59,547 nucleotides of DNA, taken from positions 62,001 through 121,547 of IMG/VR virus record IMGVR_UViG_3300014666_000034. One strand, given 5' to 3'. This stretch comes from an uncultured virus (IMG/VR IMGVR_UViG_3300014666_000034). Taxonomy: Duplodnaviria; Heunggongvirae; Uroviricota; Caudoviricetes. The position numbers and the translations under genes are program-made. The notes under the pieces were generated by a model. The model ran no database searches. It saw only the letters and a program-made list of their open reading frames with translations, and had not been told where the DNA came from. This document shows, piece after piece, positions 1 to 59,547 of this stretch. Every line of letters begins with the position of its first letter. Within the stretch, counting starts at the first letter, position 1.

Positions 1-44
1 CGGAATCAATATAAGCAAAGCAGAATAGATAATTAGCAGAGTGG

Positions 45-112
45 AGCAGCCTATAAGGGCTGCTTTAATGCACTTGACACAAGTCAAGCGGTCACAAGTC
101 CGCAAGCATTAA
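45..112 (+). other. Structured leader upstream of clamp gene (hairpin plus three-way junction)
   Basis: AGCAGCC 45-51/GGCTGCT 58-64; TTAATGC 65-71/GCATTAA 106-112 enclosing CTTGAC/GTCAAG (73-88) and CGG-TCACAAGT-CCG (89-102). Confidence 0.45.
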
Positions 113-137
113 TACATATAAAATGGAGGAATAGAAA

Positions 138-1304
138 ATGTTGAAATTTGAAGTATATGGAAAAGAATTAAAGGAAGTAATTGAGAAGGCCTTAACAGTA
201 GTACCTAAAAAATCAAGTGTTTCATTTTTGGAACGTATGTTGATAGAGACTACGGACAACGGAATAAAAATCATCGTAACTGATATGGATCAGTGGCTAG
301 AGATAACAGCAGATGCCATAGTAATAGAACGTGGCAAAATACTACTTGATAGTAATGATATGAAGCTGCTTCTTAAAATGACCGATCATATTACTGTCAC
401 AGAAATGGAAGGAGGAAAGATCGATATTAAGACAAGCAAGAAAAATCTTTCCATGAATAATTATAATGTGACTGATTACCCAGAAATCCCACAGGTCATA
501 AACGATACAGAAGCCATACAACTAGAAGAAAGCTATTTATTAGACGCTATATTGAATTTATATTCATTTGCCAGTCCATCAGACAGTAACAGACTGTTTC
601 AAATATATAATTTCAATCTAAAAGATAAACGTGTAGAAGCTTTAGACGGGCATAGAATTGGAATGAAATCACTTGAAAGCCAGACGGTTCTAAACGAATC
701 TAGCGAATTGCATTTACACGTTATGGCTTGCACTGTATTTAAGAAATTATTAGATAAGAAGTCAAAGAACCAGATAACTATGTGTGACAGTGAAAAGTAC
801 ACTATAGTAAAAGGTGTTAATTTCAAATATATGCAACGTAAAGTAGAAGGTAAGTATTTCGATATAAGCAAAATGTTATTATCAAATTACGATCATAGAA
901 TGGTTCTTGATTGTAAGGAACTTTTGGAGGTATCAAAGTATAATTGTGAACTTTTAAAAGCTGGAGTATCAGATAAAATGCCCATGTATTTCTACTCAAC
1001 TGGCAATGATATTGTAACATACTTTAATAATGGGAAAATTGAAAGCGTGGATAGATTGACTACAAAAAATACAGAAGTAAAAAAAGATTTTACCATTGCA
1101 TTTAATCCCGTCTTTATTAAGGAAACAATAAGTATTATTGATAGTGAAACAGCGTTGTGTACTATGACTAATGCAAAGGCCCCAATAATGATTTACGGGA
1201 AAGAATATTCTTTCCTGATTCTACCCATAAATATGAAACCAGAAACAGTTGATAACATGAGATCCTATCTATTAAAGATAGGAATAATTGATCAAGCAGC
1301 GTAA
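138..1304 (+). CDS. dnaN: DNA polymerase III beta subunit (sliding clamp), phage-encoded
   Basis: 388 aa; ALDGHRIG (ATDGHRL-like), EGKYFD, IAFNPVFI, C-terminal FLILP; RBS GGAGG. Confidence 0.85.
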   Translation: MLKFEVYGKELKEVIEKALTVVPKKSSVSFLERMLIETTDNGIKIIVTDMDQWLEITADAIVIERGKILLDSNDMKLLLKMTDHITVTEMEGGKIDIKTSKKNLSMNNYNVTDYPEIPQVINDTEAIQLEESYLLDAILNLYSFASPSDSNRLFQIYNFNLKDKRVEALDGHRIGMKSLESQTVLNESSELHLHVMACTVFKKLLDKKSKNQITMCDSEKYTIVKGVNFKYMQRKVEGKYFDISKMLLSNYDHRMVLDCKELLEVSKYNCELLKAGVSDKMPMYFYSTGNDIVTYFNNGKIESVDRLTTKNTEVKKDFTIAFNPVFIKETISIIDSETALCTMTNAKAPIMIYGKEYSFLILPINMKPETVDNMRSYLLKIGIIDQAA

Positions 1305-1309
1305 TGATA

Positions 1310-1339
1310 AGGCTTACACTTTTCAACAGGTGTAAGCCT
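1310..1339 (+). terminator. Stem-loop after dnaN
   Basis: AGGCTTACAC 1310-1319 / GTGTAAGCCT 1330-1339; weak U tract. Confidence 0.5.
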
Positions 1340-1386
1340 AATTCTATAATACAAATAAAATTCTTATTTCAAAAGGAGGAAATAAT

Positions 1387-1653
1387 ATGAGCGAATATAA
1401 ATGTATTAGGGTAATAAATAAAGAATTATCAAAAGAAGACTTTAAAAAGGCATACAATTTTTTGTGTAAATTAGAAACTGGTATCATATCAGAAGACGGA
1501 TGTTCTATCTTATTTAGTGGAAAATCAGAAAAGAAACAAAGATTTTCAGTTGATTCAGGTTGTTACACTACGGAATTAAGGGCTTTTACACAGGCCGTAA
1601 AGTGGTATCTGGGAAAATATGAATATGGTGTAGAAGTTCATATTTGTGAATAA
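1387..1653 (+). CDS. Hypothetical protein
   Basis: RBS AAGGAGG; flanked by motif copies at 1356 and 1651. Confidence 0.7.
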   Translation: MSEYKCIRVINKELSKEDFKKAYNFLCKLETGIISEDGCSILFSGKSEKKQRFSVDSGCYTTELRAFTQAVKWYLGKYEYGVEVHICE

Positions 1654-1691
1654 AACTATTCTTTCAAGTGGAAAATATGGAGGTAAAAACA

Positions 1692-1886
1692 ATGAAGTTA
1701 AAAGACGCAAAGTTAGCATACGCAAATAATAAAATGGTGCAACACAAAGAGGAAGGCAGAATTTGTAATTATATTAGCTGTTTTGATGATGATGAGACGG
1801 GAGTATATTTAAAGCATACACATACTTTTATACCGTTGGAAAAACTTCAGCTATACAATGTACATGATTATTATAAATCATGTTAG
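1692..1886 (+). CDS. Hypothetical protein
   Basis: RBS GGAGGT before ATG 1692. Confidence 0.65.
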   Translation: MKLKDAKLAYANNKMVQHKEEGRICNYISCFDDDETGVYLKHTHTFIPLEKLQLYNVHDYYKSC

Positions 1887-1913
1887 AAAATAGTATATTT
1901 TATTTCCAGTCAG

Positions 1914-1950
1914 AAGCCATTAGAGAATATAACTCTAGTGGCTTTTATAG
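1914..1950 (+). terminator. Intrinsic terminator-like hairpin
   Basis: AAGCCATTAGAG/CTCTAGTGGCTT followed by TTATAG. Confidence 0.6.
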
Positions 1951-1991
1951 CGGGAATAACACGAAGAATAAATCGTATGGAGGATTATATC

Positions 1992-2567
1992 ATGAAAAAA
2001 GAATATACAGTAGAACAATCAGCAGAAAAAGTATGGTGGTATAAATTTGCAGAACCAAACGCAAAAGGCGAAACACTTACAATTGAATTATCATTATGTA
2101 CTAATTGGGGTGGAAATCGTGCGCTGCCTGTTTTATGGAAACAGCATGGATATATAGACAGGGTCTTAGAAACTTATTGGTGTATTTCAACATACGTGAC
2201 AGATACAGAGGGAAGAGGTTGGGGCGCATATAATCCACAAAGCAAACGGAGCGAAGACGGTAAACGTGCGGTTATAAATTTTAAATGGATGTTTGAAGCT
2301 ACAGAGGGCAATAGAGTAAAGTTGATTGATGAAGTATATAGGATGTTTTCAATGGCTACAGGCGAAACGGCTACAGAAGAAAAGTACAGGAAAGTTAGAG
2401 AGTATGCAGAAGAACGCAACATTGAAGTATTAACAGAAATGCCAGAAGGTTGGCTTGATCTTGGTTATTGCACTGCTCCTATTGGTTCAATATATGTTGG
2501 AAATATGAAAACCAATATTCATACATTGAGAGACGTGAATAGAAAAGAAGCGTTACTATTGGTTTAA
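1992..2567 (+). CDS. Hypothetical protein
   Basis: RBS GGAGG before ATG 1992. Confidence 0.75.
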   Translation: MKKEYTVEQSAEKVWWYKFAEPNAKGETLTIELSLCTNWGGNRALPVLWKQHGYIDRVLETYWCISTYVTDTEGRGWGAYNPQSKRSEDGKRAVINFKWMFEATEGNRVKLIDEVYRMFSMATGETATEEKYRKVREYAEERNIEVLTEMPEGWLDLGYCTAPIGSIYVGNMKTNIHTLRDVNRKEALLLV

Positions 2568-2612
2568 TGATGTATAAACCACGATTTGACATAGAAAGGG
2601 TTGGTATAAAAT

Positions 2613-2795
2613 ATGGCAAGATACAATAGAACAAGTTTTTCTGCTTATTTAGAGGATTGCGACTATAAAGGATATAAGACATATATTTGGATTGAGAACA
2701 TGAAAATACGTTATTTTTATTTACAAACAGCGGAGGACCACACAAAGACTTTTGATACTCTTGCAGATTTATATGATTACATCGATAACAAATAA
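2613..2795 (+). CDS. Hypothetical protein
   Basis: 60-aa ORF in gene run. Confidence 0.6.
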   Translation: MARYNRTSFSAYLEDCDYKGYKTYIWIENMKIRYFYLQTAEDHTKTFDTLADLYDYIDNK

Positions 2796-2815
2796 AAGCA
2801 TAGGAGGAATAAACC

Positions 2816-3460
2816 ATGTTACCATACATCAGAAGCAACGCAAGTTTTTATAATCATATTGCAGAAGAATTTTTCACAGTTACATGTCAAGCTGCAACAA
2901 AAGAAGAGTATGAAAAATTATTCTTTTCTTTTTGTAAAAGATGGCAGAGAGAACTTACCAATAATGACATTTTATCTTATTATATAGAATCAGGAGAAAT
3001 GGAACCAGATACAATCCAGGAAATCAGACAGTTTTATATTGACAATGCGGAACAATTCCAGAAGGCAATTATTAACGCAAACTTGATTATTGGGAAGAAA
3101 TATACACTTGTTTATATGAATGAATTTGGATTCCCAGTAGCTGATAAAATCGTGTTTAAGGGCGTTTCGCCATGTCAGTATGCACAATATACCGATGCTA
3201 TTAAACTAAAGGCCAGAAGAGCAAGAAAACGCACTGATATGTATATAAACTTCTATGATTGCAGTATGGCAATATATGAAGGTTGGAACGATCTACCGGA
3301 AACGGTATCACATGAAAAAGTAGGTGAATACCTATATAGGTCAAGATATGCTTGTTTTGATGCAAGGTATTTTGATGATTGTGTTAATTATTTTGGTAAG
3401 CCAATAGTTGAATATAGGAACTTTAAAGTGAGGGAATCAGACGGAAAAACATTTGCATAG
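2816..3460 (+). CDS. Hypothetical protein
   Basis: 214 aa, RBS AGGAGG. Confidence 0.8.
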   Translation: MLPYIRSNASFYNHIAEEFFTVTCQAATKEEYEKLFFSFCKRWQRELTNNDILSYYIESGEMEPDTIQEIRQFYIDNAEQFQKAIINANLIIGKKYTLVYMNEFGFPVADKIVFKGVSPCQYAQYTDAIKLKARRARKRTDMYINFYDCSMAIYEGWNDLPETVSHEKVGEYLYRSRYACFDARYFDDCVNYFGKPIVEYRNFKVRESDGKTFA

Positions 3461-3476
3461 AAGGAATGGTGATGAT

Positions 3477-3794
3477 ATGAAAAAAGTAACTTTTGTTATA
3501 GATGATATAGAGTATTTTAGAAATCTTTATAAGGATCAATTAACAGAAAAACAATTCGATGAAATTAAGAACGATCTGAAATCGTTTAAAGCGGTTTATA
3601 CACTTATTGGAAATCAGAATCCAGACAAATATATATTGACTACATCAGAAGGAGATAAGTTAAATATAAACGATTTAAACGGCTATCAAAGGGGCTGCGT
3701 TTTAAATGACTGTCATGCTTATTATAATGGAAAACGTGATTTTGAGGGAAATGGCCCTTGTGGAGTGATAGAGATAACCGAAGAAACGGTTTAG
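3477..3794 (+). CDS. Hypothetical protein
   Basis: ORF with GGTGA RBS. Confidence 0.7.
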   Translation: MKKVTFVIDDIEYFRNLYKDQLTEKQFDEIKNDLKSFKAVYTLIGNQNPDKYILTTSEGDKLNINDLNGYQRGCVLNDCHAYYNGKRDFEGNGPCGVIEITEETV

Positions 3795-3834
3795 GTGCCA
3801 TAAAAAGTAAGTTTCCTTTGGAAATGGAGGTAAT

Positions 3835-4071
3835 ATGAAACGCAAGACATACGACAACGTTTTAAAAGCAGGTAAATTAATACAGAAAAAGGGATATGAC
3901 GAAAAGGAGGCATTAGAAATTGCAGTTAAATTCTTTGACAATCTACCGAAAGAGAAGGATGTTGAATTTCTAATAGATAGGATGGCAACTAAAGAAAGGT
4001 GGTTAGATGATCAACAGAAATATGGATATTTATTTCAGGGCGGAATGAAAAGTTATCCAGCTGGATATTAG
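3835..4071 (+). CDS. Hypothetical protein
   Basis: RBS GGAGGT; bounded by motifs 3801 and 4074. Confidence 0.7.
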   Translation: MKRKTYDNVLKAGKLIQKKGYDEKEALEIAVKFFDNLPKEKDVEFLIDRMATKERWLDDQQKYGYLFQGGMKSYPAGY

Positions 4072-4156
4072 GATGAAATGCACGTTTGATGGTGAGCGAT
4101 CGGAAAATATTTAACCGGTTGCTTTTATTATGCTCAAAATCAGGAAGGAGATTGTA

Positions 4157-4507
4157 ATGGAGAAGTTTACAAATAAAGATCTGGAAATTATCAGCAATGG
4201 TTTATTATACCTTATTCGGAATGCAGGGAAGGCAAAGGAGCTTGTGCTTGATAGCGCTTCACTGAATAGCATTGATGAATATATGAGAACTTTACAGGTG
4301 CTTAATTCGAAGGTCTGTAGATTAGATAGAGAATATGAGCATAAATCATTATGCTGCCTAAACTGTAGATTTTATGACATGAATGATCAAAATAATGCCT
4401 TTGGGACGTGTGAGCCACAAGACGAAGACTTTCATTGTACACATGAGTGCAATCTATCTCAAGAGGATCTTAAAGAATTGGAATGTCTCACAGGACACAG
4501 TAGGTAA
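4157..4507 (+). CDS. Hypothetical protein with Cys-rich C-terminus
   Basis: RBS AAGGAG; CCLNC...C...C...C. Confidence 0.7.
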   Translation: MEKFTNKDLEIISNGLLYLIRNAGKAKELVLDSASLNSIDEYMRTLQVLNSKVCRLDREYEHKSLCCLNCRFYDMNDQNNAFGTCEPQDEDFHCTHECNLSQEDLKELECLTGHSR

Positions 4508-4538
4508 TATGAAATACATGATTTATTCCCTTTAAAGA

Positions 4539-4829
4539 ATGGAGAATGACATGAGAACAAAAACGTTAAATAATGCGAAGTTTATTGTCACTGTAGAAAG
4601 TGATAAAAAGACGCGAACAATAAAAACCAGTTCAATCCTTGATAATAGAACACAAAAGAATTTAACAGAAGATTATATACATGAACGTGGAATTGAGTAT
4701 TTTTTAAATATGAATGATTTAAAAGAAACATTGAACTGGAATCTAAATGGAGACAGCGAAAAATATCAGTTTAAATGGGGGCAGTCAGGAAGTAAAACAA
4801 CAGAGGGGCGAGCTTACATTTTTGATTGA
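4539..4829 (+). CDS. Hypothetical protein
   Basis: Bounded by motifs 4510 and 4827; stop inside motif. Confidence 0.65.
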   Translation: MENDMRTKTLNNAKFIVTVESDKKTRTIKTSSILDNRTQKNLTEDYIHERGIEYFLNMNDLKETLNWNLNGDSEKYQFKWGQSGSKTTEGRAYIFD

Positions 4830-4854
4830 AAAGCACATTTTAAGGGAGGATTTT

Positions 4855-5031
4855 ATGATATTAGCACAACTAAATAAGTATTACAAACTTTTAGGAAGCA
4901 TTTTGCCTGTGCTTTCTATTTTTGTGTTCTTTAAACTGAATGACCAGGACGGAAACTGGACGCTGGCAGCATTGCTGATAATTGTAAGCGCAGTTTTATT
5001 TGCACAGACCGGAGGATTAAAACATGAATGA
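4855..5031 (+). CDS. Small two-helix membrane protein
   Basis: RBS GGGAGG; two hydrophobic segments. Confidence 0.65.
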   Translation: MILAQLNKYYKLLGSILPVLSIFVFFKLNDQDGNWTLAALLIIVSAVLFAQTGGLKHE

Positions 5032-5155
5032 CAATATAAAATTTCATTACATGAAGAACAAGGAAGGAAAAATTGAAATGTATGCAAATGGTGTATACAT
5101 AAACACGTTTGAAAACTTCACCGAGATTTTCGCCTTGCATTGCATTATATCTTAA
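5024..5155 (+). CDS. 43-aa hypothetical protein (below track cutoff)
   Basis: RBS GGAGG at 5011; MNDNIKFHYMKNKEGKIEMYANG... Confidence 0.5.
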   Translation: MNDNIKFHYMKNKEGKIEMYANGVYINTFENFTEIFALHCIIS

Positions 5156-5160
5156 TACAT

Positions 5161-5308
5161 AGCCTTGTCGGTGATCCGGAAGGATAGGCCGTGCTGCGAA
5201 AGTAAACAAGGCATTCCCGTCAGTCTGAAAGTGATTGCTGCTTACCACAGGATAATTAGTGGTTGATCTGACTTAGGTCACTAACCGCACATAATTAGCG
5301 GTAGATTT
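5161..5308 (+). ncRNA. Candidate structured RNA (GC-rich intergenic, multi-hairpin)
   Basis: GCCTTGT/ACAAGGC outer stem enclosing ATCC-GGAA-GGAT and TGC-GAAA-GTA tetraloop hairpins; further TGAC-TTAG-GTCA and ACCGC/GCGGT stems; no plus-strand ORF. Confidence 0.45.
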
Positions 5309-5327
5309 AATATAGGAGGTGTTTTGT

Positions 5328-5516
5328 ATGGGATATGGAGAATTAGAACAGTGCAAGGATTTTGATAATCTGAGGGCAGTGTTTGATGATGATATGCTTA
5401 ACTATTATGAAAAGCAGCTAGAGTGCTACTTAAATGGATCAGAAGAAAGGCCAGTGGTTGCTTGTTGGTGGGAAGGGACAATGAGCACAGGTGAGTTTAT
5501 AAATCAGTGTTCATAA
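5328..5516 (+). CDS. Hypothetical protein
   Basis: RBS AGGAGGTG. Confidence 0.65.
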   Translation: MGYGELEQCKDFDNLRAVFDDDMLNYYEKQLECYLNGSEERPVVACWWEGTMSTGEFINQCS

Positions 5517-5533
5517 AAGAAAGGGGTTCAGTA

Positions 5534-5725
5534 ATGGAGAAAGCAAACAAAAATATAGAAACTTTAATTGATATGATTATAACTTTACGAAAACAGCAAG
5601 GAGTGGGTTATTGTTGTGATCCTGAATCGCAGGCTGACGGATTGTGTTTTCATGATTGTAATGGATGTAAAGAGACGTTTTATCAAATAATGAAAAATAG
5701 AATGATGGAAACATATTGTGTATAG
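5534..5725 (+). CDS. Small Cys-rich hypothetical protein
   Basis: CC..C..C..C; stop inside motif 5723. Confidence 0.6.
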   Translation: MEKANKNIETLIDMIITLRKQQGVGYCCDPESQADGLCFHDCNGCKETFYQIMKNRMMETYCV

Positions 5726-5775
5726 AAGTGTGCTTTTATTTGGAGAATATAATAATCGAAAGAGAGGTAGTCAAT

Positions 5776-6309
5776 ATGGGTGTAGATACGAAGGGATTAT
5801 TAAGAGGTAAAGTTGAGCATGAGGAAATTTTAAATTTCATAAGACAGAAATTTGATGAAGGTGCCAAATCGTTTATTGAATTAAAAGACTATGGTTCAGA
5901 TATAAAACACGATTGGATCAAAGAAAGATATGATAATACTGGCAAATGGTTAACGTGGTCTGGTTTTATATACTTTAATGACGGGACGGAAGATCGGAGT
6001 ATTTTCTATTGTTATACGAACCATAACTCATATGAAAATCTCGACTATTATACTGAATACGGATTAGAAGAAATGGTGAAGTCAGAAACCACATATTTGA
6101 GTTTGAGTCGTTATGGAAATTCAAAGGAAATAATGAAAGCAATTGTATCCCATTTTAGTGGATGGATTGACGAAGATGACTGCGACAACGAACCCTACTA
6201 TCCTGTTATCAAGAACTCAGATGGCTCGATTAATCCGGTAATTAGAGTTACTATGGACGAAATATATGAGAAGTTTGGCGGCGTAGTTCTTATACAGAAA
6301 AATAAATAA
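5776..6309 (+). CDS. Hypothetical protein
   Basis: RBS GAGGT; bounded by motifs 5723 and 6307. Confidence 0.75.
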   Translation: MGVDTKGLLRGKVEHEEILNFIRQKFDEGAKSFIELKDYGSDIKHDWIKERYDNTGKWLTWSGFIYFNDGTEDRSIFYCYTNHNSYENLDYYTEYGLEEMVKSETTYLSLSRYGNSKEIMKAIVSHFSGWIDEDDCDNEPYYPVIKNSDGSINPVIRVTMDEIYEKFGGVVLIQKNK

Positions 6310-6333
6310 ATTGCTGATTTGAAGGGAGAAGGT

Positions 6334-6612
6334 ATGAACGATTATAAGATGGAGTATGTAAAAACCCTAAGAGACGAGGATATGGTGTGGATTCAAAAAG
6401 ACGGTGACGATAATGAGATTAGGAAGCTCATAGGTATTGATTCAGCTTTAAAATACGGAATAGGGGATAGCTTGGTGCATGTAAATATCGCAACAAAACC
6501 AAATGATGTACTAAAATGTGAATGGAATGGAAGAACATTTTATTATGTAGTAATCAATCCGGTAAATGAATTAATGGCTTTTTGCTATACGTTGTATCCG
6601 ATTTCTGAATAA
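6334..6612 (+). CDS. Hypothetical protein
   Basis: RBS GGGAG. Confidence 0.65.
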   Translation: MNDYKMEYVKTLRDEDMVWIQKDGDDNEIRKLIGIDSALKYGIGDSLVHVNIATKPNDVLKCEWNGRTFYYVVINPVNELMAFCYTLYPISE

Positions 6613-6623
6613 AATGAGGTTAA

Positions 6624-6890
6624 ATGAAAATGTGTAAATTTTGTGAGCGTAGACAGGATATTAAATTCGGTTGGCAGCAACCGTCACTTGAGAACCTACA
6701 TGGGAATATTGTGAAAGAATTAGAAGTTAAGGCCGTAATCCATGATTACCAGACCACTAATCCGGAATTGATTATAACTTCTAATAGATTTTTTCCTGAT
6801 TTAATTGGAACAGATGGAGTAGCCACAATTTATATTCCTATAAAATTTTGCCCTAACTGTGGTAGAGAATTGGGAAAACAAAGCAGATAG
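6624..6890 (+). CDS. Zinc-ribbon protein (CxxC...CPxCG), paralog of 7862-8152
   Basis: CKFC...PELII...FCPNCG. Confidence 0.7.
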   Translation: MKMCKFCERRQDIKFGWQQPSLENLHGNIVKELEVKAVIHDYQTTNPELIITSNRFFPDLIGTDGVATIYIPIKFCPNCGRELGKQSR

Positions 6891-6926
6891 AAGAGATATT
6901 TCAAGCCGAAAGGAGAAGACTAACTT

Positions 6927-7628
6927 ATGAAAGATGATATGAATTTAGTTTATATAGACGCATTACTATATGCGATGGAGGGAGAAGATCCTTCGAAGGC
7001 AATTGAAAATCAGGAAGCAAGAGAGCAAAGGTGGGCGCTTCGGGAAATGAAGTTGCCAATAAAGGCCAATGAACATAGTGTCCCTGATAAATACAGATTC
7101 ATTAATGTCTCAGACGATATGGATTATGAAATGAGAAGAAAAATCGTTGATGGAAACAATGCTATCTACACAAGAAATCAATATTCTAAGATGGGAATAA
7201 ACATTGTTGAAGATTATGATGACTTGTTTTATACTGTGCAGCTTCCGGTAGGTTGGGAAATCAAACCAACAGAACATAATATGTGGAATGAAGTATTTGA
7301 TATTAAAGGCAGAAAACGCATGAATTATTTTTATAAAGGTGCCTTTTATGATAGAAGTGCCTTTGTAAATTTTAATACCAGATATACTGTGGGAGTAGTT
7401 CCTTTTGATGAATACGAGTTAGACGCATCTTATGAAGAAAGAAGTATTAATCCATGGTATGGAGTGGTTTATGATTGTGGTAACGAAATATTCAGAACAA
7501 CAGGTGAAGTAAGTCCAGACGGATCAGTTAAAGTATGGGATATCCAAGACAATCAGAAGAAACTTGCTTTAGAATTTGTAAATAAAAAATACCCTCATTG
7601 GGAAGACATTAATTCATATTGGGATTAA
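6927..7628 (+). CDS. Hypothetical phage protein
   Basis: 233 aa, RBS AAGGAG; bounded by motifs 6888 and 7629. Confidence 0.8.
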   Translation: MKDDMNLVYIDALLYAMEGEDPSKAIENQEAREQRWALREMKLPIKANEHSVPDKYRFINVSDDMDYEMRRKIVDGNNAIYTRNQYSKMGINIVEDYDDLFYTVQLPVGWEIKPTEHNMWNEVFDIKGRKRMNYFYKGAFYDRSAFVNFNTRYTVGVVPFDEYELDASYEERSINPWYGVVYDCGNEIFRTTGEVSPDGSVKVWDIQDNQKKLALEFVNKKYPHWEDINSYWD

Positions 7629-7664
7629 TAAAAACAAGATTTAATTAAATAGGAGGATAACTAT

Positions 7665-7829
7665 ATGGAAGAATTAATAACAAGAATCCAAGAGGCATAT
7701 GCAGATTGTACTACGGTTAAGGAAGTAGCTGAGGTATATGCATTAATAAAAATGGAGAATCAAAAGCAAATGGAACTTACAATGGATTATAGAGTTAATT
7801 CGGAGATTGAAGAGGCAAACTGCGAATAA
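7665..7829 (+). CDS. 54-aa hypothetical protein (below track cutoff)
   Basis: RBS AGGAGG; stop is first triplet of motif 7827. Confidence 0.6.
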   Translation: MEELITRIQEAYADCTTVKEVAEVYALIKMENQKQMELTMDYRVNSEIEEANCE

Positions 7830-7861
7830 ATCCACAATTTTAACCAAAAAGAGGTGATACT

Positions 7862-8152
7862 ATGTGCAAATGGTGTGATAGAAAAAGATTATTGCCTGAG
7901 AAGTATCCAAGCCATGCGGATAATGTATATCATGATTCGTATATGATGATTATGAATTACAATAGGAATGTTCCAGAACTGATTGTTAGTTCCCAGCATG
8001 GATTGAATTTTTATTTCAGCATTAATTATTGTCCCATATGTGGCAAAAAGTTACTAACAGATAGAGCAAAAATGGATAGGAAAAGACATATAAGAATTGG
8101 ATTTAGTGATCTGTTTGGAAGGATCGGAGACAGTCGAAATAGTAAGCTATAA
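7862..8152 (+). CDS. Zinc-ribbon protein, paralog of 6624-6890
   Basis: CKWC...PELIV...YCPICG. Confidence 0.7.
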   Translation: MCKWCDRKRLLPEKYPSHADNVYHDSYMMIMNYNRNVPELIVSSQHGLNFYFSINYCPICGKKLLTDRAKMDRKRHIRIGFSDLFGRIGDSRNSKL

Positions 8153-8184
8153 TGAAATCAGGAATTGAAAGGAGTAAAAATACT

Positions 8185-8403
8185 ATGAATTATGGAGTGG
8201 CATATTGTAGTTCAAATGGAAGCGCATTTTCAAAAACAGAGCCATACATTGAAGAAGCTGGAACCACATTAAAAGAATGTGAAGTGGTTTTAAATGAATT
8301 GGTAAAAGTGGGATGCTGCCAGTTAACACCTTTTGAGATGAAAGATGTCTTAGAAAGTTATACGTGGGAATACGTGAACAAGCACAAAGTATTCTTGCTT
8401 TGA
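8185..8403 (+). CDS. Hypothetical protein
   Basis: RBS AAGGAG; stop inside motif 8401. Confidence 0.65.
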   Translation: MNYGVAYCSSNGSAFSKTEPYIEEAGTTLKECEVVLNELVKVGCCQLTPFEMKDVLESYTWEYVNKHKVFLL

Positions 8404-8717
8404 AATAAGTGATTTATATGACGATTTGGAAAGGCTGATCTTTTGGGAAGATAGATTAAATTCTGAAATGTGGCAAGAAGAAAAGATTTCAGAGTATATG
8501 TATCTCAAAAATGTAATTGATAGATTGTTAAATAAATGATTTTAAGCAAAGATATGATTAATGAGAATGGAGAAAGATAATATGAATAAAGATAAACAGC
8601 CGGTATTATATCCCGGAGACAAGATAATTGTAATGAAAACGATCCACATGTATGGTATGATAATATGAAAGAAGCACTTGAAAATGCAGGATTTACATTG
8701 TCTAAGGAGGTGGCATA

Positions 8718-8969
8718 ATGGCAGGACTTGAATTATTTTTAGGGCTGGCTTTTATAATTTATGTTTATCGTCAATGTACAAAAGGTAGCCGCCCTCCAAA
8801 GCCTGGAACTCAGGAGGCCGCTGAATGGTTGCATAATGGTGATAAATATTGGATTGCAGCAAATAAACTTCAGTACCCTACTCTCTACAAGGATGCCCCT
8901 ATTACACCTTCTGAAAAGGCAGCTTATAATAAAGTAGAAAAAGAAAATGGAAGACCTGGAATTGATTAA
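8718..8969 (+). CDS. Small membrane-anchored protein
   Basis: RBS AAGGAGGTG; N-terminal hydrophobic helix. Confidence 0.7.
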   Translation: MAGLELFLGLAFIIYVYRQCTKGSRPPKPGTQEAAEWLHNGDKYWIAANKLQYPTLYKDAPITPSEKAAYNKVEKENGRPGID

Positions 8970-9014
8970 TTAAAATTGCAAGCAATCCTAGATTTTATAG
9001 AAAGTGGTGAGAAC

Positions 9015-9251
9015 ATGTGGAAATATTATATAGAAATTTTGACTGGTAGCTGTACAGGAGATTATGTTGAAGGAAAAGAGGTCCCAGGTGATGGTATTCC
9101 CGTTTGTGCCGATCTAGCAGTAGCTAAGTGGTTTGATTCACCAGATGAATTAAATAAGTGGGCAAAAGAAAATACATCGTTAAATCTTGAAGAGGGTGAG
9201 TATGCAATTTATGGAGTATATTATCCTGAACTAAAGGAGGAAGTGGTATGA
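9015..9251 (+). CDS. Hypothetical protein
   Basis: RBS GGTGAG. Confidence 0.6.
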   Translation: MWKYYIEILTGSCTGDYVEGKEVPGDGIPVCADLAVAKWFDSPDELNKWAKENTSLNLEEGEYAIYGVYYPELKEEVV

Positions 9252-9540
9252 CAATTTGGGAAGCGGAAAAGGAAATTTTGAAGGCGCAAACACCACAGGA
9301 GATGGATGAAATTACAAATGGTCTTGATAAAAAGGACTTACAAAACATTATTTAATTGCTTGTAGATAGAATGACTCCTGAGAATGTGGAAATAAATCGC
9401 TTTCTAAATAGAAATGAGACTATCAATGCGGATTTTGATGTCAATGATATCACTGAAGGAAAGAGTAAAGAATTTATAAGACAGTTGATCGATAAACATT
9501 ACAACTAAATCGACATTTAATTAAGAAATGGAGGGCATGA

Positions 9541-9753
9541 ATGAGTAATTGGAATTTATTTACTAAGAAGAAGCCAGATCGCTATGAGCCTGTACTTTGC
9601 TTTTTAAATAATGGTCAACAAATTATCCTGGCACTAGATGAGGATAATCAGACATGGGCTATGTATAACGGAGATGAACTAGAAGATGCTCATGTAGTGG
9701 CTTGGCAAGATCTTGAAGCGAGAGAAGAGATAGAGAAGCAATTAACAAAGTAG
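9541..9753 (+). CDS. DUF551-like small phage protein
   Basis: W...KKP...VL...W...VVAWQ pattern. Confidence 0.55.
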   Translation: MSNWNLFTKKKPDRYEPVLCFLNNGQQIILALDEDNQTWAMYNGDELEDAHVVAWQDLEAREEIEKQLTK

Positions 9754-9764
9754 GAGATGACATT

Positions 9765-9941
9765 ATGGGAGCTTTAGCATTTATAGGATTACTTGTGGGT
9801 TTGTTTTTATGGGCAAAAGAGAGTATGACTCCAAATACGCCGGCTGAGAATACAAGGGATCTCGATGGGATTATGAGGGATTCCAGTAAATATTCGAAAA
9901 AGGAAATGCAAAATAGAATACGAAACGGACACTATAAATAA
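9765..9941 (+). CDS. 58-aa membrane-anchored protein (below track cutoff)
   Basis: RBS AGGAG; MGALAFIGLLVGLFLWAKES... Confidence 0.55.
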   Translation: MGALAFIGLLVGLFLWAKESMTPNTPAENTRDLDGIMRDSSKYSKKEMQNRIRNGHYK

Positions 9942-10029
9942 TATGAGCGGAATATATCGTTGAAGGCCACTAGATGCTAAAAATCTGGTGGCTTTTGTAT
10001 TGCCAAAATAGTATAATGGAGGAAGGTTT

Positions 10030-10221
10030 ATGAGTGGGTTAGAAAGATATGAGAAAATAGGAACATTCCTGTGTGGAAATGAATTCATGGTGACAATCAA
10101 GGCAGAACATGGGACTCATGTAATGACGATGGAGGAGTGGGATCAGATCGTGAGAGGATTGGGATATAGACTGATCCCTACTGGAATGAGATATTTTAGA
10201 AAAGAGAATAGTGTGGCATAG
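10030..10221 (+). CDS. Hypothetical protein
   Basis: RBS GGAGG. Confidence 0.6.
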   Translation: MSGLERYEKIGTFLCGNEFMVTIKAEHGTHVMTMEEWDQIVRGLGYRLIPTGMRYFRKENSVA

Positions 10222-10336
10222 AGATAAAAGGATTATTTTATAGTGAGATTGATGCTATGTTGCTTTTGAATTAGGAAAATTTCGAAGTACAAGCGCTTTA
10301 TAGTTATAGAATCTGCATTTAGAAAGGAGTAAAGTT

Positions 10337-10753
10337 ATGCTAAACGAGAATCAGATTGTTGAAATCGTATGCGACTATTTGAGAAAAACTGGTTACAAAG
10401 TTGAAGAGTCACGAACGACTTACGATAGGGGTTATGATATTGTTGCAAGCAATTGGAAAGGAATAAAACTTATAATAGAGGCTAAAGGTGCTACCAGTTC
10501 AAAACCAAGCTCTAAACTATATAGCAAGGAATTTAATAGAAAGCAAGTTGTTAATCATGTTTCCAGGGCGCTTTACTCTACGGTTAAAGTTATAAATAAG
10601 TACCCTAAATGTGAAGTAGGAATTGCATTGCCACATAACGAATTACATATTAAAGCTATCAAAGATATACAAAATGTTGTTGAACTTCTAAAAATTAAGG
10701 TATACTGGGTTACTGACAATGGAGAGGTGATTGTGGACAAAGAGGCAATCTAA
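10337..10753 (+). CDS. PD-(D/E)XK restriction-endonuclease-like protein (Mrr-cat-like)
   Basis: N-terminal E helix, GYDIVA, IIEAKG motif. Confidence 0.7.
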   Translation: MLNENQIVEIVCDYLRKTGYKVEESRTTYDRGYDIVASNWKGIKLIIEAKGATSSKPSSKLYSKEFNRKQVVNHVSRALYSTVKVINKYPKCEVGIALPHNELHIKAIKDIQNVVELLKIKVYWVTDNGEVIVDKEAI

Positions 10754-10928
10754 TGTAAATGGATCAACGGATTGAGTAAAAATGTGATTGTGTCAAACGG
10801 AGATATAGCCACAGTAGATGATGATATTTATGAAAGATGAGGTGTGTTTTTGTCATAAGGATAGTATTATCGGAAAATACCATTTTAAAGAAGAGTTATT
10901 GAAAATTGTTTCAGGGAGGAGGGCGAAA

Positions 10929-11288
10929 ATGATAAATAATTTTTTAAACAGGAACAATAATTTAGATTCTTTAATAATTTTAGCGATTGGAATCATTATA
11001 CCATTTGTATCCAAATTAATATTTTCTCTTGCTTCTAAAGTAATAAAGAAGTTAGGTCATGTTATTAAATATGAATGTAGTAATTTTAAACGTAGAATGG
11101 CTGGAAAATATACTTTATATGAGATTGAAAAGATTAAAGAAAAACCTGAAAATAAAAGGAGTAAAAAAGAACAAAAGGCGTTAGAAGAATATGAAAAGAT
11201 TATGAAAAACATGGGGGAAGAAATTAGAAGTTTTTCTAACAAGATAAAAGTTATGAATAATGTTATTTCTAATAGAAATGAAAAATAA
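10929..11288 (+). CDS. Membrane-anchored hypothetical protein
   Basis: RBS GGGAGGAGG; one TM segment. Confidence 0.65.
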   Translation: MINNFLNRNNNLDSLIILAIGIIIPFVSKLIFSLASKVIKKLGHVIKYECSNFKRRMAGKYTLYEIEKIKEKPENKRSKKEQKALEEYEKIMKNMGEEIRSFSNKIKVMNNVISNRNEK

Positions 11289-11313
11289 AATAATAGTTTA
11301 ATGGAGGTTATAA

Positions 11314-11751
11314 ATGGCAAGAGTATTTGCAATGCCAGCTTTAAGCTTGGATGATAAGTTATATGATTTTGAGAAAGCTATTAAAGAAAATGCTGAATTT
11401 GTCTATATTTCAATTGATTCATTTAAAAATAAGTGCTCTAATTTGGAAGAAGCAAAAGCTCACGATTATATCATCATAAGATATACTCCTGAACGCAATC
11501 AGAGGGTTGCATATATTTTTATGGTAATGTCTGAGGTAGAATCTATTACAATAAAAGAACTTCCTGATTATGGATATTGGGAAGATGACAGTCTTATAAG
11601 GCCGATGAAAACAGGGAGATTTCTAAAGACAAGATTTATTGAACAGTGCGATTCTGAAAAGTATTGTAATTATAGAGATGGTCGTATATATCATGTAACA
11701 GATGAAGGATTCATTAAGTTTAAAGATGATTTCAATATATTGTATTATTAA
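11314..11751 (+). CDS. Hypothetical protein
   Basis: RBS GGAGGT; bounded by motifs 11286 and 11766. Confidence 0.75.
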   Translation: MARVFAMPALSLDDKLYDFEKAIKENAEFVYISIDSFKNKCSNLEEAKAHDYIIIRYTPERNQRVAYIFMVMSEVESITIKELPDYGYWEDDSLIRPMKTGRFLKTRFIEQCDSEKYCNYRDGRIYHVTDEGFIKFKDDFNILYY

Positions 11752-11798
11752 TTTTGATGCATCAATAAAATTTGAGATTTATAAAGAAAGAAGAATTT

Positions 11799-12692
11799 AT
11801 GAAAGATCTGAAAAGGGATTATCTAATTAAAACGTTCTCTCGAACAAAACGCAAAGATTATGAGAATTATATTATTAATGGAATTTGGCATAAACTGAAT
11901 AGATTTGATATACAGCCAATAACTCAACAATATGTTAAGCGAAGTGATGGTAAATATGCTTTAATAGATTTGTACTTTCCTCAAATAAATCTGGGTATAG
12001 AAATTGACGAAGAATATCATGTTAATAATAATGAACATGATCTATTACGGGAAATGACTATGGAACAGTTACTTAGTTCCTGTGTAGAGACAAAAGATTT
12101 TAAGCTACTTCGAGTTAAAGCATACGGAAGCTTAAATGATATCAACTTGCAGATCGATGAAGTAATAAGAGAGGTTGAACTAAAAGCTATAGAATACGAT
12201 ATTGACGAATGGGATATTTATAAAAATCCTGTCGACCAAGTTATTAAAAATAAAAGATTGTCAGTAAAGGATAATTTATTGTTTGATACCATAGGACAAA
12301 TATGTTTTTGCTTCGGGATAAATAAACCTAAAACTCAGCGTTCGTATTCTTATATCGGAAATAATTATCAACTTTTGTGTCAAAAGCTTGCTATTCAAGT
12401 TGGTAATGATTTTAAGTCAGTATCAAATGGCTGGATAAATATTTTATCTGATGATTGGAATACAATTAGTGAATCCAATGACGATAAATCTGTAATTCGC
12501 ACCAATAGTTCAATATCTTATCCAGAACGCAAAAGAGTTGTTTTTGCTAAAAGTAAAGATACTTTAGGGCGAAATAAATATAGGTTTATTGGTATTTTTA
12601 AACTTAATGTTGACGAATCAAAAAGCGGAGAAGCTATAATATACAATCGAGTTGCTGAAGAACTTGATTTAAGCATATTTTTAATGAGCTAA
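11799..12692 (+). CDS. AbaSI/PvuRts1I-family modification-dependent (5hmC) restriction endonuclease
   Basis: YLIKTFSR..RK.YENYII...QQYV...IDLYFPQINLGIEIDEEYH nuclease signature and C-terminal W.N...RVVFAK.KD.LG...YRF.G of the SRA-like domain. Confidence 0.85.
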   Translation: MKDLKRDYLIKTFSRTKRKDYENYIINGIWHKLNRFDIQPITQQYVKRSDGKYALIDLYFPQINLGIEIDEEYHVNNNEHDLLREMTMEQLLSSCVETKDFKLLRVKAYGSLNDINLQIDEVIREVELKAIEYDIDEWDIYKNPVDQVIKNKRLSVKDNLLFDTIGQICFCFGINKPKTQRSYSYIGNNYQLLCQKLAIQVGNDFKSVSNGWINILSDDWNTISESNDDKSVIRTNSSISYPERKRVVFAKSKDTLGRNKYRFIGIFKLNVDESKSGEAIIYNRVAEELDLSIFLMS

Positions 12693-12738
12693 CTCAATAT
12701 CGATGAAATCCAAGGTTCATATGGAGAAGGGGCATAAT

Positions 12739-13086
12739 ATGTACATAATAAAAGATAGCAATGAAAGGTATTTTGTGAACTGGATCGGCAGCACTCCGGT
12801 GTTTAATGGGGATATATCTTCTGCAAAGGTATTTAATGAGGTTGAAGCAAACGATGCTTTAAAATCCCTAAATAGAATAAATAAAAACAAGTACGAAAAA
12901 ATATTGTGCAATAAAACTCTTATAAAGTCAGGGGTAAACAGAAACAACCCTGAGTGGTATCGTCAGCAGATAGAAGAATTACTAAAGCAATATGAACAGA
13001 AATCAAAAGACACTTATGATTCAGATGGAGCATATCTGGTTTACGAACAAATTGTTGACGAGTTGGGATCAATATTATACGAATAA
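12739..13086 (+). CDS. Hypothetical protein (last unit of array 1)
   Basis: Bounded by motifs 12704 and 13084. Confidence 0.7.
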   Translation: MYIIKDSNERYFVNWIGSTPVFNGDISSAKVFNEVEANDALKSLNRINKNKYEKILCNKTLIKSGVNRNNPEWYRQQIEELLKQYEQKSKDTYDSDGAYLVYEQIVDELGSILYE

Positions 13087-13121
13087 AACTAGGTTTTCAA
13101 ATGAGTTTATGGGTAGTAAAT

Positions 13122-13158
13122 AGGGCATTGGAGAATAATAATCCAGTGCCTTTTATAG
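13122..13158 (+). terminator. Terminator-like hairpin before recombinase
   Basis: AGGGCATTGGA/TCCAGTGCCTT then TTATAG. Confidence 0.6.
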
Positions 13159-13221
13159 TGCTTATAAAGGATATTTTTTTAATTATAACTAGAGAAATAA
13201 TAATAGATGGAGGGAAATATT

Positions 13222-14118
13222 ATGTCAGCGTCAACATTACCAGTAGCCCATGAAATGGGAGAAGTGTTATACTTAAGTGATTACATGGATGAAAAGGAGC
13301 AGGTGCAACAGATGATTCACTTAAAAGCAGATGGAACCGCAGATCTCCGATATGAAAATAAAGACAATGGAGGTAAGGCCTCTACTATGGACTGTTTGTA
13401 CACAGAAGAAGAAATAGAAAGCGTATATAATGTGTTTAAAAGAAAATGTATTAATGCAGAGAGTTTGGCAAAAGCAAAATCTAATATGAGAAATTTGGTG
13501 ATGTACGTATGTGCAATAAATATTGGATTGCGGGTAGGCGATTTATGCTCATTACGATGGAAAAATGTTTTCGATGAAGAATGGAATATAAAGAGCAAAG
13601 AAGATTTTGTTCCTCAAAAGACCATTAAACGAGATAAGGCAGGGAAAACAGTCAGTAGAAAACATATCACCTTAAGATATAATAGCACATTTAAACGATG
13701 TCTATTAGAGTATTTGAAGTGGAAAAGGTTTTACGATTATGAGCCAGAGCTTGATGATTTTATATTTACGAGTCAAAAAGAACATTATAATGAAGACACT
13801 GAGAAAATGGAAAATTGCATCATGCCAAAGGAGTGGCATAAAGTTGTACAAAAAGTATGTAAAGAAGCTGGAATTAAGCAGAAGATAGGGACTCATGGTT
13901 TAAGAAAGACATATGGGCATAGATACTATATGACCTGTGAGAATAAATCAGATGCTTTAATTCAATTAATGACAATATTTGGACATTCAGATATGCGCAT
14001 CACACTTGGATATATTTGTATAACTGGAAAAGAGATTGAAGAAAATCAGGAAAAGATGTGCACTTTTGGCGATTTTGAAACTATTGTGTGGGACGACTAT
14101 TCTAAAGTGGTAGATTGA
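13222..14118 (+). CDS. Tyrosine recombinase (catalytic domain, short N-terminus)
   Basis: GLRVGDL (R), QKT (K), HGLRKT (HxxR), FGHSD (H), TLGYI (Y); RBS GGAGGG. Confidence 0.9.
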   Translation: MSASTLPVAHEMGEVLYLSDYMDEKEQVQQMIHLKADGTADLRYENKDNGGKASTMDCLYTEEEIESVYNVFKRKCINAESLAKAKSNMRNLVMYVCAINIGLRVGDLCSLRWKNVFDEEWNIKSKEDFVPQKTIKRDKAGKTVSRKHITLRYNSTFKRCLLEYLKWKRFYDYEPELDDFIFTSQKEHYNEDTEKMENCIMPKEWHKVVQKVCKEAGIKQKIGTHGLRKTYGHRYYMTCENKSDALIQLMTIFGHSDMRITLGYICITGKEIEENQEKMCTFGDFETIVWDDYSKVVD

Positions 14119-14150
14119 ATATTTGATAAACTATTTGAGGGGGAGATGAA

Positions 14151-14375
14151 ATGACATTTGAAGAATGCTGCCAAGAGTGCTTGAAAAATGATGATTTAAT
14201 AAATCAATTTTGTAGGCTTAAAAAGATTAAAAGACCTGATAGGCTGGCTCCGATTGAAATACTGATAGATCAGGCTTGCGGACAGAATGCTAAGGACAGG
14301 TTTATAAGAGAATTTACAGATTTTGTGTTTTTATGTATATGGATGCCCATGGTAAATAGAGAACTATCTGAGTAG
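14151..14375 (+). CDS. Hypothetical protein
   Basis: RBS GGGGAG. Confidence 0.65.
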   Translation: MTFEECCQECLKNDDLINQFCRLKKIKRPDRLAPIEILIDQACGQNAKDRFIREFTDFVFLCIWMPMVNRELSE

Positions 14376-14407
14376 AATAAAAAAATATTTCTTAAAAGGA
14401 GAAAAAA

Positions 14408-14656
14408 ATGAACGAAGACACCGCGAAGATTGACAACAAATCGAGTGAACGCCTTGTTAAAGAGGCATTAGAGATGAGAAAAGAAAAAGGGCTAACCCAA
14501 AGAGAGCTGTCTCAATTGAGTGGAGTTAATTTATCTGTAATTACCAAAATGGAAAATGGAACGTCATATCCTAAACTATTTACATTTTTAAAAGTTTTGG
14601 GAGCGTTAGATGCAACTCTTCGGTTGGTTCAGTTAAAAGATAAGGCAGAAGAATAA
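14408..14656 (+). CDS. XRE-family helix-turn-helix regulator
   Basis: RKEKGLTQRELSQLSGV...ITKMENG...P. Confidence 0.85.
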   Translation: MNEDTAKIDNKSSERLVKEALEMRKEKGLTQRELSQLSGVNLSVITKMENGTSYPKLFTFLKVLGALDATLRLVQLKDKAEE

Positions 14657-14782
14657 AAGAGATTACGTGTAATAAAGAGTTTCATTAGTAAGTGATATGG
14701 AGGAACAGTCCAGGTGATTAAAATTGAAACTATAGAACTCGACATAAAAGACAGATCAGAATATTAATGTAAAGACGATAGG

Positions 14783-15061
14783 TTATTCACTACCGTCTTT
14801 TTCTTTATCCTTTTGTTCATCACGTTGTATTTTGTCGACATATAAGAGTAATCTGCTGATCTCTGGATCTTCTGAAACAATAATATCGTTGGGGGTGCAT
14901 TTTAAAATTTTACACATAGCTTCAAGTGTTTCAAGTTTAATACTGGTAGAATCGCCAGCATACATTTTATCTACTGTTTTATATGTTACATCAAGACGCT
15001 TTGCGAGTTCATACCTTGTAATGCCCTTTTTGTCAAGAATCTCTTTAATATTTAGTCGCAC
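14783..15061 (-). CDS. XRE/Cro-CI HTH regulator, probable phage repressor
   Basis: KGITRYELAKRLDV...IKLETLEAMCKILKCTPNDI; RBS GAGGG; divergent from downstream operon. Confidence 0.85.
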   Translation of the reverse strand: MRLNIKEILDKKGITRYELAKRLDVTYKTVDKMYAGDSTSIKLETLEAMCKILKCTPNDIIVSEDPEISRLLLYVDKIQRDEQKDKEKDGSE

Positions 15062-15167
15062 ATTTTCCCTCTTTTCATATAAAATTTATACCTATAGATA
15101 CATTACTACATATATATTATCATACTTATACTAAAAAAAATATAGGGAATATTTTACATATAAGTAC

Positions 15168-15196
15168 TTGACTACTATTAGTAAATAATGTATAAT
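15168..15196 (+). promoter_or_regulatory. SigA-type rightward promoter of divergent switch
   Basis: TTGACT-N17-TATAAT. Confidence 0.7.
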
Positions 15197-15256
15197 AGGT
15201 AATATCAAAGGTAAATATTGTGATGATTACATATCACTAAATGAAAGGAGGAGCAT

Positions 15257-15637
15257 ATGGAACTTCACAGATACGATATTATAGAGGCAGAAATTGAATA
15301 TGGAACAGGTTCAATACAGAAAAAGAAACGTCCATATGTGATTGTGAGCAATGAGCATGGTACAGCAAATGCTCGTATCATCACTATAATGCCTTTAACC
15401 CATATAATTAAGAAAGAGTATTTGCCGGTACACGAATGCTTAGAAGCAGAATCAGAAAACGGATTATCAACTTATTCTATGATTCTAGGGGAACAACCAC
15501 AAACCATATGTAAAGACGAGGTAATTCGGAAACTTGGATCTGTTGTAGATGGCAAACAAAGAAATATGATTAATAAGGTTTGTTTTAATACATTTTTCTT
15601 TGGTGAAAAAATTGATTGGGAGGAGATATTCGCATGA
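15257..15637 (+). CDS. PemK/MazF-family endoribonuclease
   Basis: RYDI...GSIQKKKRPYVIVSN...IMPLT...S.IL.EQ..TI.K. Confidence 0.85.
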   Translation: MELHRYDIIEAEIEYGTGSIQKKKRPYVIVSNEHGTANARIITIMPLTHIIKKEYLPVHECLEAESENGLSTYSMILGEQPQTICKDEVIRKLGSVVDGKQRNMINKVCFNTFFFGEKIDWEEIFA

Positions 15638-15912
15638 ACGGAGATTTTATAGTAGTTTCAAAAGAAGAAGCAATCAAAAAGATAATGGAAGCACCTGGTG
15701 ATACAGTGATTATTGGGAAGTTTCTAATTGTTAATCCGCCACATTACATTCATGATAACCCGGTAAGAGGTAAAAAGAAAGATGGAGAATTGCTTATTAT
15801 AGCCGCTAAAGAAATAGAATATCAAAACAACAATTATTTTGGAACACTTTCACTTCACGGCATAAAAGAGGAAGCGGTTATCCACAATATTTTATTCCCA
15901 CAATTGGAATGA
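15634..15912 (+). CDS. Hypothetical protein translationally coupled to MazF-like gene
   Basis: ATGA overlap, RBS GGAGGAG. Confidence 0.7.
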   Translation: MNGDFIVVSKEEAIKKIMEAPGDTVIIGKFLIVNPPHYIHDNPVRGKKKDGELLIIAAKEIEYQNNNYFGTLSLHGIKEEAVIHNILFPQLE

Positions 15913-15925
15913 AATTGACAAAAAT

Positions 15926-15977
15926 CGAACACACATTCGAAAAAAGGCTTGACACAAACGTATGTTCGAAGTATAAT
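15926..15977 (+). promoter_or_regulatory. Consensus SigA promoter with two LexA (SOS/Cheo) boxes
   Basis: TTGACA 15949-15954, N17, TATAAT 15972-15977; CGAAC-ACAC-ATTCG 15926-15939 and CAAAC-GTAT-GTTCG 15955-15968. Confidence 0.8.
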
Positions 15978-16012
15978 CGAAACAGTTCAGACGGCAATAG
16001 TTATCAAGACAC

Positions 16013-16077
16013 AAAAATTGCAGCCTGTCAAGGATCATAGGTGTTGGCGCACCTCCTCTAAACAGACTGCAATTTTT
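16013..16077. terminator. Bidirectional terminator/attenuator hairpin with internal TTGGCG-loop stem
   Basis: AAAAATTGCAGCCTGT / ACAGACTGCAATTTTT enclosing AGGTG-TTGGCG-CACCT. Confidence 0.6.
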
Positions 16078-16168
16078 ACTCGTTTTTACATAAATTCAAT
16101 TCAGTTAGTGTTTAAAACACCTAGAAGTTGAACTTAAGAAAACTTAACAGAATGTTAAGCTCGATTAT

Positions 16169-16197
16169 ATTTTACATAACATTTCGTTATTAGTCAA
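16169..16197 (-). promoter_or_regulatory. Antisense SigA-type promoter convergent with the SOS promoter
   Basis: Minus strand TTGACT-N17-TAAAAT. Confidence 0.55.
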
Positions 16198-16265
16198 GAT
16201 AGTTTCGAGTAAATCAGCGTTTCTGCTAAGAGTTTCCACATTTAAAAAAGAGAATTATATAACAT

Positions 16266-16336
16266 AGCCGATTGGTGTAGTGGTAGCACAAGACACTTTG
16301 ACTGTCTTAGGGTGTGTTCAAGTCACGCATCGGTTA
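16266..16336 (+). tRNA. tRNA-Gln (anticodon TTG), no encoded CCA
   Basis: Cloverleaf: AGCCGAT/ATCGGTT, D GTGT/GCAC, anticodon AGACA-CTTTGAC-TGTCT, T arm GTGTG-TTCAAGT-CACGC. Confidence 0.85.
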
Positions 16337-16380
16337 TTAAATTACACGTAAAATGCAATTTAACGTCAGGAGGACGTGGT

Positions 16381-17478
16381 ATGGAAAGTAGAAGACAAAG
16401 TTACAACATTGAAGACCTTGTAGAAAAAATGGATGAAAAAAACAAATTGACTTTTGATTATCCTATACAGAGAGAAGATGGGCAGTGGGATAAAGGACAG
16501 AAAGCATTATTAATAGATACTGTGTTTAATGGGTATTTGATTCCAGATATATACATAGTCAAAGAGGGAACAGAAGATTTTTCTCCCATGTCTGTTTTAG
16601 ATGGTAAACAGAGGCTTACAACATTATACGATTTTAGCAAAGATAAGTTTGCACTTCCAAAAGATGCAGATGATGTGGTTATTAAAAAGGTATCTTTTGA
16701 CGAAGATAAGAATCCGATTATTGAGGAAAATACATATGCCGTTGCTGGGAAGAAGTTCAGCAAGATAGATCCTACGTTACAGAAGATTTTTAATAAATAC
16801 AAAATTGAAGTAAAGCTCCTCGCTGGATATACAGACGAGCAGATTGAAGAACAGTTCTATCGCTTAAATAACGGGTGTGTATTCACGAAGTCTCAAAAGG
16901 CTAATACAAAACTTGGTACTGATGTAGCTGGGAAAGTCAAAGAGATTGAAGAATGTGATTTCTTTGAGAACCGAGCATCATTCACTAACACTCAGAAAAA
17001 ACGTGGTGAGGTAACAAGCTGTATTTTACAGACCATGATGTTATTGTCAGGATTTGAGTATAAAAACTTTGGTGCAAATGAAGTATTGAGATACGCCAAT
17101 GAAATGAATGCCAATCCAGATTATGAATTGATTGAGCGTACAAAGGAACTGTTTGATAAGTTATTTATTGTATTACCTACATATGACATGGAAATGGACA
17201 AGCAGTTTAAGAAAATACATATACCTACATTAATAATGAATCTGGCAGCGATTGAGGAATTAGATGTTGATTACGAGTTGTCAGATGATGAATATACAGA
17301 GTTTTTAAGTAAGTGGTTTGAAGTTTGGATTGAAACATCTGGATACATGGATTTTTGCGGACAAGGTTCTACCAGTAGATCAAAGGTTGAAGGTAGGATT
17401 GCAACAATGCAAAAGGAATTAAGAGAATATGCTATACAATTATCAATGGAAGGAGAAGACAGTAGTGAAGGCATCTAA
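16381..17478 (+). CDS. DUF262 (GmrS-like, ParB/Srx fold) protein
   Basis: IQRE..QW...LIDTV...IP.IY...VLDGKQRLTT...FYRLNNG; RBS AGGAGG. Confidence 0.85.
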   Translation: MESRRQSYNIEDLVEKMDEKNKLTFDYPIQREDGQWDKGQKALLIDTVFNGYLIPDIYIVKEGTEDFSPMSVLDGKQRLTTLYDFSKDKFALPKDADDVVIKKVSFDEDKNPIIEENTYAVAGKKFSKIDPTLQKIFNKYKIEVKLLAGYTDEQIEEQFYRLNNGCVFTKSQKANTKLGTDVAGKVKEIEECDFFENRASFTNTQKKRGEVTSCILQTMMLLSGFEYKNFGANEVLRYANEMNANPDYELIERTKELFDKLFIVLPTYDMEMDKQFKKIHIPTLIMNLAAIEELDVDYELSDDEYTEFLSKWFEVWIETSGYMDFCGQGSTSRSKVEGRIATMQKELREYAIQLSMEGEDSSEGI

Positions 17479-18496
17479 GATGAAAATAGCAGATTTAAAA
17501 CCGCATCCTAAAAATGCTGAAATATATGGGTATAACGAAGATGTTAGTGAATTGGTAGAGAAAATTCGAAGAAGTAAAAAAGTCCATACTCTGACAGTTA
17601 ATTCAAGTGGGTTTATTCTAGCAGGCAATAGTCGGTATAAAGCCTGTATAGAACTTGGAATTGGCGAAGTCAATGTAGAAGTTATCGACTTTGAGACACT
17701 AGAGGAAGAGATTGAGTATATCATTAATGACAATGCTACTAGAGAAAAGACGGTAGAACAGAAGTCAAGGGAAGCTAAGGCTCTAAAAGAAGTTGAGAGT
17801 GTGTTGGCTGAGAAAAGAAGGCGTTCAACCCAGAATAATAATACAGGTAGACAATTAGCAGAGGTGCCAGATTCGGCACCACAGGATAATATAGGAAAGT
17901 CTCGCGATATTACAGCCAAGAAAGTAGGCTTACGTTCTGGACATGAGGTGGACAGAGCAATTACTACCGTCAAAATTATCGACAAATTAGAAAACGAAGG
18001 TAGAAGAGAGGAAGCGGATTTAGTTCGAGCAGTATTAAATAAGAGAAGTGTTTCTACTGCCGAGGAGTTGGCCAAAAATATTGATAAGGTAGATATCCCC
18101 GAAGATGATATTGAGCTAATTAAAATGGGAAGAAAAAGTCCTTATTCATATATTGAATCTGCTAAAAAGAAGGACAAAGAGCCTGATGCTCCTAAACAAG
18201 AACCACAAGTAGATCCTAATGAATTTTTAAAAGGAAAGACTACAAAGGAGATTATTGATAACTATGTCAATAACGGGGCAATCATCAAACCAGGAACAAA
18301 AATAGAGAAGAGTAAGTTGTTGCAGAAATTAGAAAAGCACATTGACGTTTTTTCTATGGGTATGGTTGAGTGCATGATGTATCAAAAAGAAATTCATCAG
18401 TTCACGGAGAAAGATATAGATGAGCTGAGAATATGCTTCAATAAAATAATATCCGATTTAAACGGATACAAAAATTTATTTCTAGGAGGAAAATAA
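17465..18496 (+). CDS. ParB N-terminal domain protein
   Basis: IADLKPHPKN..IY...ILAGNSRYKAC...INDN. Confidence 0.8.
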   Translation: MKASKMKIADLKPHPKNAEIYGYNEDVSELVEKIRRSKKVHTLTVNSSGFILAGNSRYKACIELGIGEVNVEVIDFETLEEEIEYIINDNATREKTVEQKSREAKALKEVESVLAEKRRRSTQNNNTGRQLAEVPDSAPQDNIGKSRDITAKKVGLRSGHEVDRAITTVKIIDKLENEGRREEADLVRAVLNKRSVSTAEELAKNIDKVDIPEDDIELIKMGRKSPYSYIESAKKKDKEPDAPKQEPQVDPNEFLKGKTTKEIIDNYVNNGAIIKPGTKIEKSKLLQKLEKHIDVFSMGMVECMMYQKEIHQFTEKDIDELRICFNKIISDLNGYKNLFLGGK

Positions 18497-18497
18497 T

Positions 18498-19412
18498 ATG
18501 GGAGCAACAGCAGTAAGAAAATTAGCAAAGAGTATCGACAGTATGATTAAGGCGGGTGATAGCAGCCTAGTGATTTATGACAGAATCGGTTTTGATAAGG
18601 AGTTTCCTAATATCTTCGTATGCGTAGGTAAGGTAGATATTAGAACATTAAAAAACACCAGATTCCAGCGGAAGATTGATCCTGTAAGAGTTGAAAATAT
18701 CAAGAAAAATCCATCTATGGTGAGGCTAGATCCTATTACTATAGCTGTTGATGACGATGGAGATAGGACGACCTGTGATGGCAATCATAGAACTAATGGT
18801 GGATTGGCTGGTTTAGTAGAGGGATATTGGGAAGATCCGTTTGTTCCATGCAAGGTACTGTATAATGCTACAGATGCACAGTTATCATATTTATTTGCCA
18901 CACAGGACGAAAATAAGAAGGCAATAGACAACCTTTCACAGTTAAAGGCGTTAATTCTTGCAGAAGGTGAAAATCGGGCGCAGTGGGCAGTTGATATGAA
19001 CAGAATCGTTGAAGAGGAAGGTCTTACCTTTGGATTCGGTGAAAATAGAAATAATAACGTAGGTAAAATTGTGGCGATCACTGCTATAAGAAAGGCCTAC
19101 GTGGACACATTAAACGAACATGATTTCAGAAGAATTTTACATATTATTTGCGAGAGTTTCGATAACGGTACAAGGAAGAATGCTTGTACTGGAAAAATTA
19201 TTGAAGGACTGTCTACATTCTACGCAGAATTTAGTGACGAAATTGATGATAAAGTCCTCATTAAGAAGTTAAAGAAATATTCTCCCGATATGCTCATCGA
19301 GGAATTTAAGACATATAATACAAAGTTAGATGCAAAACGTCAATATCTCAAACCCCTTGTGGATATTTATAATAAAGGAAAATCAAGGGCGGATAGACTG
19401 GACTATATGTAA
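18498..19412 (+). CDS. ParB/Srx-fold (DGxHR) protein
   Basis: FQR.ID..RV..I...DPITI...CDGNHR. Confidence 0.7.
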   Translation: MGATAVRKLAKSIDSMIKAGDSSLVIYDRIGFDKEFPNIFVCVGKVDIRTLKNTRFQRKIDPVRVENIKKNPSMVRLDPITIAVDDDGDRTTCDGNHRTNGGLAGLVEGYWEDPFVPCKVLYNATDAQLSYLFATQDENKKAIDNLSQLKALILAEGENRAQWAVDMNRIVEEEGLTFGFGENRNNNVGKIVAITAIRKAYVDTLNEHDFRRILHIICESFDNGTRKNACTGKIIEGLSTFYAEFSDEIDDKVLIKKLKKYSPDMLIEEFKTYNTKLDAKRQYLKPLVDIYNKGKSRADRLDYM

Positions 19413-19435
19413 ATAAGACATTCTAAAAGGAGAAT

Positions 19436-20077
19436 ATGAAGATGAGAAATTCAAGAAGTGATAGATTCAAAAATAATAAGGAAATTTCTACATATAACGA
19501 TAAGAAGTTTAGGGATTTTAAGAAAATCAACAGTGAAAACATTATTGAAATTCCGGTGGATAAAATTAAGCTACTATCTCAAGTACATATCGATGGTCTT
19601 CGCAGAAATGATATGTCAAGACATATTGATTATTACAAAACCAACGGTTTGAGTATTGGTGGCGTAGTGATTGTACAGCCAGACGAAGATGGTTCTGGAA
19701 ATTACAATCTGATTACAGGTTGGAGGGCGTATGTAATCGCCGACGGAATTGGACAAGATACTATTAAGGCTATAGTCGTAAATTGTAGTAGAAAAGAACT
19801 TAAGAAAATGCTTGGTTGCGTAGTTCCGTATAATTTTGTAAGTACCGATGAATTGAAAGTACCAGAAGCATTCGCAAAAAGTACTGTATTTGCTGGAAAA
19901 CTGGATACCATTAAGGAATATGATGAAAAATATCATCAACCTTTTAAACCTATCATTATTGATGTTGATAACAATATCATCGATGGATACGCTCAGTACG
20001 TGTATAACAAGGCGTCCGGTATAAAGATGAGTCAAGTGCTACGAACCCAGGGACGGTTGAAAAACGTTGCTGCTTAG
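19436..20077 (+). CDS. Tandem ParB-like domain protein
   Basis: LITGWRAY and PIIID...IIDGYAQY repeats. Confidence 0.55.
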   Translation: MKMRNSRSDRFKNNKEISTYNDKKFRDFKKINSENIIEIPVDKIKLLSQVHIDGLRRNDMSRHIDYYKTNGLSIGGVVIVQPDEDGSGNYNLITGWRAYVIADGIGQDTIKAIVVNCSRKELKKMLGCVVPYNFVSTDELKVPEAFAKSTVFAGKLDTIKEYDEKYHQPFKPIIIDVDNNIIDGYAQYVYNKASGIKMSQVLRTQGRLKNVAA

Positions 20078-20150
20078 GGAAGTGATTCCACATAACGGGC
20101 ATATATGGACATGCTCTATATATGCCTTATCTTTTTTGGAGGAAAGCCAA

Positions 20151-20375
20151 ATGGGCATATGTATGTTGTGTAAAGTTATAATGATCTCTGGTACAAACTA
20201 CGATGGTAATAATCGTAGAAGATATGATGAGTGTCCGAAGTGTCATGACAGGATTTATAACAAGAGTAAGAATTTTCAGGAAATATTACATAAAGAAATA
20301 GAGAATCAAAAAGATAACGTACCGTCAAAGTTTGGACGCCGAGCCGGTACGTCATCTTGTTCAGCAACCAGATAA
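20151..20375 (+). CDS. Small zinc-ribbon protein
   Basis: RBS GGAGG; CMLC...CPKC. Confidence 0.6.
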   Translation: MGICMLCKVIMISGTNYDGNNRRRYDECPKCHDRIYNKSKNFQEILHKEIENQKDNVPSKFGRRAGTSSCSATR

Positions 20376-20468
20376 TAACGAGATTACCAGGCGCATTTTT
20401 ATTATATGCGTATTTCTGGCACAAATCAAGTGTTTATCTTAAATTTATTTTCAATAGGTAGGTGCATA

Positions 20469-21092
20469 ATGGAAGACTTCGAAAAGGAGCAAATAGAAAG
20501 AGAATATTTATTTGATGATATGCGAAAATTGAATAAAATTTGCAAATTTCTTATATTAAGAAAAAACGTTCCACAAATGTATGAAGATGATTTATATAGT
20601 ATTGCCAGAATTACATTTGTCGAAAGTTTGAAAACGTTTGATTCCTCTAAAAAGTGCAAATTCCAAACCTATTTTATTGGAAACGTTTGGAGGGCCTTTT
20701 ATGATTGGACAAGGGATAATACTCGCTGGAAGAGGTGTAATCTACAGATTGATAAAGATGGAAAAATTGCACGAGATGAGAAAAACAATCCAATTATTAT
20801 TCCAGACATATCTATTGATGCACCTACGGAAGATGGAATTGACTTGTCTGAACGAGTGGCCTCTGATTTTAGCATTGAGGAAGAACTATCAGAAGAATTT
20901 GGATATTCAAATGATGATAAGATTCAGAAATATTTTAGTAAACTTTCAAAGATGCAGAGACAAATAGTTGTGTATCTTTCGGAGGGTTACGATTCAGGTG
21001 AGATCCAAGACTTATTACATATTGATAATAAAAGGTATCTGGATAATATAAAGGCAATTCGATCATATGAAAACATCAAGGTTTTAATGTAA
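20469..21092 (+). CDS. Phage sigma-70-family RNA polymerase sigma factor
   Basis: Region 2 DDLYS....ESL.TFD....FQTY; SIDAP; region 4 LSKMQRQIV....GY...EI. Confidence 0.8.
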   Translation: MEDFEKEQIEREYLFDDMRKLNKICKFLILRKNVPQMYEDDLYSIARITFVESLKTFDSSKKCKFQTYFIGNVWRAFYDWTRDNTRWKRCNLQIDKDGKIARDEKNNPIIIPDISIDAPTEDGIDLSERVASDFSIEEELSEEFGYSNDDKIQKYFSKLSKMQRQIVVYLSEGYDSGEIQDLLHIDNKRYLDNIKAIRSYENIKVLM

Positions 21093-21110
21093 AAATAGGA
21101 GGAAATAATC

Positions 21111-22547
21111 GTGGCAAAGAAAATCAGAAAGCAAACTTTGGCTCTAAAGTCATATTTGGATAAAGTAAACGAAGAAGATATTAGTGACAGTCAAGATGTT
21201 CAGAGAAAGTTCTGCTGGGATAAGAGTGCGATCAATGAGTTGATCGTTACAGTTCTGACGGACGATTATATTCCTCCTATTATTTTGGGTGAAGAAGAAT
21301 TAGGTGATGGGATCGTACAACAATATATCGTTGACGGTATGCAAAGAAGTTCATCTTTAATTTGGTTTCGATATGGTAACTATGAAATAACCTCTGCAAT
21401 AGAGGATAGTATAATCGAATACCAGGAAAAAAAGATTGAAGACGGAAAAGTTTGCAAAGACGACGAGGAGAACGTGATCTGGGAATCTAAGAAATTTGAT
21501 ATCAAGAAAAAGACTTTTGCTGAATTACCAAAGGTTTTGCAGAAAAAATTTGATGATTATCAGATTGAGATAGCTATTCATCAGGATTGCACAATGGAAC
21601 AGATTTCCAAACTAGTGAGACGCTACAATAATCATAAGGCTATGAACGCTGTCCAGAAAGCCTTTACATACATAGACAATTATGCCAGAAAGATTCGTAA
21701 CATCGTTGAGTTAGATTTTTTTAAAGATTGTGGGAATTACCCAGAGGTAGAAAAGCCAAAGGGAACCTATGAACGTATTGCTATGGAAAGTGTAATGTTG
21801 ATGTTTCATTTAGATAAGTGGAAAAAGACACCTAAAGATATCGGTAAATTTTTAAACGAGAATTCTTCTGATGAGGAGTTTGATACACTGAAAAATTTGT
21901 TAAATCGCTTAGAGAGCATCACAGGTGATAAGTTCCGTGACATTTTTAATATTAAGGACTCGTTCATTTGGTTTACGCATTTCTATAGATCTACTCAATT
22001 AGGAGTAGATGATAGTGGGTTTGCGGATTTTTTAGCTGAGTTTCAAGCTAACTTACATAATAAAACCTTTGTCGAATATGATAATAAATCATTTGATACG
22101 ATTGATGACGGTAAGGGTACAAAGGATAAGAAGGTAATTATTCAGAAGTTGGACATGCTTGAAAAGCTTATGATAGAATTTTTACATTTTGATATTGAAA
22201 TAGAAGATGAGAATGTAGAGGAGGATAACGAGCCAATGACCGATTCAGAATTTATCAATAAAAATGTTGGTATAGATATAGATTCAGTATATGAGAATAT
22301 GGATTTATATATCGATTCTCTTGATGATCTGTTGGACAACACGGTGAAAGATGGTTCAAAATTGTTAGAGCCAGAGAATCGGCAATCTTTGTTGGCAATG
22401 GTAGCCTATTCTTATAAAGAGGACAAGGATTTAGACGAATGGCTGACAGAGTATGCCAGTAGCAATAATACATATATCAAAGATCAAAAAAAGAATTTTG
22501 TACATATGGTTACAGATTTAAATAATTATATTCAGGTGAATGTGTAG
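21111..22547 (+). CDS. DUF262/ParB-Srx-fold protein
   Basis: VQRKFCW...ELI.TV....IPPIIL...IVDGMQR...RYNN. Confidence 0.75.
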   Translation: MAKKIRKQTLALKSYLDKVNEEDISDSQDVQRKFCWDKSAINELIVTVLTDDYIPPIILGEEELGDGIVQQYIVDGMQRSSSLIWFRYGNYEITSAIEDSIIEYQEKKIEDGKVCKDDEENVIWESKKFDIKKKTFAELPKVLQKKFDDYQIEIAIHQDCTMEQISKLVRRYNNHKAMNAVQKAFTYIDNYARKIRNIVELDFFKDCGNYPEVEKPKGTYERIAMESVMLMFHLDKWKKTPKDIGKFLNENSSDEEFDTLKNLLNRLESITGDKFRDIFNIKDSFIWFTHFYRSTQLGVDDSGFADFLAEFQANLHNKTFVEYDNKSFDTIDDGKGTKDKKVIIQKLDMLEKLMIEFLHFDIEIEDENVEEDNEPMTDSEFINKNVGIDIDSVYENMDLYIDSLDDLLDNTVKDGSKLLEPENRQSLLAMVAYSYKEDKDLDEWLTEYASSNNTYIKDQKKNFVHMVTDLNNYIQVNV

Positions 22548-22554
22548 GTAGAGA

Positions 22555-22752
22555 TTGGAAGATAAAGAAGATTTAGATAAAGAAATAAACATGGTTCTAG
22601 TAACCTTGATATTAGTAGCTTATATGGATATTGATATGTTGATAAATGAAGCGTCTATTTATTATCAAATTTTGGCGATGATTTTAAATATTCCAGGATT
22701 TATATATGCGAAAAAATTGATTCGGAAGTTGGAGGATAGGGTTAAAAAGTGA
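22555..22752 (+). CDS. Small membrane protein
   Basis: Two hydrophobic segments. Confidence 0.5.
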   Translation: MEDKEDLDKEINMVLVTLILVAYMDIDMLINEASIYYQILAMILNIPGFIYAKKLIRKLEDRVKK

Positions 22753-23423
22753 AAGGTAAAGTAAAATGGTTCGGTAAGAGTTATGGCTTTATTACAGATC
22801 CAGATGGAAATGATGTTTTCGTACATCATAAGCAAATTAAAATGGACGGTTTCAGATTCCTACGAGAAGGAGACATTGTTTCCTTTGAACTTGGAAAGAA
22901 GCCAGGGAATAGCCGCATTCAAGCTATAAATGTAGAGCCTGTAATTACACTGTCAATGGTGGAATTGGCTTTGGGCGAGACTATTGCAGACGCATATGGC
23001 AATAGAATTTATTATAAAAAGATGAGTCTTGAACAATTGGCTGCAAGGGCAGGAATTAAAGTTGATAAAACAGGAGGATACAAGATGAGTAAAGCATATT
23101 TAGTTGGTCATAGTTGGGGTTGCACAAATGATGATATTACCATTGGAATATTTTTGGATAAGGATAAAGCTGAAAAGTATGTGGACGAAAATAACATTCC
23201 GTATGAAAAGGCTGAAAAGCAACAGAAGATGTGTAGAGAATGTAGGAAGTGTGACGATTACGATAGACCTGAAGATGTGTTCTCTTTAGCTGATGAATGT
23301 CAGTTTGCTAAAATTGGAGTTGATCGGCATGGCAAGTATTGTGAGAATGATAAACATGGTGAATACAGTGGAATGAGTGAGGTTGATTATTATTACATGT
23401 CAGAACTGGACTTATTGGATTAG
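22749..23423 (+). CDS. Cold-shock domain protein fused in frame to a Cys-containing domain (internal start 23085)
   Basis: KGKVKWF..SYGFI....DVFVH...GFR.L.EG..VSF; internal RBS AGGAGG before ATG 23085. Confidence 0.85.
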   Translation: MKGKVKWFGKSYGFITDPDGNDVFVHHKQIKMDGFRFLREGDIVSFELGKKPGNSRIQAINVEPVITLSMVELALGETIADAYGNRIYYKKMSLEQLAARAGIKVDKTGGYKMSKAYLVGHSWGCTNDDITIGIFLDKDKAEKYVDENNIPYEKAEKQQKMCRECRKCDDYDRPEDVFSLADECQFAKIGVDRHGKYCENDKHGEYSGMSEVDYYYMSELDLLD

Positions 23424-23445
23424 ATATGAAAAAGGAGAAAACAAA

Positions 23446-23859
23446 ATGAATTTAATAGGACAAGCAATACAAACAGCCAGAAAATATTATGATGAAAATA
23501 CATTTTACCATGCTATGAGGGTAGCAGCTTATGTGGCTGATGATAATCTAATACCAGACTCAGTTAAAGATGATTGTATTATTTTAGCAATTATGCACGA
23601 CCTTTTAGAAGACACAGATTACGAAACATTTGGATGCTCTTTTATGAGTGATCATTTAGAAGAATGTTTAAGATTAATTACTAGAACTAAGGGCGTGGAC
23701 TATGACATCTATTTGCAAGATATCAAAATAAATTACGCAACCCACCCAGAAACCTATTGGGTAAAACTTGCTGATATGAAAGACCATTTGAGTCTTACGG
23801 ACACCCTCACGGATAAATTAAAAAATAAATATTTAAGTGGATTGCGGTATTTGTTATAG
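23446..23859 (+). CDS. HD-domain small alarmone hydrolase-like (RelA/SpoT HD, Mesh1-like)
   Basis: HAMRVA, HDLLEDT, LITR, VKLADMKD. Confidence 0.75.
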   Translation: MNLIGQAIQTARKYYDENTFYHAMRVAAYVADDNLIPDSVKDDCIILAIMHDLLEDTDYETFGCSFMSDHLEECLRLITRTKGVDYDIYLQDIKINYATHPETYWVKLADMKDHLSLTDTLTDKLKNKYLSGLRYLL

Positions 23860-23891
23860 TTTAATAATTTTAATTCATAGGAGATACTAAT

Positions 23892-24188
23892 ATGAAAGTA
23901 TATATGTGCGGTCACGTAAAATTAAACACAGATGAAAAACAAAATTATATTCAACTAATAAGTGATATGTGTGAAAACATAAAAACAAATGATTCATTAT
24001 ATGAAAAGTTTCGTATACACGCAATGAGAGAAATACGGAACTGGAATGGAGTGCCAAATAAAATATTAACTATAGCTAAAAGAAGCGATGATAATAAATG
24101 GTGTTTGTTGGTTTTTGATCATGAGCCAGTGAATAAGGTTTTTGCTGTTAAAGTAAATGAAGATGGAAGATTTTATATTGATATTTGA
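23892..24188 (+). CDS. Hypothetical protein
   Basis: RBS AGGAG. Confidence 0.65.
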   Translation: MKVYMCGHVKLNTDEKQNYIQLISDMCENIKTNDSLYEKFRIHAMREIRNWNGVPNKILTIAKRSDDNKWCLLVFDHEPVNKVFAVKVNEDGRFYIDI

Positions 24189-24229
24189 CCGATAAAAACG
24201 GAATTTCAATGGAGAAAGGAGATTAAAAT

Positions 24230-24478
24230 ATGATGGCATGTTTGTTGATATTAACTACATCGATATGTGGAATTGGTGTCTTAGGTGGAGTACTTCCACT
24301 TGGAATAGTATTTATTTTATCTTTAGTTGGATGTCTATATTGTTTTATCACGTTGATAAGTTTAAAGCTAAGCGAACTTGGAATAGCACTTCTTGTAAGT
24401 AACGGTATCTTTCTTACATATACAAGCTTCTATCTATTTTTAGGAATAGATTTACTTGTGAAAATTGGGTTAAAATGA
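24230..24478 (+). CDS. Small multi-TM membrane protein
   Basis: Almost wholly hydrophobic; bounded by motifs 24193 and 24471. Confidence 0.7.
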   Translation: MMACLLILTTSICGIGVLGGVLPLGIVFILSLVGCLYCFITLISLKLSELGIALLVSNGIFLTYTSFYLFLGIDLLVKIGLK

Positions 24479-24509
24479 ACCTTTCAACGAGATGATGGGA
24501 GAAAAAATA

Positions 24510-24803
24510 ATGGGATATTATGATGATGATAAAGTAGAGAAGAAAATTGTAAAAATCAAAGTTGAATTCGAGGCAACGCCTATCAGACATTTAGCACTAC
24601 AATGTCCAGATTGTAAAGATTGGTTTTATGGAGCTGATATTTACGAAGAATGGTGCAGTTACAAATCTGATATATTCTGGAATGAATGTAAGTGTCCAAA
24701 ATGTGGCAGTCGATTTAAAGTTTCTGAGGATAGCAACCTCGATAGCGCAAACTTTCCGGAATTTTATAAAGAATGCTTACAGAAAAAAGAGGTGTGGGAA
24801 TAA
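24510..24803 (+). CDS. Zinc-ribbon protein
   Basis: CPDC...CPKC. Confidence 0.7.
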   Translation: MGYYDDDKVEKKIVKIKVEFEATPIRHLALQCPDCKDWFYGADIYEEWCSYKSDIFWNECKCPKCGSRFKVSEDSNLDSANFPEFYKECLQKKEVWE

Positions 24804-24834
24804 TAAAATGGTTCTTCTATTGGAGGAAATAAGA

Positions 24835-24993
24835 ATGGATATGAGCGATTGGATTTGTGATCATTTCAAATATATGGAAGTCAAACGTTATCCAGAAGCA
24901 GATGTTAATATTTACGTATGCGAGAGAACTGGAAAGAAGTTTGATGAATTTCATAGCCCGTGTAATAACTGTAAATATGACACATCAAAATAA
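24835..24993 (+). CDS. Small Cys-rich protein
   Basis: RBS GGAGG; stop inside motif 24991. Confidence 0.55.
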   Translation: MDMSDWICDHFKYMEVKRYPEADVNIYVCERTGKKFDEFHSPCNNCKYDTSK

Positions 24994-25240
24994 AATAAAT
25001 TTTTCATCGTGAAAGGATATGTGTAATGGAGGGATATTGTCAGCAATGTATCTGTACAGATAGACAAAAGTCGCATAAAGAGTTTAAGAATTATGAAATT
25101 ATGATTTATTGTACTAGCAAAAAATGTGATGTTAATTGCTATGGTAAACAAGCGTGTTTCGCAGAAAATAATAATTGGCAACATTTGAACGATTAAAGAG
25201 GGATTTCAAAGCCGAAAACGGCAGAAAGAAAGAGGTTAAT

Positions 25241-25678
25241 ATGAATTTTGTTGAAGAGATTATTAAGAATACAAAGGAAAATGAATTAAGGGTATATCTT
25301 GAAAAGATATCAAAGGCATCATTGGAAGGTAGAACAGATTGTTTCTTGACTTGTAGTGAAGGATTAATGACAAAAGACACGATGAAGAAAATCGTTAATG
25401 AGTATGGGTTTGATTTGATCATTACATATCATGACATCATCACAACTTTTGTGAAATGTTATTTCGGAGACATTGCCAGTGGGAAAATTACTATTGAACA
25501 TTCCGGTGAAAATGAAAGTGGCATTGATATAGACGACTTCTATGGAGATCCAGAGAAGTACAGATGGAATAATAATATTCCTAAATCTATACATGTCGCA
25601 AAAGAAGATCCGGATTTACCAGAAGCACCACCAATTCAGATGGTTACTGAAACATTTTCTGGAATTTCAGTTGAATAG
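25241..25678 (+). CDS. Hypothetical protein
   Basis: RBS GAGGT; bounded by motifs 25193 and 25680. Confidence 0.7.
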   Translation: MNFVEEIIKNTKENELRVYLEKISKASLEGRTDCFLTCSEGLMTKDTMKKIVNEYGFDLIITYHDIITTFVKCYFGDIASGKITIEHSGENESGIDIDDFYGDPEKYRWNNNIPKSIHVAKEDPDLPEAPPIQMVTETFSGISVE

Positions 25679-25874
25679 ATGAATTCAAAATTTGAAAGGA
25701 GAAACATAATGATATGGGATATTTGCAAGACGCCAGGGATCGTGAAAGTCATTCCAGCAATTTTATGGCACAAAGAGAAGAAACTGTTGGAATTTGGCTG
25801 GTTGAAATGGTCATACGTAATTAAGCTAAAGTAAGTTGAAAGGTTGTTTTTATTGGTGAAAAAGAAAGGAGATT

Positions 25875-26234
25875 ATGGATAAAATAAATCCTATTAAGGA
25901 AGATGATTTTTATAAGGAATATGACGGACACGATGAATACAGATTAATCATTGATGTAGTTGATACAGATGAATGTTGCAATATTGATCCGATTGGGTTG
26001 TGTACTCCCGAAGACTGTATGTCATGTAAAAATGCCAGGATTAAGTTGATTAGGACTGATGGTGTTAATATGCGTGAAGATGCAGAATTGAATATTGGTT
26101 ATGAACAAAAGAAGCACCGAAAATATGACAAATATAAGAGCAATCCAATCTATTACTTAGAAGAAATGTTTGGGGTTAAATTTAGTTCATGGCAGAAAAA
26201 ATTGGTTCTGAAATTTTTAAAGTTGAAAGATTAA
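25875..26234 (+). CDS. Hypothetical protein
   Basis: RBS AAGGAG; bounded by motifs 25837 and 26224. Confidence 0.7.
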   Translation: MDKINPIKEDDFYKEYDGHDEYRLIIDVVDTDECCNIDPIGLCTPEDCMSCKNARIKLIRTDGVNMREDAELNIGYEQKKHRKYDKYKSNPIYYLEEMFGVKFSSWQKKLVLKFLKLKD

Positions 26235-26261
26235 TTTCGTGGGAGAAAAGAAGGGAGAATA

Positions 26262-26465
26262 ATGATTTATATAGCTTATGATGATGGGGCCTTGCCATGT
26301 TTGTTTGTAAACGCAAAAAACAAAAAAGAAGCTAAAGATAAGGCCTTGGGGTATTATAAAAATATGGTAACTGATGTGCCGAAAAAGGATATACATGTTA
26401 TTAAACCATCGGATCTATTTACAGAAGATGTAGATGATGTTGTAGAGTTATCTGTACAATTCTGA
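26262..26465 (+). CDS. Hypothetical protein
   Basis: RBS GGGAG. Confidence 0.65.
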   Translation: MIYIAYDDGALPCLFVNAKNKKEAKDKALGYYKNMVTDVPKKDIHVIKPSDLFTEDVDDVVELSVQF

Positions 26466-26496
26466 ACATAATCATTAAGAAAAGAGGTGAATTATT

Positions 26497-26793
26497 ATAT
26501 CAACACTAAGAGAAGAAGTTTATGAAAAACTACATCCTTTATTAGAAGAGCTGGTTGATTTGGCTTGTAGTCAAATTGAATCTATTGAAAACGAAAATAA
26601 TTCGGATGAATCTACTGCTTTTGATATAGATATGGTTCTTAATCAGCTTGACGATTATGGAAAATACAAAGGCATTTTAAAACTTGACAATGATAGTTGT
26701 GAGAATTACATTCCTGTATCAGCCGCAAAGCAGATTGTAAAAGGTAGAGGACTTGGAGGTGTACTGGGATACTTGGAAGAGAGAAAGGAGTAA
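26497..26793 (+). CDS. Hypothetical protein (probable ATA start)
   Basis: RBS GAGGTG 7 nt before in-frame ATA. Confidence 0.6.
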   Translation: MSTLREEVYEKLHPLLEELVDLACSQIESIENENNSDESTAFDIDMVLNQLDDYGKYKGILKLDNDSCENYIPVSAAKQIVKGRGLGGVLGYLEERKE

Positions 26794-26794
26794 T

Positions 26795-26983
26795 ATGCGA
26801 ATATTAGGAATTATGTTTTGTTCCATGTTTCTATTAATGTTCATATTTGGGAAAATCAAATGGAATGGCAGAAGTGATATTACTATTATACAAAGAGCAG
26901 TTACTTGTCTGATATGCAGTGGCGTTGTTTCGTTGATTTTAGGTCTGCCAGTGCTTGGATTAGTTTATCTGATTGTGCACTAA
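26795..26983 (+). CDS. Small two-TM membrane protein
   Basis: RBS AAGGAG. Confidence 0.65.
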   Translation: MRILGIMFCSMFLLMFIFGKIKWNGRSDITIIQRAVTCLICSGVVSLILGLPVLGLVYLIVH

Positions 26984-27055
26984 GCGATGAATCATGTCTT
27001 TCAACTGCTTTTGGAGGTGATATAAATAAAACGAAACAGAGAATCACAATGTAGG

Positions 27056-27388
27056 ATGAATATTATTAGCTCCCAGAAGTTAAATAAAACGAAACAGAAG
27101 AGGCTAGATGACGTGGTTAATAAATATGGGAACCTCACCTACTATGATTTATATGACGCTATTGTAAAGCTGAATTATAAACATTTAGAACAACTTATTT
27201 CTTCTATTATAGATTACGAAATGGAATCGGTGGTGGGATCGTGTGGAGATATTAATAATCTTCCGGGAGAATTATTTCAAAAAAGAGAATTATTCGATAG
27301 ACCATATTATTTAGGTATTGATTTTTCACAAGGAACCGATGCGATTGGAGAAATAACATATAAGGGAAATAAACTAAAAGGAGAATAA
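27056..27388 (+). CDS. Hypothetical protein
   Basis: 110-aa ORF; 5' end contains an 18-bp duplication. Confidence 0.6.
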   Translation: MNIISSQKLNKTKQKRLDDVVNKYGNLTYYDLYDAIVKLNYKHLEQLISSIIDYEMESVVGSCGDINNLPGELFQKRELFDRPYYLGIDFSQGTDAIGEITYKGNKLKGE

Positions 27389-27392
27389 AAAC

Positions 27393-27662
27393 ATGAGTAA
27401 CAGATGGAAAGAATTACAGGGAAAAGAAGTAAAAGATAAGGTGACAGGATTTACTGGAATTTGCACCGGACAGACCAGATGGTTATATGGCTGCGATCAG
27501 TATTGTGTTACACCTAAAATTGACAAAGATGGTAAAAGTGCAGATATGCAGTGGTTTGATGATGGACGAATCGAAATTATTGGAAACGGCATTAAACTTG
27601 AAGAAGTCAAAGTGGAAAAGAACGGCGGATGCAATGATCACCCGTCTAACAGTAGAAGATAA
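27393..27662 (+). CDS. Hypothetical phage protein
   Basis: G.EVKDKVTGFTGI......LYGC...WFD..R; RBS AAGGAG. Confidence 0.7.
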   Translation: MSNRWKELQGKEVKDKVTGFTGICTGQTRWLYGCDQYCVTPKIDKDGKSADMQWFDDGRIEIIGNGIKLEEVKVEKNGGCNDHPSNSRR

Positions 27663-27676
27663 GGAGAATACATAAA

Positions 27677-27937
27677 ATGAAGCCATTAGTATATTTTGAT
27701 TTTGAAGAATATGACAATGATAAGAATTTGGTGTTAGTTGAAAAGAAAAGGCTACAAGAAATTTTGGAAGAAGTCTACAATGCTGGCTTTGCAGATGGTA
27801 ATAATGGGAGCCAGACTGTAACCACTACACCGTATGTATATAGAGGAGATCAGTTCTATTGTACTGATGGACTTGAAACCGGTAGACCTGTGCCTAAAAG
27901 CGGTGTGACTATTACATGTGAGGAGGTGACAAGATAG
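27677..27937 (+). CDS. Hypothetical protein
   Basis: RBS AAGGAG. Confidence 0.7.
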   Translation: MKPLVYFDFEEYDNDKNLVLVEKKRLQEILEEVYNAGFADGNNGSQTVTTTPYVYRGDQFYCTDGLETGRPVPKSGVTITCEEVTR

Positions 27938-28695
27938 AAAAGGTAATAGATAAAGAAATAGTGAATAATAAAGGTACTTTGATGAGAATTATTCAGGTGA
28001 ATTCATTATCCGACATTGTTGTAGAATTTCAAGATAAGTATAATTTTAGGAAAAGAACAACATATTCAAATTTCAAACGGGGACAGGTCAAAAATCCATA
28101 TGATATCACAGTTTATGGAGTAGGCGCAGTCGGAGAAGGAAAATATAAAACTTGGGAAAGGGGACACATAACGACAGCGTACAGTATATGGGCAGATATG
28201 TTAAGAAGATGTTATTCGGAGAAGATAAAAGACAAGCAGCTTGCATATTTCGGAATTGTTACGGTTTGCGATGAGTGGAAGATATATCAAGATTTTGCAG
28301 AATGGTATGAAAAAAATAAATATTTTGTAAACGAAAGATTGCACTTAGACAAAGATATTCTATGTCCCGGTAACACCATCTATAGTCCTGAAACTTGTTT
28401 ACTCGTACCTCAAAAAATCAATGAACAGTTCCACTACACGCCCAAAGATAATGGAATACCGACGGGTGTAAGCTTAACAAATACAGGGACGTACTCGGCA
28501 ACCTGTAACGGAAAATATATTGGTACATATCGAACATTAGAAAAGGCATATGCAATTTACGCTGTAGAAAAAGAAAGAGTTGTTAAGGAAATAGCCGATG
28601 AGTATATTGATATAATTCCGAATAAGGTTTATACGGCTCTATATGATTATAAGTTCTTATTAGAAAATGACAAGAATTATAGGAAATCAGCGTAG
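27934..28695 (+). CDS. Free-standing HNH-like homing endonuclease (probable ATA start)
   Basis: W..MLRRCY...VCDEW..YQ.FA.W...LDKDIL..GN.IYSP..C..VP..IN; paralog of 45076-45846. Confidence 0.7.
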   Translation: MEKVIDKEIVNNKGTLMRIIQVNSLSDIVVEFQDKYNFRKRTTYSNFKRGQVKNPYDITVYGVGAVGEGKYKTWERGHITTAYSIWADMLRRCYSEKIKDKQLAYFGIVTVCDEWKIYQDFAEWYEKNKYFVNERLHLDKDILCPGNTIYSPETCLLVPQKINEQFHYTPKDNGIPTGVSLTNTGTYSATCNGKYIGTYRTLEKAYAIYAVEKERVVKEIADEYIDIIPNKVYTALYDYKFLLENDKNYRKSA

Positions 28696-28985
28696 CACCC
28701 ATCAAAATTGGTTTGGCGACTAATGAGATGGTCAACAAAGTGTAATACATAAATTTATCAATTATAAATCCCTAATATTTAAAAACCGAACAGAGAATAT
28801 CTGTACGGGTGCTGAAATAGCTCACCCTTGGTAGAGTATGCCATAAATAGCTGTTTTGACATAGATTTTTCATTATAGAGTGATTTTCTATGTATCGTTT
28901 GGAGACAGACGTTGAAGTTATAGATGTTTTTATATTTTACATATTTAACATACAAAAATTTTAATTAACGGAGGTAATTTATTTA

Positions 28986-30212
28986 ATGAATTTTGAAATG
29001 ACAGGCAAGATTGGACTTAGTAAAGAAACAGAAAAGTTTAAACCATATTTAGAAACAACATATGATTCAGGATGGGTTAAAAGAAAGATTATGTTTAATG
29101 TAATTTGTGGTGATAATAGACACCTGCTTACGGTAGATGCTGGCAGTTTTGCAGATGGACATGGAGATATCTATACTTTCAGCAAAGGTTCTATTGATGA
29201 CAATGGGAATAAAGTAAAAGGTGAGTCTTTAAAAATTCCATTTAAGGATAGACTCACGTCAAAAAAATTGGCAGAAGTTGCAGAGTTCAAAAAGTTTATA
29301 TTTGATTTAGAAAAGCCAGGAAGACGGTATAAACTAGAAAAAGCTGCCGAAAAAATCAAAGAAGGTACAAGTCTTACTGATGAAGAGTTGAAAGAGGTTG
29401 GGTTAGAGAATGAATCAGAGGTAGTAGAAGCTCTTGAAAAGAGTAAGAAGAAGCATCATGAATTTATTTCTGAGTGGGATTTTGCTGAATTTATCAAGAA
29501 AGTTATTGAAAGCGGCAAGTATAAAGACAGTAAATTCTTTATTAGGGGCAATAGCAATTATCAGTATTCAGATAAAAAGCAGCAAGTATATGAAAGTTAT
29601 GTTCCACAGCGAATCTACCTTGCGGCGGAAGATGCCGAAGAGTCTTCAACTGCAACTGTTAAAATTATTTACAATTCCGATAGTCTTGATTCCATGAGTA
29701 TTGAAGAAAAGGGCAAATATTATGTGAATGGCTACATGATGGAATATGATAACAACCGTAAAACTAATATTCCTGTTCCTGTTACAATTACAATTCCTGT
29801 CGCACCAAAAGATGCAAGTGAAAAGGATAAAAAGTTTGTAGAGGGCATTAAGCGAAAATTCACAGTAGAAGATGATACATATAAAGAGCTTGGTATTGAT
29901 ATTAAAATGCTTAATGGTGCTCAGAAGGTTGAAATCACAGATGACATGTTAACAGATGAACAGAAAGAGGATTTAGATTGTGGTCTTATTACTCTTGATG
30001 ATATTCGTTCAGAACTTGGTGGAAGTGTGTATGGAGACAGAATTCAGGAGTATCAGTTTTTGAAGATTGCACGAGGATTTACTAAGAGAAGAAATGAAAC
30101 AGTATACACTGACGATGATATGGTAATCAGACCCATCGAAGAAGAATTACCAGAAGGCACAGAAGATTTGTTTGAGGACGAAGACGTAACAGACAGTGAT
30201 GATGATCTGTAA
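28986..30212 (+). CDS. Putative ssDNA-binding protein
   Basis: First gene of replication operon; highly acidic tail (EDLFEDEDVTDSDDDL). Confidence 0.55.
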   Translation: MNFEMTGKIGLSKETEKFKPYLETTYDSGWVKRKIMFNVICGDNRHLLTVDAGSFADGHGDIYTFSKGSIDDNGNKVKGESLKIPFKDRLTSKKLAEVAEFKKFIFDLEKPGRRYKLEKAAEKIKEGTSLTDEELKEVGLENESEVVEALEKSKKKHHEFISEWDFAEFIKKVIESGKYKDSKFFIRGNSNYQYSDKKQQVYESYVPQRIYLAAEDAEESSTATVKIIYNSDSLDSMSIEEKGKYYVNGYMMEYDNNRKTNIPVPVTITIPVAPKDASEKDKKFVEGIKRKFTVEDDTYKELGIDIKMLNGAQKVEITDDMLTDEQKEDLDCGLITLDDIRSELGGSVYGDRIQEYQFLKIARGFTKRRNETVYTDDDMVIRPIEEELPEGTEDLFEDEDVTDSDDDL

Positions 30213-30273
30213 GATACAGGGGAATTCCTCCCAATTTAAACAAAGTATGAACATAAAAGGAGATTTTTATTAA

Positions 30274-31392
30274 ATGCAGAAACCACAGATTAATGTAATT
30301 AAACCAGATATTAAAAATTTATCAATCTATTTAAGGTCAACTAAGAAATTTGGAAAGACAACACTTTTTAGAGATGTAATTCTTGCAAAATATGGAGATG
30401 CTTCAAGAGGACTTTTGGTTGGTTGTGGGAACGAAGTTGGATATAAAATGCTTGATAACTTAAATGTTACCCAGGTCAAAACATACAAGGATATGATTGA
30501 ACTTTCAGATTGGTTAATCAAAGAAAAGGGGAAAGAGCATAATATTGAAATTATCGCTTTTGATACTGGAGATGAACTTACACTGATTACGGATACTGAG
30601 ACAATCAGGCAGAGTAACATTGAAAACCCGAATAAGAAATGTAAGTCTGTAAAAGCCGCATTTGGTGGATACACAGCAGGAGAAAAATATTCAGCTAATG
30701 ATTTGGTTAAGCCATATATGACAAAGTTGCAAGAAGCTGGATTTGGGGTGTGGGCTATTGCACATACGAAATTCAAGACAATCAAGGAAAAGGGTGGACT
30801 TGAGGAAGATGGTTATATGCAGTTATCTTCTAATATGAGTGCTGATTATGAAGCCGCATTTGGTGATATTTTTGATGTGGTTCTCACCGGTGTAATTGAT
30901 AGAGATTTAGAAGAAAAGAAAGTGGGAGACAAGACTAAGAAATATACAACTGATACTGTTCGTAAGTTGTATTTCAGAGGTACTACTTTGATTGATGCCG
31001 GTGGGCGATTTGCAGATGGAGCCGTACCGGAATATATGATATTTGATAAACCTGATATGGGTTCGGAATTCATTAAAGTTGTAGAAGAGGGAATGGAAAA
31101 ATCTAAGACAACATTTGATAAGCCAAAGACATCAACAAAGTCCAAGAAGGAAGAAAAGAAACCAGATCCACTAGAAGAATCGGCAGATGATATTGATATA
31201 ACACCACCATTTGAAGAAGAAACTAATACTTCCGATTATCCAGATAACCTAGAGGAAGTCATCAGAGTCATGTTCAAGGAGTGCAAGGACAAGGACTTGA
31301 AAGCAGAAGTAAAAGCAATCATCAACTCTTTTGGTAAATTAAATGATTGTGATGACAATGCTTTGAAGGAAATTTATGACAAATTGAAATAG
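30274..31392 (+). CDS. AAA ATPase (Sak4/AAA_24-like recombinase)
   Basis: Walker A-like STKKFGKTT, Walker B IIAFDT, IAH. Confidence 0.7.
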   Translation: MQKPQINVIKPDIKNLSIYLRSTKKFGKTTLFRDVILAKYGDASRGLLVGCGNEVGYKMLDNLNVTQVKTYKDMIELSDWLIKEKGKEHNIEIIAFDTGDELTLITDTETIRQSNIENPNKKCKSVKAAFGGYTAGEKYSANDLVKPYMTKLQEAGFGVWAIAHTKFKTIKEKGGLEEDGYMQLSSNMSADYEAAFGDIFDVVLTGVIDRDLEEKKVGDKTKKYTTDTVRKLYFRGTTLIDAGGRFADGAVPEYMIFDKPDMGSEFIKVVEEGMEKSKTTFDKPKTSTKSKKEEKKPDPLEESADDIDITPPFEEETNTSDYPDNLEEVIRVMFKECKDKDLKAEVKAIINSFGKLNDCDDNALKEIYDKLK

Positions 31393-31460
31393 TTATATTT
31401 ATAAAATAATTAGATTGGGTGGTGTTGCAAGCCACCCAATATTATCAAGGTGGTGGAGAG

Positions 31461-31955
31461 ATGCTTGTCAAATGCAAAATATGTGGAAACAAGGCAGATA
31501 GAAATGAAGCATATAAAGTAGTAGTTGATGGGAAAAATCATTACTACTGTAATAAAAATGAATATAATGAATGGAGAAAAAAGAAAGATATAAAGGATAG
31601 GGTATATAATCTGATTTACGAGATTTTTGATAGAAAAGTAACTAATACAATTCTATACAAAGAAATTGGTGAACTTGCAGATGTTTATACATATGAAAAA
31701 ATATTGGCATATCTCACAGATAATGAAAACTATCTGACAAGCGCCATAAAGAAAAGTTTTGTAAGTGAGTATGCTCAAATTAGATATTTTACAGCAATTT
31801 TAAAGAATAGCTTAACTGATTTTCAATTTGAGCGTGAACCAAAAGTGGAAATCAATAAATTGGATATGCCCGACGTTTCTAACAACCAATTTAGTAGAAA
31901 GAAAAAGAAAAAATCATTGTCGGAATATGAGAAGGAAGTTGGTGAGCAAATATAG
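31461..31955 (+). CDS. Zn-finger replication protein (possible helicase loader/initiator)
   Basis: CKICG...YYC; coupled to helicase. Confidence 0.55.
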   Translation: MLVKCKICGNKADRNEAYKVVVDGKNHYYCNKNEYNEWRKKKDIKDRVYNLIYEIFDRKVTNTILYKEIGELADVYTYEKILAYLTDNENYLTSAIKKSFVSEYAQIRYFTAILKNSLTDFQFEREPKVEINKLDMPDVSNNQFSRKKKKKSLSEYEKEVGEQI

Positions 31956-33505
31956 GTGAATTTTTGACAGGAGTCACTGATAAATACCCTTCACAACTGC
32001 TAAAGGGAAGAGTGGAAGCAGAGGGGAACGTTGTTAGTTGTTTATTCAAAGATATGCTATTACTAGACGAAATCACATTAGAACAGAAAGATTTTATTAC
32101 AAGTGACGGGTTGTTCTATTTTTCATTGCTTAATCAACTAAGAGGAAAAGGATTCTATTCTCTTGATGAAGTTACTATTCTGTCAAATATGAATGAGGAT
32201 GTAATTGAAAGATATGAGTCGAGTGGTGGATGGGATACTATTCAGCACCAAATTGATATTATTAATGAGAAAAATTTTGATACATATATAGATATCTTAT
32301 ATCGAGAAAATATTATTTTACACATGCATGAGGACGGATTTAATCTTTTAAAAAAGATTGACGTCAACGGAAAAGAAATATCACCACTTAGTATGTTCCG
32401 TAAAATGGACGCTGAATCTGTAACAGATTGGTATGAAGCAAGAATTAGTTCTTATGGAACTGGATATTCAAGCAAGATTATTGAGGAAGAAGAAATTGAT
32501 TTTGATGATGAATTTATTAATAATTGCCAAGAAGGATTAGAAAATGGTGTTCCTTTTGATATTGCTGGGTATGACATAAATGGAGAAGAAATGAATTGTT
32601 TCCAATTCTTATCAAGGCAAGTAAATGGATTGTTAGAGGGTACTCTTACCATGATGGGAGGATATAGTAGCACAGGTAAATCTACTTGGTGGGTAACAGT
32701 TATAATGGCACTCCTTTATAGAGATAGGAAAGTGCTGATAATATCTAACGAAGAAAATGTTAAGAAATTCAAAATTAAATTCATGGTTTGGTTGCTTGGC
32801 AAGAGAAACAGATACTTTAAATTAACAAAGAAAAAATTAATGAGCGGAGACTTGAATGCAGAGGACAGAAAACAGTTGTCCTCAGTTCAGGATTATTGGA
32901 GGAAGAACTACAAAGGAAGAGTTAAATTCATTTCATTGGCCGATGCAAATATGTCAACAGTAAAGAAGAAAGCTAGGGAAAATATCCTTAGATATGGATA
33001 CGACACAATATTATATGACACATTCAAACTGGATTTTGACTCTGCTGGCAACACCAGGCAAGATTTATCTCTGATAAAAGATAGCCGTGAGTTGGATTCA
33101 TTATGTAAAAAGTATAATGTAATTGGATTGGCCTCTCTACAGCTTGCTATTAATACAATAGGAAAGTTATTTCTTGACAGTTCTGTTTTATCGAATAGCA
33201 AACAGATAAAAGAAGTTTTAGAAGGATTATATCTTATGCGTAATGTATATGATGAAGAACTAGATCCTGATAATAAAAAATATTATTGTAAACCTTTCAA
33301 ATTAAGAAAGGTAAATGATAAATGGATTCAAGAAGAATATGTGTGTGATAGAAATGCTGTTTGGAGAATGGTATTTCCAGATAAAACTAGAAGCGGGGCA
33401 AATTCATCAGATAATGGAATAGCATATTTGTTAAAGTTTTCAGGAGATCACTGTATCTTTAGAGAGGTAGCACAATGCTATCCTAAACATGGATATATAC
33501 AATAA
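31952..33505 (+). CDS. DnaB-like replicative helicase (probable ATA start)
   Basis: Walker A GYSSTGKST, IISNE, ILYDT, SLQL, K.R. Confidence 0.8.
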   Translation: MGEFLTGVTDKYPSQLLKGRVEAEGNVVSCLFKDMLLLDEITLEQKDFITSDGLFYFSLLNQLRGKGFYSLDEVTILSNMNEDVIERYESSGGWDTIQHQIDIINEKNFDTYIDILYRENIILHMHEDGFNLLKKIDVNGKEISPLSMFRKMDAESVTDWYEARISSYGTGYSSKIIEEEEIDFDDEFINNCQEGLENGVPFDIAGYDINGEEMNCFQFLSRQVNGLLEGTLTMMGGYSSTGKSTWWVTVIMALLYRDRKVLIISNEENVKKFKIKFMVWLLGKRNRYFKLTKKKLMSGDLNAEDRKQLSSVQDYWRKNYKGRVKFISLADANMSTVKKKARENILRYGYDTILYDTFKLDFDSAGNTRQDLSLIKDSRELDSLCKKYNVIGLASLQLAINTIGKLFLDSSVLSNSKQIKEVLEGLYLMRNVYDEELDPDNKKYYCKPFKLRKVNDKWIQEEYVCDRNAVWRMVFPDKTRSGANSSDNGIAYLLKFSGDHCIFREVAQCYPKHGYIQ

Positions 33506-33526
33506 TAAGAAGTAGAGTGGTGAGAT

Positions 33527-34555
33527 ATGTTATCAGAAATTAAAAAGGAGTTAATTAATCACCCTGAAAAACTCAAGGAAGTATTAAAACATTTTGGTTA
33601 TTGTAATGTGGTAGCTAGAACAAAATATTTACAGTTTGGTAGAGATGAATATTCATCAAAAAAGTCTCTAGTTGTTAAACTGGAAAATAACCAGTATCTG
33701 TATGTGACTGATTATGCAAGGAATATTCAAAAAGACTTATTTAGTTATATTAGCGAACAAAGAAAAATTGAATTTTCAGAAGTGCTGCATGGACTAAAAG
33801 GGATATTGGGTATATCTGACTACTGTGAATATTTTAGTAAAAAGGGAATTTTTGGTGGGTTTTATGAACGCATTAGAAAAAAAAGCACATACAAAGTCAA
33901 TACATATAATGAATCCATCTTAGACAATTATGCAAAATACGGCAATTTAAGATTCCTTGAAGATAGCATATCAATAAACACTCAACAGTTTTTTAATATT
34001 AGATATGATGTTGAGTCACAAGGAATTGTAATACCAATATACGATCAAATAGGGCAACTCATAGGTATAAAGATCAGGGTGAATTTTGAGGTTTCAGATG
34101 GTGAGCAGAAATATTACTATTTGATTCCATGTGCAATGTCTCAAACTTTATATGGGTATTCACAGAACTATAACTATTTAGTGGAAAATACAGTGTTTAT
34201 ATTTGAGTCTGAGAAATCAGTAATGCAATGTCATTCATATGGAATAAGGAACTGTGTCGCACTAGGGAGTGGTTCTATTAGTTCAAAACAAGTGCAGATG
34301 ATTTATGAACTAAATCCAAGTAAAGTAATTTTTATGCATGATGTTGGATTTGACTTAGAAAATATTATGAGAAATATCTTATTGGTAAAATCATATTCAA
34401 GATTTTCGGAAATTGAATTAGGGTATTGGAATTACTTTGACTATGGATATGAAGGGAAGATATCTCCCTCTGATTTAGGGAAAGCCGAATTAGAGAGAAT
34501 TATAAATACAGAAATTTTATTGATTGGAGATGATGAAAGCGAAGACAACTTATAA
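33527..34555 (+). CDS. DNA primase (TOPRIM)
   Basis: IVIPIYD..GQLIG...R, LYG, IFESEKS, VALG, MHD; position after helicase. Confidence 0.75.
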   Translation: MLSEIKKELINHPEKLKEVLKHFGYCNVVARTKYLQFGRDEYSSKKSLVVKLENNQYLYVTDYARNIQKDLFSYISEQRKIEFSEVLHGLKGILGISDYCEYFSKKGIFGGFYERIRKKSTYKVNTYNESILDNYAKYGNLRFLEDSISINTQQFFNIRYDVESQGIVIPIYDQIGQLIGIKIRVNFEVSDGEQKYYYLIPCAMSQTLYGYSQNYNYLVENTVFIFESEKSVMQCHSYGIRNCVALGSGSISSKQVQMIYELNPSKVIFMHDVGFDLENIMRNILLVKSYSRFSEIELGYWNYFDYGYEGKISPSDLGKAELERIINTEILLIGDDESEDNL

Positions 34556-36158
34556 TGTGATTTCTGATTGTCGGGGAATGTGTGAGAATGAAATAATAAA
34601 TACAATTATTTCTGATAGAGGAATTAAAGATGTAGAGCATTTTTTGAATCCAAATGAAGGTGATTTGTTGCCTTTGGATTCCTTCGAAAATATTGATATG
34701 GCGAGAAAAATTGTTGAAAATGGAATCGATAGTGGCTCTCGCTTTGGTGTTTTATGGGATACAGATACAGATGGAGCAACATCTGGAGCAATCATGACCA
34801 GATATCTATTGAATTTTACAAAAACTGTGTTTCCATTTATTAATGAGGGAAAAGCCCATGGATTGATAGGACAAGATATTGATAGATTCAATGATTGCGA
34901 TATTGTGATTGTTGTGGATAGTCTGGATAAAGATATAACTCAATATAAAGAATTGGTAACAAGAGGTAAAGAAGTTATAGTCTTAGATCATCATGCCATC
35001 ACTCAAGATGTCCCATATGACAAATATGTCACACTGGTTAGTTCACAGAGAAACTATGATAATCTTGCTCTGTCCGGAGCAGGTGTTGTGTGGAAATTTT
35101 GTAAATACCTTGATCAATATTTTATGGAGGATTATGCGGAAGACTATGTCGATCTGGCGGCCTGTGGACTTGTGGCAGATATGATGGACGTTTCTGAAAA
35201 GAGTATGGAAAACAGATACATAATTGAAATTGGACTAAATCGGATGATAAATCCTGCAATAAAAAAAATTGTCGGTAGTTTTCCCTTTAATAGTACTGCA
35301 ATTTCTTTCAGTATCGCACCTTTGATAAATGCTGCAAACCGTATGAATCAAAACGAATCGGCGATGAGTGCTTTTTTAGCAGACGATAATAAAGAAGTTC
35401 TAAAATATGTAAAAGAATTAAAAAAATGTAAAGAAGAACAAAATATTGAAGTCAAAAACTTGATGGATGATATTATCATTCAGGCAGACGGACAATTAGA
35501 TAAAAAGGTTATATCTGTTTTTATAAATAGTGAAAATGGAATCTCTGGATTGGTTGGGAACAAACTACTTGAAAGATATCAAAGACCTTTGTTGATTTTA
35601 AAAGAGATAGAAATAGGTGGAGAAAAATATTATGCGGGATCTGCAAGAGCAATTGGTATCGATGATTTTAGAAAACTTTGTAATGAAACTGGTGTTGCTG
35701 AAGCAAATGGACATGAGTTGGCATTTGGGATACAGGTAAAGGCAAAAGAATATAGAGATTTTATTTCCAAACTTGAAGAGTCTTTGGAAAACATTGAATT
35801 TAAGATGGCAAGAACTGTGGATATTGAGTTAGATATATTTGATATAACAAGAGATTTAATTGACAAAATTAAGTCTATAGATAAAATATCTGGCACAGGA
35901 TTTAAACCAATAACAGTAAAAGTATCTGATATTACGGAATATGAGGTAGGTAGTATGTCTCAAGGGAAGCATCTTGTATTAAAACCAACAGATTATTTAC
36001 AACTTATCAAATGGAATTGGAATGGTTCATTTGATGATATGGAGGATAATGCGATATTAGAAGAACCAATAACTGTGATTGGTAAATTGGATTCTGGTTG
36101 GTTAGGAAGAACGTTTTCCTTAAAAATAATATGTGATGAAGTAAAGGTGGTGGCATAG
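34533..36158 (+). CDS. recJ: RecJ-like DHH ssDNA exonuclease
   Basis: DTDTDG, LDHH, LSGAGV, VADMM, PLINAANR, GSAR, GH. Confidence 0.85.
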   Translation: MKAKTTYNVISDCRGMCENEIINTIISDRGIKDVEHFLNPNEGDLLPLDSFENIDMARKIVENGIDSGSRFGVLWDTDTDGATSGAIMTRYLLNFTKTVFPFINEGKAHGLIGQDIDRFNDCDIVIVVDSLDKDITQYKELVTRGKEVIVLDHHAITQDVPYDKYVTLVSSQRNYDNLALSGAGVVWKFCKYLDQYFMEDYAEDYVDLAACGLVADMMDVSEKSMENRYIIEIGLNRMINPAIKKIVGSFPFNSTAISFSIAPLINAANRMNQNESAMSAFLADDNKEVLKYVKELKKCKEEQNIEVKNLMDDIIIQADGQLDKKVISVFINSENGISGLVGNKLLERYQRPLLILKEIEIGGEKYYAGSARAIGIDDFRKLCNETGVAEANGHELAFGIQVKAKEYRDFISKLEESLENIEFKMARTVDIELDIFDITRDLIDKIKSIDKISGTGFKPITVKVSDITEYEVGSMSQGKHLVLKPTDYLQLIKWNWNGSFDDMEDNAILEEPITVIGKLDSGWLGRTFSLKIICDEVKVVA

Positions 36159-36159
36159 A

Positions 36160-39100
36160 ATAGGGACTTTAGAATTAATCAAAACAATTATTCCAACGCT
36201 GAATTTTAAATTTCCGTATTCAGCAGAGGATTATGCAGAGAATTTATATCTTGAAAATTATCATTGCCATAAAGATTTTAGCAATACAAGTACACCTGAT
36301 TGTGCAGAATCTATTGAGAATTATGCAAAGTTGACTCATGAATATCAGTCTAAATGTTTGTTTTCAGGAGATCATGGTTCACAAGGAAATCAATTCTTGG
36401 TATATAAAACTTCCGAAAATGAAAAATTAAAATATATTCATTCAACAGAAGCTTATTGGGTGAAGAATCGGTATGAAAAAGATAGAAAAAATTGTCACAT
36501 GGTTATTGTCGCTAAGAATGCAGATGGTAGGGGCGATATCAACTTTGCCCTATCAAGAGCAAATGAGGATGGATATTACTATAAACCAAGAATTGACTTG
36601 GAATTATTGTTTGATATTCCAAAGGATAATGTAATTGTTACCTCTGCGTGTATTGCAGGTTGGAATTACGAAGATGCTGAAGATATTTGGATTAAAATTC
36701 ACAACTATTTTGGCGATAATTTTTATCTCGAAGTTCAACCACATAATACAGATAAACAAAAGAAACTTAACCAGAAGATTCTTAGAATTGCCAAGGATAA
36801 CAATATCCAGATTATAGCTGGCATGGATAGTCACTTTTTAAATGATAAATCATCAGTAAAACGTGATCAGATTCTTAAATATAAGGGAGTAAATTATCCA
36901 GACGAAGAAGGATGGTACATGGATTGGCCGGATACTAAGACGGTAATCCAGAGATTTAAAGAACAAGGTATCTTATCCGAAGAAGATATTTATAGATCTA
37001 TTATGAACACTAATGTGTTTGTAACAGAGTGCAGAGAGATTATTCTTGATAAATCATTCAAAATTCCCACTGTCTATCAAGGTAAGACATATGAAGAAAA
37101 GTGCAAGATATACAAACATGAACTAAATATCGCTTATGCAAAAGAAAAAGAAAAGTCAAAAAAAAAGGCAGATGGAGTAAGGTACGAAGCCAAGGAAGTT
37201 ATGGATTCTGGTGTTGTAGATTATTTCCTAACAAGCAAGGCTATTGTTGATGATGCGGTGAACAATGAGGGAGGTATATTAACAACAACTTCTCGTGGTA
37301 GTGCAGCTTCATTTATTACAAATAAATTATTAGGACTTACAACCGTCGATAGATTCAATGCTGATATCCCTATTTATCCAGAAAGGTTTTTAACAAAAGA
37401 ACGTGTTGTTGCGGGTATGATGCCTGATATTGATTTAAACGTAGCTACTCAAGAACCGTTTGTAAAAGCGACAAGGAAATTATTGGGAGAACATGGCTGC
37501 TATCCATTAATGGCTATAGAAAAACTAAAAGAAAAGGCTGCATGGCAATTATACGCTGGTGCCAATGATGTTAGCCCTGATGATGCAAATCAAATCTCAA
37601 AGTACCTAGATGAATACAACAAAGCATTAAAATATGCTGATGACGAAGAAAAAGATTTGATTTTGGTTGAAGATTATATTCCCGATGATTATTTGGAATT
37701 ATATAAACAAAGTAACGAATATCAGGGGATTACAATCAATTTAAAATGTCATGCCTGTGGACATATAATTTTTAATGGAGATGTTCGTAGAGAAATTGGA
37801 CTCATCAGTGCTGTTTCTGAAACAACTGGTCAAAGAACTCTTTGTGCTGCTATTGAAGGTGGATACCTTGATGAATTTGGATATGTAAAAGAAGATTTTC
37901 TTATTGTTGATAGTGTTTATCTTACATATAAATTTTTTGGCAGTATTGGCATGAAAGTTCCAACATTTGATGAACTTAGAAAAATGATAGACGGAGATAA
38001 ACTCACATGGAAAATATACGAAAAGGGTATCACTTGTTGTGTGAATCAATGTGAAAAAGAAGCTACTACTAATAGGGTTAAGAAATATAAACCACAAAAT
38101 TTACGGGAATTGAGTAGTTTTATAGCCGCTATACGCCCTGGATTTGCATCTCTATTGAGCACATTTTTGAATAGGGATCAGTATACAACAGGAGAATCAA
38201 AAATTGATGACTTACTGTCAGATACTGCTCATTTCATGATATATCAAGAATCAATTATGAAAGTTTTATCATTCCTGAAATTGGAAATGGGAGAAACATA
38301 TGGTGTAATCAAGTCCATTTCAAAGAAAAAATTGAAGGGAGAAAAGAAACAACGCTTATTAAATGAACTGATCACATCATGGAGAGAAGAATTTCATAAC
38401 ACTAATAGTTTTAATAATGTGTGGAATGTTATTGAGGATTCAGCTAGATACGCTTTCAACTCCCCTCATGCTTACAGTATGGGAGGAGATAGTGCATATC
38501 AAGCGTGGTTTAAAGCACATCATACAAAAGAGTTTTATGAGGTCGCCATTAACCACTATCAAGAAAAAAATAAGAAGAACAAAATTGATGCACTCGTGAA
38601 AGAGGCTATAAAGTTTTATGGGTATAAACTAGGAGATTACGAATTTGGAGCAGACAATAGAAAAGTTACAATTGATGAGGAATTTGGATTGATTTATCCT
38701 AATCTATCTAGTATTAAGGGGTTTGGAGAAGGAGTATCTGAAACACTTTTTGAGTTAGGACAAGAAGAATATGACAATTTTACAGATGTCCTGACGATTC
38801 TGTTTTCAAACTCGATAAACAAAACTGTTATTGACAAACTGATTAGAATTAACTATTTCAAAAAATTCGGCGATGTTAATACTCTTTTGTGGATAACAAA
38901 ATATTATGATTTAGTCTTTGAAGCCAAGACCATATCAAAGTCAAAGGCTGAGAAAAACAATCTCTCATTTGATATCTTGAAAAAATACGGAAATGAAACA
39001 GAGAAACAATTCAATAAGATTAATTCAGTCGGTTTGTTAAATGAACTAATTCAGAACATCAAGTATCAAGAATTGACTATAAAAGAACGTCTGGATAATG

Positions 39101-39453
39101 AAAGAGAGGTATTGGGAATTGTATCTAGTTACGAAGAGAAAGCCGATAAGAGATTATATTATGTCTCTGAATTAGAGGTCAAGAAGTCAATTACAAATGT
39201 AAAATTATTTGAAATCTATAGTGGTAAAGCTAGAGAAGTAAAAATGTGGTCGAGTCAGTATACTAGGAGTCACTTCGAATTGGGTGATATTTTATATATA
39301 ACCTGTTTGGAGAAAAAGAACAAAAAAGAGCCAACAGGTGAAATAAATCCAGACACTGGAAAAAAGATTTATAAAGAGATACCTGATAAATTTGAATACT
39401 GGTTGAGCAGATTTATTATAAAAAATGATATTGAAAACGAGGTGGGAGATTGA
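36160..39453 (+). CDS. dnaE: DNA polymerase III alpha subunit (DnaE-type), ATA start upstream of track ORF
   Basis: PHP NYHCH motif lies upstream of 36331; SRGSAA, MPDIDL, HACG, YAFNSPH. Confidence 0.9.
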   Translation: MGTLELIKTIIPTLNFKFPYSAEDYAENLYLENYHCHKDFSNTSTPDCAESIENYAKLTHEYQSKCLFSGDHGSQGNQFLVYKTSENEKLKYIHSTEAYWVKNRYEKDRKNCHMVIVAKNADGRGDINFALSRANEDGYYYKPRIDLELLFDIPKDNVIVTSACIAGWNYEDAEDIWIKIHNYFGDNFYLEVQPHNTDKQKKLNQKILRIAKDNNIQIIAGMDSHFLNDKSSVKRDQILKYKGVNYPDEEGWYMDWPDTKTVIQRFKEQGILSEEDIYRSIMNTNVFVTECREIILDKSFKIPTVYQGKTYEEKCKIYKHELNIAYAKEKEKSKKKADGVRYEAKEVMDSGVVDYFLTSKAIVDDAVNNEGGILTTTSRGSAASFITNKLLGLTTVDRFNADIPIYPERFLTKERVVAGMMPDIDLNVATQEPFVKATRKLLGEHGCYPLMAIEKLKEKAAWQLYAGANDVSPDDANQISKYLDEYNKALKYADDEEKDLILVEDYIPDDYLELYKQSNEYQGITINLKCHACGHIIFNGDVRREIGLISAVSETTGQRTLCAAIEGGYLDEFGYVKEDFLIVDSVYLTYKFFGSIGMKVPTFDELRKMIDGDKLTWKIYEKGITCCVNQCEKEATTNRVKKYKPQNLRELSSFIAAIRPGFASLLSTFLNRDQYTTGESKIDDLLSDTAHFMIYQESIMKVLSFLKLEMGETYGVIKSISKKKLKGEKKQRLLNELITSWREEFHNTNSFNNVWNVIEDSARYAFNSPHAYSMGGDSAYQAWFKAHHTKEFYEVAINHYQEKNKKNKIDALVKEAIKFYGYKLGDYEFGADNRKVTIDEEFGLIYPNLSSIKGFGEGVSETLFELGQEEYDNFTDVLTILFSNSINKTVIDKLIRINYFKKFGDVNTLLWITKYYDLVFEAKTISKSKAEKNNLSFDILKKYGNETEKQFNKINSVGLLNELIQNIKYQELTIKERLDNEREVLGIVSSYEEKADKRLYYVSELEVKKSITNVKLFEIYSGKAREVKMWSSQYTRSHFELGDILYITCLEKKNKKEPTGEINPDTGKKIYKEIPDKFEYWLSRFIIKNDIENEVGD

Positions 39454-39980
39454 AATATTATTATACTGACAAGCAATTGAAGGAACTGGTTTCTCACCTC
39501 GTTATCCTTCATACTACCAATGAGCAGAAGAACCAACATATCTTAGATTATTATGATAAAAGATGTATTAAACACAAAGCAAAAGCTCTAAAGACAGGAG
39601 ACTATTCATTTATGATAGAATCTTGCCCAGAATTAGGATTTGCAAAAGATACATATTTTACAGATGAATTGTGTATTGAAAGAAAGAATTCCGTTGATGA
39701 ATTGGCAGGTAATATCAAAGAACATGATGAGAGATTCTTTAAGGAACTGAACAGGATGATTAATATCAAAAATTCTTATCTTCTAATAGAGAATAATAGA
39801 TTAGATGATATTGTTAGCCATAATTATCGGTCAGAGTACAATGAACTTGCTTTTATTAGAAGATTGTTGGGGGTTCAAAAGGTTGCAAACATTTATATTA
39901 ATTTTATTAATAAAGAGAATATGGGATTTATGATTTATGAGATTTGTTACAGTGCTTTAATGGGGCAGATACTGAAATAA
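39450..39980 (+). CDS. ERCC4-domain nuclease
   Basis: L.TGDY...IERKNSVDELAG...LLIE. Confidence 0.8.
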   Translation: MKYYYTDKQLKELVSHLVILHTTNEQKNQHILDYYDKRCIKHKAKALKTGDYSFMIESCPELGFAKDTYFTDELCIERKNSVDELAGNIKEHDERFFKELNRMINIKNSYLLIENNRLDDIVSHNYRSEYNELAFIRRLLGVQKVANIYINFINKENMGFMIYEICYSALMGQILK

Positions 39981-40033
39981 TTTATATTTTTGCCTTGAAA
40001 CATATTTTTCATCCGAGATTGGAGGTGATCTAT

Positions 40034-40327
40034 ATTAATAAAACTGAAAAGTTTATACAGAATTTTGAACGGTGGAGAGATGCAAATTACAGTTCATCTG
40101 AGCAGAAATTTCGGGAAGACTTACATAAAATATATGACCCATTTATAAAAGAGGTTCAGGCGATTAAAGAGAAATATGGAGTATCAGACAATCAGGCAGC
40201 TTGCTATGTTTCAAATTATTCCGATGATTATATCTGTAAAAGATTTAATGGTGGCTGTAAGGATATTTCGTTATGTGAAAGGATATCGAATGGCAGAAAA
40301 GGTAAGGAAGTACAGGACGAAACATAA
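40034..40327 (+). CDS. Hypothetical protein (probable ATT start)
   Basis: RBS GGAGGTG 6 nt before in-frame ATT. Confidence 0.6.
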   Translation: MNKTEKFIQNFERWRDANYSSSEQKFREDLHKIYDPFIKEVQAIKEKYGVSDNQAACYVSNYSDDYICKRFNGGCKDISLCERISNGRKGKEVQDET

Positions 40328-40493
40328 GAGATGTAAATATTGTAGACATCTCAAAATGGCAAGTCGTTATGGTAATCCAGGCAGTGATTATTATTGTTGT
40401 GTAGCTAAAGACAAGATCATTAGAGATTACTTCCCAGATATGACGCAGGTGCCAAGATGTTTCTGCCAGTGTTATGAGGTGAAAGATGAATAA
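40290..40493 (+). CDS. Small Cys-rich protein
   Basis: CKYC...CC...C.C. Confidence 0.6.
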   Translation: MAEKVRKYRTKHKRCKYCRHLKMASRYGNPGSDYYCCVAKDKIIRDYFPDMTQVPRCFCQCYEVKDE

Positions 40494-40692
40494 TAATTGG
40501 AATTTATTCAAAGATGAGAAACCAAAAGCCGGTGAATCAGTATTGTTCCAAGCAGAACGTGACGGGCATATGTATATCGGATACATTACACCCTACGGAG
40601 GAGTTAAGTGTATAACGGCAAGAAATTCTACCGTAACCGGCATGAAGCCTATCGCTTGGATGAAGTTACCTGAAAGACATAAAAAGAGTTGA
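40486..40692 (+). CDS. DUF551-like protein
   Basis: W.....KP....VL...PIAWMKLP. Confidence 0.65.
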   Translation: MNNNWNLFKDEKPKAGESVLFQAERDGHMYIGYITPYGGVKCITARNSTVTGMKPIAWMKLPERHKKS

Positions 40693-40782
40693 AACAGTGG
40701 TTTCATAGGGAATTTTAATCAACATATGGTATGTGAAACGAGGTTTAATGACTATATATAGTAGGCGAAAGGAGAATTTAAA

Positions 40783-41064
40783 ATGACAATATTAGAAATG
40801 TTAAACAAATCCGAAAAAGACGGGAAAACTTATTATGACTATGACATGAGGTATAACAAAAAATACGGTTTCCATGATTGCTATGGCGAACCTTGGGATA
40901 ATAAAGGCTTTGTGAATGTAAATGAAATTTTCGAGGGAGACACTTGGGAAGAGTTAGATCCTGAAGACGATGTGGATTATGAAAAACCAATGACCATTGA
41001 AGAAATCGAAGAAGAGCTTGGATATAAGATTAAGATTGTTAAAGAAATAAAACCTAACTATTAG
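40783..41064 (+). CDS. Hypothetical phage protein
   Basis: C-terminal MTIEEIEEELGYKIKIV. Confidence 0.7.
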   Translation: MTILEMLNKSEKDGKTYYDYDMRYNKKYGFHDCYGEPWDNKGFVNVNEIFEGDTWEELDPEDDVDYEKPMTIEEIEEELGYKIKIVKEIKPNY

Positions 41065-41078
41065 GAGAAGGAGTAATA

Positions 41079-41285
41079 ATGCAAGATAACGAATTTTGCT
41101 GTCCGGGCGATTTCTATTGGATAAACAAAGACCATGTCAGAATAGCTTGGGGAAGAGGAAAACTTTTGACAATTGCTTCGGTTACGTGTTTCTTTGTTCT
41201 GGGAACGGTGTGTATGATTGGATATTACATATTGTACCCGATCAAATACATACATAGTAAATGCGAAGATTGGTGCTATCGGTAG
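41079..41285 (+). CDS. Small membrane protein
   Basis: RBS AAGGAG; one TM. Confidence 0.6.
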   Translation: MQDNEFCCPGDFYWINKDHVRIAWGRGKLLTIASVTCFFVLGTVCMIGYYILYPIKYIHSKCEDWCYR

Positions 41286-41294
41286 GGGAGAAAA

Positions 41295-41492
41295 GTGAAA
41301 ATAGAAAATATTGATATGTCCGTTAGGTTATATCATCAATTACACTTAAACGGAATTGTAAATATTGATAACTTGGGTTCTCTTTCAAAAGAAGACGTTA
41401 TTATGTGGAGAAACTTTGGGAGACAGTGCTTATGGGAACTACTTGAAATTATGAAACGGTATAATGTGAGTTTTAATGATGGAGTAAATTAA
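41295..41492 (+). CDS. Stand-alone RNA polymerase alpha-CTD-like protein
   Basis: IENIDMSVRLYHQL..NGI..I..L...SKEDV...RNFGRQCL.EL matches the alpha-CTD pattern LSVR.YN.L...GI...RNLG.KS. Confidence 0.75.
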   Translation: MKIENIDMSVRLYHQLHLNGIVNIDNLGSLSKEDVIMWRNFGRQCLWELLEIMKRYNVSFNDGVN

Positions 41493-41726
41493 AACGAGTA
41501 TTTCATGTGGGTACATGGTGTATAGCGATTGGTTCGAGTCCAATATGCTATGAACAAGGTGCCGGTGTGGCAACAATCTTCAGGATAATTGAATCTTATT
41601 TATAAAACAGAATAACGATTTGGCAGATTGTTATTTATAATACAGACACTACACGTAAAAATTCAAGAATAAATAGAAATGAAACTCCGCTTTTAAACAG
41701 AAAAGTTGCACAGAGGAGGTGAGCCT

Positions 41727-41978
41727 GTGACGATAGCGGAATACAATAAGCAATTTTGCCCCAAAATCAGTAAAGCTTATTGCTTTATTAATAATCTGGA
41801 ACACGCAGCGCAGAAAACTGATAACTACGAAGAGACAATGAAACAACTTTTATGTATCGGTTGGGACGACGAGTGCAAAGAGATTATTACTGATGCATTA
41901 GAGAGTTATAAAAAACTAGTAAAAGAACAACTTATTCGAGACATTGAAAATAAAAATACGGAAGGGACTGATTATTAA
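41727..41978 (+). CDS. Hypothetical protein
   Basis: RBS GAGGAGGTG before GTG. Confidence 0.7.
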   Translation: MTIAEYNKQFCPKISKAYCFINNLEHAAQKTDNYEETMKQLLCIGWDDECKEIITDALESYKKLVKEQLIRDIENKNTEGTDY

Positions 41979-42937
41979 TAGTACAAATACTAGAGTTGTT
42001 TGGTGGCATAGGATCTCCAAGAGTAGCCTTGCGGAATCTTGGTGTACCAACAAAAGCTATTGATTATGTAGAAATAGATGAAAAAGCTGTAAGAAGTTAT
42101 AATGCAATGTTTGAAAATGAGCTGGCGTACAAAACACAGTCTATCGTTGGTTGGAACTTAAGACCAGATATTTTGATTCATGGTAGTCCTTGCCAACAAG
42201 TTTCGATATGTGGCTGGATTAGCCCAGCGGGTGTACCTAAAGGAGCAGATGAAGGTTCTGGAACCGAATCCTCTCTTATGTGGGAGACAATTCATATTAT
42301 TCAACAAATGGGCGAATGGAAGCCGAAAATTGTAATTTGGGAAAATGTCAAAGGTGTTAGATATAAAGGAATGAAGGAGAATTTCCAAAGATATTTGAAT
42401 GAAATGGAACAGTTGGGATACACAAATAATCATAAATGTTTAGATGCAAGAGATTTTGGAATCCCACAAGCTAGAGAAAGAGTATTTACAATTTCTTGTT
42501 TGAATGGAACCAAGTTTGATTTTGATAGATTAAGACTCGTTCCAATGAAACCACTGAAAGATTTTCTTCAAGAAAAAGTGAGCGACGCTTATAGCGTTAC
42601 ACAGCCAAGTATACTTAGTGCCGTTGGTAAAACAAAAACCGCAAAACGTGCAACGATTATTTCTGATTATGCTTATACCATTACTGAAAGACAGGATAGA
42701 TGTCCTGCTCAAATTATTGATTGTGGTAATGGCAAGTATAGATTCCTTACAGAGTTGGAATGTTGGAGATTGTTTGGATATTCTGATGAAGATTATTACG
42801 CTGCCGAAAGAGCCAATCCTAAACAGAAATCAGCTATTGTAAACAGAGCCTTATACAAGCAGTCGGGGAACAGTATTGTCGTTCCAATTTTTGAAGAAAT
42901 ATTTAGAGTGTTACTGAGAGATTACATAAAGCATTGA
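41978..42937 (+). CDS. DNA (cytosine-5) methyltransferase (ATA start)
   Basis: ILELFGGIG, HGSPCQ, WENV, PQARERVF, KQSGNSI. Confidence 0.9.
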   Translation: MVQILELFGGIGSPRVALRNLGVPTKAIDYVEIDEKAVRSYNAMFENELAYKTQSIVGWNLRPDILIHGSPCQQVSICGWISPAGVPKGADEGSGTESSLMWETIHIIQQMGEWKPKIVIWENVKGVRYKGMKENFQRYLNEMEQLGYTNNHKCLDARDFGIPQARERVFTISCLNGTKFDFDRLRLVPMKPLKDFLQEKVSDAYSVTQPSILSAVGKTKTAKRATIISDYAYTITERQDRCPAQIIDCGNGKYRFLTELECWRLFGYSDEDYYAAERANPKQKSAIVNRALYKQSGNSIVVPIFEEIFRVLLRDYIKH

Positions 42938-42973
42938 AATTAAAGATTGATAGTAATAGGAATTATACAAATT

Positions 42974-42999
42974 AAAAAAGAGTAGCCAGTTGGCTACTC
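42974..42999 (-). terminator. Minus-strand terminator of the inverted small gene
   Basis: GAGTAGCCA/TGGCTACTC preceded by AAAAAA on the plus strand. Confidence 0.65.
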
Positions 43000-43011
43000 A
43001 ATATATGTACA

Positions 43012-43146
43012 TTATTTGCTAAATTCGATTTTAAATACAACAGCATCAATACTTATCATATTATGATTAGTATCTAAAATGCATAACACTATGATTACAA
43101 TCAAAGCTAAAAAAGTCAACTTTAATTTATTATAACTGTGCAACAT
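43012..43146 (-). CDS. 44-aa hydrophobic peptide, type I toxin-like
   Basis: RBS AAGGAGGTGG; MLHSYNKLKLTFLALIVIIVLCILD...; own promoter and terminator. Confidence 0.6.
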   Translation of the reverse strand: MLHSYNKLKLTFLALIVIIVLCILDTNHNMISIDAVVFKIEFSK

Positions 43147-43337
43147 GCTGCGCCACCTCCTTATGCTTAGAATGAAATATAAAAAATCATAAGCTGTCCT
43201 AGCTACTTTGCTCAACTGAGCGCCGAACCTTCGGACTAATATAGGTGGCATAAATGCCTATCAATAATATATGGCTATCTAAATACGATAGCTTTAGATT
43301 TAAGTTATACTAAAAATTAAGACCATGTTTCTGCTTC

Positions 43338-43365
43338 ATTATACACCATTAACGAAGAATGTCAA
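43338..43365 (-). promoter_or_regulatory. SigA promoter of inverted unit
   Basis: Minus strand TTGACA-N16-TATAAT. Confidence 0.7.
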
Positions 43366-43509
43366 TAGAAAATTTAAAAAATAAAAATAATATTTTTTCC
43401 TTTCATATTATTTGGAAAGTGAGTGTTATATTTGTTTCTTATGAGAGAAAATCAGTGAATTAAATAAGATAAAATGAAAATTTCCTTGTCAATAAAGGAG
43501 GTGATTAAG

Positions 43510-43752
43510 ATATCTGAATTAAAAGATTGTCCGTTCTGTGGTGGTAAAGATATTAGATACTCAACAAAAACCTTTGGATCTGGTAGAAAATCACAGTATC
43601 ACGCTAGTTATTATTGCAATTGTTGCCATTGTTATGGTGCCAGAGTTTTATCAAATAAGGTTGATAGAGACGATTACGATGGCAGACGAGAAATGGAAAC
43701 AAGTGAAAGACTAAGAAGAGCAGCTGAAGAGGCGTGGAACAAACGCACTTAA
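43510..43752 (+). CDS. Lar-family restriction-alleviation-like zinc protein (ATA start)
   Basis: SELKDCPFCGG...C..C...A.EAWNKR; RBS AAGGAGGTG. Confidence 0.7.
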   Translation: MSELKDCPFCGGKDIRYSTKTFGSGRKSQYHASYYCNCCHCYGARVLSNKVDRDDYDGRREMETSERLRRAAEEAWNKRT

Positions 43753-43786
43753 AAGAATGATTTCTTTAGGAAAGGAATAAAGCGGA

Positions 43787-43975
43787 ATGAGCAACAGAGA
43801 ATTATTTGCTAATACAATTTCAGATATGGGGAGTCGCTCTACACACTTTGAAAATGAATGTGAAAGATTCGGAATGACATGGGGGTGTAAGCCTGATTGC
43901 CCCGTATTTGAACGTGGGGAGTGTGAACTTCAAGAAGAGAATGAGGAAATGTTTGTTAGAGAAGATATAGAATGA
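43787..43975 (+). CDS. Small Cys-rich protein
   Basis: Bounded by motifs 43750 and 43968. Confidence 0.6.
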   Translation: MSNRELFANTISDMGSRSTHFENECERFGMTWGCKPDCPVFERGECELQEENEEMFVREDIE

Positions 43976-43995
43976 CGATTTTAAAGGAGAATAAT

Positions 43996-44193
43996 ATGGA
44001 AGAAAAGAAAATAAATACAGTTACAGTTAGATGGAATGATGGCTATAAAGAAGACTTTTCGGCAACAGAAATAAGATTTGGGAGTGATCTTTTATGGATG
44101 CGCCTATTAGATGGATGTAATAGACACATTCCATTAAGACAGGTCAGATGGTTTGGTACTTCAATTGAAAGTCATCAGAACACTGGCATGTAA
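43996..44193 (+). CDS. Hypothetical protein
   Basis: RBS AAGGAG; bounded by motifs 43968 and 44207. Confidence 0.65.
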   Translation: MEEKKINTVTVRWNDGYKEDFSATEIRFGSDLLWMRLLDGCNRHIPLRQVRWFGTSIESHQNTGM

Positions 44194-44225
44194 ACTAAAA
44201 CCAACATGAAAGAGAGGATTTAAAG

Positions 44226-44633
44226 ATGATTTATACAAGTTATTTTGCGAAGCTAAAGTCTTTACCAGATAACGTAGTCCCTATATCAATTTGTGGCAAG
44301 GCTCCTTCTTGGTACAGGGGATTACAATATAAGAAACTTGCTCCGAAATATGGGTTCTTCATGGAATGGAAAGAGAATCATAATAATGAGTATTATATCA
44401 GGTGTTACAAGGAACAAGTTACAGATAAGTTAAATCCAAAATTTGTAGTAGCAGAATTAGACAATTTGCTTCTATCATCTGTTTTAGGTATTGATTGTAA
44501 AATTGATAGTTTGGCGGTTCCTCATATTACACTTATTTGCTATGAGAAACCAGCAGATTTTTGCCATAGACATTTGGTGGCTGATTGGTTAAATCAGAAC
44601 GGATTTAAATGCGAAGAGTATAAATTTAACTGA
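44226..44633 (+). CDS. DUF488-family protein
   Basis: IYTSYF...KLAP...LICYEK...FCHRHLVA. Confidence 0.75.
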   Translation: MIYTSYFAKLKSLPDNVVPISICGKAPSWYRGLQYKKLAPKYGFFMEWKENHNNEYYIRCYKEQVTDKLNPKFVVAELDNLLLSSVLGIDCKIDSLAVPHITLICYEKPADFCHRHLVADWLNQNGFKCEEYKFN

Positions 44634-44848
44634 TGAAAGTAACGATTCATGAAAGGATTGGATAGATGGACAAAAACAATTTTGACAAAATGGTTGATGA
44701 ATTAATTGAGTCATGCTTTGAGGTCGCTACAGGGAATTACTACAACGACAGATGTTTAGAGTTTGATGACGTATTAGAGATATTACAGAAATATATTTCT
44801 ATAGAACCAAAGAAATAATACTTTCAATATGAAAAGAGGTGATTCCAA

Positions 44849-45058
44849 ATAGAATACATAATTAAAGGTGATACGGAAAGATTTGAGGATTGTTTAGTGT
44901 GCGTGTGTGGTAAATCGCTGGAAGATGCAAATGTGGCATTAGAAAGAATGACAAATAATCCAAGTGAAAATGATAAAAGGATTATTAAAGGTCACACAAA
45001 TCTTAGAATTGAAGAAGTTGCAGATAAAAACTGTTGGTGGAATTTTAATTGTGATTAA
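44849..45058 (+). CDS. 69-aa hypothetical protein with ATA start (absent from track)
   Basis: RBS GAGGTG 7 nt before ATA; open frame to TAA 45058. Confidence 0.55.
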   Translation: MEYIIKGDTERFEDCLVCVCGKSLEDANVALERMTNNPSENDKRIIKGHTNLRIEEVADKNCWWNFNCD

Positions 45059-45075
45059 AGAAAGGAGTGTGGATT

Positions 45076-45846
45076 ATAGAAAATAATAAAATAGGTGAAG
45101 TTGTAAAAAATAATAAAGGAACAAAAATGGAGATTATTAAATACCGTAATAAATCTGATATTGATGTAAAATTTCTTGACAAATTTCATTATATTCGTAA
45201 ACATACAACATACGTTAATTTTAAAAGAGGTCAGATTAAAAATCCATACGATAAAAGTGTATTCGACCTTGGTTTTGTTGGAGATGGTAAATATATGACA
45301 TTTGCAAATAAAAGACCAACTAAACAATACATATCATGGTTTTCTATGATGAGAAGATGTTATTCGAATTTAAATTATTATTCGTTGTATGGAGGCATTT
45401 GTACTGTATGTGACGAGTGGCTTGACTATCAAGTATTTGCAAAATGGTATGATGAAAATTACATTGAAACAGAAGAGAGACTTCATCTTGATAAGGATAT
45501 CTTATATCCAGGGAACAAAATATATTCACCGAATAATTGTTTGCTAGTTCCTCAAAGAATAAATGAACTTTTTACATATAAATCAAAAACTGATGGACTT
45601 CCAATCGGAATAAAAAGAACTGATTCTGGTAAGTTCAGCAGTACATATGGCGGCAAATATCTCGGGTCATTTAATACATTAGATAAAGCATTTGAGATTT
45701 ATAAATTGCATAAAGAAGTCAATATTAAAGATGTCGCCGAAAAATATAAGGATGTTATATCTGAAAAACTGTATTCTGCTCTTATGAATTACGAAGTGCT
45801 GATTGAGAATGATGCTAATTATAACAGAGAGTCGGAAGTGAGGTGA
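45076..45846 (+). CDS. Free-standing HNH-like homing endonuclease, paralog of 27934-28695
   Basis: NFKRGQIKNPYD, MMRRCY, VCDEW, LHLDKDIL.PGNKIYSP..CLLVPQ.INE. Confidence 0.7.
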   Translation: MENNKIGEVVKNNKGTKMEIIKYRNKSDIDVKFLDKFHYIRKHTTYVNFKRGQIKNPYDKSVFDLGFVGDGKYMTFANKRPTKQYISWFSMMRRCYSNLNYYSLYGGICTVCDEWLDYQVFAKWYDENYIETEERLHLDKDILYPGNKIYSPNNCLLVPQRINELFTYKSKTDGLPIGIKRTDSGKFSSTYGGKYLGSFNTLDKAFEIYKLHKEVNIKDVAEKYKDVISEKLYSALMNYEVLIENDANYNRESEVR

Positions 45847-46178
45847 TTAATATATACGGAAATGTTGGTGAAAAGTGGGTTCAAATTAAAGAGTTAAAAT
45901 TGGGAGCCTTAGATCTCAGAGAGATAGGAACTGAATTTACAATAAAGGATTACTATTCTGTGCCACACGGCTTTGCTTCAATTGAATATAAGGGTGTTTT
46001 ATTATTCATTCCTGATAAAATATTCGAGGAGCATTTTGTTAAGTGGAGCGAGTATAAACAGTATTATCAGCTTGGAGATAGAATAATGATAAATGCCAAT
46101 GGCAATTTTAGTACATACCTTATTGAAAACATAACAGGTGCTGGACATTATGTGACGTTGGAACTTGAACAGGATTGA
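45843..46178 (+). CDS. Hypothetical protein
   Basis: GTGA overlap. Confidence 0.65.
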   Translation: MINIYGNVGEKWVQIKELKLGALDLREIGTEFTIKDYYSVPHGFASIEYKGVLLFIPDKIFEEHFVKWSEYKQYYQLGDRIMINANGNFSTYLIENITGAGHYVTLELEQD

Positions 46179-46530
46179 GGTTTTGGTGGATAGAAAATAT
46201 CAGAAAAGGGTGCCGAGATTGGTAATCCTGATCGTGAAGATTGGACAATTGAGAGTTGGAATAATAGATGGGAGTGTGGCTGTGAAAATTGAATTAGAAA
46301 ATAGAAGCACCATAGAAACCTTGGAGTCAGAGGATAAACCAATTCGTGGTAAACGAGCAAATATAAATCCATGGTGTTATGACTTTGAGAGACCTGGAAT
46401 TAGTGATGAAAAATTAGATGAAGTATTGGAACCATTTATGGTAAATAATTCGCCTGACTTTAAGCGTGAATATGATTGTATTTGGTGTTCGTCAAGAAAG
46501 GAAAATAATAAAGGAGATTGTAATGGATAA
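46165..46530 (+). CDS. Hypothetical protein (start uncertain)
   Basis: 121-aa ORF filling gap. Confidence 0.45.
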   Translation: MNRIEVLVDRKYQKRVPRLVILIVKIGQLRVGIIDGSVAVKIELENRSTIETLESEDKPIRGKRANINPWCYDFERPGISDEKLDEVLEPFMVNNSPDFKREYDCIWCSSRKENNKGDCNG

Positions 46531-46780
46531 ATGGATTAGAGTGCTAGATCACCAAGCAGCAATTATGCCAAAAGAAAATTGTAAAGTGTGGGTTACTAGG
46601 ACAAATTGTTTTTATGAAATATGGGTACAGATAATTGATTACTATGCAGACAGCGGAAGATTTGATTGGGATGGTGTTAGAGCGTGGATGCCTTATCAGG
46701 AAGAAAAGCCAGAACCATATGATTGCAGTAGATACTTTGCAGGTAAACCTAAGACATTTAAGGTTGTCCATTGTCGTTGA
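46523..46780 (+). CDS. DUF551-like protein
   Basis: KWI...MP...VWVT...VRAWMP...PEPY. Confidence 0.65.
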   Translation: MDKWIRVLDHQAAIMPKENCKVWVTRTNCFYEIWVQIIDYYADSGRFDWDGVRAWMPYQEEKPEPYDCSRYFAGKPKTFKVVHCR

Positions 46781-46812
46781 AATCAACATTTCAAAAGGAG
46801 GATCTATGAATA

Positions 46813-47013
46813 ATGAATATACTTGAGAGTCAGAGTTTTAGAAAAAGAGGAGTGTTAATCAATTCAACAATAGAATTTAATGAAAATGATGAAAGAGAAT
46901 ATCTCGAAATGGTAAACGAGATTGAAGATGCAATTACTGATGTCTTGGATAAAAGAGGTCATGTTTTATTAGTTGGTTCCATTAAGGGATTAACGGCAAA
47001 CGACTTGAAATAA
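46813..47013 (+). CDS. Hypothetical protein (start uncertain)
   Basis: ORF following motif 46778. Confidence 0.5.
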   Translation: MNILESQSFRKRGVLINSTIEFNENDEREYLEMVNEIEDAITDVLDKRGHVLLVGSIKGLTANDLK

Positions 47014-47029
47014 TAGGAGGTGAAACTAT

Positions 47030-47233
47030 ATGAGTAATAAAAATGCAGAGAAGTTATTTCAGAAAACAGCAGAAGATACAGTAAATAAGGTTAGGTTAGC
47101 TGGTATGAGAGCGGGAGCTACCGGCATTCTAGGAGCCGTTTTGAATATGTGTAACGAAGGAAAGAGTGTTGATGATATTAGGCTGTTTTGTGAACAATCA
47201 TTAAATTTAGACGGAATGAAAGGGGATAAGTAG
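47030..47233 (+). CDS. Hypothetical protein
   Basis: RBS AGGAGGTG. Confidence 0.7.
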   Translation: MSNKNAEKLFQKTAEDTVNKVRLAGMRAGATGILGAVLNMCNEGKSVDDIRLFCEQSLNLDGMKGDK

Positions 47234-47234
47234 T

Positions 47235-47510
47235 ATGAGATATATTTCAGATGACAATAAAGTATTTAATTCAGAGCAGGAGTGTTTAGAACACGAAAAG
47301 GTTTTAAACGAAGAGAAAATCAAAAGAGAAAAGTTAATCACAGAAAGGAACAAACGTAAAGATGAAGTTATGGCAGCTTATGATAATTTTATAAAACTGT
47401 CTCATAAATTCACTGATGATTATAATGAACCACTTACTTTTGATAGCGGACTGACCGATTTATTATATCCGTTTATGAAGTCATATCCAAGAAGATTGTT
47501 TGATTTATAA
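47235..47510 (+). CDS. Hypothetical phage protein
   Basis: YISDD.KVF.SEQECLEHE pattern, coiled coil. Confidence 0.7.
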   Translation: MRYISDDNKVFNSEQECLEHEKVLNEEKIKREKLITERNKRKDEVMAAYDNFIKLSHKFTDDYNEPLTFDSGLTDLLYPFMKSYPRRLFDL

Positions 47511-47521
47511 GGAGACAGAAT

Positions 47522-47920
47522 ATGACAAAAATAGAAAAATTTAAAGAACTCAAAAGAGATATGGAAAACAATATTAAATCTGTCCAGTATTGTTTAGGTA
47601 ATAAACTTGACAAGGATAGATGCAGTTATATTAAGGATTCAAGTAATGACAAACATGATTTCAAATTTTCAAAAGAAAAGCATCATTCTTCTGTTCCGAT
47701 ATTTTTTGACGCATACTATGGGTACTATGGAGATAGTGGCGTGTCAATATTCAGGAATGAATTTTACATAGAATGCCTTACAGAAGCTATTAATTCATAC
47801 CTTCCAGAAATAAGAGATCTGACAGAAATGATTATGAAAGACAAAGTGAAACTTGCTCTATCCGAAGCGAAAGGCGAAGCAGAAAGTATTATAAGTCAAG
47901 CAAAAGAATTAGAACTTTGA
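47522..47920 (+). CDS. Hypothetical protein
   Basis: RBS AAGGAG; stop inside motif 47918. Confidence 0.7.
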   Translation: MTKIEKFKELKRDMENNIKSVQYCLGNKLDKDRCSYIKDSSNDKHDFKFSKEKHHSSVPIFFDAYYGYYGDSGVSIFRNEFYIECLTEAINSYLPEIRDLTEMIMKDKVKLALSEAKGEAESIISQAKELEL

Positions 47921-47955
47921 AACGGAAGTTTCATTATAAAAATTGAGGTGGAATT

Positions 47956-48147
47956 ATGGTAGAAGTATTGGAACATGGTGATAAAACAGTTGTCGATTGT
48001 ACTCTTTGTGGGGCAAGGTTGAGATATTCGAAAAGTGATATTAAGCAAGAGGAAGTTTTTGAGACTCAAAGATACAGTTATTTTAAAAACTATATTGTAT
48101 GCCCCGATTGTGGAGAAAAGGTAACAATCAAACAGAAGGAGAAATAG
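47956..48147 (+). CDS. Zinc-ribbon protein
   Basis: CTLCG...CPDCG. Confidence 0.7.
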   Translation: MVEVLEHGDKTVVDCTLCGARLRYSKSDIKQEEVFETQRYSYFKNYIVCPDCGEKVTIKQKEK

Positions 48148-48152
48148 GTTTA

Positions 48153-48722
48153 ATGAAGATATTTTTTGATACGGAATTTACTGGACTTAGAAAAGATACC
48201 ACTTTAATCAGTATCGGTTTAATTTCAGAAGATAAAAAACAGTTTTATGCTGAGCTAATAGATTACAAAGAAGATCAGTGCGACGATTGGATTAAAAAGA
48301 ATGTCATTGATAAACTATATAAAACTGATTGGCACAAAAGAGAATCAGAGTACATCCCGAATTATCATTTAGGGTGCAAATTAGAAATTGGTAAAGTCCT
48401 ATGTAATTGGTTGGCTCAATTCGATAGTGTTGAATTTATCTCAGATGTTTGCCATTATGACATGGTTTTACTAATTGATTTACTTGGAGGGGCGTGGCAT
48501 TTACCTCAAAATCTATGCTCTGCCTGTTATGACATTAATCAAGATATCGCAAGAAAATATGGAATTTCCATGAAAGAAGCTTTTGATAAGTCAAGAGAAG
48601 ATATTTTGTATCAGCATTATAAAGAAAATAGGGTACAAGGTGATAAGCACAATGCTTTATATGATGCCAAGGTTATTCGTGAATTATATCAGATTCTTAA
48701 TAATGTAGATTATGAGAAGTGA
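48153..48722 (+). CDS. DEDDh 3'-5' exonuclease (Rv2179c-like)
   Basis: FFDTEFTGL, LISIGL, YD, HNALYDA. Confidence 0.8.
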   Translation: MKIFFDTEFTGLRKDTTLISIGLISEDKKQFYAELIDYKEDQCDDWIKKNVIDKLYKTDWHKRESEYIPNYHLGCKLEIGKVLCNWLAQFDSVEFISDVCHYDMVLLIDLLGGAWHLPQNLCSACYDINQDIARKYGISMKEAFDKSREDILYQHYKENRVQGDKHNALYDAKVIRELYQILNNVDYEK

Positions 48723-48746
48723 AATTGGGATTTCAAAGGAGGTTTT

Positions 48747-48944
48747 ATGAATAAAAGACCACTAATTTATTGCAATAAAATAAGAGATTATTACTTTGTT
48801 TGGATTTGGAAAATTAGTTTAATTTGGATCACAAATGCTGAACATACAAATCCAGATAAATTCTTTGAGATTTGGAACGGAAAAGCGAAAGCAATTATAT
48901 TTGGTAAGTATGGTATCGGTATTGGGAACAGTTTCGGATCATAG
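48747..48944 (+). CDS. Hypothetical protein
   Basis: RBS AAGGAGG. Confidence 0.6.
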   Translation: MNKRPLIYCNKIRDYYFVWIWKISLIWITNAEHTNPDKFFEIWNGKAKAIIFGKYGIGIGNSFGS

Positions 48945-48952
48945 GAGGTTAA

Positions 48953-49381
48953 ATGACAAATAAAGAAGCAATTAAATCTTTGCAAAATATTGTTGAATAT
49001 TGGGCCGTGCGTCCAACAGAACAGGAGGCAGCAAAATTAGCAATTAAAGCATTAGAGCAGCAAGAAAAAGATCAGTGGATTCCCATAAGTGATGAAACAA
49101 ATCCCAAAAAGAGTGATATATACTTGGCAACATTTGAAGAAAACGGAAACAGGTATGTCGAAAGGTTCTACTTTTCAAATTTTAATGGCTGGCTGATGCC
49201 TATTCCGTGGCAAGATGAAGGACATATAGACAAAATGATTGCATGGCGACCATTCCCAGAACCACATAAAGAACCTGACCTGGTTGAAAAAGTCAAGGAA
49301 GATTTATCAAACTGGACTCAGTGGAAGAAGGATGCTTACAATGAAGAGTTTGTATCTGCACATTCTACAAAATTAGAGTAG
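48953..49381 (+). CDS. DUF551-domain protein
   Basis: QWIPIS...P...YL...IAWRPFPEP. Confidence 0.65.
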   Translation: MTNKEAIKSLQNIVEYWAVRPTEQEAAKLAIKALEQQEKDQWIPISDETNPKKSDIYLATFEENGNRYVERFYFSNFNGWLMPIPWQDEGHIDKMIAWRPFPEPHKEPDLVEKVKEDLSNWTQWKKDAYNEEFVSAHSTKLE

Positions 49382-49421
49382 ATGAAACTGGACTTTCAAA
49401 GGTAAAATAGGAGGAAGTTTA

Positions 49422-49688
49422 ATGTATATAGACGTAAATATTAGTGGCAATACATATTCAATCACTATTTATAGAAATGGTGTTGCAGAATATGTCAGAT
49501 CAAAAGATATGAGACTATTAAGCCACTACGTAAAGAATCTAATTGAATCGACAAACGAAGAAGTATTTGTTGGTCAGCGTGGAATTGAAAAATATTTTGC
49601 TGACTGCCTTGAAGAAGATGGAGTAACTTACACTCCTATGACATATTCTCATGTGGTAGATTCGGATAAGTTTAAAGTTATTGATTGA
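49422..49688 (+). CDS. Hypothetical protein
   Basis: RBS AGGAGG; bounded by motifs 49383 and 49686. Confidence 0.7.
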   Translation: MYIDVNISGNTYSITIYRNGVAEYVRSKDMRLLSHYVKNLIESTNEEVFVGQRGIEKYFADCLEEDGVTYTPMTYSHVVDSDKFKVID

Positions 49689-49723
49689 AAGTGAAATTTC
49701 AAATAGAAAATGGAGGTGATAAC

Positions 49724-50200
49724 ATAAAGGTCATATTTTTAGATATTGACGGAGTGCTAAATTTTAATGGTTGTCGGGATAAAATTGGAGGACTATATTT
49801 CGTAAATAATAATCGTATTAAGCTGCTTAAAAAAATCATTGATGCCACAGGCGCAAAAATAGTTTTGTCTTCCACATGGCGCATCGGTTGGTTTGATAGA
49901 GATTATAGTATACATAGCAGAAACGCAGAGGATTTTACCAAATTAGAAAATAAATTAAAAGAGTACGATATAACATTTATTTCACGGACACCAAGACTTG
50001 CAAGTGGATATCGTGGAGAAGAAATAAAAACATGGATTGATAACTGGAAAGGTGAGCCAGTAGAATCATTTATCATTATTGATGATGATGCGGATATGAA
50101 GCCGTTCATGAACAGATTGGTTCAAACATCGTTTAACAAAGGATTGCAACAGAAAAATGTTGACAAGGCAATACTGTTACTAAACGGAGAAAGAAGGTGA
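49724..50200 (+). CDS. HAD-family phosphatase (RNA-repair 'Swiss army knife' HAD type), ATA start
   Basis: KVIFLDIDGVLN, IVLSSTWR, RG.EI..W, IIDD. Confidence 0.8.
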   Translation: MKVIFLDIDGVLNFNGCRDKIGGLYFVNNNRIKLLKKIIDATGAKIVLSSTWRIGWFDRDYSIHSRNAEDFTKLENKLKEYDITFISRTPRLASGYRGEEIKTWIDNWKGEPVESFIIIDDDADMKPFMNRLVQTSFNKGLQQKNVDKAILLLNGERR

Positions 50201-50206
50201 AAATGC

Positions 50207-50524
50207 ATGAGAACATTTAAGTGTACAGTGACGAGAGAAACCACTATGGATATTACAATTGATGATTCTATATGGACTGATGACGAGATCGAGGAGTGGA
50301 GCAAACACTTTCAGGACGCAGATGATTTAGAAGAACTGGTAGAGAGATTGGCTGCTATGAAGGTTAATCATGAAGACGGAGAATTTTTAGAGGGGTTTGG
50401 TGTTCCACTGATTGATGGTAAGAAGCCATATTCATATCTAAAAGATGACCAGATCGAAGATTCTATCAATATTCGTAATCAGGAAGAATCTATCGATGTA
50501 GATGTTGAGGAAATTACATATTAA
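50207..50524 (+). CDS. Acidic hypothetical protein
   Basis: RBS AAGGTG. Confidence 0.7.
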   Translation: MRTFKCTVTRETTMDITIDDSIWTDDEIEEWSKHFQDADDLEELVERLAAMKVNHEDGEFLEGFGVPLIDGKKPYSYLKDDQIEDSINIRNQEESIDVDVEEITY

Positions 50525-50533
50525 GGAGGGTAA

Positions 50534-51667
50534 ATGTCGGATAAAGAAAATTCATATGTCAAACAAATACTGTCTGGAATTGCGATTTCTGTCGGAGTAT
50601 CCGCTATAACGGGTGCTGCAAAGATAATCAAAGGACTTAAAAGTTCAGTCATCGATATCGGAGAGTGGGACAGGTCGTATAATAATATCAACAAACTAAT
50701 ATACAAGTTGAATCCTGACACATACACGAAGAATCGTATTCCAACAACCAATAAAGATTATTATGAATTATGTGGCGATACGGCATATTTCATCAAAGTC
50801 AAAAAGAATAATTTTGTCAAGGTAGAAACCTATAAAAATATGAAAGATAAGTCGTACTATCCTGAAAATAGACTGAAAATCATCTTCTATGGAAAGGAAA
50901 GATATGCTATAAGGGAACGGTTTTTAAATGATGCATTAAAGATTGCAGACGATAATCATATCAGAGTTCAATACTTAAATGAACAAGAAATGAATTGCGA
51001 TATTATTCCTCACTCTTTTGACAATATAGTGTTGGATTCATCAGTAAAAAAAAGAATAATCAATGGTCTTGATAATTGGGGATCAAGTAAAAATTGGTAT
51101 CAAAATCATCAGTTAGTACACAAGATTGGCGTTTTTCTTTATGGTAAGCCAGGAACGGGTAAGTCAACTATCGCGAAAGCCATAAGTACAAAATTTTCTA
51201 ATGCACCTATCCTGACCATTGATCCTCAAAACATCATGAGCTCGATAAATGGAATTCTAAAAATGAGAAAGAAGTATGATGGCACAATTATTGTTTTAAT
51301 AGAAGATTTTGATATGTTCTTTAAAAGCAGAGAGGAAATAGAAGGTGTGGAGCTTGATGCCGCACAGAAAAAGCAGAAAGACGTAAATCAAAATGCGATA
51401 TTTCAGCTTTTAGACGGTATCTATTCTACTGAGAATACTATTTATGTTGCCACAACGAATTATAAAGACAGGATTGATTCTGCGTTAATACGATATGGTA
51501 GATTTGATATCCAGGAAAAACTTGATTATTTTGATAGAAGCCAAGCTTTGGAATGTTTGAAACTACTAGGATATGGTGAAGATTTGTTAGATAAATTCTC
51601 AATTGAGCTTCCGGTACAACCATCACTTCTACAGAGCAAGGTTATGGAGCACAGAGCAATTTATTAG
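50534..51667 (+). CDS. Membrane-anchored AAA+ ATPase (BCS1-like)
   Basis: N-terminal hydrophobic helix; GKPGTGKS, IEDFD, ATTN, DSALIRYGRFD. Confidence 0.8.
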   Translation: MSDKENSYVKQILSGIAISVGVSAITGAAKIIKGLKSSVIDIGEWDRSYNNINKLIYKLNPDTYTKNRIPTTNKDYYELCGDTAYFIKVKKNNFVKVETYKNMKDKSYYPENRLKIIFYGKERYAIRERFLNDALKIADDNHIRVQYLNEQEMNCDIIPHSFDNIVLDSSVKKRIINGLDNWGSSKNWYQNHQLVHKIGVFLYGKPGTGKSTIAKAISTKFSNAPILTIDPQNIMSSINGILKMRKKYDGTIIVLIEDFDMFFKSREEIEGVELDAAQKKQKDVNQNAIFQLLDGIYSTENTIYVATTNYKDRIDSALIRYGRFDIQEKLDYFDRSQALECLKLLGYGEDLLDKFSIELPVQPSLLQSKVMEHRAIY

Positions 51668-51752
51668 CAAATCAATAAAAGCATAGATTCAATTTTATTC
51701 ACATCAATAACAATCCCAACAATTTTACAATTAAATATAGGAGGCAAAAGAC

Positions 51753-51953
51753 ATTAAAAGAATTATTTACGCCAAAGATTTAGCTATGGAATTATTAAAA
51801 CATCCCAAGGCTCTGGTTTGTGCTGGCAAAATGGGAGCAGATACGTATAGAGATGATAGAAAAATAGAGAATGTATTTTTGAGAGATGGGAATACCATCG
51901 TCTTGAATATTGAAAGTTACGATGAAAGCGGAGAATTGAAATTTTATAGATAG
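51753..51953 (+). CDS. 66-aa hypothetical protein with ATT start (absent from track)
   Basis: RBS AGGAGG before ATT; open to TAG 51953. Confidence 0.5.
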   Translation: MKRIIYAKDLAMELLKHPKALVCAGKMGADTYRDDRKIENVFLRDGNTIVLNIESYDESGELKFYR

Positions 51954-51965
51954 GAGGAATAACGT

Positions 51966-52547
51966 ATGCAAATTAGCAATGTAAACGTATATGGTCTTGA
52001 AAATGCTATCAGAGTAAGCAAATTCCCAATGGCAGTAAGTGCAAAAGACTGTACAGAAGAAGTTACAAAAACAACGTCGAAGTTAGGATCGTGTAAATCA
52101 GGCACCGGACATGATAACTTCCTTAAAGGGATAGTGGTTCAGTTCGATATGAGATTTACTAACAAAATGTCCGTGGAGTTGGAGAGATACCATTTCATTG
52201 ACTTTATTTCTAGTCAATCAACAATGCATCGGATTACAAAGTTCAAGCTCGAAGACCAGTGTAACAAATATGTAGACCAAAGAATTATTGATATCGTTCA
52301 GGAAATGATTGATGTCTATAACGGGTTGGAAGATATGGGGACCGAATTTGCCCAGGATTTATATTTGAGAATTCTTTACAATGTCCCGTCTGGTTTTGAA
52401 TTGACCGCTGGATTTACTACAAACTACCAGCAATTAAAAACAATCTATATGCAGAGAAAAACGCATCGTCTACCTGAGTGGCGAGAGTTTTGTAAGTGGG
52501 TAGAGACTTTGCCGAGGTTTGGAGAATTAGTTCTTGGAGGTGAGTAA
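51966..52547 (+). CDS. ThyX-like (flavin-dependent thymidylate synthase fold) protein
   Basis: GHDNFL, ELERY...SSQSTMH, NY..L......R..HRLPEW; nucleotide-metabolism context. Confidence 0.5.
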   Translation: MQISNVNVYGLENAIRVSKFPMAVSAKDCTEEVTKTTSKLGSCKSGTGHDNFLKGIVVQFDMRFTNKMSVELERYHFIDFISSQSTMHRITKFKLEDQCNKYVDQRIIDIVQEMIDVYNGLEDMGTEFAQDLYLRILYNVPSGFELTAGFTTNYQQLKTIYMQRKTHRLPEWREFCKWVETLPRFGELVLGGE

Positions 52548-52991
52548 GTGAAGTGCATGGATTGTGATGCTTGTAAGCAAGGATTCTTTAAATCTAAACC
52601 AGGAATGTATGTTTGTACAGGAACTAAAGAACCGTTTGTGATAGAAAATATTGGTCATGAATGCACTGAATATCCAGATAGAAATATCAGAATGGAAAGC
52701 AAGTATATGAAGGAGGTTATTAAAACGTTGATAGAAAAAGAGCAGGTAAGCCACCCGTCCCATTATGGTGGAGAAAATAATCCATATGAAGCCAGAAAGG
52801 TTATAAGGGCTTGGGGATTGAATTTCAATCTTGGTAACGTTGCAAAATACATAAGCAGAGCAGGTAAAAAAGATTTAAAAGGCGATGTGCTGAAGTCTAC
52901 GATTGAAGATTTAGGTAAGGCAAAACAGTATCTTGAGTTTGAGATTGAAGAACTCAACGAGCAGCTAGAAGCATTTGTATGTCAAGATTAA
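52548..52991 (+). CDS. Cys-rich domain fused to DUF3310-like domain (internal start 52728)
   Basis: VSHPSHY...FNLGNVAKYISRAGKK...EDL.KA..YL. Confidence 0.75.
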   Translation: MKCMDCDACKQGFFKSKPGMYVCTGTKEPFVIENIGHECTEYPDRNIRMESKYMKEVIKTLIEKEQVSHPSHYGGENNPYEARKVIRAWGLNFNLGNVAKYISRAGKKDLKGDVLKSTIEDLGKAKQYLEFEIEELNEQLEAFVCQD

Positions 52992-53002
52992 GGAGATGAA
53001 AG

Positions 53003-53215
53003 ATGGTTTTCAATGAGAGAATGTTAAGCACATACAAAGGAAAATCTAATGCCATGGGATTTATTAAAGGCCATATTTACGAAATCGAGATTGAGCAGAT
53101 GAAGCATGGATATGAAGTATCAGTTTTCTACGATACAATACTGAACCATGAACTAAAGCGGTTAAATGTACCCTATAGTAGTGAAACAAGCTTGAAATCG
53201 AATTGGGACTTATAG
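53003..53215 (+). CDS. Hypothetical protein
   Basis: RBS AAGGAG. Confidence 0.65.
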   Translation: MVFNERMLSTYKGKSNAMGFIKGHIYEIEIEQMKHGYEVSVFYDTILNHELKRLNVPYSSETSLKSNWDL

Positions 53216-53230
53216 GAAGGGAGGAGTGAA

Positions 53231-53692
53231 ATGAAACATGTTTGGTTATGTGGAGCATCAGAAAAAGTCAATTTTGAAGACAGTAACTGGTGGAGGGAAA
53301 TTTGCATTAAATGGTTTGAAAATAATTCTGACTCTTTTAGGGCTTGGAATCCAAACAATTACTATAATTACCGTGAGCAACTTCATAAGTCTGATACTGA
53401 AATCCTTAGATTTTGTGATAACAGGGTTGAAAAGGCTGATGTAATATTAGTGAATCTTCAGAGTATAAGGCAATCGGTAGGAAGTATTATGGAAATTGCT
53501 TGGGCATGGAAAGCAAGAAAACCAATTATCGGATTCCTGGAAGATGATGAGATTGAGATTGGCGGTGGTACATTACCATTAGATTTAAAGAAAGTATGCC
53601 ACCCGTTTGTGGTCGAGTGTTGTAATAGGATTGAAACAGGGTATGATGCAAGATTAGATGCTTTGGAGTACATAGAAAAATATTACGGTTAA
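53231..53692 (+). CDS. Nucleoside 2-deoxyribosyltransferase/hydrolase-like protein
   Basis: VWLCG...WR...NP...ADVILV...SVGSIMEIAWA...KPII. Confidence 0.7.
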   Translation: MKHVWLCGASEKVNFEDSNWWREICIKWFENNSDSFRAWNPNNYYNYREQLHKSDTEILRFCDNRVEKADVILVNLQSIRQSVGSIMEIAWAWKARKPIIGFLEDDEIEIGGGTLPLDLKKVCHPFVVECCNRIETGYDARLDALEYIEKYYG

Positions 53693-53704
53693 TAGGAGGA
53701 TTGA

Positions 53705-54142
53705 ATGACAATATTTTTATTATGTTGTTTGGTGATTCTTCTCATATCGAGGATTAAAGAAACACCGTATATGTTAAGTGAAAGCCGATACTATGAAAAG
53801 GTAAGAAGTGTCATAAGAAGTAATGAGAAATTTCTTAATGAGTTACAATATGATAAAAGGTTATATGTTGAGAGGTTCGCAAAAGTAGCTACATATCTAT
53901 ATTTTGGTTTTACAATTTGTGTTTATACCATGGTCGGTATTTCACAAAATTTACCATTAATCAACTTTCTATCCTTTCTTCAAATTTGTACAGTAGTAAT
54001 AACTATGCGACTGCAAAGAAGCGTAAGTCCAATAAGTCTATACATAGATGATTTTCCATTCTACAGGTGGTACTTTTTATTCAATGTAGTACTGGATTAC
54101 ATATATTACCCATTGGCATGTGTAATGCTGTTGATTAAATGA
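53705..54142 (+). CDS. Multi-TM membrane protein
   Basis: Four hydrophobic segments; RBS AGGAGG. Confidence 0.7.
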   Translation: MTIFLLCCLVILLISRIKETPYMLSESRYYEKVRSVIRSNEKFLNELQYDKRLYVERFAKVATYLYFGFTICVYTMVGISQNLPLINFLSFLQICTVVITMRLQRSVSPISLYIDDFPFYRWYFLFNVVLDYIYYPLACVMLLIK

Positions 54143-54166
54143 ATAAATAATTAGGAGGACTGTTTA

Positions 54167-56371
54167 TTGTTAAAAGTAATTAAAAGAGATTGCACAGAAG
54201 TAGATTTTGATGAATCAAAGATATCAAACGCAATTATAGAAGCAATGAAAAATGGTAGTGGGATATTAAATAGGCGTATTGCGTTCACAATTGCGAATGA
54301 GATATACGAAGAAAATAAGGCCAAGGATGAATTAAGTATTTCCGAGATCGAGTCTATGGTATATGACAAGTTGATTAATAAAAATCAGAGTTTGACTGCT
54401 AAAGCTTATGAGGGGTATCGCTGCATAAGAGAGTATCAAAGAGAGAATTGTAATACTATTGATAGCGAAATTGATGAGTTACTCAATGGTTCAAGCGAAT
54501 ACTGGGCAAGTGAAAACTCAAATAAAGATGAAAAGCTTGTTACTACTCAAAGAGATTATATGGCGGGCATTGTAAGCAAGGATATGTGTAGAAGATATTT
54601 GCTCCCACCTGAAATAGTACAGGCAAATGATGAGGGAATTATTCATTTTCACGATATGGACTACTTCGGCCAGCGTACCTTGCATAATTGCGATTTGGTT
54701 AATCTCGAAGACATGTTACAGAATGGAACCGTCATTAGTGGGACAATGATTGAAAAACCACATAGTTTTTCTACTGCTTGTAATATTGCAACACAGATTA
54801 TTGCTCAGGTTGCAAGTTGTCAATATGGAGGCCAGACGATCACATTATCACACCTAGCACCATTTGTTGACGTAAGTAGACAGAAACTACGTAAAGAAGT
54901 GACTGCCGAGCGAACAGTAAATGGTGACTCATTGGATGAAAACATAATTAATGAAGTTGTTCGTAAAAGACTGAGAAACGAGATTAAACGCGGCGTACAG
55001 ACAATTCAGTATCAAGTCATTACTCTTATGACGACAAATGGACAGGCACCTTTCTTGTCGGTCAATATGTATCTTAATGAAGTTAACGACGAACAGACCA
55101 AGGAAGATTTAGCACTGATTATTGAAGAAGTACTAATCCAGCGATTGCAGGGAGTAAAAAATGAAGTTGGTATTTGGATTACCCCGGCATTTCCTAAATT
55201 ACTTTATGTTTTAGAAGAAGACAATATCCATGATGATAGTCCGTACTGGCATCTGACGGAACTTGCTGCAAAGTGTACAGCAAAAAGGATGGTTCCAGAT
55301 TACATATCAGAAAAGATTATGTTAGAAAACAAGATCGACAAAAATGGAAATGGAAACGTGTATCCATGCATGGGCTGTCGCAGTTTCTTAACTCCGTATG
55401 TTGATGAAAATGGAACTCCAAAATATTATGGCAGATTTAATCAGGGTGTTGTAACGGTTTCGCTACCAGATATTGCTTTATCTTCCGACGGTAATATTGA
55501 TACTTTCTGGACAATCTTTGACGAGAGAATGGAGTTGTGTCATAGGGCTCTACAGTGCAGACATGATAGGCTTGAAGGGACATCTTCCGATGTTGCTCCA
55601 ATATTATGGCAAAACGGTGCACTAGCAAGGCTAAAGAAAGGTGAGAAGATTGATAAATTACTTCACAATGGATATTCGACTCTTTCACTTGGATATGCAG
55701 GACTGTATGAATGTGTAAAATATATGACTGAACATTCTCACACAGATGGTGGCTGTGGGACAGCATTTGCATTAGAAGTAATGCAGAAACTAAATGATTA
55801 CTGCACCAAATGGAAACTTGAAGAACACATTGATTATAGTGTGTACGGCTCTCCAATAGAATCCACTACATATAAATTTGCAAAATGCCTCAAGAAGCGA
55901 TTTGGTGTTATAAAAGGAATTACGGACAGAGATTACATAACAAACTCATATCATATTCCAGTATTTGAAGAAATAGATCCTTTCAAGAAGCTAGAAATCG
56001 AAAGCCAATTTCAGAAACTTAGTCCAGGCGGAGCAATTAGCTATATTGAATGCGCTGATTTGACAAAAAACACAGAAATCGTATTAGAAGTGATGAAGTT
56101 CATTTATGACCATATCATGTACGCTGAATTGAATACGAAAAGTGACTATTGTCAAGAGTGCGGATACGATGGAGAAATAAAGATCATCGAAGAGAATGGA
56201 GAACTTATTTGGGAATGCCCAAACTGCCATAATCGTGACAAGTCCAAAATGAATGTATCAAGGCGTACCTGCGGATACATTGGAAGCAACTTTTGGAATC
56301 CTGGAAGAACTGAAGAAATCTCTGAGAGATATGTGCACATTGATGATCATGTTATGAAAGGCTGTGATTAA
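54167..56371 (+). CDS. nrdD: Anaerobic (class III) ribonucleoside-triphosphate reductase
   Basis: ATP cone VIKRD, IHFHDMDY, NC, MGCRSFL, CxxC...CxxC, RRTCGYIG. Confidence 0.95.
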   Translation: MLKVIKRDCTEVDFDESKISNAIIEAMKNGSGILNRRIAFTIANEIYEENKAKDELSISEIESMVYDKLINKNQSLTAKAYEGYRCIREYQRENCNTIDSEIDELLNGSSEYWASENSNKDEKLVTTQRDYMAGIVSKDMCRRYLLPPEIVQANDEGIIHFHDMDYFGQRTLHNCDLVNLEDMLQNGTVISGTMIEKPHSFSTACNIATQIIAQVASCQYGGQTITLSHLAPFVDVSRQKLRKEVTAERTVNGDSLDENIINEVVRKRLRNEIKRGVQTIQYQVITLMTTNGQAPFLSVNMYLNEVNDEQTKEDLALIIEEVLIQRLQGVKNEVGIWITPAFPKLLYVLEEDNIHDDSPYWHLTELAAKCTAKRMVPDYISEKIMLENKIDKNGNGNVYPCMGCRSFLTPYVDENGTPKYYGRFNQGVVTVSLPDIALSSDGNIDTFWTIFDERMELCHRALQCRHDRLEGTSSDVAPILWQNGALARLKKGEKIDKLLHNGYSTLSLGYAGLYECVKYMTEHSHTDGGCGTAFALEVMQKLNDYCTKWKLEEHIDYSVYGSPIESTTYKFAKCLKKRFGVIKGITDRDYITNSYHIPVFEEIDPFKKLEIESQFQKLSPGGAISYIECADLTKNTEIVLEVMKFIYDHIMYAELNTKSDYCQECGYDGEIKIIEENGELIWECPNCHNRDKSKMNVSRRTCGYIGSNFWNPGRTEEISERYVHIDDHVMKGCD

Positions 56372-56882
56372 AATTCGATATGCAAAAATAAGAAGTATGG
56401 ATATATCAAACGGAGAGGGAATAGGTATTTCCCTCTTCACACAAGGGTGTCATTTTCATTGTAAAAACTGTTTTAATACTGAAGCATGGGATTTTGATGG
56501 CGGAAAAGAGTGGTCAGAAGAAGTGAAAAATCACTTTATAATATTGGCTGCGAATCCACATATAAAGAGAATTTCAATCTTAGGCGGTGAGCCGTTAGCA
56601 AATGAAAGCCTTGATGGGGTTCTAGATTTGGTAAATGAAATTCGCCTTTCATATCCAGAGAAAAATATATGGCTATATTCAGGATATACCTGGGACGAAG
56701 TGTTTAATGGAGAAAACGAAATCCGCAAAGAAATTATAGCGAAATGTGATGTAATGATTGATGGAAGATATGTAGACGAACTGAGAGATATTAGTCTGAA
56801 ATGGAAGGGCAGCACTAACCAAAATGTTATAGATATTCAAGAGTCTATTAAACAAGAAAAGTCAATCTTATACTGTAATTAA
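56364..56882 (+). CDS. nrdG: Anaerobic RNR activating radical-SAM protein
   Basis: DISNGEGI..SLF.QGCHFHCKNCFN, LGGEPL, DG.Y, GS.NQ. Confidence 0.93.
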   Translation: MIKIRYAKIRSMDISNGEGIGISLFTQGCHFHCKNCFNTEAWDFDGGKEWSEEVKNHFIILAANPHIKRISILGGEPLANESLDGVLDLVNEIRLSYPEKNIWLYSGYTWDEVFNGENEIRKEIIAKCDVMIDGRYVDELRDISLKWKGSTNQNVIDIQESIKQEKSILYCN

Positions 56883-57485
56883 ATGGAGAACATATTGAAA
56901 GAAGTAATTAAATTTTTTGAAGATGAAATATATCAATTCAACATAGAGCTTGGTGGAGTACTAAAGAAAGATTACAGGGAGTATTTAGAAAATAAGAAAT
57001 CATATTATGAACTTGCTTCAAAGGCAATTCAGAGGCTAAAAGGAGAAGTAAATTTGCAGAAAATCAGAATTAAATATGCCAACCAATTATTAGAGAGAAT
57101 CAAGAAGATTAATGCGGGCGACTGGGTAGATCTCCGATGTAGCGAGGATATTGAACTGAAAGCGGGAGAGTTTAGACTAATACCTTTAGGAGTTGCGATG
57201 CAGTTACCAGACGGATATGAAGCACATGTAGTTCCAAGAAGCAGCACATTCAAGAATTACGGAATCATTCAGACCAACAGCATGGGGGTAATTGATGAAT
57301 CATACTGTGGAGATAATGATTCTTGGTTCTTCCCTGCTTATGCATTGAGAGATACCAAGATTAATTTTAATGATCGTATATGTCAATTCCGCATTTTGGA
57401 ACATCAGCCCAGTATTAACTTTGAAGAAGTAGAAACACTAGACAACAAAGACCGAGGAGGTCATGGATCTACAGGAATTAACTAA
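56883..57485 (+). CDS. dut: Trimeric dUTPase (internal start 57054) with in-frame N-terminal extension
   Basis: [25 protein letters not shown]. Confidence 0.9.
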
Positions 57486-57574
57486 ATACAATTACTCTGT
57501 GTTTGCGCAGACACAGTTTACATAGATAGATAAGGATACCGGTATCCTTCAAATCACAAATTTGGAGGATTGTA

Positions 57575-58243
57575 ATGAGAAAATTAATAACAGTAGGCAT
57601 GACATCGCTATGTCTAACCTTTACTATGCCCATGGCAACATGGGCGAATAATATAGAAGAAACCGTAACAACGGCACAGTTTGAATCAGAATTACCATAT
57701 ACTACAGATTTTACGTTGAAATTTGCTAATCAAGCAGGAGTAAACATTAGAGAAGAACCTAATACAAGATCAAAAATTTTAGGTCATACACTCTTAAACA
57801 CAACATTTGAGGTTGTACTGGATATCGGAGGTTGGAGTATGATTACTACCGAAGATGGATATTCATACATAAAATCAGAATTTCTAAACGATGAAGAAGT
57901 GAAATACACCACTGAAGATTTATACATAATGGCACACGTACTAGCTGGTGAAGCACAATTCTGTGATGATACAGAGCAAAGATATGTTGGATCAGTTGTA
58001 TTAAATCGTGTTGCTCATTCTGAGTACCCAGATACAATAAAAGGAGTAGTGTTTGAAAAAAGGCAGTATTCCAGTGTAGCTGATGGTAACTATAATCGGA
58101 GACCAACTGATCAAAATTGGGAAAATGCAAGATGGTTGCTTGAGCATGGAAGCATACTTCCTGGATATGTTATTTATCAGTCAAAGGGTAAACAGGGAAA
58201 TGGTGTTTATTTGAAGACTAAATGGCATCAGTATTGTTATTAA
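57575..58243 (+). CDS. Secreted SH3b + SleB/Hydrolase_2 cell-wall hydrolase
   Basis: Signal peptide; VNIREEPNT.S.ILG...GW; LAGEA...VGSVVLNRV....YPDTIKGVVF...QY. Confidence 0.85.
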   Translation: MRKLITVGMTSLCLTFTMPMATWANNIEETVTTAQFESELPYTTDFTLKFANQAGVNIREEPNTRSKILGHTLLNTTFEVVLDIGGWSMITTEDGYSYIKSEFLNDEEVKYTTEDLYIMAHVLAGEAQFCDDTEQRYVGSVVLNRVAHSEYPDTIKGVVFEKRQYSSVADGNYNRRPTDQNWENARWLLEHGSILPGYVIYQSKGKQGNGVYLKTKWHQYCY

Positions 58244-58250
58244 CAATATT

Positions 58251-58277
58251 ATCGCTGTCTCTAAACAAGGCAGCGAT
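58251..58277 (+). terminator. Hairpin between hydrolase and integrase
   Basis: ATCGCTGTC/GGCAGCGAT. Confidence 0.5.
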
Positions 58278-58293
58278 TTACATAAATTAAGGG

Positions 58294-59547
58294 GTGAAGT
58301 ATTATTTGACTCAAGAAGAATTATTGAAATATGCGTTAAGTAATGGTATGATTAACTTGGATGAAGTGTCAAAACAAGTTGATATGAAAATGATTGAAAA
58401 GGTTAAAGAAATTCACAAATTTAAAATAACTCAGCCATCGGAAAATGCAAAAGATCCAAGATGGCAGACACATGTTGAAGATGGAACAAAACAAGGTGGT
58501 AGAAGAAAGGTCAAGGGTAATACTGAAAATGAATTATTGCTAAAGTTAGCAAAGCACTATGGAATAACTGATGACGAGAATTTAACTATGAATGATATGT
58601 TTGATAAGTGGTTGCCTTACAAAAGATCTATTACGAATTCGGAAAATACAATATATAGACACACCACACACTGGAAACGATATTGTGTTAATTCTAGGAT
58701 TTGCAATAATAACATGAAAACACTTACTACTTTAGAGCTAGAATCATGGGCAAACAGTCTTATTAAAGACAACAACATGACAAGAAAAGAATGGCAGAAC
58801 GTAAAGGTTATAATAGGTGGCATCTGGGATTATACTTTCAGAAGTAATCTTATTAAAACCAATCCGTGGGCAGGAATAAAAATTTCCGTTAAATTTAAAC
58901 AAATCACAAAAAAGACCCCAGAAACCCAGGTGTTTATTGGTGATGATATTGATAAGTTGATTGCTGCATGTCAAGAAATGTATGATACCAATGGTAATGA
59001 AGCTTATCTTGCAATATTGTTTAATCTATATTGCGGACTTAGAGTTGGGGAGCTGGTTGCATTAAAATGGGAAGATGTGAATTTGACAGAATCTTATATT
59101 TCGGTCGAGAGAGAGGAAGTTCACATAAGGGAACGGCAAAAAGATGGGACGATAAATTACAAATGGATAGTTGAAGATCACACCAAAACGTATACTAGTA
59201 GGTATGTTCCCCTTATCCCTAAAGCTGTGAATATATTAGAAATTGTTATAGATAAACGTTGCAACAAGAATAGAAAAAGTGACTTTATATTCAAAAGAGA
59301 CAATGGGCACTTGAACACAAACAATATAAGTAACGCTCTTAGATGGGCCTGTAAGAAAGCAGATATTTCTAATAAGTCAACCCACAAGATAAGAAAGACT
59401 TTTGCAAGTAGATTAGATGCAAGTGGGGTTCCTACTGATGAAATAAGGACTTTGTTGGGACATACTGATGCTCAAACAACTTTAGGATATATTTATAATC
59501 CACTTCCAAAAGAAGAAACTTTGGAAATGATACAGAATGCCTTTTGA
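58294..59547 (+). CDS. int: Phage tyrosine integrase
   Basis: 417 aa with N-terminal arm/core-binding region; GLRVGEL, HTK, HKIRKT, LLGH, TLGY. Confidence 0.9.
   Translation: MKYYLTQEELLKYALSNGMINLDEVSKQVDMKMIEKVKEIHKFKITQPSENAKDPRWQTHVEDGTKQGGRRKVKGNTENELLLKLAKHYGITDDENLTMNDMFDKWLPYKRSITNSENTIYRHTTHWKRYCVNSRICNNNMKTLTTLELESWANSLIKDNNMTRKEWQNVKVIIGGIWDYTFRSNLIKTNPWAGIKISVKFKQITKKTPETQVFIGDDIDKLIAACQEMYDTNGNEAYLAILFNLYCGLRVGELVALKWEDVNLTESYISVEREEVHIRERQKDGTINYKWIVEDHTKTYTSRYVPLIPKAVNILEIVIDKRCNKNRKSDFIFKRDNGHLNTNNISNALRWACKKADISNKSTHKIRKTFASRLDASGVPTDEIRTLLGHTDAQTTLGYIYNPLPKEETLEMIQNAF

Follow-up and report, generated by a model that had tools for sequence, protein, structure and literature searches.

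Junction sites with collinear, position-specific spacers as probable crossover points between related phages

The window, by which we mean the whole 59,547-nt stretch of DNA analyzed, from a large phage, carries inverted-repeat sites of 16 nt at the junctions of its small accessory genes. What is new is that the spacer differs from site to site, and that identical spacers are collinear in four related genomes. Because spacers that differ at every border recur in order around unrelated genes, the sites resemble numbered docking points at which related phages could swap genes. Given these recurring collinear spacers, the unrelated flanks and slot ORFs, and arms that track the flanks, the sites are probably the crossover points of slot exchange, whatever the machinery.

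The original prediction described about 45 copies of TRAAA-N6-TTTYA, 18 of them exact, and the motif is real. We observe 21 exact copies of T[AG]AAA-N6-TTT[CT]A in the window (all 18 plus those at 30254, 52997, and 56636), when the mean expected from 100 dinucleotide shuffles is 2.42 (sd 1.36, largest 7). For spacings between 0 and 20, N6 gives 21 copies and any other spacing 0-6; with the arm order reversed, N6 gives 0 copies. When all 5-mer inverted repeats are scanned blind, TGAAA-N6-TTTCA comes out first, with 9 copies vs. 0.2 at other spacings. Allowing up to one mismatch results in 70 sites vs. 45.4 expected (sd 7.0), thus the one-mismatch class is overall near chance. The zone from stop-8 to stop+25 of called genes, which is 6.2% of the window, holds the starts of 16 of the 21 exact sites (1.3 expected) and of 20 of the 49 one-mismatch sites (3.0 expected). 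Altogether the window has ~38 credible junction sites, fewer than claimed, and the one-mismatch examples named at 4074, 6888, 12704, 26988, and 44634 are all present. The exact copy at 30254 lies inside the replication operon with the ribosome-binding site as its spacer, and may be a chance occurrence.

Sites are present at 35 of the 79 accessory-run junctions (15/35, 8/18, and 12/26 per run) vs. 1 of the 30 core-operon junctions (Fisher test, p = 2e-5), in agreement with the proposed enrichment in three accessory runs. That core junctions bear no site holds for the 14.7-22.6 kb region (0/8) and for replication (0/12), but the nucleotide/lysis/integrase region has one, at 52997 (1/10). As also proposed, the sites delimit units of 1-3 ORFs with a content that varies among relatives. 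The first triplet of the motif does serve as the upstream stop codon, but the count of 18 becomes 14 with the called gene set, or 17 if every ORF of 35 aa or longer on the + strand is counted.

Table 1. Sites (named by spacer, with match to the motif) and candidate proteins in the window.
Feature	Position	Strand	Remarks
ttctta, exact	1356..1371	.	Collinear spacer in G001, G004; both flanks unrelated
ctattc, exact, TAA = upstream stop	1651..1666	.	G001, G002 share spacer; both flanks unrelated
agtaag, 1 mismatch	3801..3816	.	In G001 (right flank homologous), G004 (flanks unrelated)
tgcacg, 1 mismatch	4074..4089	.	Common to G001, G004, L016
tacatg, 1 mismatch	4510..4525	.	5 nt past stop; address match sought in relatives, none found
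agcaca, exact, TGA = stop	4827..4842	.	Spacer also in G002, L016; G001 homology begins precisely at first base
gtgtgc, TAG stop variant	5723..5738	.	Common to G001, L016; G001 lacks one gene upstream
gagata, TAG stop variant	6888..6903	.	Also G002; flanks unrelated
acaaga, 1 mismatch	7629..7644	.	Common to G001, L016; G001 homology begins here
ccacaa, 1 mismatch, TAA = stop	7827..7842	.	Also L016; G001 homology stops here
taagtg, 1 mismatch, TGA = stop	8401..8416	.	Also G002, L016; flanks unrelated
ggatta, exact	10225..10240	.	Same spacer in G004; G001 homology stops here, G001 spacer 1 base different
taatag, 1 mismatch, TAA = stop	11286..11301	.	Also G002
tttgag, 1 mismatch	11766..11781	.	Spacer and ATTTA arm identical in G001, G002, G004, L016, with four different left flanks
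tccaag, 1 mismatch	12704..12719	.	L016 homology begins here; spacer 1 base different
ctaggt, exact, TAA = stop	13084..13099	.	In G001 (flanks unrelated), L016
Tyrosine recombinase, 303 aa, candidate only	13207..14118	+	Pfam Phage_integrase 4.5e-13
HTH_3 (Cro/CI-type) regulator, candidate site binder	14408..14656	+	Pfam HTH_3 2.4e-11
acggaa, exact	24193..24208	.	Also G001, L016; flanks unrelated
tgaacc, exact	24471..24486	.	G001 homology begins at first spacer base; G001 counterpart TAGAT-tgaacc-TTTTA
tggttc, 1 mismatch	24804..24819	.	Common to G002, L016
taaatt, exact, TAA = stop	24991..25006	.	Also L016
gaggga, 1 mismatch	25193..25208	.	Also G002
ggttgt, exact	25837..25852	.	5 nt past stop
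catgtc, 1 mismatch	26988..27003	.	7 nt past stop
AAA_24 protein, replication operon	30274..31392	+	Pfam AAA_24 1.2e-13
catatt, exact, right border of replication module	39996..40011	.	Homology-block end: 11.3-kb block with 96.7% identity to L017/G004 stops 1 nt past site
cagtgg, exact, TGA = stop of ORF 40486-40692	40690..40705	.	Also G001, G004; L017 homology stops at last base
cgagta, exact, TAA = stop	41490..41505	.	Also G001; flanks unrelated
ctccgc, exact	41680..41695	.	G001 homology stops at last base
tgacga, 1 mismatch	43968..43983	.	Also G001; flanks unrelated
gagagg, 1 mismatch	44207..44222	.	Also G001; flanks unrelated
gtaacg, 1 mismatch	44634..44649	.	19-nt exact island common with G001
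taatac, 1 mismatch	44811..44826	.	G001 homology begins within left arm
tcaaca, exact, TGA = stop	46778..46793	.	Syntenic G001 spacer: tctaca
cggaag, exact, TGA = stop	47918..47933	.	Also G001; flanks unrelated
ttggga, exact, TGA = stop	48720..48735	.	Also G001, arms different (TAGAA/TTTTA)
ctggac, exact	49383..49398	.	18-nt exact island with G001; also L007
gtgaaa, exact, TGA = stop	49686..49701	.	Missing from homologous G001 junction
gcatag, 1 mismatch	51676..51691	.	G001: gcattg after homologous AAA ATPase gene
gatggt, exact, overlaps start of gene 53003	52997..53012	.	Sole core-region junction site; G001 homology block ends inside
Tyrosine integrase at record end, candidate only	58294..59547	+	Pfam Phage_integrase 1.3e-29

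Among the 70 window sites no spacer repeats. Comparison of the window with G001 gives 25 identical-spacer pairs, 24 of them collinear, while the control using reverse-complemented spacers gives 2 pairs, 1 collinear. There are 12 such pairs with G002 (11 collinear), 23 with G004 (15 collinear), and 11 collinear ones with L016. An excess over background is found only at spacer distances 0 (24 vs. 0.1) and 1 (10 vs. 3.2). Arm positions 2 and 15, compared across these same pairs, each agree in just 12 of 24. Because identity of the spacer was the criterion for choosing chain pairs, orthologous sites that have diverged escape detection. A single local change of order was seen (two addresses swapped in G002), and one case of a cargo gene at a different address. 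The spacers, then, are position-specific and order-conserved across genomes, not arbitrary coupling sequences. Exchange therefore looks allelic, from address to equal address, unlike excision and re-insertion at any place, and the free cassette mobility of the original prediction is not supported. The flank-swapped pattern was seen in one clade only (G000, G001, G002, G004, L016); a search for it in other motif-bearing clades produced no informative pairs.

What surrounds a shared spacer is often different. In 28 of the 50 chain pairs neither 60-nt flank is related, and slots between equal addresses (1356-1651, 40690-41490, 44207-44634, and 44634-44811) hold ORFs without similarity (z ~0). Of arms next to a homologous flank, 27 of 32 are identical, vs. 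25 of 68 next to a non-homologous one (p = 1e-5), or 11 of 16 vs. 25 of 68 when the 8 in-module pairs are removed (p = 0.026); that is, the variable arm bases track the flanks rather than the spacer. Among exact matches of at least 15 nt outside alignable DNA, 7 of the 8 that overlap a site are on the syntenic diagonal; most of the 30 that overlap none are scattered away from it.

Breakpoints of gene gain and loss had been expected at the sites. Homology does stop or start at site edges (4827, 7843, 10241, 24476, 41695, 44813, 40012, and 40705), but such breaks are no commoner at junctions with a site (16/39) than without one (12/42, p = 0.25). Moreover, many indel ends in close relatives are without a site, which argues against sites being required for gene gain or loss, and at some variable segments just one of the two ends bears a site.

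Do the sites act as DNA or as RNA? The extended consensus, W-TRAAA-y-N4-r-TTTYA-W, continues the symmetry past the arms: among 75 sites, 72 have A/T at position -1 and 70 at +16, while 51 of their spacers begin with C/T and 46 end with A/G. Positions 2/15 combine as A/C 23, G/C 19, G/T 18, and A/T 15, so the half-sites vary independently. Since these positions show no covariation and the RNA folds of the sites are weak, we reject an RNA hairpin, and the RNA processing alternative raised originally is left weak. An integron attC is rejected because attC-type structure is absent, and integron identity because the integron-integrase model scores 21.7-40.6 bits vs. a cutoff of 265; taken as membership, the original integron analogy is not supported. 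A promoter-terminator cassette was also tried as a reading of the sites, and rejected.

Our best reading, which we adopt tentatively, is spacer-matched site-specific recombination at the sites. A dimeric protein would bind the sites as double-stranded DNA. Slots of 1-3 genes would lie between successive sites of the accessory-gene arrays, the 6-bp spacer of each site being its address. Related phages would retain the order of addresses and swap the contents between them. Each arm would move with the cargo on its own side, with the spacer alone shared; the cargo's stop codon would often come from the left arm, and the next ribosome-binding site would follow the right arm. Recombination would be conservative. 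Its enzyme would bind to the arms, cleave the DNA where arm meets spacer, and act only on partners whose spacers are identical. Sites with unequal spacers within one genome would not recombine together, and a genome would therefore not undergo self-deletion. Between two genomes, co-infecting or resident, sites with the same address would recombine, and slots would be swapped in register.

That an enzyme catalyzes the exchange at the spacer, and which enzyme it might be, we infer. Three tyrosine recombinases are encoded, and none of them could be tied to the sites, so the recombinase link originally drawn is not supported; a cognate protein was looked for and not found. A homolog of the 303-aa recombinase was found in G001 only, the integrase at the record end has homologs in G001, G002, and G010, and Xer-like recombinases are present in the motif-poor G009 and G010 too. 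A protein family present in all six motif-rich and neither of the two motif-poor genomes was not found (best 4/6).

The main rival, which we consider almost as likely, takes the sites to be a multi-copy operator that has come to serve as a short-homology linker. The HTH_3 regulator would be a candidate binder; its homologs are found in the motif-poor G009 and G010 as well. The short-homology part would fit the AAA_24 protein, whose family we take to be Sak4-type annealing recombinases, and which is relevant to this rival only.

Site-specific recombination has known systems to be compared with. In geometry, with inverted arms and a 6-bp spacer, the sites match a tyrosine-recombinase core site, as had been noticed at the outset. 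The arms of lox, FRT, and dif are 11-13 bp, whereas the sites here conserve only 5-7 bp per arm. Tyrosine recombinases at lox, FRT, and dif require spacer identity between partners, and the same is what we propose for the sites here.

The record from which the window is taken (G000) is 121.5 kb long and estimated to be 76% complete, and the window is its final 59.5 kb. Using simple gene calls made in this analysis, every long gene of the window lies on the + strand, with a G+C content of 30-37%. Pfam matches in the window include a beta clamp, a DnaB-type helicase, DnaE, an ERCC4 nuclease, NrdD/NrdG, a dUTPase, a lysin, an HTH_3 protein and two tyrosine recombinases; those in the left 62 kb of G000 include tail and lysis genes, a third, Xer-like recombinase and a ParM-like actin. 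The actin and the XerC/D-like recombinase suggest a plasmid-like prophage lifestyle, yet G000 carries a provirus classification and has an integrase gene at its end.

A nucleotide search with the polymerase gene against deposited phages found no match, and at the protein level the nearest deposited phages are distant large Firmicute phages only, with a DnaE identity of at most 54%. We collected relatives by protein-anchored searches, which gave three loci (L005-L007) that correspond to the whole records G001-G003, the locus L016, and 61 loci around DnaE homologues; these records are incomplete, and the nine whole records profiled are between 61 and 100% complete. A look for public sequencing runs that cover 40001-50000 listed none. 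Mosaicism is strong in these genomes. Between G000 and G001 the structural and nucleotide modules are shared at 80-100% amino acid identity, whereas the replication module of G000 is 98-100% identical in amino acids to that of G004, and the replication genes of G001 and G002 are only 26-43% identical. In DNA, the entire replication module of the window is 96.7% identical to L017/G004; the structural and nucleotide modules match G001 instead. G000 thus arose recently as a hybrid between two lineages, and its replication module has as its right border one of the sites discussed below, the one that starts at 39996. The features of the window and of related records are collected in the following table.

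Coordinates of features in the window, in its parent record G000 and in relatives
Feature	Record	Coordinates	Strand	Evidence and remarks
Type-P5 twister ribozyme	window	35-103	+	Rfam RF02684, 52.9 bits (gathering score 37.6); adjoins the beta-clamp gene, just upstream; stretch kept in G001 and G002 (alignments 29-109 and 30-102)
Defence-type cluster	window	10337-22547		Mrr_cat, PvuRts1I-like with SRA domain, MazF/PemK-like toxin, two GmrSD_N proteins, DUF6551, sigma-70 region-2-like protein; one 718-aa G001 ORF matches both GmrSD_N proteins and the sigma-like protein
Displaced cargo gene	window	12703-13086
Tyrosine recombinase	window	13207-14118		Pfam
tRNA-Gln	window	16265-16337	+	anticodon TTG; within the defence-type cluster
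HNH-endonuclease-like gene	window	27961-28692		free-standing, within an accessory array; PHROG 953, E = 1.9e-53; paralogue of the next; blastp homologues found in G002 only
HNH-endonuclease-like gene	window	45067-45843		as above, E = 4.4e-50
Replication module	window	28707-40012		DNA identity to L017/G004
RNA polymerase alpha C-terminal domain protein	window	41295-41489		65 aa, this domain solely (Pfam RNA_pol_A_CTD, 7.7e-10); unusual as a stand-alone protein in a phage
Opposite-strand insert	window	42980-43365	-	resembles a moron-type unit set into the + strand array
Promoter of the insert	window	43365-43338	-	perfect TTGACA-16-TATAAT match
79-aa ORF of the insert	window	43251-43012	-
Terminator-like hairpin of the insert	window	42999-42980	-
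AAA ATPase	window	50534-51664
Tyrosine recombinase	window	58294-59547		Pfam
XerC/D-like recombinase	G000	38902-39855	-	outside the window
ParM/ALP-type actin	G000	55819-56721	-	outside the window
Local order of addresses	G000	61434-63666		tatcca-cgatta-accgaa, as in G001
Local order of addresses	G002	59752-60936	reverse complement	tatcca-accgaa-cgatta
AAA ATPase homologue	L136	10001-11089		48% identity; metagenome-assembled genome labelled Candidatus Izemoplasmatales; no motif in 21 kb

The site is a 16-bp TRAAA-N6-TTTYA, two inverted arms around a 6-bp spacer, and we name each copy by its first base. The window holds 21 exact copies where 2.42 are expected, and none of 100 shuffled sequences reaches that count. 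Scanning spacings from 0 to 20, we observe 21 copies at N6 vs. 0-6 at the others, and none at N6 when the order of the arms is reversed. When all 5-mer inverted repeats are counted blindly, TGAAA-N6-TTTCA ranks first. Allowing up to one mismatch gives 70 sites in the window vs. 45.4 expected, so that most one-mismatch copies, taken by themselves, could be chance. Position separates the real copies from the chance ones. The zone from 8 nt before to 25 nt after a gene's stop makes up 6.2% of the window, and in it start 16 of the 21 exact copies (1.3 expected) and 20 of the 49 one-mismatch copies (3.0 expected). The first triplet is the upstream stop codon in 14 sites, or in 17 using a wider set of ORFs, TAG-AA variants included. 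Between neighboring sites there are one to three ORFs, and some variable segments bear a site on one side only. Sites occupy 15/35, 8/18 and 12/26 of the junctions in the three accessory runs vs. 0/8, 0/12 and 1/10 in the core operons (Fisher p = 2e-5). The left 62-kb structural part of G000 has seven exact copies, two of which we judge to be at gene junctions (22071 and 61799). The two observations from which the original prediction started, an inverted-repeat motif at gene junctions and its restriction to accessory runs, are both confirmed.

What kind of element is it? For this we took 75 exact sites together, those of the window and of 80 kb from each of two relatives. The symmetry extends outward, with A/T at position -1 in 72/75 and at +16 in 70/75, and also inward, as the first spacer base is C/T in 51/75 and the last is A/G in 46/75. 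The information content is at background beyond -3/+16, which leaves a site of 16-18 bp. Arm positions 2 and 15 are independent of each other (A/C 23, G/C 19, G/T 18, A/T 15), and the commonest combination, A/C, is one that cannot pair. This absence of covariation argues against the RNA-processing alternative named in the original prediction, considered here as a short hairpin that would close every cistron on its 3′ side and act as a processing, stability or translational-coupling signal. Every junction copy does lie in one direction of transcription, 17 overlap a stop codon, and for 6 of 10 sites folded as RNA the arm-to-arm hairpin is the minimum-energy structure; but it is missing in the other 4, the energies are weak (0 to -5.5 kcal/mol, z-scores from -2.96 to +0.84), Rfam has no match at the sites, and conserved loops that are specific to each site would be left unexplained. 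We consider an RNA element most improbable.

Promoter-like matches are not enriched between 39.9 and 51.8 kb (43 vs. 57.2 expected), and on the + strand of 39900-51800 none of them falls at a site, nor do any of the 8 terminator-like matches. Together with the absent covariation and the weak folds, this rules out a hairpin, promoter or terminator element. A T-arm-like stretch after 41505 was also considered as a tRNA, and is negative by both ARAGORN and Rfam. By its signature, the element is a putative target in double-stranded DNA for a symmetric dimer.

The number of exact N6 sites per whole record is 34 in G002, 32 in G007, 29 in G004, 28 in both G000 and G001, 18 in G006, 12 in G009, 9 in G008 and 6 in G010, while any other spacing has 0-12 copies in each of these nine records. 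The motif is thus a trait of several sub-lineages that is absent from at least one. Among the 70 sites of the window no spacer occurs twice, and we call the spacer of a site its address. Between genomes, identical spacers are far above chance and they come in order. Using reverse-complemented spacers as the control, the window and G001 have 25 identical-spacer pairs with a longest collinear chain of 24 (control 2 and 1), the window and G002 have 12 with a chain of 11 (control 1 and 1), and the window and G004 have 23 with a chain of 15 (control 6 and 4). The window and L016 have 11 pairs in chain, and G001-G002 and G001-G004 have chains of 8 vs. 3-4 in their controls. For pairs of records involving G006, G007, G008, G009 or G010, chains are not above control, with the exception of G009 and G010, whose addresses pair in opposite orientation in a chain of 9. 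Considering all syntenically compatible pairs, 24 have a spacer distance of 0 (0.1 in the background), 10 a distance of 1 (3.2) and 30 a distance of 2 (26.6), so that the excess lies at 0 and 1 with little at 2. The addresses of 30 of the 38 junction sites recur in one or more relatives. As an example, the spacer tttgag is present in G000, G001, G002, G004 and L016, next to four different left flanks. Spacers of orthologous sites differ at about 4% of positions, for chain pairs chosen by spacer identity, a choice by which orthologous sites with strongly diverged spacers escape detection.

This order bears directly on the model of the original prediction, in which a recombinase tolerant of non-identical spacers would excise integron-like cassettes and insert them at any of the sites. 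The slots (the stretches between two sites) do have the size of cassettes, 1-3 ORFs. One cargo gene lies before tttgag in G002 and two sites after it in the window, and two addresses, cgatta and accgaa, are in swapped order in G002, the only departure from collinearity that we have seen. That displaced gene and that local swap are what the model has in its support. Otherwise, the order of addresses is strictly collinear (24/25, 11/12 and 11/11 pairs), the genes common to the window and G001 are collinear as well, and there is neither an attC structure nor an IntI-type integrase. Free movement of cassettes among the sites is, then, quite improbable.

While the addresses keep their order, the genes between them are often unrelated. 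In 28 of 50 chain pairs (identical-spacer pairs in collinear order), neither 60-nt flank has an alignment above the 99th percentile of random pairs. Outside alignable DNA, the window and G001 have 38 exact matches of at least 15 nt (13-mers were swamped by chance); 8 of them overlap a site, 7 of these 8 on the syntenic diagonal. The remaining 30 are mostly off that diagonal, and one that is near it consists of the right arm of site 46778 and a ribosome-binding site. Lengths of slots between equal addresses can be very unlike, for instance 210 vs. 3187 nt. The ORFs of slots 1356-1651, 40690-41490, 44207-44634 and 44634-44811 have no detectable similarity to those between the equal addresses (z ~0), and a few other slots hold diverged homologs (z = 9.2 and 5.4). 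Among the loci with an ERCC4 match, a motif copy lies beside the ERCC4 stop codon in the window and in L017 only, and a few others have a one-mismatch copy 20-40 nt downstream.

The arms behave differently from the spacers. In the 24 chain pairs with G001, arm positions 2 and 15 agree in just 12/24 each, which is the expectation for an unlinked two-state position. An arm is identical in 27/32 cases when the adjoining flank is homologous vs. 25/68 when it is not (p = 1e-5); without 8 chance sites in the shared replication module, the comparison is 11/16 vs. 25/68 (p = 0.026). Given this linkage and the shared spacers, the arms move with the cargo and the spacer is the common piece. The points of exchange thereby fall within the 12-14 nt that separate arm position 2 from arm position 15. 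This flank-swap pattern comes from one clade with five records; it is not replicated in the other motif-bearing clades, where the available pairs are either near-identical or share no addresses.

The original prediction also proposed to ask whether breakpoints in relatives map to the motif. Against G001, an edge of blastn homology falls on a site at 4827, 7627, 7843, 10241, 13100, 24476, 41695 and 44813; against L016, at 12703; and against L017, at 40012 and 40705, where the 40012 edge is the end of the 11.3-kb block that carries the replication module. Counted by nucleotides, 12 of 83 alignment ends lie within a site +/-1 nt, a span of 2.1% of the window. A simple reading is contradicted on two points. 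Counted by junctions, alignment ends occur at 16/39 junctions with a site vs. 12/42 without (p = 0.25), which is no excess, and the near-identical relatives L055-L066 show many indel ends without a site, and some variable segments with a site on one side only. Site-less indel ends and the lack of a junction-level excess mean that genes are gained and lost here without a need for sites.

Taking flanks, arms and addresses together, the sites are very probably crossover points for slot-wise exchange between related genomes. As to how the exchange occurs, we offer as our best reading, tentatively and from sequence comparison, a putative conservative site-specific recombination that is matched by spacer. 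A palindromic frame common to all sites implies a protein reading every one of them. Spacers that must match and arms that stay bound to their flanks are what a conservative recombinase acting at a 6-bp overlap would produce. Variants of lox and FRT, and also dif, have inverted arms and an asymmetric spacer of 6-8 bp; unlike spacers do not recombine, and arms remain with their flanks. One recombinase could then swap any accessory slot between co-infecting relatives, in register, and because spacers within a genome are all unlike, it would never delete its own genome. Perhaps, then, nature has here an array of some 40 heterospecific recombination sites, with shared short palindromic arms and their own 6-bp spacers, an ordered address list within a lineage.

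The element fits a tyrosine-recombinase core site in its inverted arms, in the enrichment of spacing 6 alone, and in a symmetry that reaches -1/+16 and the ends of the spacer. It does not fit in the length of the conserved arm, 5-7 bp rather than about 11-13 bp. Short arms and the lack of an enzyme tied to the sites weigh against the recombinase reading. Of the three tyrosine recombinases encoded in G000, none tracks the motif across records; a homolog of the 303-aa one is found in G001 only, and Xer-like recombinases are also present in motif-poor genomes. Profiling ORF families over nine whole records by blastp, which is insensitive for small proteins, found none that is in all six motif-rich genomes and in neither motif-poor one (G009 and G010). 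The agent could possibly be a host enzyme or a fast-evolving small protein. The AAA ATPase of the window tracks the address-sharing clade, but as the cognate protein it was rejected because its homolog in L136 has no site within 10 kb on either side.

The absence of a tracking gene is shared by a different proposal, in which a site-specific endonuclease cuts within the spacer, as restriction enzymes with interrupted sites do, and the breaks or sticky ends lead to repair or re-joining with a co-infecting relative, by which flanks would be exchanged in register. The 5-6-5 geometry and the spacer-matched exchange agree with cutting inside the N6, and the arrays carry nuclease genes (Mrr_cat, PvuRts1I-like, ERCC4 and the two HNH-endonuclease-like paralogs), none of which tracks the motif. 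Such a phage would have about 40 sites of its own to protect, with half-sites TAAAA/TTTTA that offer no cytosine to the encoded C5 methylase, and Pfam finds no ligase gene in 101 window ORFs and 43 of 64 left-arm genes of at least 60 aa. We regard it as improbable.

The main rival to spacer-matched recombination is almost as probable. It holds that the sites are multi-copy operators of a dimeric regulator, of phage or host, such as a repressor that blocks read-through into accessory genes in the manner of the L5 stoperators, and that they double as short linkers for general or annealing recombination, being the sole sequence kept between unrelated cargo. Spacers would look conserved only because crossovers need matches. 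A palindrome with independent half-sites suits a helix-turn-helix dimer, there are about 38 copies in short intergenic gaps, and the phage encodes integrases, the HTH_3 protein and an AAA_24 protein, a family that we take to be Sak4-type recombinases. Moreover, many breakpoints occur without any site, and no dedicated recombinase tracks the motif. But no regulator tracks it either, and the replication, switch, nucleotide and structural operons are without sites, although silencing should act there too. The tract of identity at flank-swapped sites is often 11-12 nt, as the arms differ, and it would be needed on both sides of at least 28 pairs; 11-12 nt is very short for homology-driven exchange. 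The closest precedents for operators reused as linkers are the L5/Bxb1 stoperators, boundary sequences, and promoter-early stem-loops (PeSLs). In the excerpts of PMC3029335, L5 and Bxb1 bear 24 and 34 repressor sites, mostly intergenic, and short boundary sequences are proposed as recombination points; PeSL-mediated shuffling is reported in excerpts of Arbiol et al. 2010 (PMC2839356) and Comeau et al. 2014 (PMC4122927).

How accessory genes are swapped in phages with exact borders is an old open question, with two standing answers, homologous exchange at conserved linkers, or random illegitimate joins on which selection then acts. In these phages the sequence itself displays the junction elements, a protein-type frame with position-specific spacers that stay in order while both neighboring genes are replaced, and the address pattern makes the mechanism of gene swapping directly testable. 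If driven by an enzyme, this would be a compact and multiplexable recombination system of practical use, and it would explain how large gut-type phages renew accessory genes, those of defence type included, without scrambling their order. In the open-access literature we found no paper with this motif and, among the papers listed for phage gene cassettes and intergenic repeats, none that describes such a junction element.

The system is not an integron. Arrays of small ORFs split by recombination-type sites, often with the stop codon within the site, are indeed alike. However, the bulged hairpin of an attC site comes from the folding of a long, imperfect inverted repeat, and there is no such palindrome here. 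Scored with the NCBIfam integron integrase model TIGR02249, whose cutoff is 265, the three tyrosine recombinases reach 21.7, 40.6 and 25.4 bits. Integron cargo enters at one attI, whereas here it sits at fixed addresses. Integron parts in phages, going by excerpts of Qi et al. 2023 (PMC9892861), belong to the classical type.

PeSLs of T4-type phages combine sigma-70-like promoters with terminator stem-loops, and homologous recombination between their copies is reported (excerpts of PMC2839356 and PMC4122927). As described there, they are short conserved elements between small non-essential genes in hyperplastic regions, and points of exchange between unrelated sequences; when we tested this likeness, our sites too sit in variable regions, where indels and replacements have their borders. 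Unlike PeSLs, they are 16 bp long, have no promoter or terminator signal and no hairpin covariation, and their copies vary in spacer within a genome with each spacer kept at its own position across genomes. They are not PeSLs, though they are in a PeSL-like role.

The stoperators of cluster A mycobacteriophages, going by excerpts of PMC3029335, are 13-bp asymmetric sequences, oriented with transcription and spread genome-wide. Both systems have tens of copies of a (here putative) binding site in the short gaps between the genes of a temperate phage, but our sites are symmetric, which tells against an operator of that kind, have a free spacer, and are limited to accessory arrays. The same excerpts mention boundary (linker) sequences, short and conserved, as proposed crossover points where modules of lambdoid phages join. 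Such a sequence kept between unrelated modules is what we see in 28 of 50 address pairs and in the syntenic islands that coincide with sites; the difference is a palindromic frame common to the whole genome together with an ordered set of unique spacers. Should our sites be those of a regulator reused by general recombination, they would be the clearest case for the linker model known to us outside T4-type phages.

Compared with lox, FRT and dif, the likeness lies in the inverted arms around a short asymmetric spacer. Exchange between partners of equal spacer, with arms that stay with their flanks, would agree with the comparative pattern, which is indirect and comes from pairs selected by spacer identity. 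The difference lies in just 5-7 conserved bp per arm and in about 38 sites within one genome, each with a different spacer. The main new result is that ordered, collinear address pattern of the spacers. If the recombinase reading is true, recombinase-mediated cassette exchange with lox/FRT spacer variants would have a natural counterpart here.

Follow-up and report, generated by a model that had tools for sequence, protein, structure and literature searches.

Short spacer-coded sites bound exchangeable modules in SPbeta-like phages, and an adjoining core-binding-less recombinase is probably not their enzyme

A short site made of two inverted arms and a 6-bp spacer bounds swappable modules in the phages compared here. 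Its spacer is kept where the sequence on one side has been replaced, is unique within a genome, and keeps its order between genomes. The site system is real and is wider than the window, i.e. the whole 59,547-nt stretch of DNA analysed, which is the right half of a 121.5-kb source record classed as a provirus. The source genome is an SPbeta-like phage of Clostridia. The explanation favoured here, with a probability of roughly 0.55, has two parts: the sites would be barcoded exchange sites, and a 298-aa tyrosine recombinase gene adjoining one array of them (the ORF, below) would encode a separate enzyme. Judged from genome comparisons, the ORF is probably not the enzyme that shuffles its neighbouring genes.

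Retention and order of the site spacers

The site has the form T[AG]AAA-N6-TTT[TC]A. Strict copies number 28 over the 121.5-kb genome, where shuffled sequence averages 5.2 (maximum 9), and enrichment is found only at the 6-nt spacer, other spacer lengths giving 0–8 copies. Features of the window that concern the sites are as follows.

1356..13099, + strand: array 1, small accessory genes separated by sites (strict sites at 1356, 1651, 4827, 10225 and 13084)
13084..13099, + strand: last site of array 1, TAAAA CTAGGT TTTCA, 122 nt before an ATG
10225..11781, + strand: replaced slot between sites 10225 and 11766, where a related contig has 1,998 other bases
24193..56651, + strand: sixteen more strict sites in replication and accessory regions (motif search)

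Seven further strict sites are found outside the window, and the system is genome-wide. Array 1 also holds 17 one-mismatch sites, some of them by chance. Relatives switch homology at array-1 sites, and the CTAGGT spacer of site 13084 recurs at locus L070 with different downstream sequence. The joint of the replaced slot runs from 10221 to 11768 and is seen in one contig, the left end of which stops 4 nt before the site. Two array-1 cassettes encode a Mrr-like nuclease (10337-10753) and a PvuRts1I-SRA modification-dependent nuclease (11772-12692), each likely defence cargo.

A genome was called site-rich when it carried at least 12 sites and twice the control number, or at least 8 and three times the control. 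Strict sites number 28–52 per genome. SPbeta has 36 (control 3) and phi3Ts 34 (control 5); the strict sites at 70–90 kb of SPbeta carry no annotation in the SPbeta record. The outer bases follow phage lineage, with TAAAA..TTTTA in Bacillus phages and TGAAA..TTTCA and AGAAA..TTTCT in two clostridial pools.

Sites sharing exactly one 45-nt flank were compared across ortholog loci of the ORF and ten whole or partial genomes. The spacer is identical in 197 of 264 such comparisons, which are independent by flank cluster and not phylogenetically, against a background of 11/19,993 random pairs. Where the downstream flank is common and the upstream flank unrelated, the spacer is identical in 104/145 cases and shows at most one mismatch in 135/145; with a common upstream flank the values are 93/119 and 111/119. 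Sequence identity drops to background immediately beyond the 16-bp site. On the side that is not shared, a different arm is seen in 59 of the 145 same-downstream and 55 of the 119 same-upstream comparisons, and positions 5 and 12 have an identity of 0.93–0.94 in the identical-spacer subset. Positions 2 and 15 vary independently (GC 182, GT 66, AC 53, AT 29), which argues that the site is not a hairpin; the spacer ends are paired in 17%. The original prediction that the motif bounds swappable modules is thus borne out, by the homology switches and by spacer retention at the sites.

Spacers are unique within a genome, with one repeat found across ten genomes. Their order between genomes gives rho 1.0 in 5 of 9 pairs, and the other pairs fit a circular permutation. 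SPbeta and phi3Ts have 23 spacers in common, in order (chance expectation 0.5, maximum 4), 14 of them with at least one non-homologous flank. Both flanks are unrelated at 15 of the 26 spacers shared by phages G053 and G054 and at 7 of the 9 shared by G068 and G074. Exact-identity blocks shared by SPbeta and phi3Ts have 26 ends, of which 7 are no more than 7 nt from a strict site and 19 are not at sites; the chance that a random position is within 3 nt of a strict site is 0.7%. A search for empty/filled pairs yielded six candidates, five of which are 1-nt register artefacts and one of which has a one-mismatch spacer; none of them has one and the same spacer at its three sites.

Spacer-matched crossover is an established property of tyrosine recombinases, and the features of a crossover site are found here: inverted arms, a fixed spacer (6–8 bp expected), and spacer identity kept across exchange. 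Since spacer retention and order fit spacer-matched crossover, the sites appear to behave as exchange points for slot replacement at heterospecific sites and not for integron insertion. The genome-wide distribution of sites, the unrepeated spacers and the lack of a clean empty/filled pair likewise argue against an integron-like system. In the proposed mechanism the motif would be an ordered series of heterospecific crossover sites, each of two short inverted arms and a 6-bp spacer. Two phage genomes in one cell, an infecting phage and a prophage, would cross over where their spacers match and nowhere else, and two such crossovers would replace the intervening DNA, a natural form of recombinase-mediated cassette exchange. 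Deletions would be avoided since no two sites within one genome match. The widely conserved YomM-like tyrosine recombinase, rather than the ORF, is the leading candidate for the enzyme of the exchange. The ORF would be a separate active mini recombinase lacking a core-binding domain and confined to a subset of the clostridial SPbeta-like phages. It would break and reseal DNA at its own site or small set of sites, in the manner of a resolvase acting on circular or multimeric phage DNA.

The recombinase beside array 1

The ORF and its surroundings in the window comprise the following features.

13222..14118, + strand: tyrosine recombinase, catalytic domain only, PHROG 216 family (Pfam, PHROG and structural model)
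13531..14013, + strand: catalytic residues R104, K133, H225, R228, H255 and Y264 (homolog alignment)
13122..13156, + strand: terminator-like hairpin and U-run between array 1 and the ORF (stem about 13122-13152, z -5.7)
14771..14802, no strand assigned: bidirectional terminator-like hairpin ending the convergent HTH gene (folding; also in G068)
14783..15061, - strand: Cro/C1-type HTH gene, convergent with the recombinase gene (family in 19 of 26 sampled loci)
15257..15637, + strand: PemK/MazF-like gene, conserved neighbour (family in 23 of 26 sampled loci)
58294..59547, + strand: 417-aa integrase at the prophage end (record of provirus class)

The reading frame has 303 aa from its first ATG (13207) and 298 aa from ATG 13222, which is preceded by a GGAGGG Shine-Dalgarno sequence. 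Its start had been placed about 120 bp past the last motif of array 1, and the measured distance is 122 nt. Pfam yields Phage_integrase as the sole match (residues 78–265), without a SAM-like match, and PHROG 216 is the best PHROG match. The full R-K-HxxR-H-Y set, also part of the original prediction, is near-invariant: R104, K133, H225 and R228 are present in 90/90 aligned homologs, and H255 and Y264 in 89/90 with one gap each. RKHRHY is kept in all intact ortholog loci; an ortholog at L052 is truncated to 181 aa. The dN/dS values, 0.04–0.14 in seven pairs, indicate purifying selection. With invariant residues and such ratios the ORF looks catalytically competent, and the claim of an intact enzyme holds at the level of predicted activity. 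It had been described as the second tyrosine recombinase, which is incorrect as the genome has three: the 417-aa integrase, the 298-aa ORF, and a 323-aa YomM-like protein encoded outside the window.

An AlphaFold model of the ORF has a pLDDT of 86 overall. About 55 N-terminal residues show low pLDDT and poor conservation, and the catalytic (CAT) domain spans residues 53–282, with its start at 53–56. These residues align to catalytic domains only, namely those of XerA, XerH, lambda Int, Cre and IntI. XerA gives Z 17.6 (rmsd 3.8, 180 residues aligned), and SroF/YopR gives Z 10.4–11.0. A core-binding profile search gave a best E-value of 0.012 among 109 rows. Because the modelled residues match catalytic domains alone, the core-binding domain is, on the model, absent along with the arm-binding one. 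Thus the short N-terminus without an arm-binding domain was seen correctly, but it amounts to about 55 residues and a core-binding domain is missing as well, unlike IntI and Xer. Simple recombinases such as Xer and IntI consist of core-binding and CAT domains, according to the available sections of PMC8138268. The ORF scores 21.7 bits against the integron integrase model TIGR02249 (cut-off 265) and 22.9 bits against the NCBIfam XerD equivalog (cut-off 329.6), below the XerC and XerD cut-offs. A PDB sequence search reached only E 0.01–0.03 at best, and a viral fold search and the ESM Atlas returned only unnamed integrases. In one ortholog clade (L003, L036, L037, L050, L051, L064, L065) a stand-alone 101-aa open reading frame resembling a core-binding domain is found 2.3–3.3 kb upstream of the recombinase gene; it is absent here, is a possible partner, and one member seeded the profile.

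Orthologs of the ORF were found in 90–200-kb phages, and Blautia, Lacrimispora and Eubacterium carry others as part of prophages. The slot is fixed: the ORF is the last rightward gene, followed by the convergent HTH gene and a block of MazF-like, sigma-like and GmrSD/ParB-like genes. The upstream neighbours vary among orthologs. Of 62 ortholog loci, 15 have a site no more than 200 bp upstream of the gene, the median distance being 738 bp. The likening of this layout to intI beside its array is not supported, given that abutment occurs only in those 15 loci, that sites are genome-wide and that spacers are unrepeated. The predicted hairpin before the ORF is present (z -5.7) but is not the gene's own, as its family has three copies in the window (1918, 9968 and 13124; z -4.5 to -5.8). 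In public contigs the copy at 13124 is joined to many different flanks. No convincing promoter was found between this hairpin and the ORF start. Farther downstream, two LexA-box-like sequences flank and overlap a TTGACA-17-TATAAT promoter at window positions 15926-15977, which precedes a 60-aa open reading frame and the GmrSD/ParB-like genes. This is a candidate SOS-induced switch like SPbeta sar/yopT.

Co-occurrence was followed in both directions. Among 39 ortholog-bearing records 26 are site-rich, 18 by the main motif and 8 by the variant RGAAA-N6-TTTCY, and G012, also ortholog-bearing, is site-positive by de novo search. The reverse test used 42 long records out of 114 loci obtained with terminase and capsid queries. 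Here 26/42 are site-rich, and a strong profile match to the ORF family is found in 3/42, with distant core-binding-less relatives in 10 more, and G048 has one too; the family search of these 42 was loosely pre-filtered, and absence is claimed only for records searched again with hmmsearch --max. By that search nine site-rich genomes (G041, G053, G054, G056, G065, G068, G074, SPbeta and phi3Ts) have no close or broad member of the ORF family. The ORF-less pairs G053/G054, G068/G074 and SPbeta/phi3Ts show collinear spacer sharing. With the ORF family absent from site-rich phages of the same spacer behaviour, the ORF is not required. The proposal that the ORF is a cassette recombinase is contradicted by these nine genomes, motif-rich phages without the ORF family being the reverse case that the original prediction had itself named as refuting. 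Two other arguments were tried and dropped. Absence of the strict motif from one ortholog clade is no refutation, as variant outer bases are present there. Co-evolution of the site variant with the ORF is not seen either: the RGAAA-N6-TTTCY variant does not follow the ORF, since it also turns up in G047-G051 and G055, phages that have no closer relative than distant 325–348-aa proteins or gave no match.

What the ORF does instead was weighed among several readings. Most likely it acts on a site or sites of its own beside the lysogeny switch. The invariant catalytic residues argue that it is an enzyme. Its nearest outgroup consists of 190–210-aa enzymes on plasmid- or ICE-like DNA (RepA_N, ArdC and type I R-M neighbours), and this setting, together with inverted repeats upstream of the outgroup genes, suggests a resolvase at its own site. 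By this analogy the ORF may be of the resolvase type, with circular or multimeric phage DNA as its substrate, a tentative assignment that we hold at somewhat less than even chances. A further reading is that the ORF recombines the sites in its own lineage, alone or with the YomM-like enzyme as partner, and that other phages use other enzymes. The intact catalytic set is in its favour, as is the site-richness of 26 of the 39 ortholog-bearing records by two patterns, plus G012; within these 39, only one clade of the ORF protein goes with the RGAAA-N6-TTTCY variant, and the ortholog-free phages tested share few cassettes with the gene pool of the window, so separate enzymes would be possible. Against this stand the nine site-rich genomes without the family, the same variant in G047-G051 and G055, and distant relatives in G045, G046, G079 and G080, partial records that are not site-rich by either pattern. 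A YomM-like gene is also present in all 14 near-complete ortholog-bearing records, and the core-binding domain is lacking, which leaves this reading rather unlikely.

The position of the ORF recalls a regulator. In SPbeta the order is yopR, terminator, convergent HTH gene yopS and divergent yopT, and many orthologs of the ORF show recombinase, hairpin, convergent HTH gene and divergent MazF-like gene. A search of 10 ortholog-bearing genomes turned up no MrpR-like protein, and the upstream terminator insulates the ORF from the array. The ORF could on these grounds be a DNA-binding lysogeny regulator, a positional analogue of SPbeta MrpR/SroF, for which we see a minor chance. However, MrpR has a core-binding domain and has lost its catalytic residues, as described in the available sections of PMC10516654, and the ORF is the opposite in both respects, with a fold nearer to XerA (Z 17.6) than to SroF/YopR (Z 10.4–11.0). 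G041 and G068 have neither the ORF family nor MrpR, and the stretch from hairpin to start offers no convincing promoter. In G053 and G056 MrpR is encoded downstream of the MazF-like gene, which is not the slot of the ORF. A role as invertase in a phase-variable switch, as for the small enzymes FimB/FimE or RecV, is considered very improbable. The core-binding-less architecture and below-cut-off matches of 191–193-aa relatives to PRK09870/PRK09871 would fit, but the ORF itself has no such match at E <= 0.001, and the seven minus-strand matches in an all-against-all comparison of ortholog loci include no inversion flanking the gene. No invertible segment between inverted repeats was found within 10 kb in ortholog loci.

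A cognate site of the ORF was looked for at ortholog loci, and none was found; there is no conserved upstream site. The GACGATA hairpin (14771) was rejected as a target because it is also present in G068, which has no recombinase of the ORF family, and the upstream hairpin (13122) because it belongs to a repeated family. GAGAATA was set aside since it is enriched also in G068 and G048 and is weak in the source genome. This word is frequent in intergenic DNA of G023, G030, G032, G048 and G068 (20–33 copies; about 5–7 expected where computed). In phages that carry MrpR, different words (ATACATA, CAAAATG) are enriched. Such words, GAGAATA included, are possible operators or promoters. The inverted repeats upstream of the 190–210-aa relatives (L076, L077, L082, L084, L085, L097, L098, L100, L110, L111), read by eye, are candidate cognate sites of those enzymes.

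Candidate enzymes for the sites

The YomM-like 323-aa enzyme is encoded at 38902-39873 of the source genome (G000). It groups with a member from G056 that shares 60% identity with SPbeta YomM; R, K, H and Y are conserved in the family. A YomM-like match (E <= 1e-83) is found in 24 of 29 records that are at least 90% complete, though some of the 24 seeded the profile, and 20 of the 24 are site-rich by one or other of the two motif patterns. Four of the five records without a match are site-poor, three of these four being near-identical. By this co-occurrence the YomM-like recombinase is the best enzyme candidate for the sites, with about an even chance of being the right one. G065 (100% complete) is site-rich, 16 sites against 7 in the control, without a gene of the YomM clade. 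It has TAAAA-N6-TTTTA 15 times (1.0 expected), and only XerD-like and MrpR-like proteins are found there, without the ORF family. YomM types are mutually only about 20% identical, and the outer bases of the site do not line up cleanly with YomM type or with ORF clade. In G048 (57115-58148) the YomM-like gene is split into two open reading frames.

Three laboratory phi3Ts-SPbeta hybrids give no positive support for YomM: of 13 ancestry switches, 7 fall in short homology without a site and 6 inside long identical blocks where their position is unresolvable. The available sections of 10.1101/2020.05.06.055103 describe homologous recombination in these hybrids, consistent with the switch positions. 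Such ordinary homologous crossovers lend some weight to an alternative in which the motif would be retained for some other purpose, as a linker or a binding site, and microhomology or annealing-protein recombination at the 16 identical bases would exchange the modules. Identity limited to the 16-bp site is also what microhomology predicts. An AAA_24 protein, which we take to be a Sak4-like recombinase, is encoded at 30274, and a crossover needing 6–11 bp of identity would likewise keep spacers, a point against the main explanation. However, the unshared-side arms often differ, even at the base adjoining the spacer; spacers stay in order where both flanks are unrelated (15/26 in G053/G054 and 7/9 in G068/G074); and the strict 6-nt spacing and the one-copy-per-genome spacers are left unexplained. 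As to a binding site, the roughly 10 SPBRE peaks of MrpR, a figure from the available part of PMC10516654, are fewer than the 36 sites. We regard this alternative as unlikely, with perhaps one chance in five. A host-encoded recombinase or nuclease-ligase system acting at the sites would agree with outer bases that follow phage lineage rather than any phage recombinase, and with the sites of G065 in the absence of YomM. Here the arms are 5–6 bp, shorter than the 11-bp arms of dif and different from them in sequence, and a host enzyme is judged improbable.

The exchange-site explanation, extended to SPbeta-like phages from Bacillus to gut Lachnospiraceae, would give them dozens of barcoded modules that YomM, possibly with the ORF, swaps at matching barcodes between co-resident phages, i.e. 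a dedicated, programmed machine; for and against appear evenly balanced on this wider proposal. In the literature covered, mostly open-access texts, no description of the sites or of YomM function was found. The available sections of the main text of 10.1101/2021.11.22.469490 make no mention of yomM or a palindrome.

Comparison with known systems and genome context

Like integrons, the system has a tyrosine recombinase adjoining an array in which single, promoter-less genes are set apart by sites at their boundaries. Unlike integrons, the ORF has no core-binding domain and scores 21.7 against the IntI cut-off of 265, the sites do not pair as hairpins of the attC type, there is no insertion/excision signature, the order is fixed, the sites are genome-wide, and the adjoining enzyme is dispensable. 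Phage integrons are described in the available sections of PMC9892861.

In engineered cassette exchange with heterospecific lox sites, only matching spacers recombine. The present sites share with Cre/lox the inverted arms, the asymmetric spacer, exchange at matching spacers and replacement by two crossovers. They differ in that the system is natural, with 28–52 strict sites per genome, arms of 5–6 bp and an enzyme that is a candidate only. Many sites per replicon are also seen in the pdif/dif modules of Acinetobacter plasmids, in which cointegration and resolution at pdif yield hybrids (PMC9455709, available sections). The pdif sites, in contrast, resemble chromosomal dif and use host XerC/D, and those reported here are short, are found in phages and form one collinear series. 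The PeSL cassettes of T4-type phages are similar as repeated intergenic elements where modules shuffle, but PeSLs are promoter-terminator units, nearby copies of which recombine to mini-circles (PMC2839356, available sections); unique spacers would block the formation of such mini-circles here.

SPbeta MrpR/SroF (YopR) and YopP are comparable to the ORF in recombinase fold and in position before a convergent HTH gene. MrpR differs in having a core-binding domain, in lacking catalytic residues and in binding SPBRE, and no sequence match was found between MrpR/SroF and the ORF family. MrpR/SroF is a recombinase-fold repressor, as given in the available sections of PMC10516654, PMC8612738 and 10.1101/2025.11.27.690993. 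The short phage recombinases of PHROG 216 (phi3626, phiCD6356, Javan phages) and the 190–210-aa clostridial enzymes are likewise catalytic-domain-only and share motifs with the ORF, at 25–36% identity; the ORF clade adds about 50 N-terminal residues and is confined to 90–200-kb phages.

It has long been asked whether phages possess dedicated linkers for swapping modules. In this case a site with matching spacers in fixed order can be followed throughout a phage family to which the laboratory model SPbeta belongs. If the proposed exchange is correct, it would account for the sharing of capsid, terminase, polymerase, RNA polymerase and tail genes each with a different relative, with gene order kept. 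Many mutually orthogonal 16-bp sites would also make such a recombinase valuable for engineering. The ORF is of more limited import, being a predicted active core-binding-less recombinase beside a lysogeny switch.

Core genes of the source genome are strongly mosaic when compared with G010, G011, G023, G032 and G038. The RNA polymerase is 98% identical to that of G010 (compared over 120 of 127 kb), a tail gene 99.6% to G011, the capsid 85% to G023, the terminase 93% to G038 (compared over 100 of 165 kb), and the polymerase 79% to G032. The window also carries a tRNA-Gln(TTG) gene at 16265-16337. Two open reading frames, 27961-28695 and 45067-45846, have 66-nt repeats in common that are 73% identical and are probably paralogs.
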